DNA of 29,694 bases from Octopus sinensis (GCF_006345805.1 NW_021832894.1:1-29694), one strand, 5' to 3'. Counted from the stretch's first letter, positions 1-29,694 are shown. Notes: generated from the sequence alone by a model not told the origin. Made by a program: numbers and translations.

Positions 1-1
1 T

Positions 2-1245
<1,244 letters not shown>

Positions 1246-1260
1246 TATATAAAATACTTA

Positions 1261-1859
<599 letters not shown>

Positions 1860-1864
<5 letters not shown>

Positions 1865-3162
1865 GAATGCTCCTTATAAAATATGCTGTCTTCCTCTAGG
1901 TGATGAGAATATCAAAGACACTTCTGAATGTAGAGATTTCCTTCATGTCAACATGTTGTGATATTCTGAAATAGGAAAAGAAGCAGTAAGTTAAAACTGG
2001 ATAGTTGACCAACATAAGTAATTAAACATTGCAGAATTTACATCACTACCATTGTCATGCATTTACTGTCCATGCTTGCATAAGTAGATTGAGTTGGAAG
2101 GTGTTAGAAGCTAATGGGAATGAGCTATAGCCAAAACGAAAATATAGTGGGCATAACATGACCAGAGTAGTGAGTTGATGCCATCCAGAATTTCACAGAG
2201 CAAGTTGCCACAAGTGAAATGGGCTGTTATGAAGTGATCAGAGTTAATGATAAAGAAGCATTGTTACTCGTCTGCCGCCTTTCCGCTAACTAATTAAAAC
2301 TCCCACTTCTCTTCATGGATACTGAATTGCCCTCTAGGATCCAAACGAGCCCACCCTGATGGGCTGAAGAATGACATAGCAGACACATGCTATGTGTCAC
2401 AACTAAATAGCTTTCCTGACTTGCTACAATATTAAATACTGGCAGAATCACTAAGATGCCGGATTAATTGCTTAACAGCATTTCGTCGTAAATAGCTTTG
2501 TCAAACTAGAGATTATAGCAATCAGGAATGGGAGTGTGTCTGTGCATTGTTTATTTCTCTTCAATCAGGTACACACTGTGAGGGTGAGTACGATTGATCA
2601 TTTGAGCATCCAGATGCCCCTCCCACCTAACCACGAGTCCCTTCTCTGAAGACCAGCTTGCTAGCTAGCCCACAGTCTGTCAAAACTTGGTGCCTCAAAC
2701 GTCTTTCCGTTGAAAAAAAAAATTATTATTATTATCATCATCAACATTAATATTTTATAAACCACAAAAAGTAGAGTCGGCTCATCGAGCAAAACCCTGA
2801 CTCCAAATACATCTTACAATTTCATGAGTCCTTCATTAGAAAAAGGGACAACGGTAATTATTCTCTTTCCTCTCGCAGGTGTTACGACCACTCACGGAAA
2901 CGGAGACACACGTCTTTGTGAGCAGGAAGGATCTCCTCAGTAGAATCAATAGCTGCAAACCCTCTGAAGACCTCACAGGTTGTGTCCGAGTAGAATGGAT
3001 ATAATTCGCCTCTACCCATCTATAGACAGATTTTCTTGTGGGGTGCTTGTAAAGACAAGAACATTACATACGTTGGGGAGACATCTAGAAGCATTGCAGG
3101 GGGATGAAATAAAAATTAGAGGCAGCATGACCACATAACCAGTCCTCCATACTCTACCAAAG
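1860..3162 (+). repeat. Direct segmental duplicate of 9386-10837 (ZNF intron 3' part and terminal-exon start, units A and B)
   Basis: Colinear high similarity from TTCATGAATGCTCC to ACTCTACCAAAG; unit B has extra sequence at ~10200-10390. Confidence 0.9.
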
Positions 3163-4252
3163 ATGCTAATATATATATATAGTAGGTGCTAGTCGCGAAG
3201 ACTGAACCCGGTTTGGGCATCCGCGCTAGCCAGTCGTAGGTAGTCGAACCTACAGCGACTTGCATATGCAAATGAGCTGATTGGCGCAACATTGCAAAAA
3301 CTTAGTTACTAGCGAGCCCCTACTGAAGCTTAGGAAATATTTTTCAACGATATACGGTGTATATTATTTTAAAGACAATTGCGTTTTTTTTTTCGTTACA
3401 AAGCAATTAGAAGCACTGAAAAAAAAGCAAAACAACCTTAAGGACAGTCAAACATTTTTTTTTCAAAGTAGACCACTACAGGTGACAATTCACTTGTGTT
3501 AACTTTGAATAGCTACGGCAAACTGCAGCATGAAAATTCAAAAGAAAGTTTTAAAAAATTGGCTTAACCCCTCCCCAACAAGGTAATTTTACTGTAGGCA
3601 TCAACAGGAAAACCGGTTACTGGTGACAAGCCAACAACGTGGGGTCAGAATTTAGTTGCCAGCCAGATAGAGGAAGGGTAGTACAGTGACAGATCACAGA
3701 CGAAGATAACACTAATTGCCTCGTATGAAATGGTTCAGTGTCAACTTATGAGGCTCCTGTCAACGACCAAGTCACTTCAATGTAAACTTATAGTAACCAA
3801 ATTTCCCCCACGTAGAAATGAAACATTTCTATGAAGTAAAGGGTTACTTTACGTCTGGTTAAAAATAAACTCCTTTGATCAGGTCCGCACGACCAGGGCA
3901 GTGTTGGGACACTTCAGTTTAGAAGTTATTAATTAAGACGAGGTACGTTCTGAGTTCAAATTCCGTCGAGGCTGACTTTAACCTTTTATTACTTCTGGGT
4001 CGATAAATTAAGTACCAGTTAAATATTGGAGCCGTTGTAATCGACTATTGACCGCCCTCAAATTTCAGGTCTTGTATCTAAAGAAGAAAATATTATTTAA
4101 GACGAATTAATATATTTTCCTTATATTTTTATGTTTTCGCTTCGAAATGATTACTGTAACATCGAAAGATTCACAGAATTCTACGATTTACAATATTATT
4201 ATTAGTATTATTATCATCATTAAAGCCTTAAAGTAAATCTTTGTCAACTTAC
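1966..4252 (-). other. Predicted intron of ZNF unit A (Q-type first exon ends at 4253)
   Basis: Donor GAACAGG|GTAAGT at 4253/4252; acceptor TTTTCCTATTTCAG|AATATCAC at 1966/1965; the equivalent signals occur in units B, C and D. Confidence 0.6.
3942..4090 (+). mobile_element. 5'-truncated tRNA-derived SINE family 2 with 15-bp TSD
   Basis: B-box-like GAGTTCAAATTCC. TSD TATTA(A/T)TTAAGACGA at 3927-3941 and 4091-4105; the empty site is visible in the unit B intron near 11892. Confidence 0.85.
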
Positions 4253-4429
4253 CCTGTTCAGATAGAAACTGTGAGTCAGTTAATTAAGCACCTTAATTAA
4301 TAATTGGAGCTTGGTAGTGTAGAAGTTATTTCCCTTTGTATGATTGTATTTCTTGAATTCTCCAATAGATGTCTCTACTGACTGGTTGGATTCGTTCCAG
4401 CATTTTTGTCTGTTCCCTTATTTTAACTA

Positions 4430-4820
4430 CCAGTAGTGTAACCCGGCGTTGCTCGGGTTTGTTTCGACCCTTTAGAATTGGAATTTTTGAAAAGTAAAGA
4501 TGTTGCATAATGTAGCTTCTTATTCTCTTTAAGTAAACATTTCTCTGTTTGAAATACACCGAGAAATGTCGACACAACAGTAAAAAAATCGTAAAATATA
4601 GTGATTTTCATAGAAAAAGAGGCACCTTTTTGATGTAAACTATTTTTGGTGTTAACATGGTCTGATTTGAATTTTATCTTCTACGGAATGAAGAGCAAGC
4701 CATCTTCTATCATACTCTCAATTTTGGTCAACTTGCTCCGCAGGGTCTTGGAGGAGATAGTGTTAGTTGAAGGCTACCAAACCTGCCATACACAGACAAC
4801 TTCAGCTTTATACACAGAGA
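4430..4820 (-). mobile_element. Non-autonomous Helitron (mirror of 20969-21364)
   Basis: 5' TC start, 3' CCCGAGCAACGCCGGG hairpin then CTGG (fits CTRR), inserted between A and T. Confidence 0.85.
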
Positions 4821-5068
4821 TTTCACTTTCAATTCTTTTTTTTTTAATTTTCACCAGGTCATTTTAAGAAAGTTTACTCATATATTCTGTTACAAAATAC
4901 CGGTCCCCTGATACAGGAACCATGCAATTGATTATTGGTGTAATTTATAGAGATTTTCATCTCAAATTGCCCACTGCCGGCCTCAATTTCATTATCTTCA
5001 CTGTAGAATATGTTATTTCCTAAATCTATTTCATCATCGTCAACTTCAATGTCGTCACCGTAAGACAT

Positions 5069-5737
5069 ACTCTTTTACTTATTTCAGTCATGTGACTGAG
5101 GCCATGCTGGAACACCGCCTTTAGTCGAGCAAATCGACCCCGGGACTAATTCTTTGTAAGCCTAGCACTTATTCTATCAGACACTTTTGTCGAACCGCTA
5201 AGATACAGGGACGTAAGCACACCAGCATCAGTTGTCAAGCATTTTTGGGGGGACAAACACAGACACACACACATATATATATATCAAAATAAGCAACAAG
5301 AATGACTACGGAAATTTGGTACAATAGTTTTACGCTACATCATTTTATTAAATATTGTAAGTATTACAACAGTTTTAAAATGTAGAGCACTCATCAGCCA
5401 ATTATAGAAACGATTGCACCAAATTACCAGAGTCATTCTTGTTGCTTATTTTGATTATAATCACCCCACAATTTTTTATGGATAACACCATACAAAATTC
5501 TGGTGCATCTAAATTAAGTACCATATTCATTGGAATCTAAATTTTTACTGAACTTATGTATATATATATATATATATGTATATACATATATTTCCATCTC
5601 CCAAATCTACACACATGGCTTTAGTCGGCCCGAGGCTATAGTAGAAGACACTTGGCCAAGATGCCACACAGTGGGACTGAACCCGGAATCATGTGGCTGG
5701 TAAGCAAGCTACTTACCACACAGCCACTCCTTAGCCT
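5069..5737 (-). mobile_element. tRNA-derived SINE family 1, split at its internal (TA)n by a MITE and ~110 bp of unassigned DNA
   Basis: Head GGAGTGGCTGTGTGGTAAG (A-box-like) and GGTTCAGTCCC (B-box-like); tail AAAAGAGT; flanked by AT on both sides. Confidence 0.85.
5283..5455. mobile_element. ~173-bp MITE with ~42-bp terminal inverted repeats
   Basis: ATCAAAATAAGCAACAAGAATGACT..AATTTGGT.CAAT pairs with ATTGCACCAAATT..AGTCATTCTTGTTGCTTATTTTGAT; TA-rich site, TSD ambiguous. Confidence 0.85.
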
Positions 5738-5913
5738 ATAATAATACTAACTTTTTCTATAAACATGCATTCACATCAGGGATTACCTACAACCAAACAG
5801 TCAAAAAATGCAGACAGGTTTGTTTGTGTGGTAAGGAACTTTCTTTCCAGCCTCATGGTTTGGAGTTCAATCCCAATGCAGAGCACATTGAGCAAGTGCT
5901 TTCAGCTATACCT

Positions 5914-6133
5914 ATTTCTTTATTACCCACAAGGGGCTAAACATAGCGGGGACAAACATAGGTATTAAGTCGATTACATCAACCCTAGTGCATAACTGGT
6001 CCTTAATTTATCGATCCCGAAAGGATGAAGAGCAAAGTTGAACTGTGCAGAATTTGAACTCACAATGTAAGGGCAGCCAAAATACCGCTAAACATTTCGC
6101 CCGACGTGCTAACGATTCTGCCAGCTCGCCGCC
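5914..6133 (-). mobile_element. SINE family 2 with 13-bp TSD
   Basis: Head GGCGGCGAGCTGGCAGAATCG; TSD TTCAGCTATACCT at 5901-5913 and 6134-6146. Confidence 0.85.
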
Positions 6134-6161
6134 TTCAGCTATACCTCGCTTTAACCAAAGT

Positions 6162-6290
6162 CATCATCATTATAATCATTTAATGTCCGTTGTCCAAGTT
6201 GACATGGTTCGGACGGCTTGACCATGACTGGGGGTGATTTGGCATGGTTTCTACTGCTGGATGACCTTATCTAACACCAACCACTCTGCT
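6162..6290 (-). mobile_element. Decayed RTE-type 3' tail fragment (mirror ~18875-19018)
   Basis: CATCATCAT..TTTAATGTCCG..TTTCTAC.GCTGGATG.CCTT..AAC.CCAACC resembles the RTE 3' end at 19811-19950. Confidence 0.6.
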
Positions 6291-6999
6291 TTTATGTGAC
6301 CTCAGAGTCTGACAGAACTACGAATTTACTTGGCTTCATGGCCTTCACAAGCAAGATATAATACAAAAGGTCTGAGTTATTCATCATTGTCTCTGTGAGG
6401 CCAAACACTTGAAAGGTCCTTCCACACACCATCGACATTAGCTACTTTGCCGCCGTTCAAGAATTGGAACTGGAGATCGCCATTTCCAATGACTTCAAGG
6501 GCCACCTCCCAGTGGAATCAGGCGTCAACAAAGAGCCCTCGTCTACAAGACGACCAAATTTTTTTGTTTTTTCCAAGGTCTGGGCTCTCCCTCCCCTAAG
6601 CCCTAGACCATCGCCTAATCACCCTTACCCGGAGAAAGAAATACAAAAGGCCTTACCTGTTGACCTAGGTGGGATGAGCAATCACTGTCAAGAAATAAAC
6701 ATGTCCTTGCATGCTGCTGTCTCTCCTTGAACTTCCTGCCCATGCATGCCCCGTGGCTGTTCCTCCGGCCCCTGCAGTCTTCACTTCTGTCTACCTCATC
6801 TGCAATCCTCTCCACCAACACCACATAGCTCATCACAGCCCATAACACACCACACTATACATGCTTTCTTCCTCAAAATTTTAATGTCTGTGTTCCATAC
6901 AGGCATATGTTGGATAGTTGACCAGAGCTGACAAAGCCATGAGTTGCACCAGTTTCCTTGTCTGATTTGGCTTTTCTACAGCAGAATGCATTTCCTAAT

Positions 7000-7382
7000 A
7001 CTCTTACTCTTGACTCTTTTACTTGTTTCAGTCATTTACTGTGGCCATGCTGGGCACCACCTTTTAGTCGAGCAAATCGACACCAGGACTTATTCTTTGT
7101 AAGCCTAGTACTTATTCTATCAGTCTCCTTTGCTGAACCACTAAGTAATGGGGAGGTGAACGCACCAGCATCGGTTGTCAAGCGATGTTGAGAGGACAAA
7201 CACATATATATATATATATGACGGGCTTCTTTCAGTTTCCGTCTACTGAATCCACTCACAAGGCTTTGGTCAGCCCGAGGCTATAGTAGAAGACACTTGC
7301 CCAAGGTGCCACGCAGGGGGACTGAATCCGGAACCGTGTGGTTGGTACGAAAGCTACTTACCACACAGTCACTCCTATGCCT
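7000..7382 (-). mobile_element. Full-length SINE family 1 (mirror of 17274-17657)
   Basis: A/B-box-like head, internal (TA)n, (AAGAGT)n-like tail, AT on both flanks. Confidence 0.9.
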
Positions 7383-7782
7383 ATGTCAACCCTTTTTACA
7401 GAGAGCAACTGGGTGTTTGTTTTTATGGGACACCATCACCAGTGCTGCTGAGTTGGCACTAGTACCTGTGCTTATAATATGAGCCCCTTATCCATGCATT
7501 TTACGTGTCACCACCATCAATGCTTCTTTTTGTGTCATCTCATCACCAGTGCTTGTGATATGGGTCCAGCATCAGCACAATTGCCTTTTTCCTGGGACCC
7601 TCACCAGCGAATTCTATGTGACAACAAAACTGACATGGTCCTCAAGGACCTTGCAAGACAAAATAGCTGAAAACTGGCAGGGTAGTATTGAAGGGACGTC
7701 ACCTTGTGCCAGTTGACAGGTTTAAGGTACAAAGGGAACAGGGTCCAGATATAGTGCAAAAAAACAAGCACAAAATAAATAT

Positions 7783-7802
7783 TTTATTCATTATTCTTTA
7801 TT
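7783..7802 (-). terminator. Tandem AATAAA polyadenylation signals of ZNF unit B
   Basis: TTTATT at 7797-7802 and 7783-7788 on the plus strand, with a U/GU-rich tract downstream on the minus strand. Confidence 0.55.
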
Positions 7803-8147
7803 AAGAAATTCCTATAACTGATGAAAGGAAAAAGCCTGTGTTTTAGCAGACCAATTAGTGTTAATTATTGTTATGACTTAATAAATTTTGACATTGAGAC
7901 AGTAACACGTCTCTGTGAATACCCACATGTTTATGCATGTGGCTTTTTCGAGAGAATCATTTGCCACACGTCACACTGACATGGCTACTCTCATGTAGGG
8001 ATTCGTTCATGGACAGTTAAGTTAGGGTCTATGAGAGAATGCTTTAACACAGACACGACCATTACATAGGTTGTGTCTGGTATGAACATTTTCATGTGTA
8101 GTTACAACACCATTTGCAAAAAATGAATTACAACAACTAATGCGGGA

Positions 8148-9195
<1,048 letters not shown>

Positions 9196-9489
9196 TTTGA
9201 GAGAATTACTTATCATACACTTCACAATGATAAAGTGTTTTCATTTCCATGAATACATTTCTGTTCACTTTTGTCACTTCATTCAGATAACAATTTAATG
9301 CAATGTTTCTTCCATACATTCCACAGAATGAAAAATATTCCGCTGTCTCTTGTTATAGACTGTTTATTTATTACGAGGTAGATTATTCATGAATGCTCCT
9401 TACAAATAACTGTCTTCCTTTAGTGTGATGAGAATATCAAAGACACTTCTGAATAGAGAGATTTCCTTAACGTCAAATGTTGTGATATT

Positions 9490-12032
9490 CTGAAATAGGA
9501 AAATAGCAGTAAGATAAAACTGGATTGTTGCCAACATAAGTAATTCAACATTACAGATTTTATATCACTACCATTGTCATGCATTTACTGTCCATGCTTG
9601 CTAAGTAGATTGAGTTGGAAGGGGTGTTAGAAGCTAATGGGAATGGAGCTAGCAAAACGATAATATAGTGGGCATAACATGACCAGAGTAGTGAGTTGAT
9701 GCCATCCAGAATTTCACAGAGCAAAGTTGCCACAAGTGAAATGGGCTGTTTATGAAGTGATCAGAGTTAATGATAAAGAAGCATTGTTACTTGTCTGCCG
9801 CCTTTCCGCTAACTAATTAAAACTCCCACTTCTCTTCATTGGCACTGAATTGCCCTCTAGGATCCATACGTGCCCACCCTGATGGGCTGGAGAATGTCAT
9901 AGCAGAACAGTGCTATGGTGTGACAACTAAAATAGCTTTCCTGACTTGCTACAATATTAAATACTGCAGAATCACTAAGATGCCGGATTAATTGCTTAAC
10001 AGCATTTCGTTCGTAAATAGCTTTGTCAAACTAGAGATAAAAGCAATCAGGAATGGGAGTGTGTCTGTGCATTGTTTATTTCTCTTCAATCAGGTACACA
10101 CTGTGAGGGCGAGTACGATCAATCATTTGAGCATCCAGATGCCCCTCCCACCTAACCACAATCCCTTCTCTGAACACCAGATTGCTAGCTAGCCCACAGT
10201 GAAGGTCCCTCTTTATATTTCGTCTGTCATAAGTTGGTGCCCCAAACGTCTTTCCTTTCAAAGCATGACTTCCACTGAGGTCGACTTTCATCCTTTCGAA
10301 GTAAATAAAATAAGCAGTAGAGCACTCGAGTCCCTGAAATTAACTCGTCCCCTTTCTACAAATTTCAGGTTTTGTAATTAAAAATACAAAAAGAAAAATC
10401 ATTATTATTATTATCATCAACATTAATATTTTATAAACCCCAAAAAGTAGTCGGCTCATGGAGCAAAATCCTGACTGCAAATACATCTTACAATTTCATG
10501 AGTCCTTTATTAAAAAAAGGGACAATGGTAATTATTCTCCTTCCTCTCGCAGGTGTTACGACCACTCACGGAAACGGAGACACACGTCTTTGTGAGCAGA
10601 AGGATCTCCTCAGTAGAATCAATAGCTGCAAACCATCTGAACACCTCACAGGTTGTGTCCGGGTAGAATGGATATAATTCGCCTCTACTCATCTATAGAC
10701 AGAGATTTTCTTGTGGGGTGCTTGTAAAGACAAGAACATTACATACGTTGGTGTGACATCTAGAAGCATTGCAGGGGGATGAAATAAAAATTAGAGGCAG
10801 CATGACCACATAACCAGTCCTCCATACTCTACCAAAGGTACTACTCAAAAAGAATGGTCCCGGTGCGCGCACTCGTGCTAGTCCGTCGTGACTGGTCGAT
10901 CCGTCAACGACTACCTAACGCGAGTACGCAAATTAACAGATGCGCGTATAATAATATATGTATATAATGGCTGAATATATATCAAATAAAATGGGTTTTG
11001 CCTTAAACAAAGTAAATAAAAGACTCAACAAAAGAAATTACTTACTTTGTGTTTTATTTTCTTTGTTTAAAAAAAGTTATTTGTTAAAAAAAAAACCTCA
11101 TACATGTCTAGCGCAGGCGAGTGTGATTTTTAGTCGCGCACTCGCGTTACGTAATCTTTGTAAGATCGACAAGTCACGACTAGCTAGCACCGGGACCACG
11201 CTTGTAGAAAAGTACCCATATGTATAAGCATAAATACATATATTAATAAAAGAATTACTTACATAATCCAAATGTCCGTAGTATATATATATACATGTAT
11301 GTATAAGCATAAATACCTATATGTATATACGTGTATATTCATGCAAGCTGCCGCATACAGACACATGCACAGCAACAAACAAAAAGAAACAGCTCCAATA
11401 ATGGACATGGTCAAGAACCAGTGAAGAGGTTGCAAGAATTAAGGAATATTTTAGAAAATAAATAAATGAACGGTCCTCAAAAGTAACCCCCGAATTGTTT
11501 TCCCCCAAAATTCCTACCTTCTCGGAATCTATATCGTCCGAGGTATATTTGTAGAAAATTCATTTAAAAATATAACATTTCTTGAAAGTTAAGAAGAATT
11601 GAAGTTCACGCGCCGCTGAATTTTCCAAAACTCCTCACACCAAAAGCACTTTCCTACAAATTTTTGTATATTCGGAACTACGTACTATAACAAATATTCG
11701 TAGAATATTTAATTAAGTTACGATCATCCAAAGTGGTGGGGCATGAATCTGTAGTTATGCCGCTTCTCCGTTCGTTTTTACTCGTTAATCAAACGTTTTC
11801 TTCTCATTTTACAAATAAATTTCCTCTATATCACATCTAACAGCCGATAATAGGTTTCAGAAACAACAAACCAACATTTCAGTTTGGAAGTTATTATTTA
11901 AGACGAGGGAATATATTTTCCTAAAGTTTTTATGTTTTCGCTTCGAAATAATTACTGTGACACCGAGAAGTTTACAGAATTCTATTAATTACATTGTTAT
12001 TAGTAGTATTAGTATCATCATTGTCAACTTAC
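9490..12032 (-). other. Predicted intron of ZNF unit B (P-type first exon ~12110-12033)
   Basis: Donor GAATACG|GTAAGT at 12033/12032; acceptor TTTTCCTATTTCAG|AATATCAC at 9490/9489. Confidence 0.65.
10837..11216. mobile_element. MITE with imperfect TIRs and subterminal inverted repeats
   Basis: GGTACT..TGGTCCCGGTGC..GTCGTGACT.GTCGATC pairs with GATCGAC.AGTCACGAC..GCACCGGGACCA..AGTACC; inner TAACGCGAGT(A/G)CGC also pairs. No TSD found. Confidence 0.75.
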
Positions 12033-12140
12033 CGTATTCAGAGAAAAACTGCGAATCACAGACCGATAATTAATTAGTCTATTTAATAATAATGATGTTA
12101 ATTACAAAGCACCTTGCACACACGGGAAGCCAGTAAGTAT

Positions 12141-12174
12141 ATGACGTCATCAAGAGTCAAAGCGCGCCTTCCGG
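12141..12174. promoter_or_regulatory. Candidate core promoter: CRE palindrome plus ETS-like site
   Basis: ATGACGTCAT at 12141-12150, GCGCGC, and CTTCCGG at 12168-12174. It lies between the divergent first exons of B and C, and the CRE is conserved in the copy at 1380. Confidence 0.5.
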
Positions 12175-12399
12175 GGCCGATCCATCAACGGCAGGAATTA
12201 TTTCCCTTCATTTCATAGTATTTCTTCCTTCATCTCTGGCCCCGATTTGCTGTCTTACTTCAGATATCTTCTAAAGAGCAAGATGGGGTCGGAGAGAAAG
12301 ACCCCTGCCACCGAATGAACGAAAAACGATGGAATTTGTGGAGAAAGGTGGGAACCCAGCTTAATCATTGATAAATCTTTATTATAATCTACGATTGTA

Positions 12400-13005
12400 C
12401 ATAGATTTGGACATAACAAGACAAACAATTACAAAGAATGTTATGAGAGTTCGAATGAAACTTAAAAATTTAGTTATAATATGACATAAACGAAAACTTG
12501 GCTTACTTTTTGCCTTTTAACGAGAACTTAGTGCGTTTCCTTTTTTAAATAACATTAGAAAACATAACATATGTTAAAATGAAAAGCGGGGAGAAGCGCA
12601 GGCTCCGAATTTTGAACCCGGCAGCCTATAAGGCCCAGCAACTAATTTTTCCTTTCTTTGATGATTACTGAAAAGTCGACCTCGGCGGAATTTGAACTCA
12701 GAACGTCGCAGCAGACGAAATATCGCCAAGCATTTTGCCCGACGTGCTAACGTTTCTGCCAGCTTGCCACCGTCCCCAGCTTAATCGTTGATGAAAGGAA
12801 AAGATCGTTGCCGGGCTTTAGAGGGTGCCGGGTTCGAACTTTTAATCTTTTGTGTGTTTTCGTTTTATTTTTTAAAAGTTCTAGTTAAAGGAAAATTTAA
12901 GTGTTATATAAAATATTTCTAAAGTAAATTTTTAACATGTAACTCATTCAAACTCATATACCATTTTTGTCTTTGTTTGACCTGTATTGTCCCATTCTAT
13001 ATATA
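12400..13005. repeat. Old diverged inverted repeat (12400-12660 vs 12790-13005) around a SINE fragment
   Basis: GAACCCGGCAGCC vs GGGTGCCGGGTTC, TAACGAGAACTT vs AAGTTCTAGTTA, and GAGTTCGAATGA vs TCATTCAAACTC pair in colinear inverted order. Confidence 0.6.
12665..12772 (-). mobile_element. SINE family 2, 5' half only
   Basis: AAGTCGACCTCGGCGGAATTTGAACTCAGAACG..CTGCCAGC is the reverse complement of the family 2 head. Confidence 0.8.
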
Positions 13006-13216
13006 TTTCTTTACTACCCACAAGGGGCTAAACACAGAGGGGACAAACAAGGGATTAAGTCTATTATATCGACACCAGTGTTTCACTGGTACTTAATTTA
13101 TCGACCCCAAAAGGATGAAAGGCAAAGTCGACCTCAGCGGAATTTGAACTTAGAACGTAGCGGCAGACGAAATACTGCTAAGCCTTTCGCCCGGCGTGCT
13201 AACCTTTCTGCCAGAT
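13005..13216 (-). mobile_element. SINE family 2, near full length
   Basis: Same head and body as 5914-6133; the head is interrupted by the MITE at 13225. Confidence 0.85.
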
Positions 13217-13224
13217 CCCCAAGA

Positions 13225-13669
13225 GGCGATGTTTCGCTTGTCGTAGCACAAGTTTCCGTCGATTTCCGTAAAAAATGTAAACACTGAATCGGCCATACAT
13301 ACACACATACATACACACACACACATACATAGATACATACACACACACATACATGCAGACATACATATACACATACACCGAGTAAAAAATTTCAGTTATC
13401 TCTTTCTTTCACACATTACTCTCTCTGTCTCTTCACACACACTAACAGAAGCACTTCACTTACACAACATACTGTCTGTCTCCCACACCCCATCAAACAC
13501 ACACACACATGTACATCAATGCTTTCCATGCACGGTAACTTCAAAAGAACTTCCCTCGTCATACAATCGCTTTCTCTTAGTCTCTTTCGCTCTCATTACT
13601 TATGTAAAAAAATAAAAGTTTTTTACGGAAATCGACGGAAACTTGTGCTACGACAAGCGAAACATCGCC
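13225..13669. mobile_element. 445-bp MITE with perfect 51-bp TIRs and 8-bp TSD (Merlin-like)
   Basis: TIRs 13225-13275 and 13619-13669 are exact reverse complements. TSD is CCCCAAGA / CGCCAAGA (1 mismatch). The GGCGA start fits the GGNRM terminus I recall for Merlin; the superfamily call is tentative. Confidence 0.85.
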
Positions 13670-13877
13670 CGCCAAGATCCTCATGATCGTAATAAAGATT
13701 CCATTTCATAGTAGTTCTCTAATTCTCTCATAGATGGCTCTACTGACTAGTGGCTTCCTTTCAGTTTCTCTCTTAGTTTCATTCTGTTAATATCTGTATT
13801 GTGTGTCAAGGCGCTCATTATTATTAATTAGACTAATTAGTTATCGGTCTGTGATTTGCTGTTTTTGTCTGAATACG

Positions 13878-14321
13878 GTAAGTTGACGATGATGATAATA
13901 ATACTACTAATAACAATGTAATTAATAGAATTCTGTGAACTTCTCGGTGTCACGGTAATTATTTCGAAGCGGAAACATAAAAACTTTAGGAAAATATATT
14001 TCCTCGTCTTAAATAATAACTTCCAAACTGAAATGTTGGTTTGTTGTTTCTGAAAACCTATGATCGACTGTTCACGAACGAAATGCTGTTAAGCAAATTC
14101 TGGATGGCATCAACTCACTACTCTGGTCATGTTATGCCCACTATATTTTCGTTTTGGCTAGCTCCATTCCCATTAGCTTCTAACACCTTCCAACTCAATC
14201 TACTTATGCAAGCATGGACAGTAAATGCATGACAATGGTAGTGATATAAAATCTGCAATGTTGAATTACTTATGTTGGTCAACTATCCAGTTTTATCTTA
14301 CTGCTTCTTTTCCTATTTCAG
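13878..14321 (+). other. Predicted intron of ZNF unit C (P-type first exon ~13800-13877)
   Basis: Donor GAATACG|GTAAGT; acceptor TTTTCCTATTTCAG|AATATCAC; shortened by internal deletions relative to B. Confidence 0.7.
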
Positions 14322-14717
14322 AATATCACAACATGTTGACATGAAGGAAATCTCTACATTCAGAAGTGTCTTTGATATTCTCATCACCTAAAGGAAAACA
14401 GTATATTTATACGGAGCATTCATGAATAAGTCTACCTCTGTATATAAATACAGTCTATAACAAGGAACAGCGGAATATTTTTCTTTCTCTGGAATGTGGA
14501 GGAGGTGATTGCTTTCCTGGTGAATTAAAGTTGGATAAATTTACAAAGGAGTTGACAATTTCCATCTGCTGTTTTAGATATCGAGTAAGATCGTGGATGG
14601 AAGAAAGATTGCATTAAATAATTCTCTGCATGAAGTGACACGACGGAACAAAAACATATTCATAGAAAGGAAAAACACATTATCTTTGTGATATGTATGA
14701 TAAGTAATTCTCTCATA

Positions 14718-15347
14718 ATGAATAATTTAAGTAAACCAGAAATCCCCAACACAGAGGATAAGGTATATAATTGTAATATCTGTGGTAAATCCTTCCTTCA
14801 GTATCGTTACTTAACTTATCACCAACGTACACATACAGGAGAGAAGCCATATCACTGTGATATCTGTGGTAAATCATTCTCTTATAATTGTCATTTGGTT
14901 ACTCACAAACGCGTTCACACGGGAGAGAGACCCTATTATTGTGATATCTGTGGTAAATCATTCTGTGAACGTACAGTTTTGACGAAACATAAGAAGATTC
15001 ATACTGGTGAAAAACCATATCAGTGTGATATCTGTGGTAAATCATACTCTCGTAATAGTCAATTGGTTAGTCACAATCGCACTCATACAGGAGAAAGACC
15101 ATTTAATTGTGATATCTGTGGTAAATCATTCTGTGAACGTAAAGTTTTAACTAACCATAAGAAGATTCATACTGGTGATAAACCATATCATTGTGATATC
15201 TGTGGTAAATCATTCTCTCAGAGTGGTAGTGTCACTACACACAAACGTACACATACAGGAGAAAAACCTTATCATTGTGATATCTGTGGTAAATCATTTT
15301 CTCAAGGTAATCACTTGACTAATCACAAACTTACACATACATGGTAG
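14718..15347 (+). CDS. ZNF unit C: 209-aa protein with 7 tandem C2H2 fingers and no effector domain
   Basis: ATG at 14718 (MNNLSKPEIPNTEDKVYNC..), homologous to the ATGs of B and D; 7 C-x2-C-x12-H-x3-H units with TGEKPY-type linkers; ends HTW*. Confidence 0.85.
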   Translation: MNNLSKPEIPNTEDKVYNCNICGKSFLQYRYLTYHQRTHTGEKPYHCDICGKSFSYNCHLVTHKRVHTGERPYYCDICGKSFCERTVLTKHKKIHTGEKPYQCDICGKSYSRNSQLVSHNRTHTGERPFNCDICGKSFCERKVLTNHKKIHTGDKPYHCDICGKSFSQSGSVTTHKRTHTGEKPYHCDICGKSFSQGNHLTNHKLTHTW

Positions 15348-15543
15348 AGACCATATCATTGTGATATCTGTGGTAAACCATTCTCTCAAAGTAGTGACTT
15401 GACTATCATTGGTAAATCATTCTCTCAAAAGAAACACTTGATTATGCACAGTCGTATATATACACGAGAGAAGCCATATCTTTGTTTTATCTGGTAAATC
15501 ATTCTCTCAAAGGAGTCATTTGGCTTATCACAAACTTACACAT

Positions 15544-16323
15544 AGGCGTAGGAGTGGCTGTGTGGTAAGCAGCTTGTTTACCAACTACATGGTTCCGGGT
15601 TCAGTCCCACTGCGTGGCACCTTGGGCAAGTGTCTTCTACTAGAGCCTCGGGCCGACCAAAGCCTTGTGAGTGGATTTGGTAGACGGAAACTGAAAGACG
15701 CCCATCGTATATCTCTATCTCTATATATATAAACGGCAGTTTGTCTGTGCGTGTTTCTGTGTGTCTGTTTTCTTGTACCCTCACCCTGACCACGGCTTTC
15801 AACCGATTCTGATGAAACTTGACACACACATAGCCCAATGTCATAATTCAAAACTATCGCAGCGAAAATTTTGAAAAGTTCCCCCAGTTCTGAAAAAAAT
15901 CGATAAATTCGACATGGGGTCGACAATCAGAAACACAAACCACAGGGGACGCAACTCGACCTTTTTAACTATCAAAAAAAAATTTACCATCATTTTTTTC
16001 CCCATTTTTTTTCTATTTGTTGGCTATAACTCTCTAAAAATGCTTTATAGTTATTTCCCTTACAAACCCGAGCAACGCCGGGCGATACTGCTAGTATGTA
16101 TATATATGTGTGTGTATATTTTTGTGTGTCTGTGTTTGTCCCACCAACATTAATTGACAACCGATGCTGGTGTGTTTACATCACCGTAACTTAGTGGTTC
16201 AGCAAAAGAGACCGATAGAATCAGTACTGGGCTTACAAAGAATAAGTCCTGGGGTCGATTTACTCGACTAAAGGCGGTGCTCCAGAATGGCCAAAGTCAA
16301 ATGACTCAAACAAGTAAAAGAGT
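15544..16323 (+). mobile_element. SINE family 1 inserted in a decayed finger linker, split by a Helitron
   Basis: TGGCTGTGTGG and GGTTCAGTCCC boxes; AT at 15542-43 and 16324-25; removing it restores CACAT-AAGGGAGAG (H-T/K-G-E linker). Confidence 0.9.
15712..16094 (+). mobile_element. Non-autonomous Helitron
   Basis: A|TCTCTATCTCTATATATATAAA start; CCCGAGCAACGCCGGG hairpin at 16067-16082; CTAG|T end at 16091-16095; no TSD. Confidence 0.9.
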
Positions 16324-16849
16324 ATAAGGGAGAGAAACTATATCATTGTAATTACTGTGCTAAATCATTTGCCCTTAATTGTCATTTGGTTATCACAAAC
16401 GTGTTCATACAGGAGAGAAACCTTGTCACTGTTTTGTTTATGGTAAATCTTTCTCTCAAATTAATCACTTCACTAATAAGACACATGTGGGGGAGAAGCC
16501 ATAATCCTGCATTAGTTGTTGTAATTCATTTTTTGCAAATGGTGTTGTAACTACACACGAAAATGTTCATACCAGACACAACCTATGTAATGGTCGTGTC
16601 TGTGTTAAAGCATTCTCTCATAGACCTAACTTAACTGTCCATGAACGAATCCCTACATGAGAGTAGCCATGTCAGTGTGACATGTGTGGCACATGATTCT
16701 CTCGAAAAAGCCACATGCATAAACATGTGGCTATTCACAGAGACGTGTTACTGTCTCAATGTCAAAATTTATTAAGTCATAACAATAATTAACACTATTT
16801 GCTCTGCTAAAACACAGGCTTTTTCCTTTCATCATTATAGGAATTTCTT

Positions 16850-16869
16850 AATAAAGAATAATGAATAAA
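16850..16869 (+). terminator. Tandem AATAAA polyadenylation signals of unit C
   Basis: AATAAA at 16850-16855 and 16864-16869, followed by TATTTATTTTGTGCTTGTTTTTTTG. Confidence 0.55.
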
Positions 16870-17273
16870 ATATTTATTTTGTGCTTGTTTTTTTGCACTA
16901 TATCTGGACCCTGTTCCCTTTGTACCTTAAACCTGTCAACTGGCACAAGGTGACGTCCCTTCAATACTACCCTGCCAGTTTTCAGCTATTTTGTCTTGCA
17001 AGGTCCTTGAGGACCATGTCAGTTTTGTTGTCACATAGAATTCGCTGGTGAGGGTCCCAGGAAAAAGGCAATTGTGCTGCTGCTGGACCCATATCACAAG
17101 CACTGGTGATGGTGATGAGATGACACAAAAAGAAGCATTGATGGTGGTGACACGTAAAATGCACGGATAAGGGGCTCATATTATAAGCACAGGTACTAGT
17201 GCCAACTCAGCAGCACTGGTGATGGTGTCCCATAAAAACAAACACCCAGTGCTCTCTGTAAAAGGGTTGACAT

Positions 17274-17657
17274 AGGCATAGGAGTGACTGTGTGGTAAGT
17301 AGCTTTCGTACCAACCACACGGTTCCGGATTCAGTCCCCCTGCGTGGCACCTTGGGCAAGTGTCTTCTACTATAGCCTCGGGCTGACCAAAGCCTTGTGA
17401 GTGGATTCAGTAGACGGAAACTGAAAGAAGCCCGTCATATATATATATATATGTGTTTGTCCTCTCAACATCGCTTGACAACCGATGCTGGTGCGTTCAC
17501 CTCCCCATTACTTAGTGGTTCAGCAAAGGAGACTGATAGAATAAGTACTAGGCTTACAAAGAATAAGTCCTGGTGTCGATTTGCTCGACTAAAAGGTGGT
17601 GCTCCAGCATGGCCACAGTAAATGACTGAAACAAGTAAAAGAGTCAAGAGTAAGAGT
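17274..17657 (+). mobile_element. Full-length SINE family 1
   Basis: As 7000-7382; the empty paralogous site GTTGACAT-TAGGAAATG is at 24047-24063. Confidence 0.9.
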
Positions 17658-18028
17658 ATTAGGAAATGCATTCTGCTGTAGAAAAGCCAAATCAGACAAG
17701 GGAAACTGGTGCAACTCATGGCTTTGTCAGCTCTGGTCAACCTATCCAACATATGCCTGTATGGAACACAGACATTAAATTTTGAGGAAGAAAGCATGTA
17801 TAGTGTGGTGTTATGGGCTGTGATGAGCTATGTGGTGTTGGTGGAGAGGATTGCAGATGAGGTAGACAGAAGTGAAGACTGCAGGGGCCGGAGGAACAGC
17901 CACGGGGCATGCATGGGCAGGAAGTTCAAGGAGAGACAGCAGCGTGCAAGGACATGTTCATTTCTTGACAGTGATTGCTCATCCCGCCTAGGTCAACAGG
18001 TAAGGCCTTTTGTATTTCTTTCTCCGGT

Positions 18029-18790
18029 AAGGGTGATTAGGTGATGGTCTAGGGCTTAGGGGCGGGAGAGCCCAGACCTTGGAAAAAACAAAAAAACTTT
18101 GGTTCTTTTGTTGTATTTGAGGAATCTTTGTTGACGCCTGATACCACTGGGAGGTGGCCCTCTTAGTCGCTGGAACTGGAGATCCCCAGGTCCAAATTCT
18201 TGAACTGTTGGGGTTAGTGTTGGTGTTGGTGGTGATGGCAGAGAGAGGTGGCAGCAGTGACAGGAACAGCAATGGTGGCAGTAGCAGCGAAGGTGATGCC
18301 AGCAGTGGCGATGGTGAAAGCGGCAGTGCTTGTTGGTGCTGGTGTTGCTAAGCAACAAGACGGGTAAAGGTGATTAGGTGATGGTCTAGGGCTTAGGGTC
18401 GGGAGCCCCAGACCTTGGAAAAAAAGGGATTTTTGTTGACGCCTGACACCCATGGGAGGTGGCCCTCGAAGTCGTTGGAAATGAGATCTCCAGGTCCAAT
18501 TCTTGAACGGCGGCAAAGTAGCTAATGTCGATGGTGTGTGGAAGGACCTTTCAAGTGTTTGACCTAAGGGTGATTAGGTGATGGTCTAGGGCTTAGGGGC
18601 GGGAGACCCCAGACCTTGGAAAAAACAAAAAAACTTTGGTCGTCTTGTAGTCGAGGGATCTTTGTTGACTCCTGACACCACTGGGAGGTGGCCCTCGAAG
18701 TCGCTTGAAAAGGAGATCTCCAGGTCCAATTCTTGAAAGGCGGCAAAGTAGCTGATGTCGATGGTGTGTGGAAGGACCTTTCAAGTGTTT
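18029..18790. repeat. Tandem triplication of a ~200-225 bp unit with a low-complexity insert at ~18205-18362
   Basis: AAGG(G)TGATTAGGTGATGGTCTAGGGCTTAGGG starts at ~18029, ~18366 and ~18566; single copy in the left arm (~6405-6630). Confidence 0.85.
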
Positions 18791-19042
18791 GGCCTCACAG
18801 AGACAATGATGAATAACTCAGACCTTTTGCATTATATCTTGCTTGTGAAAGATATCAAACCAAGTAAAATCAGAGTGGCTGGTGTTAGATAAGATCATCC
18901 AGCAGTAGAAACCATGCCAAATCAGACCCAGTCTGGAGCAGCCTTCCAGTCCTGGTCAAACCGTCTGAACCATGTCAACTTGGACAACGGACATTAAGTG
19001 AGGATAATGATGATGACTTTGGTTAAAGCGAGGTATAGCTGA

Positions 19043-19450
19043 AGGTGGCGAGCTGGCAGAATCGTCAGCACGTCAGGCGAAATGCTTAGCGGTATTTTGG
19101 CTGCCGTTACATTCTGAGTTCAAATTCCACCGAGGCCGACTTTGCCTCTCCTCCTTTCGAGGTTGATTAAATAAGTACCAGTTATGCACTGGGGTCGATG
19201 TAATCAACTTAATCCATTTGTCTGTCCTTGTTTTTCCTCTGTGTTTAACCCCTTGTGGGTAGTAAAGTAATAGGTATTTCATCTGTCGTTATGTTATGAG
19301 TTCAAATTCCGCCCAGGTCGACTTTGCCTTTCATCCTTTCGGGGTCGATAAATTAAGTACCAGTTACGCACTGGGGTCGATGTAATCGACTTAATACCTA
19401 TGTTTGTCCCGTCTATGTTTAGCCCCTTGTGGGTTATAAAGAAATAGGTA
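19043..19450 (+). mobile_element. Head-to-tail dimer of SINE family 2 (full copy plus 5'-truncated copy)
   Basis: Two GAGTTCAAATTCC..GTCGAT(A/T)AA..AAGTACCAG..AATAGGTAT bodies inside one GGTATAGCTGAA TSD. Confidence 0.85.
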
Positions 19451-19621
19451 TAGCTGAAGGCACTTGCTCAATGTGCTCTGCATTGGGATTGAACCCTAAA
19501 CCATGAGGTTGGAAAGAAAGTTCCTTACCACACAAACAACCCTGTCTGCATTTTTTGACTGTTTGGTTGTAGGTAATCCCTGATGTGAATGCATGTTCAT
19601 AGAAAAAGCTATTATTGTTAT

Positions 19622-19781
19622 AGGCTAAGGAGTGGCTGTGTGGTAAGTAGCTTGCTTACCAACCACATGGTTCCGGGTTCAGTCCCACTACATAACACCT
19701 ACTATAGCCTTGGGCTGACTAAAGCCTTGTGAGTGGATTTGGTAGACAGAAAATGAAAGAAGCCCGTCGTATATATGTATG

Positions 19782-19812
<31 letters not shown>

Positions 19813-20739
19813 CATCATCGTTTAATGTCCGCTTTCCATGCTAGCATTGGTTGGACGGTGCAACTGAGGTCTGGGAAGCCAGAAGGCTGCACCAGGCCCA
19901 GTCTGATCTGGCAGTGTTTCTACGGCTGGATGCCCTTCCTAACGCCAACCACTCCATGAGTGTAGTGGGTGCTTTTTACATGCCAGATGAGGCTGGTGAA
20001 CGGCCACACTCTGCCACCGGCACGGAGGCCAGGCGAGGCTGGCAATGGCCACAATCGGATGGTGTTTGTTATGTGCCACCGGCACGGAGGCCAGGTGAGG
20101 CTGACAATGGCCACAATCGGATGGTGTTTGTTATGTGCCACCGGCACGGAGGCCAGTCGATGCGGCACTGGCTATGGCCACGTTTGGATGGTTCTCTTAT
20201 GTGCCACCGGAACTAGTATCACAACTTCAAATTCTATTGATGTTCATCGATTTCGATTTTCACTTGCCTCAACAGGTCTTCACAAGTAGAGTTTTGTGTC
20301 CCTAGAAGGAAGGTATGCACAGGTGGACTGACTACGTCCCAGGTAGAGGCCACGGGTTTCGGCCTCACTTGTCCTGCCGGGTCTTCTCACGCACATCATA
20401 CTTCCAAAGGTCTTGGTCTCTGGTCATTTCCCCGGTGAGACTTAATGAGCGAAGTTTGTGCTTCACCACTTCGTCCAGGTTTTCATGGGTCCACCTCTTC
20501 CACAGGTTCCCTCAACCACTAGGGTGTATATGTATGTTTGTGTGTCTGTGTTTGTCCCCACAACATTGCTTGACAACTGATGGTGGTGTGTTTACATCCC
20601 CGTAACATAGCGGTTCAGCAAAAGTGACTGATAGAATAAGTGCTAGGCTTACAAAGAATTAGTCCCGGGATCGATTTGCTCGACTAAAGGCGGTGCTCCA
20701 GCATGGCCACAGCCACATGACTGATACAAGTAAAAGAGT
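19622..20739 (+). mobile_element. SINE family 1 split by an RTE insertion
   Basis: Head 19622-19810, 3' half 20524-20739; AT at 19620-21 and 20740-41. Confidence 0.85.
19811..20523 (-). mobile_element. 5'-truncated RTE-clade LINE with 62-bp tandem repeats in its 3' UTR
   Basis: Minus strand encodes LVVEGTCGRG..KTWDEVVKH..LSLTGEMTRDQDLWKYDVREKTRQDK*; (ATG)n tail; TGCCACCGG units start at 20012, 20074, 20136 and 20202. Confidence 0.85.
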
Positions 20740-20968
20740 ATGTCTTACAGTGACGACATAGATATAGGAAATAACATATTCTACAGTGAAGATAATGAAA
20801 TTGAGGCCGGCATTAGGCAATTTGAGACGAAAATCTCTATAAATTACACCAATAACCAATTGCATGGTTCCTGTATCTGGGGACCGGTATTTTGTAACAG
20901 AATATATTAGTAAACTTTCTTAAAATGACCAGGTGAAAATTAAAAAAAAAACAGAATTGAAAGTGAAA

Positions 20969-21364
20969 TCTCTATGTGTATAAAGCTGAAGTTGTCTGTG
21001 TGTGGCAGGTTTGGTAGCCTTCAACTAACACTATCTCCTCCGAGACCCTGCAGTGCAAGATGACCAAAATTGAGAGTATGATAGAAGAAGGCTTGCTCTT
21101 CATTCCGTAGAAGATAAAATTCAAATCGGACTATGTTAACACCAAAATTATTTACATCAAAAAGGTGCTTCTTTTTTTTCCTATGAAAATCCCTATATTT
21201 TACGATTTTTTTACTGTTGTGTCGACATTTCTCGGTGTATTTCAACCAGAGAAATGTTTACTTAAAGAGAATAAGAAGCTACATTATGCAACATCTTTAC
21301 TTTTCAAAAATTCCAATTCTAAAGGGTCGAAACAAACCCGAGCAACGCCGGGTTACACTGCTGG
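20969..21364 (+). mobile_element. Non-autonomous Helitron just upstream of the unit D first exon
   Basis: A|TCTCTATGTGTATAAAGCTGAAG start; hairpin at 21337-21352; CTGG|T end. Confidence 0.85.
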
Positions 21365-21714
21365 TAGTTAATATAAGGGAACAGACTAAAGTGCTGGAAC
21401 GAATCCAAGCAGTCAGTAGAGACATCTATTGGAGAATTCAAGAAATACAATCATATAAAGGGAAGTAACTTCTACACTACATCAACCAAGCTCCATTATT
21501 AATTAAGGTGCTTAATTAGCGATCGCTGACTCGCAGTTTGGATCTGAACAGGGTAAGTTGACAAAGATTTACTTTAAGGCTTTAATGATGATAATAATAC
21601 TAATAATAATATTGTAAATCATAGAATTCTGTGAATCTTTCGATGTTACAATAATTATTTCGAAGCGAAAACATAAAAATATAAGGAAAATATATTAATT
21701 CGTCTTAAATAATA

Positions 21715-21863
21715 TTTTCTTCTTTAGATACAAGACCTGAAATTTGAGGGAGGTCAATAGTCGATTACATCGGCTCCAATATTTAACTGGTATTTAATTT
21801 ATCGACCCAGAAGGAATAAAAGGTTAAAGTCAGCCTCGACGGAATTTGAACTCAGAACGTACC
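21715..21863 (-). mobile_element. SINE family 2 with 15-bp TSD (mirror of 3942-4090)
   Basis: TSD at 21700-21714 and 21864-21878. Confidence 0.85.
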
Positions 21864-21964
21864 TCGTCTTAATTAATAACTTCCAAACTGAAATGTTGGT
21901 TTGTTGTTTCTGAAAACCTATGATCGGATGTTAGATGTGATATAGAGGAAATTTATTTGGGCAT

Positions 21965-22371
21965 TCCGTAACAAACTTTTTTTTTTTTACATATGGACTT
22001 GCGGGAACTTTTTGAAGTAATGAGAGCGAAAGAGACTAAGAGAAAGCGATTTTATGACGAGGGAAGTTCTTTTGAAGTTACCGTCCAGGGGAAGCATTGA
22101 TGTACATGTGTGTGTGTGTGTTTGATGGGGTGTGGGAGACAGACAGTATGTTGTGTAGGTGAAGTGCTTCTGTTAGTGTGTGTGAAGAGACAGAGAGAGT
22201 AATGTGTGAAAGAGAGAGATAACTGAAATTTTTTACTCAGTGTATGTGTATATGTATGTATGCATGTATTTGTGTGTGTATGTATCTATGTATGTGTGTG
22301 TGTGTGTATCTATGTATGTGTGTGTGTGTATGTATCTATATATGTGTGTGTGTGTATGTATGTATGGCCGA
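21965..22371 (-). mobile_element. TIR-less internal fragment of the 13225 MITE family
   Basis: Reverse complement of ~13290-13630. Confidence 0.85.
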
Positions 22372-22635
22372 GAAGAATATCTATTCATGAGAAGAATATC
22401 TCCACCTCATTTTATAACTCTCCCGTCTTTTTCTTACCAGTTCGCCATTGTCACATCAACAGAGACATTAAGGCTGCACAGTAGCAGTCGACAAGGCATG
22501 TATAACGATTAAATAAAAAAAATTTTGTCTATATCTTCGATCACTGTCATTATTCCATTGAGTCAACCTCATTATTTTCTACATAGCAGACCGTTACATA
22601 AATAGGCAAAGGTAATCTTTCGTTTTAACTCGAAA

Positions 22636-22885
22636 TAATGTAAACACTGAATCGGCCATACATACACACACACATACATACACACACACATACATACACA
22701 CACACATACATAGATACATACATATACACATACACCGAGTAAAAAATTTCAGTTATCTCTCTCTTTCACACATTACTCTCTCTGTCTCTTCACACACACT
22801 AACACAAGCACTTCACTTACACAACATACTGTCTGTCTCCCACACCCCATCAAACACACACACATGTACATCAATGCTTCCCCTG
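22636..22885 (+). mobile_element. Second TIR-less fragment of the 13225 MITE family
   Basis: Direct match to ~13273-13530. Confidence 0.85.
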
Positions 22886-23494
22886 CTATGACGAGTAACA
22901 ATGCTTCTTTATCATTAACTCTGATCACTTCATAAACAGCCCATTTCACTTGTGGCAACTTTGCTCTGTGAAATTCTGGATGGCATCAACTCACTACTCT
23001 GGTCATGTTATGCCCACTATATTATCGTTTTGGCTAGCTCCATTCCCATTAGCTTCTAACACCTTCCAACTCAATCTACTTATGCAAGCATGGACAGTAA
23101 ATGCATGACAATGGTAGTGATATAAAATCTGCAATCTTTGATTACTTATGTTGGTCAACTATCCAGTTTTATCTTACTGCTTCTTTTCCTATTTCAGAAT
23201 ATCACAACATTTGACGTTAAGGAAATCTCTCCATTCAGAATTGTCTTTGATATTCTCATCAACTAAAGGAAGACAGTATATTTATAAGGAGCATTCATGA
23301 ATAAGTCTACCTCTGTATATAAATACAGTCTATAACAAGGAACAGCGAAATATTTTTTCTTTCTGTGGAATGTATGGAAGAAACATTGCATTAAATTGTT
23401 ATCTGAATGAAGTGACAAAAGTGAACGGAAATGTATTCATGGAAATGAAAAACACTTTATCATTGTGAAGTGTATGATAAATAATTCTCTCAAA

Positions 23495-23959
23495 ATGAAT
23501 AATTTAACTGAATCAGAAAATCTTGATAAAGAGGAAAAGCCATATCACTTGAATATCTGTGGAAAATCATTTTCTTACAGTAGTGACGATGTTAGACACA
23601 AACTTACACATACGGGAGAGAAGCAATATTATTGTGAGATCTGTGGTAAATCATTCTCTTGTAATAGTAATTTGGTTGATCACAATCGCATTCATACAGG
23701 AGAGAAACCATATCATTGCGATATCTGTGGTAAATCATTCTCTCGAAGTAGTCAATTGACTAGGCACAAACGTATTCATACGGGAGAGAGACCTTATCAT
23801 TGTGATATCTGTGGTAAATTATTCTCACTATATAATCACTTGACTAGCCACAGACTTACACATACAGGAGAGAAGCCATATCATTGCGATATCTGTGGTA
23901 AATCTTTCTCTCAAAGTCATCAATTGACTAATCACAAGCGTACAAACCTGTCAAAGTGA
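23495..23959 (+). CDS. ZNF unit D: 154-aa protein with 3 canonical C2H2 fingers and 2 atypical ones
   Basis: ATG in AAAATG context ([18 protein letters not shown]..). The first unit lacks the first Cys and the last lacks the final His; the C-terminus NLSK* comes from flank DNA joined by a deletion. Confidence 0.8.
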   Translation: MNNLTESENLDKEEKPYHLNICGKSFSYSSDDVRHKLTHTGEKQYYCEICGKSFSCNSNLVDHNRIHTGEKPYHCDICGKSFSRSSQLTRHKRIHTGERPYHCDICGKLFSLYNHLTSHRLTHTGEKPYHCDICGKSFSQSHQLTNHKRTNLSK

Positions 23960-24334
23960 CGTTCCTTCAATACTACCTTCCTCCCTGCCAGTTTTGAGCT
24001 ATTTTGTCTTGCAAGGTCCTTGGGGACCATGTCGGTTTGTAAAATGGTTGACATTAGGAAATGCATTCTGCTGTAGAAAAGCCAAATCAGACAAGGGAAA
24101 CTGGTGCAGCTCATGGCTTTGTCAGCTCTGGTTGAAGCATCCAACATATGCCTGAATAGAAAACAAACATTAAACGATGTAGGAAGTATTCTTAGCAAGG
24201 TGAAGCGCTTGTCCTTTGACATGCACAACAGCAACTAACATTTTTCTCCTCTTATTCTCCTCCAAGTATTGTGAACAAATATGCAAATATTTGTTGCGTC
24301 TGTTATTTTATAATGAATACATGCAATGTGTCAA

Positions 24335-24490
24335 ATCACTGGCAGAAACTTCAGCACACCAGGCAAAATTGTTTTTGGTATTTCGTCTGTCTTTCCATTC
24401 TGTGTTGAAATTTTGCTGAGGTCGACTTTCACTTCCATTCTTTAAGGATTGATGAATTAAGTACCAGTTGCCTAATGCTGTCAACCTAAT
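24335..24490 (+). mobile_element. Old diverged SINE family 2 copy
   Basis: CTGGCAGAAAC..GAGGTCGACTTT..AATTAAGTACCAGTT. Confidence 0.65.
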
Positions 24491-24964
24491 CAATTTCGAA
24501 TCTTGTGCCATGAGTAGAAAAGAGGGATCTTTTCAGTTTGAACGACAGTGTTTTTCTAGTGGTGTTATATGAAATTGTCACCCATAATTATGACCCTAGT
24601 ATCGATCTATTGCATTTCAATCTCTTTTAGGGTTAGGGGTGGGGGGAAGGGTATCTTTTTGGTTTCACAAATGTAAATAAACCCAATCTGTTTCTTAAAC
24701 AAGGGACATATTCATATGGCACAGATGCGAACGTGTGACTTACCTACGTCGCCAACCTCCAAATACGGTTGTATTTCCTTGCAAACCCCCTCATACCATT
24801 GCCCACCGCATTTTACCACCCAGTATAAATTTTGGGGCCAATCCGACTCCATCTACCGCCCCTTAAATGGTTCCCATCCCAAAATGAGACAAATAACCAA
24901 GAAATCAAACAACTTTTTCGCATTTCAGCTTCATAGATATTGATAATGGATATAGATATAAATA

Positions 24965-25410
24965 CAATCATAACAGTCTACAAGGAGGCGAAGGTGTAAC
25001 ACAACTATAGCAAAAGATTTTTTAGAAGTAACTGAACAACAGTCTAGAAAATTGTCAAAAAATTTTAAGAGATTGGTTCCACGGCTGGGCGCCCTGGACG
25101 TGGCCAAAAAAGAAATGTGCGGACCCTTCAGCTTATCAAATGTATCAAAGAGAAGACACAGTGAAATCTTCGTCGTTCCCTCAGAAAACTGGATGCTACA
25201 GTAAAAATAAGCTGAACATCGGTGTATCCAAGCGCTGAAGGAGTGTCTCAGGACCCAACGATAAAAGATGATCCGTTGTCATGAGCTCACACAAGTTTAC
25301 AAAGCCATGGAACTGGAGAGGAATCGTCTTAGCATGCGTGAGATTGTTGACGAAAAGGAATTTGACATCGAATAGATAGTAAACCAGCAGAATGGCCAGC
25401 CTTTGTGTGT
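24965..25410 (+). mobile_element. Decayed Tc1/mariner transposase 5' part (DD37D/maT-like, tentative)
   Basis: Pieced frames read TIAKD..KIVKKF*EIGSTAGRPGRGQKRNVRT..IKEK..N.RRSLRKL..IS.TSV (HTH region) and HELT..K..LER..EIV-DEKEFDIE*IVNQQN (first catalytic D region). Confidence 0.7.
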
Positions 25411-25419
25411 ATCTGGCTC

Positions 25420-26035
25420 CGTCGAGGGTGGATCGATAAATTGACGTCAATATGTGATGCTTGCATACTACTTCCAACATAAAACCGAGCGACCATATCC
25501 ATAACAGTGAGGTACTATCAAAATGCAGCATATCAGGTACTGGAGCCATCCTCATCACCATACAGTTGAGATGGTCAGGTCATCTCTCACGTATTCCAAA
25601 GCAACTTCTCTTAGGCCAATTCCTATAAGGAAGGTCAGTTGAAAGGTCACTCCTACGCTTCAAAGGCAAACTAAAAAAACAATCTGAAGCGATGCAACAT
25701 GCCCTTTTCTCCCTGGGAAACCAAAGCACCAGATCGCAGAAGCTAATACTAGACCTTCTTCTCGTCAGGTTTGAGAATAATCGGCTCCAACAACGGGAAC
25801 AACTTCGTGCAAGCATAAAGGTACGCTGGCAAAACACTATTCCACTAAATAGAAACCTCGCATGTCATTGTGGTTTTGGGGCACGAAGCAAAGCAGGCTT
25901 TATTGTCCGCTGAAGAAAACACATGGTAAATGATCCAGAAGCACTGAAACAAAGTGAGCACTCAACTGGTTTTATTTGCCAAAAGATTTGCAAGGCACCA
26001 GGGGGCATCAAGAGAGACATTCGCGTCCAGAGAAC
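25420..26035 (+). mobile_element. Decayed RTE/BovB-like LINE C-terminus
   Basis: SDHI.NSEVLSKC.I....LITIQLRWSGHLSR-IPKQLL.GQ...LRFK.KLK..WETKAPDR, followed by degenerate C-x2-C..H motifs. Confidence 0.75.
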
Positions 26036-26092
26036 ACGGTTAACACTTTATTTTACTGAACCTCTATTTGTTGTTCACGACGAGAGAATCCA

Positions 26093-26340
26093 TCATATAT
26101 GTGTGTATGTGTGCATGTATGTGTATGTGTGTCTGTGTGCGTGTGTGTGTGTATGCGTGTGTGTGTCTGTGCATGTATGTGTGTATGCGTGTGTGTGTGC
26201 GCGCGTGTGCGTGTATATGTGTGTGTGCGTGTGTGTGTGTATGTGTGCGGGTGTGCGTGTGTGTGTATGTGTGTGTGCACGTGTGTGCATGTATATGTGT
26301 GTGTGCGCGTGTATGAGTGTGTGTGTGTGTGTGTGTGTAT
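26093..26340. repeat. Compound (TG)/(TGTA)/(TGCG) microsatellite
   Basis: Directly visible; a further (CA)-rich tract lies at ~26476-26565. Confidence 0.95.
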
Positions 26341-26714
26341 TCACACAGTTTGATGTGTTGAATTGAACCAATCGCCCCCAGTAATTGTCTTTTCTCAGGC
26401 AGCTACTCATTCGTTCCTTCTCTCTTTTTGTTGAAGTGCCATGTTACAGGGACATGGACATAGCCAATAGAATCCACACACACACACACACACTTACGTA
26501 CGCACATATACACACATGCACTCACGCATGAGTTCGCGCGCACACACGCACAAACACACACATATACGTTCCAATGCAAAGAAATGCAAATTTTATTTTA
26601 TTTATGAATATGTAATGAGCAAAACTGAAAGGAATTCTAAACATTTTAATTTTTATTAAAGACCACATTAATAAAGTAACTTATATCTGTGTACTCTTCA
26701 TTTTTTTCTTGTTC

Positions 26715-27112
26715 ATTATGTATATATACATGTAGATATCTATATACGTATATATATACATGTATGTATGTATGTATGTATGTATGTATGCATGCATGCA
26801 TGCATGTATGTATGTATATATGTATGCATCCATGCATGTATGTATGTATATATGTATGTATGTATGCATATATGAATGTATGTATGTATGCATGTATGTA
26901 TGCATGTATGTATGCATGTATGTATGTATATATGTATGTATGTATATGTGTATGTATTTATGTAAGTATGTGTGTATGCATGCATGCATGCATGTATGTA
27001 TGTATTTATGTATGTATGCATGCATGCATGTATGTATGTATGCATGCATGTATGTATGTGTGTATGTATGCATACATGCATGTATGTATGTATGTACGTA
27101 CGTATGTATGTA
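26715..27112. repeat. Compound (TATG)/(CATG) microsatellite
   Basis: Directly visible, with self-complementary TGCATGCATGCA runs. Confidence 0.95.
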
Positions 27113-27230
27113 TTGCATCTTATTACAAGTCAGTAGCTTGCGGATTTTCCTGTCAATTTTCATTATTTCACTAGTATTCCAGTTGAGCACATTGAAGCTA
27201 TAAAGAACAACTGGTACTGCTAAGGAATTA
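27110..27230 (-). mobile_element. Short fragment of a second, diverged Dong/R4-like LINE
   Basis: NSLAVPVVLYSFNVLNWNTSEIMKIDRKIRKLLTCNKM aligns to NALAIPVVTYSFNIVNWSITEICQLDRKIRKLLTMHRM in the adjacent element. Confidence 0.8.
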
Positions 27231-27233
27231 TTA

Positions 27234-27270
<37 letters not shown>
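27227..27270 (-). repeat. (TAA)n tract at the 3' end of the Dong/R4-like LINE
   Basis: About 14 ATT units on the plus strand, abutting the 3' UTR. Confidence 0.9.
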
Positions 27271-27272
<2 letters not shown>

Positions 27273-29694
27273 GTTTGACTTTTGCTTTATGTTTGTACAA
27301 GTTGGCTCCAAGTCTCACCCAGAGACCTCAAGAGACAACAGGTTGCCATATATTTGGGGGTTTTTGGTGTTGTACTAGTGAATGTCTAATAAATAAATTT
27401 AAAAAAAAAAGTTTGTTTTAAACCTTGGGATTACATAGAGAGTATTTTGCGCAGGATATGAGCAGTTCCCTACCTTTTGAATTTCTGCCATTTTGGGGTT
27501 TCCTGGTATCTGAGTTAGGTAGCAATCAGCCCCTTTCGCTATCATTCCCAGGGCACCTATGACAACAGGTATTATTTAAGTCTTCAGGTTCCATATTTTG
27601 CTGATTTCTATTTCAAGATCTTTATATTTGCTCAGTTTTTGGTAGGTCTTGACGGATACGTTTATATCGATTGGGACAGTCATATCTATGAGGAGGCATG
27701 TTCTTTGTCTGAAGTCTTTCAATATGATGTCTGGCCTATTTGCGTCTATCTTTCTGTCAGTTTGAATGGTGAAGTTCCAGAGGAGTGAGATGTGGTCATT
27801 TTCAAGCGCTGAAGGTGGATTGTGTTCCCACCAGTTTTATTCATGGGGCAAATCCAGGTTTTTGCAAATTACCCAGTGAATATATTGTGCAGCTCTATCA
27901 TGCCTGTTGAGGTACTCTGTAGGCGCTAGAAGACTGCATTTGGAGACAACATGATCAATGGTTTCATTTTGTTGTCAGCATGCATGACATGTTGGGCTAC
28001 TGCCGTTCTTTAATATGTTGGCCTGGTAGTTTCTTGTTGGTAGGCATTGATCTTGAGCTGCTATGATAAACCCTTCTGTTTCAGATTTTAAGCCAGAGGC
28101 CATTAGCCATTGATGGGTCAGGGCTTTGTCAATATCTGCATTATTCGCTCTCTTTGGGTATTTGCCATAGAGAGGTTTTTCTTGCCATTTATTATTCAGA
28201 ATATCTAGGGCCGCAGTTTTGGCATGGGTTTTCATGCGCATAGCTTTTTCTGTGCTTGTTTCTTGTATGTCTATCTCTAATTCCGAAATTTGTTGTATTC
28301 GGAATTCACTTAGATATTCCTTTGCCTGTTTTGTTACTGAGTATGATGCTTTCTTGTTTTCATGTTTTGAGACAAGTTTTAACATCCAGTCCTCAGACTT
28401 TTTCAGGTAGGTGTCTAGGCCAATTGTAGCAATCTTCATTGTTATTGCCAGTTGTAAAAGACCACGGCCTCCCTCTTTTCTTGGCAGATAAAGTCGTTCT
28501 GTATCTGCCTTAGGGTGGTGCATTCTATGCATTGTCAACAGTTTTCGTATTTTTCTGTCGAGCTGACATATTTCAGTAATTGACCAGTTAACGATATTGA
28601 AACTGTAAGTTACGACTGGTATGGCTAATGCATTGATCGCTTCGATCCTGTTTCTTGCATTCAGCTCTGTCTTGAGTATTGCTCTCACTCTTCGATAACA
28701 TTCTCTCCTGATCCTTTCCTTCATCTCTGAATGCCTTATTCCATTCCCCTAGGTACTTGTAGCTCTCCGCTGGGTCTAGTTCTTTTATGACATTCTGCTG
28801 GTCAAGGTTAACGTTAGATATTTCTGTCATTTTTCCTTTGATAAAGGTAGCTTTTGCACATTTATCGAGGCTGAATTGCATTCTGATGTCGTCACTGAAT
28901 TGTTTGACTATCGCTTGTAAGCCCTTGAGTTGTTGGTCATTTTTTGCAAAAAGCTTTAAATCATCCATGTAAATGAGATGGTTTATATTTTTATCAAACA
29001 TTTTATACCCGTACTGCGCATCATTGAGCAGTTTTGAGAGAGGTATTAAGGATAAACAAAAGAGGAGTGGTGACAGTGAGTCACCCTGGAAAATGCCACA
29101 TGAAATTTTTACATCACCAGCATTTAGGGATTCATTGTCACTGTCCAGAGTTAGTGTGGTTCTCCGTGATCTCATACTTACAGTCAAAAAGTTTCGCAGA
29201 GTAGGTGCTATCTTATACATTTCCAGGCATTTCCTAATCCAGCTATGTGGTAGGCTATCAAAAGCCTTTTTATAGTCTATCCAGGCTATTGATAAGTTTT
29301 TGTGTCGTTTGACGATCTTCTAAGATCATCTTATTGATGAGTAGTTGATCTTTACAGCCGTAGGATCCACGTTTACATCCTTTCTGTTCATTAGGGAATA
29401 TGCTGCTGTCTGTTAAAAAACTATAAGTATATTCCGTCAGGACAGATGTTAGCGTTTTATACATAGTTGTTAAGCAGGTTATGGGTCTATAGTTTTTTGG
29501 TTCATTTGTTTCTTCACTTTTTGGAAGCAGGAATGTTAACCCATTAACTAGCCAAGGAGGAATCCTACTAGGGTGTTGCAAAACATCATTGTAAAGTTCT
29601 GTTAGCAGTTCATGGCTCTCTGGGAAGACATTCAACCAGAAGTTAGGAATTTTATCCTTTCCTGGAGACTTCCATTTGCTTGACCTCCTGAGAG
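27271..29694 (-). mobile_element. RLE-class non-LTR retrotransposon (R4/Dong-like), RT plus CCHC plus restriction-like endonuclease, decayed; runs off the window
   Basis: PKNYRPITCL, QKGC..GCKDQLLINK, GIFQGDSLSPLLF, YMDDLKLF, CHAC*QQNETIDHVVSKC, RHD, RPDIILKD..LIDMTV, KLSKYKDL. At least two frameshifts and three in-frame stops; ORF ends at 27431; (TAA)n tail. Confidence 0.9.

Follow-up and report, generated by a model that had tools for sequence, protein, structure and literature searches.

Zinc-finger units in an Octopus sinensis palindrome as probable patchworks of interlocus gene conversion

The ampliconic palindromes of the human Y chromosome are inverted duplications that undergo interlocus gene conversion and concerted evolution. 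A different principle governs the protocadherin and UGT1 systems, where combinations come from promoter choice or alternative splicing inside a single transcription unit. The octopus expansion of C2H2 zinc-finger (ZNF) genes was reportedly described by Albertin et al. in 2015 in terms of copy number, phylogeny and expression. Vertebrate KZFP clusters are characterized by recombination, duplication and many pseudogenes (PMC5363842). A study of octopus ZNF expansions likewise addresses copy number, phylogeny and expression (PMC12513265); it is silent on gene conversion, recombination, exons and pseudogenes, and fine-scale mosaic structure is not described there.

This study concerns a stretch of 29,694 nucleotides (Octopus sinensis, NW_021832894.1:1-29694), hereafter the window, which is part of an octopus-type C2H2 poly-zinc-finger cluster. 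Four units, A to D, carry discordant combinations of first-exon and downstream markers. In our assessment, these units are probably patchworks generated by interlocus gene conversion in a decaying cluster, arranged as a palindrome, with exchanged tracts bounded by indels, and they represent a by-product rather than a working system. It is nothing unusual for gene clusters of this sort to become mosaic through copy-and-paste recombination, a form of concerted evolution that is already known.

Palindrome layout and unit architecture

The palindrome spans 1860-23301, with A (Q type) and B (P type) on the minus strand and C (P type) and D (Q type) on the plus strand. Its arm pairs, A-D and B-C, are 92-95% alike, i.e. 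5-8% diverged. Inverted self-matches chain 1860-8330 to 23301-16329 and 11839-12095 to 14072-13815, and at least six inverted blocks in colinear order, their coordinate sums lying at 24660-25911, identify an inverted segmental duplication. The left-arm intergenic block (6455-8135, no strand) is partnered by approximately 16525-18205, with a BLAST identity of 94.5% over the whole 6455-8330 match. The surroundings are highly repetitive, containing 84-bp finger repeats, many SINE copies and microsatellites.

Each unit follows a common plan, in which a short first exon ending in ...G|GTAAGTTGA is followed by an intron, the acceptor TATTTCAG|AATATCAC and exon 2, where ~370 nt of 5'UTR precede a start codon and finger array within the same exon. 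The acceptor TATTTCAG|AATATCACA is common to all four units. The first exon, recognized as such through its conservation, appears to be non-coding. The predicted protein starts ~20 residues ahead of the first finger, and a KRAB or other effector domain is absent. The arrays show 84-bp periodicity and tandem C-x2-C-x12-H-x3-H fingers with TGEKP-type linkers, seven of them intact in C, and match the Pfam profiles zf-C2H2 (E = 3e-35) and zf-H2C2_2 (E = 5e-58), as is characteristic of Krueppel-type C2H2 proteins.

Outgroup units were taken from another O. sinensis locus (L001) and an O. vulgaris locus (L002), and they carry the same modules in the same order. Chromosomes of O. sinensis and O. vulgaris carry the exon-1/intron/exon-2/array unit as well, at 72-80% identity; the donor GGTAAGTTG and the acceptor AG|AATATCA are invariant in all 8-9 units compared, and this acceptor is the exact splice position in an O. 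vulgaris gene model. Among the N-terminal matches, 20/21, all the best ones included, are Octopus proteins or unnamed database entries. The exon-1 module, acceptor module, N-terminus (MN.L...) and array thus together mark an octopus-type ZNF unit. P-Q identity at the exon-1 module (77-79%) roughly equals that between Q and the outgroups; at the exon-2 module, identity is 91-96% among the window units and 70-76% between them and the outgroups. The P and Q first-exon modules represent two old lineages, 77-82% identical and as far apart from each other as from units at other Octopus loci.

The markers lie where the initial annotation had placed them: the P donor GAATACG|GT in B (12031-12039, minus strand) and C (13871-13879, plus strand), the Q donor GAACAGG|GT in A (4251-4259, minus) and D (21546-21554, plus), the X motif in A (1940-1956, minus) and C (14331-14347, plus), and the Y motif in B (9465-9480, minus) and D (23207-23222, plus). 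Chance occurrence is expected for none of the four motifs. X and Y differ at four positions within 22 bp and at one site 190 bp upstream; derived states occur in both, at least two each within the 22 bp, and one of the sites (14341), a CpG, is variable in outgroup units as well. X contains two upstream ATGs and Y none. The patch is not coupled to array type. It sits in a core that extends across the intron, from the SINE site to where exon 2 starts, and that shows 94-97% identity among the four units. Matches to GAACAGGGT at 7736 and 16908 were rejected as further Q exons, being a single chance match doubled by the palindrome; self-BLAST detected no Q exon-1 module homology at either position.

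In unit A, the Q-type first-exon module and upstream region (4253-5281, minus strand) is the palindromic partner of D 20527-21552, to which it is 92.7% identical over 1393 bp and 96.7% identical within the exon-1 module segment (s1). The intron (1966-4252) comprises the shared core (1966-2272), a block shared with B only (2273-3162), A-private sequence (3163-3908) and a SINE (3941-4090) with TSDs at 3927-3940 and 4091-4104. The initial annotation scored A as a Q-X combination, but the unit retains only an exon-2 stub (1860-1965; exon start at 1965 after the acceptor, X patch at 1940-1956), which ceases to match B, C and D at 1860, 106 bp past the acceptor. A finger exon in the same orientation is missing downstream. 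Instead, an inverted, frameshifted array fragment (1433-1864, plus strand; fingers L1-L4 plus tail) adjoins the stub through the microhomology TTCAT. Its finger matches are L4-B11 (96.4%), L2-B7 (91.7%) and L1-B10 (90.5%), and the array fragments flanking A are B/D-like, unlike C. Further out lies an isolated fifth first-exon module of P type, unit E (1260-1402, minus strand; donor 1265-1281), which had been overlooked. It carries its own CRE (1381-1388) and is 91% identical to B 12020-12163, and a LINE fragment cuts it about 6-20 bp into its intron.

Scans and self-alignment delimit the Q-type upstream region and first-exon module of unit D at 20527-21552 (plus strand). The intron (21553-23197) contains a SINE (21715-21863; TSDs 21700-21714 and 21864-21878), a foldback TE (22015-22886) and the shared core (22890-23197), and exon 2 (23198-23959) has the Y patch at 23207-23222, lacks a 98-bp segment discussed below and encodes an ORF at 23465-23959. 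In this ORF the first finger is degenerate, without its first Cys, and the last is truncated ahead of its His pair. As initially described, A and D share a SINE (~149 bp) in the intron with a 15-bp TSD, TCGTCTTAA[A/T]TAATA; the empty single site is kept in B, C and the O. vulgaris units. The repeat upstream of Q (5067-5277 in A, 20527-20740 in D) had been taken for a Helitron. This assignment was rejected, since the repeat aligns to the 3' half of a ~380-bp SINE family that has a tRNA-like end and contains a microsatellite; an ORF scan found no helicase ORF, and a non-exhaustive search for Helitron termini gave no evidence of one.

Unit B has a P-type first-exon module (12033-12163, minus strand) with the CRE that had been reported upstream of it (TGACGTCA, 12142-12149, ~110 bp upstream of the donor), an intron (9490-12032) with the empty SINE site at 11892-11905, an exon-2 5' part (9149-9489; Y patch 9465-9480, 98-bp segment absent) and an array (8082-9148) of ~13 finger units in three different reading frames. 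Its N-terminus runs for 12 residues before a 1-bp deletion, three frameshifts interrupt the array, and a stop follows its last good finger; unit B is a pseudogene. The 20-residue stretch said to be common to B and D is indeed shared, but B reads it only via a frameshift.

Unit C is the sole unit among A-D with an intact ORF (14688-15347, seven fingers). Its exon 2 (14322-15544, plus strand) carries the X patch (14331-14347) and the 98-bp segment (14498-14595), and degenerate fingers follow the ORF. In the first-exon remnant (13815-13877), homology to B and E reaches only ~60 bp beyond the donor on its upstream side. The promoter region has been lost: C has neither the CRE nor the rest of the P upstream region. 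The intron (13878-14321) is short, with ~2.1 kb missing relative to B. SINE copies (15540-16325) separate the C array from a degenerate array tail (16329-16740, plus strand), which resembles the B tail only from ~16525 outward.

Conflicting relationships along the units

Neighbouring segments of the same units group them in conflicting ways, as is typical of mosaic paralogs. Among quartet sites for A-D, the exon-1 module yields 25 for AD|BC and none for AC|BD, and the exon-2 start (segment s3) yields one for AD|BC and five for AC|BD, with bootstrap support of 100% for AD|BC in the former and 89% for AC|BD in the latter. The AC|BD signal in the core comprises these five sites only, four of them within 22 bp and one a CpG. 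The conflict is significant (Fisher p = 3.5e-5), also when the patch is counted as a single event (p = 0.008), so ectopic recombination is required. This four-gamete conflict bears out the earlier proposal that a simple duplication tree cannot give the pattern, and the congruence of first-exon and terminal-exon trees that would have spoken against it was not found, the exon-1 and exon-2-start modules disagreeing.

Heterogeneity along the unit is also evident in the B/C/D triplet (chi-square 87.8, p = 9e-17). In s1, B is closer to C (0.945) than to D (0.824); in s3, all B/C/D pairs lie at 0.96-0.97; and from exon-2 part b through finger 1, B-D identity is 0.965, versus 0.79 for BC and 0.77 for CD. 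Within this last block B and D are 96.5-97.7% alike (about 96-98%) and C is ~80% identical to both. The block covers only about 0.3 kb. From finger 2 on, B and D are 83% identical in register, and single fingers still reach 89-93% out of register. The suggestion that whole array cassettes had been swapped is therefore not sustained, as the B-D block ends at finger 1 and X/Y lies inside the homogenised core. Likewise, the first exon by finger exon combinations reported initially reflect markers that are genuinely discordant, but X/Y is only a 22-bp patch and A has no finger exon.

Two change-points delimit these relationships. P versus Q identity jumps from 81-82% to 96-100% exactly at the SINE insertion site inside the intron, the last AD|BC sites (14001-14003) directly preceding the TSD that starts at 14004. 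The second lies within exon 2 at the 98-bp indel (14498-14595), where the array-side split of B and D from C starts, 140 bp downstream of the X/Y patch. The earlier placement of the exchange inside the shared intron consequently fits the first, sharp change-point, but not the array-side split. Outgroup units carry the 98-bp segment; it is thus ancestral, and its loss in B and D is a character shared by descent. B is C-like in the exon-1 module and again from ~8135 outward, and D-like from exon-2 part b through finger 1. An internal D-like tract flanked on both sides by C-like sequence is the signature of non-crossover exchange.

Origin of the mosaics

We propose that two tandem units, an inner P and an outer Q, were duplicated in inverted orientation to form the palindrome, and that repeated non-reciprocal ectopic recombination, i.e. 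interlocus gene conversion between paralogous units, then reshaped them. The SINE and the 98-bp indel are large indel heterologies at which conversion tracts would have halted, and their positions may have caused the tract ends; the X/Y patch would derive from a separate micro-conversion. Either exon 2 and the array of B were overwritten by a D- or A-like copy or those of C by a copy from outside the window, the two options being about equally parsimonious. B-private changes clustered at 9340-9385, inside the putative B-D tract, count against conversion between B and D. The pattern would be a by-product of concerted evolution, with A and D truncated, B frameshifted and the promoter region of C lost.

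Oppositely oriented cores that are 94-97% identical, with A/B inverted relative to C/D, offer an ideal substrate for crossovers, and inversions between them might have swapped first exons and arrays; the non-homologous inversion or deletion junction at 1860 is compatible with such events. This route is very unlikely, as all series of core-by-core inversions from a symmetric palindrome yield 12 states, none of which equals Q,P|P,Q with X,Y|X,Y, leaving non-crossover gene conversion as the best explanation. Partner relationships are moreover kept on both sides of the discordant blocks, B having a C-like first exon and distal tail. Dispensing with recombination altogether would require X/Y to be recurrent or hypermutable and the similarity differences to reflect lineage-specific rates, such as a fast C array. 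Fast evolution of finger helices is known, the core has only five AC|BD sites, and the CpG at 14341 varies elsewhere; nevertheless, B and D share the derived 98-bp deletion and dozens of derived substitutions, which lie in the non-coding 5'UTR and so do not involve finger-helix codons. With X and Y each holding at least two derived states within 22 bp and identity shifting abruptly rather than gradually at indel boundaries (p = 9e-17 in the chi-square test above), we regard this explanation as highly improbable. A misjoin, collapsed repeat or haplotype switch in so repeat-rich a region could in principle have created mosaics and palindrome alike, and the B frameshifts could be indel errors. 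Such an artefact is nonetheless unlikely: the arms differ by 5-8% and also in TE insertions and deletions private to one arm, well beyond the divergence of alleles and not as in fold-back chimeras, the indels bounding the discordant blocks also occur in outgroup units, and each patch state is present in two units and unique to none.

The initial annotation interpreted the pattern as a selected combinatorial mechanism, in which intron exchange pairs alternative promoters and first exons with alternative arrays and thereby diversifies ZNF expression and specificity. Two first-exon and two downstream lineages do combine discordantly, one change-point is intronic, paralogs from three genomes show no variation at the splice sites of either module, and the upstream ATGs specific to X mean that the patch could alter translation. 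Against this, no array follows the stub of A, three frameshifts disrupt B, D is cut short, and the P upstream region with its CRE is missing from C; the high B-D identity extends over only ~0.3 kb, with fingers 2 and beyond at 83%; the X/Y patch is uncoupled from array type; and the array fragments by A are B/D-like, not C-like. Since most units are broken, an adaptive role is without support here, and we consider it quite unlikely. There is similarly a slim chance that exchange of first exons and promoters and of N-termini and fingers is frequent across octopus ZNF expansions and visible to selection, with TE heterologies channelling tracts and X/Y tuning translation. If so, exchangeable modules would take their boundaries from TE insertions, and translation of the recombinant genes would be tuned by whether the X/Y patch has upstream ATGs.

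Relation to known systems

Gene conversion in a decaying cluster, the reading we favour, places this locus close to vertebrate C2H2/KRAB clusters such as those of human chr19 and mouse KZFPs (PMC5363842), with which it shares local duplication, intermixed pseudogenes and partial units, signs of recombination, finger gain and loss, register shifts in arrays and TE-rich surroundings. The octopus units differ in lacking a KRAB or effector domain, in their non-coding upstream exon and in their cephalopod lineage. They resemble the lineage-specific C2H2 ZNF expansions of Octopus in unit plan and in their closest N-terminal matches, all Octopus proteins. Several features recall Y-chromosome palindromes: the inverted arms are of high identity, some patches are discordant in ancestry, internal tracts have partner-like sequence on either side, and tracts end at heterologies. 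In contrast to those palindromes, the octopus tracts link non-partners (A with C, B with D), and the arms are not homogenised, being already 5-8% diverged and decaying. The variable first exons of clustered protocadherin and UGT1 genes offer an analogy only, in that alternative first exons with their own promoters are joined to shared downstream sequence. Each octopus unit has its own downstream exon, and combinations arise by DNA-level recombination over evolutionary time; the units are not members of that kind.

Composition of the cluster and its units

The window is eukaryotic and rich in transposable elements (TEs), with a G+C content of ~33–49%, and contains C2H2 finger arrays with TGEKP linkers. 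When a full-length ZNF protein was used as the query, generic finger matches dominated, and an N-terminal query told more: 20 of its 21 protein matches, including every best one, corresponded to Octopus vulgaris, O. sinensis, O. bimaculoides or unnamed database entries, at 45–69% identity. Exact-product look-ups with the C and D open reading frames (ORFs), using two start choices for each, gave no match. The N-terminal protein matches led to two outgroup loci, L001 (O. sinensis, CM016873.1) and L002 (O. vulgaris, OX597842.1), whose non-coding modules match those of the window in kind and order, at 72–80% identity, and which also contain many copies of its SINE families, at 82–95% identity. Judged from these shared modules and SINE families and from the Octopus N-terminal matches, the window is part of an octopus-type ZNF cluster.

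Four ZNF units, A and B on the minus strand and C and D on the plus strand, combine two first-exon (donor) types, P (B and C) and Q (A and D), with two variants, X (A and C) and Y (B and D), of a patch near the start of exon 2. The four diagnostic strings of the initial annotation lie exactly at the positions claimed, and chance occurrence is not expected for any of them. The four first exons it described also exist, but the donors total five, the extra one belonging to a P-type module, E, at 1260–1402 on the minus strand, which has its own TGACGTCA and is truncated by a LINE fragment. Matches to GAACAGGGT at 7736 and 16908 were rejected as additional Q exons, there being no Q-module homology at either position. 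In every unit the donor reads CTGAA(TAC/CAG)G|GTAAGTTG, the acceptor TATTTCAG|AATATCACA. Across the 8–9 units compared (those of the window and of two Octopus loci), the donor GGTAAGTTG and the acceptor AG|AATATCA are invariant, with flanks only 70–80% identical. Stops in all frames of exon 2 upstream of the MNNL start indicate that the 5'UTR comprises exon 1 and extends ~370 nt into exon 2; the join between the two exons is one that we infer. In O. vulgaris, gene model P0122 has a splice precisely at CAG|AATATCA; it begins in one ZNF unit and terminates within the 5'UTR exon-2 module of the following one (L002 16090–16177, OX597842.1), a layout suggestive of transcripts that read through or are chimeric, or else of chimeric gene models, between neighboring units.

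Unit A is homologous to the other three units only as far as 1860, 106 bp inside exon 2, where it meets a frameshifted plus-strand array fragment (1433–1864) with the microhomology TTCAT. This fragment and a finger at 1–78 are B/D-like, with best finger matches of 90–96%; the finger is 94.9% identical to finger B5, 92% to D2 and at most 86% to any C finger. The left end of the window falls inside the structure adjoining A. The N-terminus and three finger blocks of B lie in shifted frames, implying three frameshifts, and a stop follows beyond the last good finger. The first finger lacks its first Cys in D, as likewise in B, and the last finger of D is cut at ~23945, where homology to the downstream flank of C starts. 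C has seven intact fingers; its homology to B and E ends ~60 bp upstream of the donor, and the upstream region bearing the CRE motif is therefore missing.

Discordant relationships along the unit

Segment s1, comprising the exon-1 module and 190 bp of intron, groups the units as AD|BC at 25 sites, with no other informative pattern and 100% bootstrap support; A and D are 96.7% identical, B and C 94.5%, and P and Q units 81–82%. This signal ends abruptly at the SINE target site, and the following 18–98 bp are 96–100% alike in B, C and D. Segment s3, comprising the last ~225 bp of the intron and the first ~105 bp of exon 2, is 94–97% identical in all pairs; A and B have long terminal branches, of 11 and 12 changes respectively, and C and D short ones, of 2 and 4. 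Here AC|BD is found at five sites (14148, 14335, 14341, 14343 and 14356) versus one for AD|BC, and receives 89% bootstrap support. The two segments differ by Fisher's test at p = 3.5e-5, or 0.008 with the patch taken as one event. Downstream of a 98-bp indel (14498–14595 in C), B and D are 96.5–97.7% alike through finger 1, and C is 77–81% identical to either; from finger 2 onward, B–D identity drops to 83%. Site patterns among B, C and D differ between segments (chi-square 87.8, p = 9e-17). A 1.3-kb block of intron that A and B alone possess gives an AB|CD signal; the breakpoints of the missing block differ between C and D, so the signal was not accepted as a shared derived character.

Outgroup units supply the polarity of these differences. 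In the exon-1 module, P–Q identity is 77–79%, about the same as that of Q to O. vulgaris and O. sinensis units; for the exon-2 module, identity is 91–96% among units of the window and 70–76% to outgroups. The core, from the SINE site through the intron to the start of exon 2, is therefore young or homogenized, in contrast to the old first-exon modules. The 98-bp segment, carried in the window by C only, was rejected as an insertion in that unit: its presence in outgroup units represents the ancestral state, and its deletion in B and D is thus shared and derived. B and D also share many derived substitutions in non-coding sequence.

The X/Y division drawn in the initial annotation is real but restricted to 22 bp. 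In Y the derived states are the G deletion and 14356 C; in X they are 14343 G and 14356 A. Site 14341, a CpG, is variable among outgroups too. The X patch (1940–1956; 14331–14347) contains two upstream ATGs, giving a 3-codon and a ~16-codon uORF, and the first of these ATGs is also found in outgroup units. The Y patch (9465–9480; 23207–23222) has no upstream ATG, the G deletion abolishing the first and a G-to-T change the second.

Among the O. vulgaris units compared in L002 (v3k/v4k, v9k, v16k and v20k/v24k), no two are closer than v4k and v24k in either the exon-1 module (90.7%) or the exon-2 start (93.2%), but in the portion of exon 2 downstream of the 98-bp indel v4k is nearer v9k (84%) than v24k (79.5%), a hint of the same kind of discordance.

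Palindrome, repeats and origin of the mosaic

High-identity self-matches form one colinear inverted chain (1860–8330 with 23301–16329; 11839–12095 with 14072–13815). This chain is a palindrome with partner pairs A–D and B–C, a central spacer of ~1.65 kb at 12163–13815, and arms that are 92–95% identical and carry private TE indels. A 94.5% BLAST block (6455–8330) was rejected as including the last fingers of B, direct alignment being partner-like only from ~8135 outward. G+C-richer (46–49%) intergenic segments of the arms (17990–18800, 6325–6630 and 20012–20210) contain internal ~140–230-bp direct repeats and a 62-bp tandem repeat.

As initially annotated, A and D have in common a SINE with a 15-bp target-site duplication; B, C and the O. 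vulgaris units retain its empty site. The element upstream of Q, previously taken for a Helitron, represents the 3' half of a tRNA-like SINE family of ~380 bp, whose members have a CA/TA microsatellite inside and one end that is tRNA-like. At least eight copies or fragments lie in the window (5067–5277, 5591–5739, 7007–7386, 15540–15712, 16108–16325, 17270–17650, 19620–19790 and 20524–20742), and many occur in L001 and L002 at 82–91% identity. Rfam and ARAGORN made no calls on the window, the tRNA-like head thus being too degenerate for either. A foldback-type element with a (CATA)n core occurs at 13270–13601 and 22015–22886; in the intron of D it forms an inverted pair (22086–22318 versus 22885–22657), and a related copy lies directly upstream of the first-exon remnant of C. 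LINE reverse-transcriptase fragments are located at 79–1259 and 27975–29635 (Pfam RVT_1 at 189–938 on the plus and 28588–29220 on the minus strand). The left fragment is 91% identical to L002 18893–19515, and its 3' end adjoins the isolated P-type fragment E, a possible product of 3' transduction. The interval 26090–27270 contains long (TG)n and (ATGT)n microsatellites, with several spurious ORFs of 100–170 aa on both strands.

An origin by inversion was examined by enumerating, from a symmetric palindrome (Q+Y, P+X | P+X, Q+Y), all inversion series that involve cores of opposite orientation. It was rejected: 12 arrangements were reached, none of them combining the order Q,P|P,Q with the downstream types X,Y|X,Y, as observed here. 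B resembles its partner C at either end, both in its first-exon module and along the distal tail (~8135 outward), and encloses a foreign interior; non-crossover gene conversion is expected to leave such a signature. The minimal history we infer would begin with two old unit lineages and insertion of the SINE into the Q intron. The core would then have been homogenized between P and Q units, with the SINE as its 5' boundary, and the pair duplicated in inverted orientation. Subsequently, a D- or A-like copy may have overwritten the exon 2 and array of B, or an outside copy those of C, and the X/Y patch would have arisen by micro-conversion. Later decay would comprise the intron deletions in C and D, the TE insertions, the 1860 junction, the B frameshifts and the D truncation.

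Implications and comparison with known ZNF clusters

The presence of all four combinations had been read as shuffling of promoters and arrays that diversifies ZNF genes combinatorially. This adaptive reading finds no support at this locus, given that three units out of four are disabled and that no array has been exchanged as a whole; nor does the locus reveal a new mechanism. If the reconstruction is correct, it provides a base-level example of octopus C2H2 family evolution by whole-unit duplication, sometimes palindromic, followed by gene-conversion patching. A tree built from one part of a gene would then mislead for another, and many copies would be pseudogenes, which would bear on paralog counts, orthology calls and the dating of cephalopod ZNF expansions. 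In vertebrate KZFP clusters, recombination, duplication, finger turnover and abundant pseudogenes have been described (PMC5363842). A recent survey of cephalopod C2H2 expansion mentions neither gene conversion and recombination nor exons and pseudogenes (PMC12513265). Given this precedent and the silence of the survey, the locus adds a new, well-resolved case from a lineage in which this known process had not been dissected.
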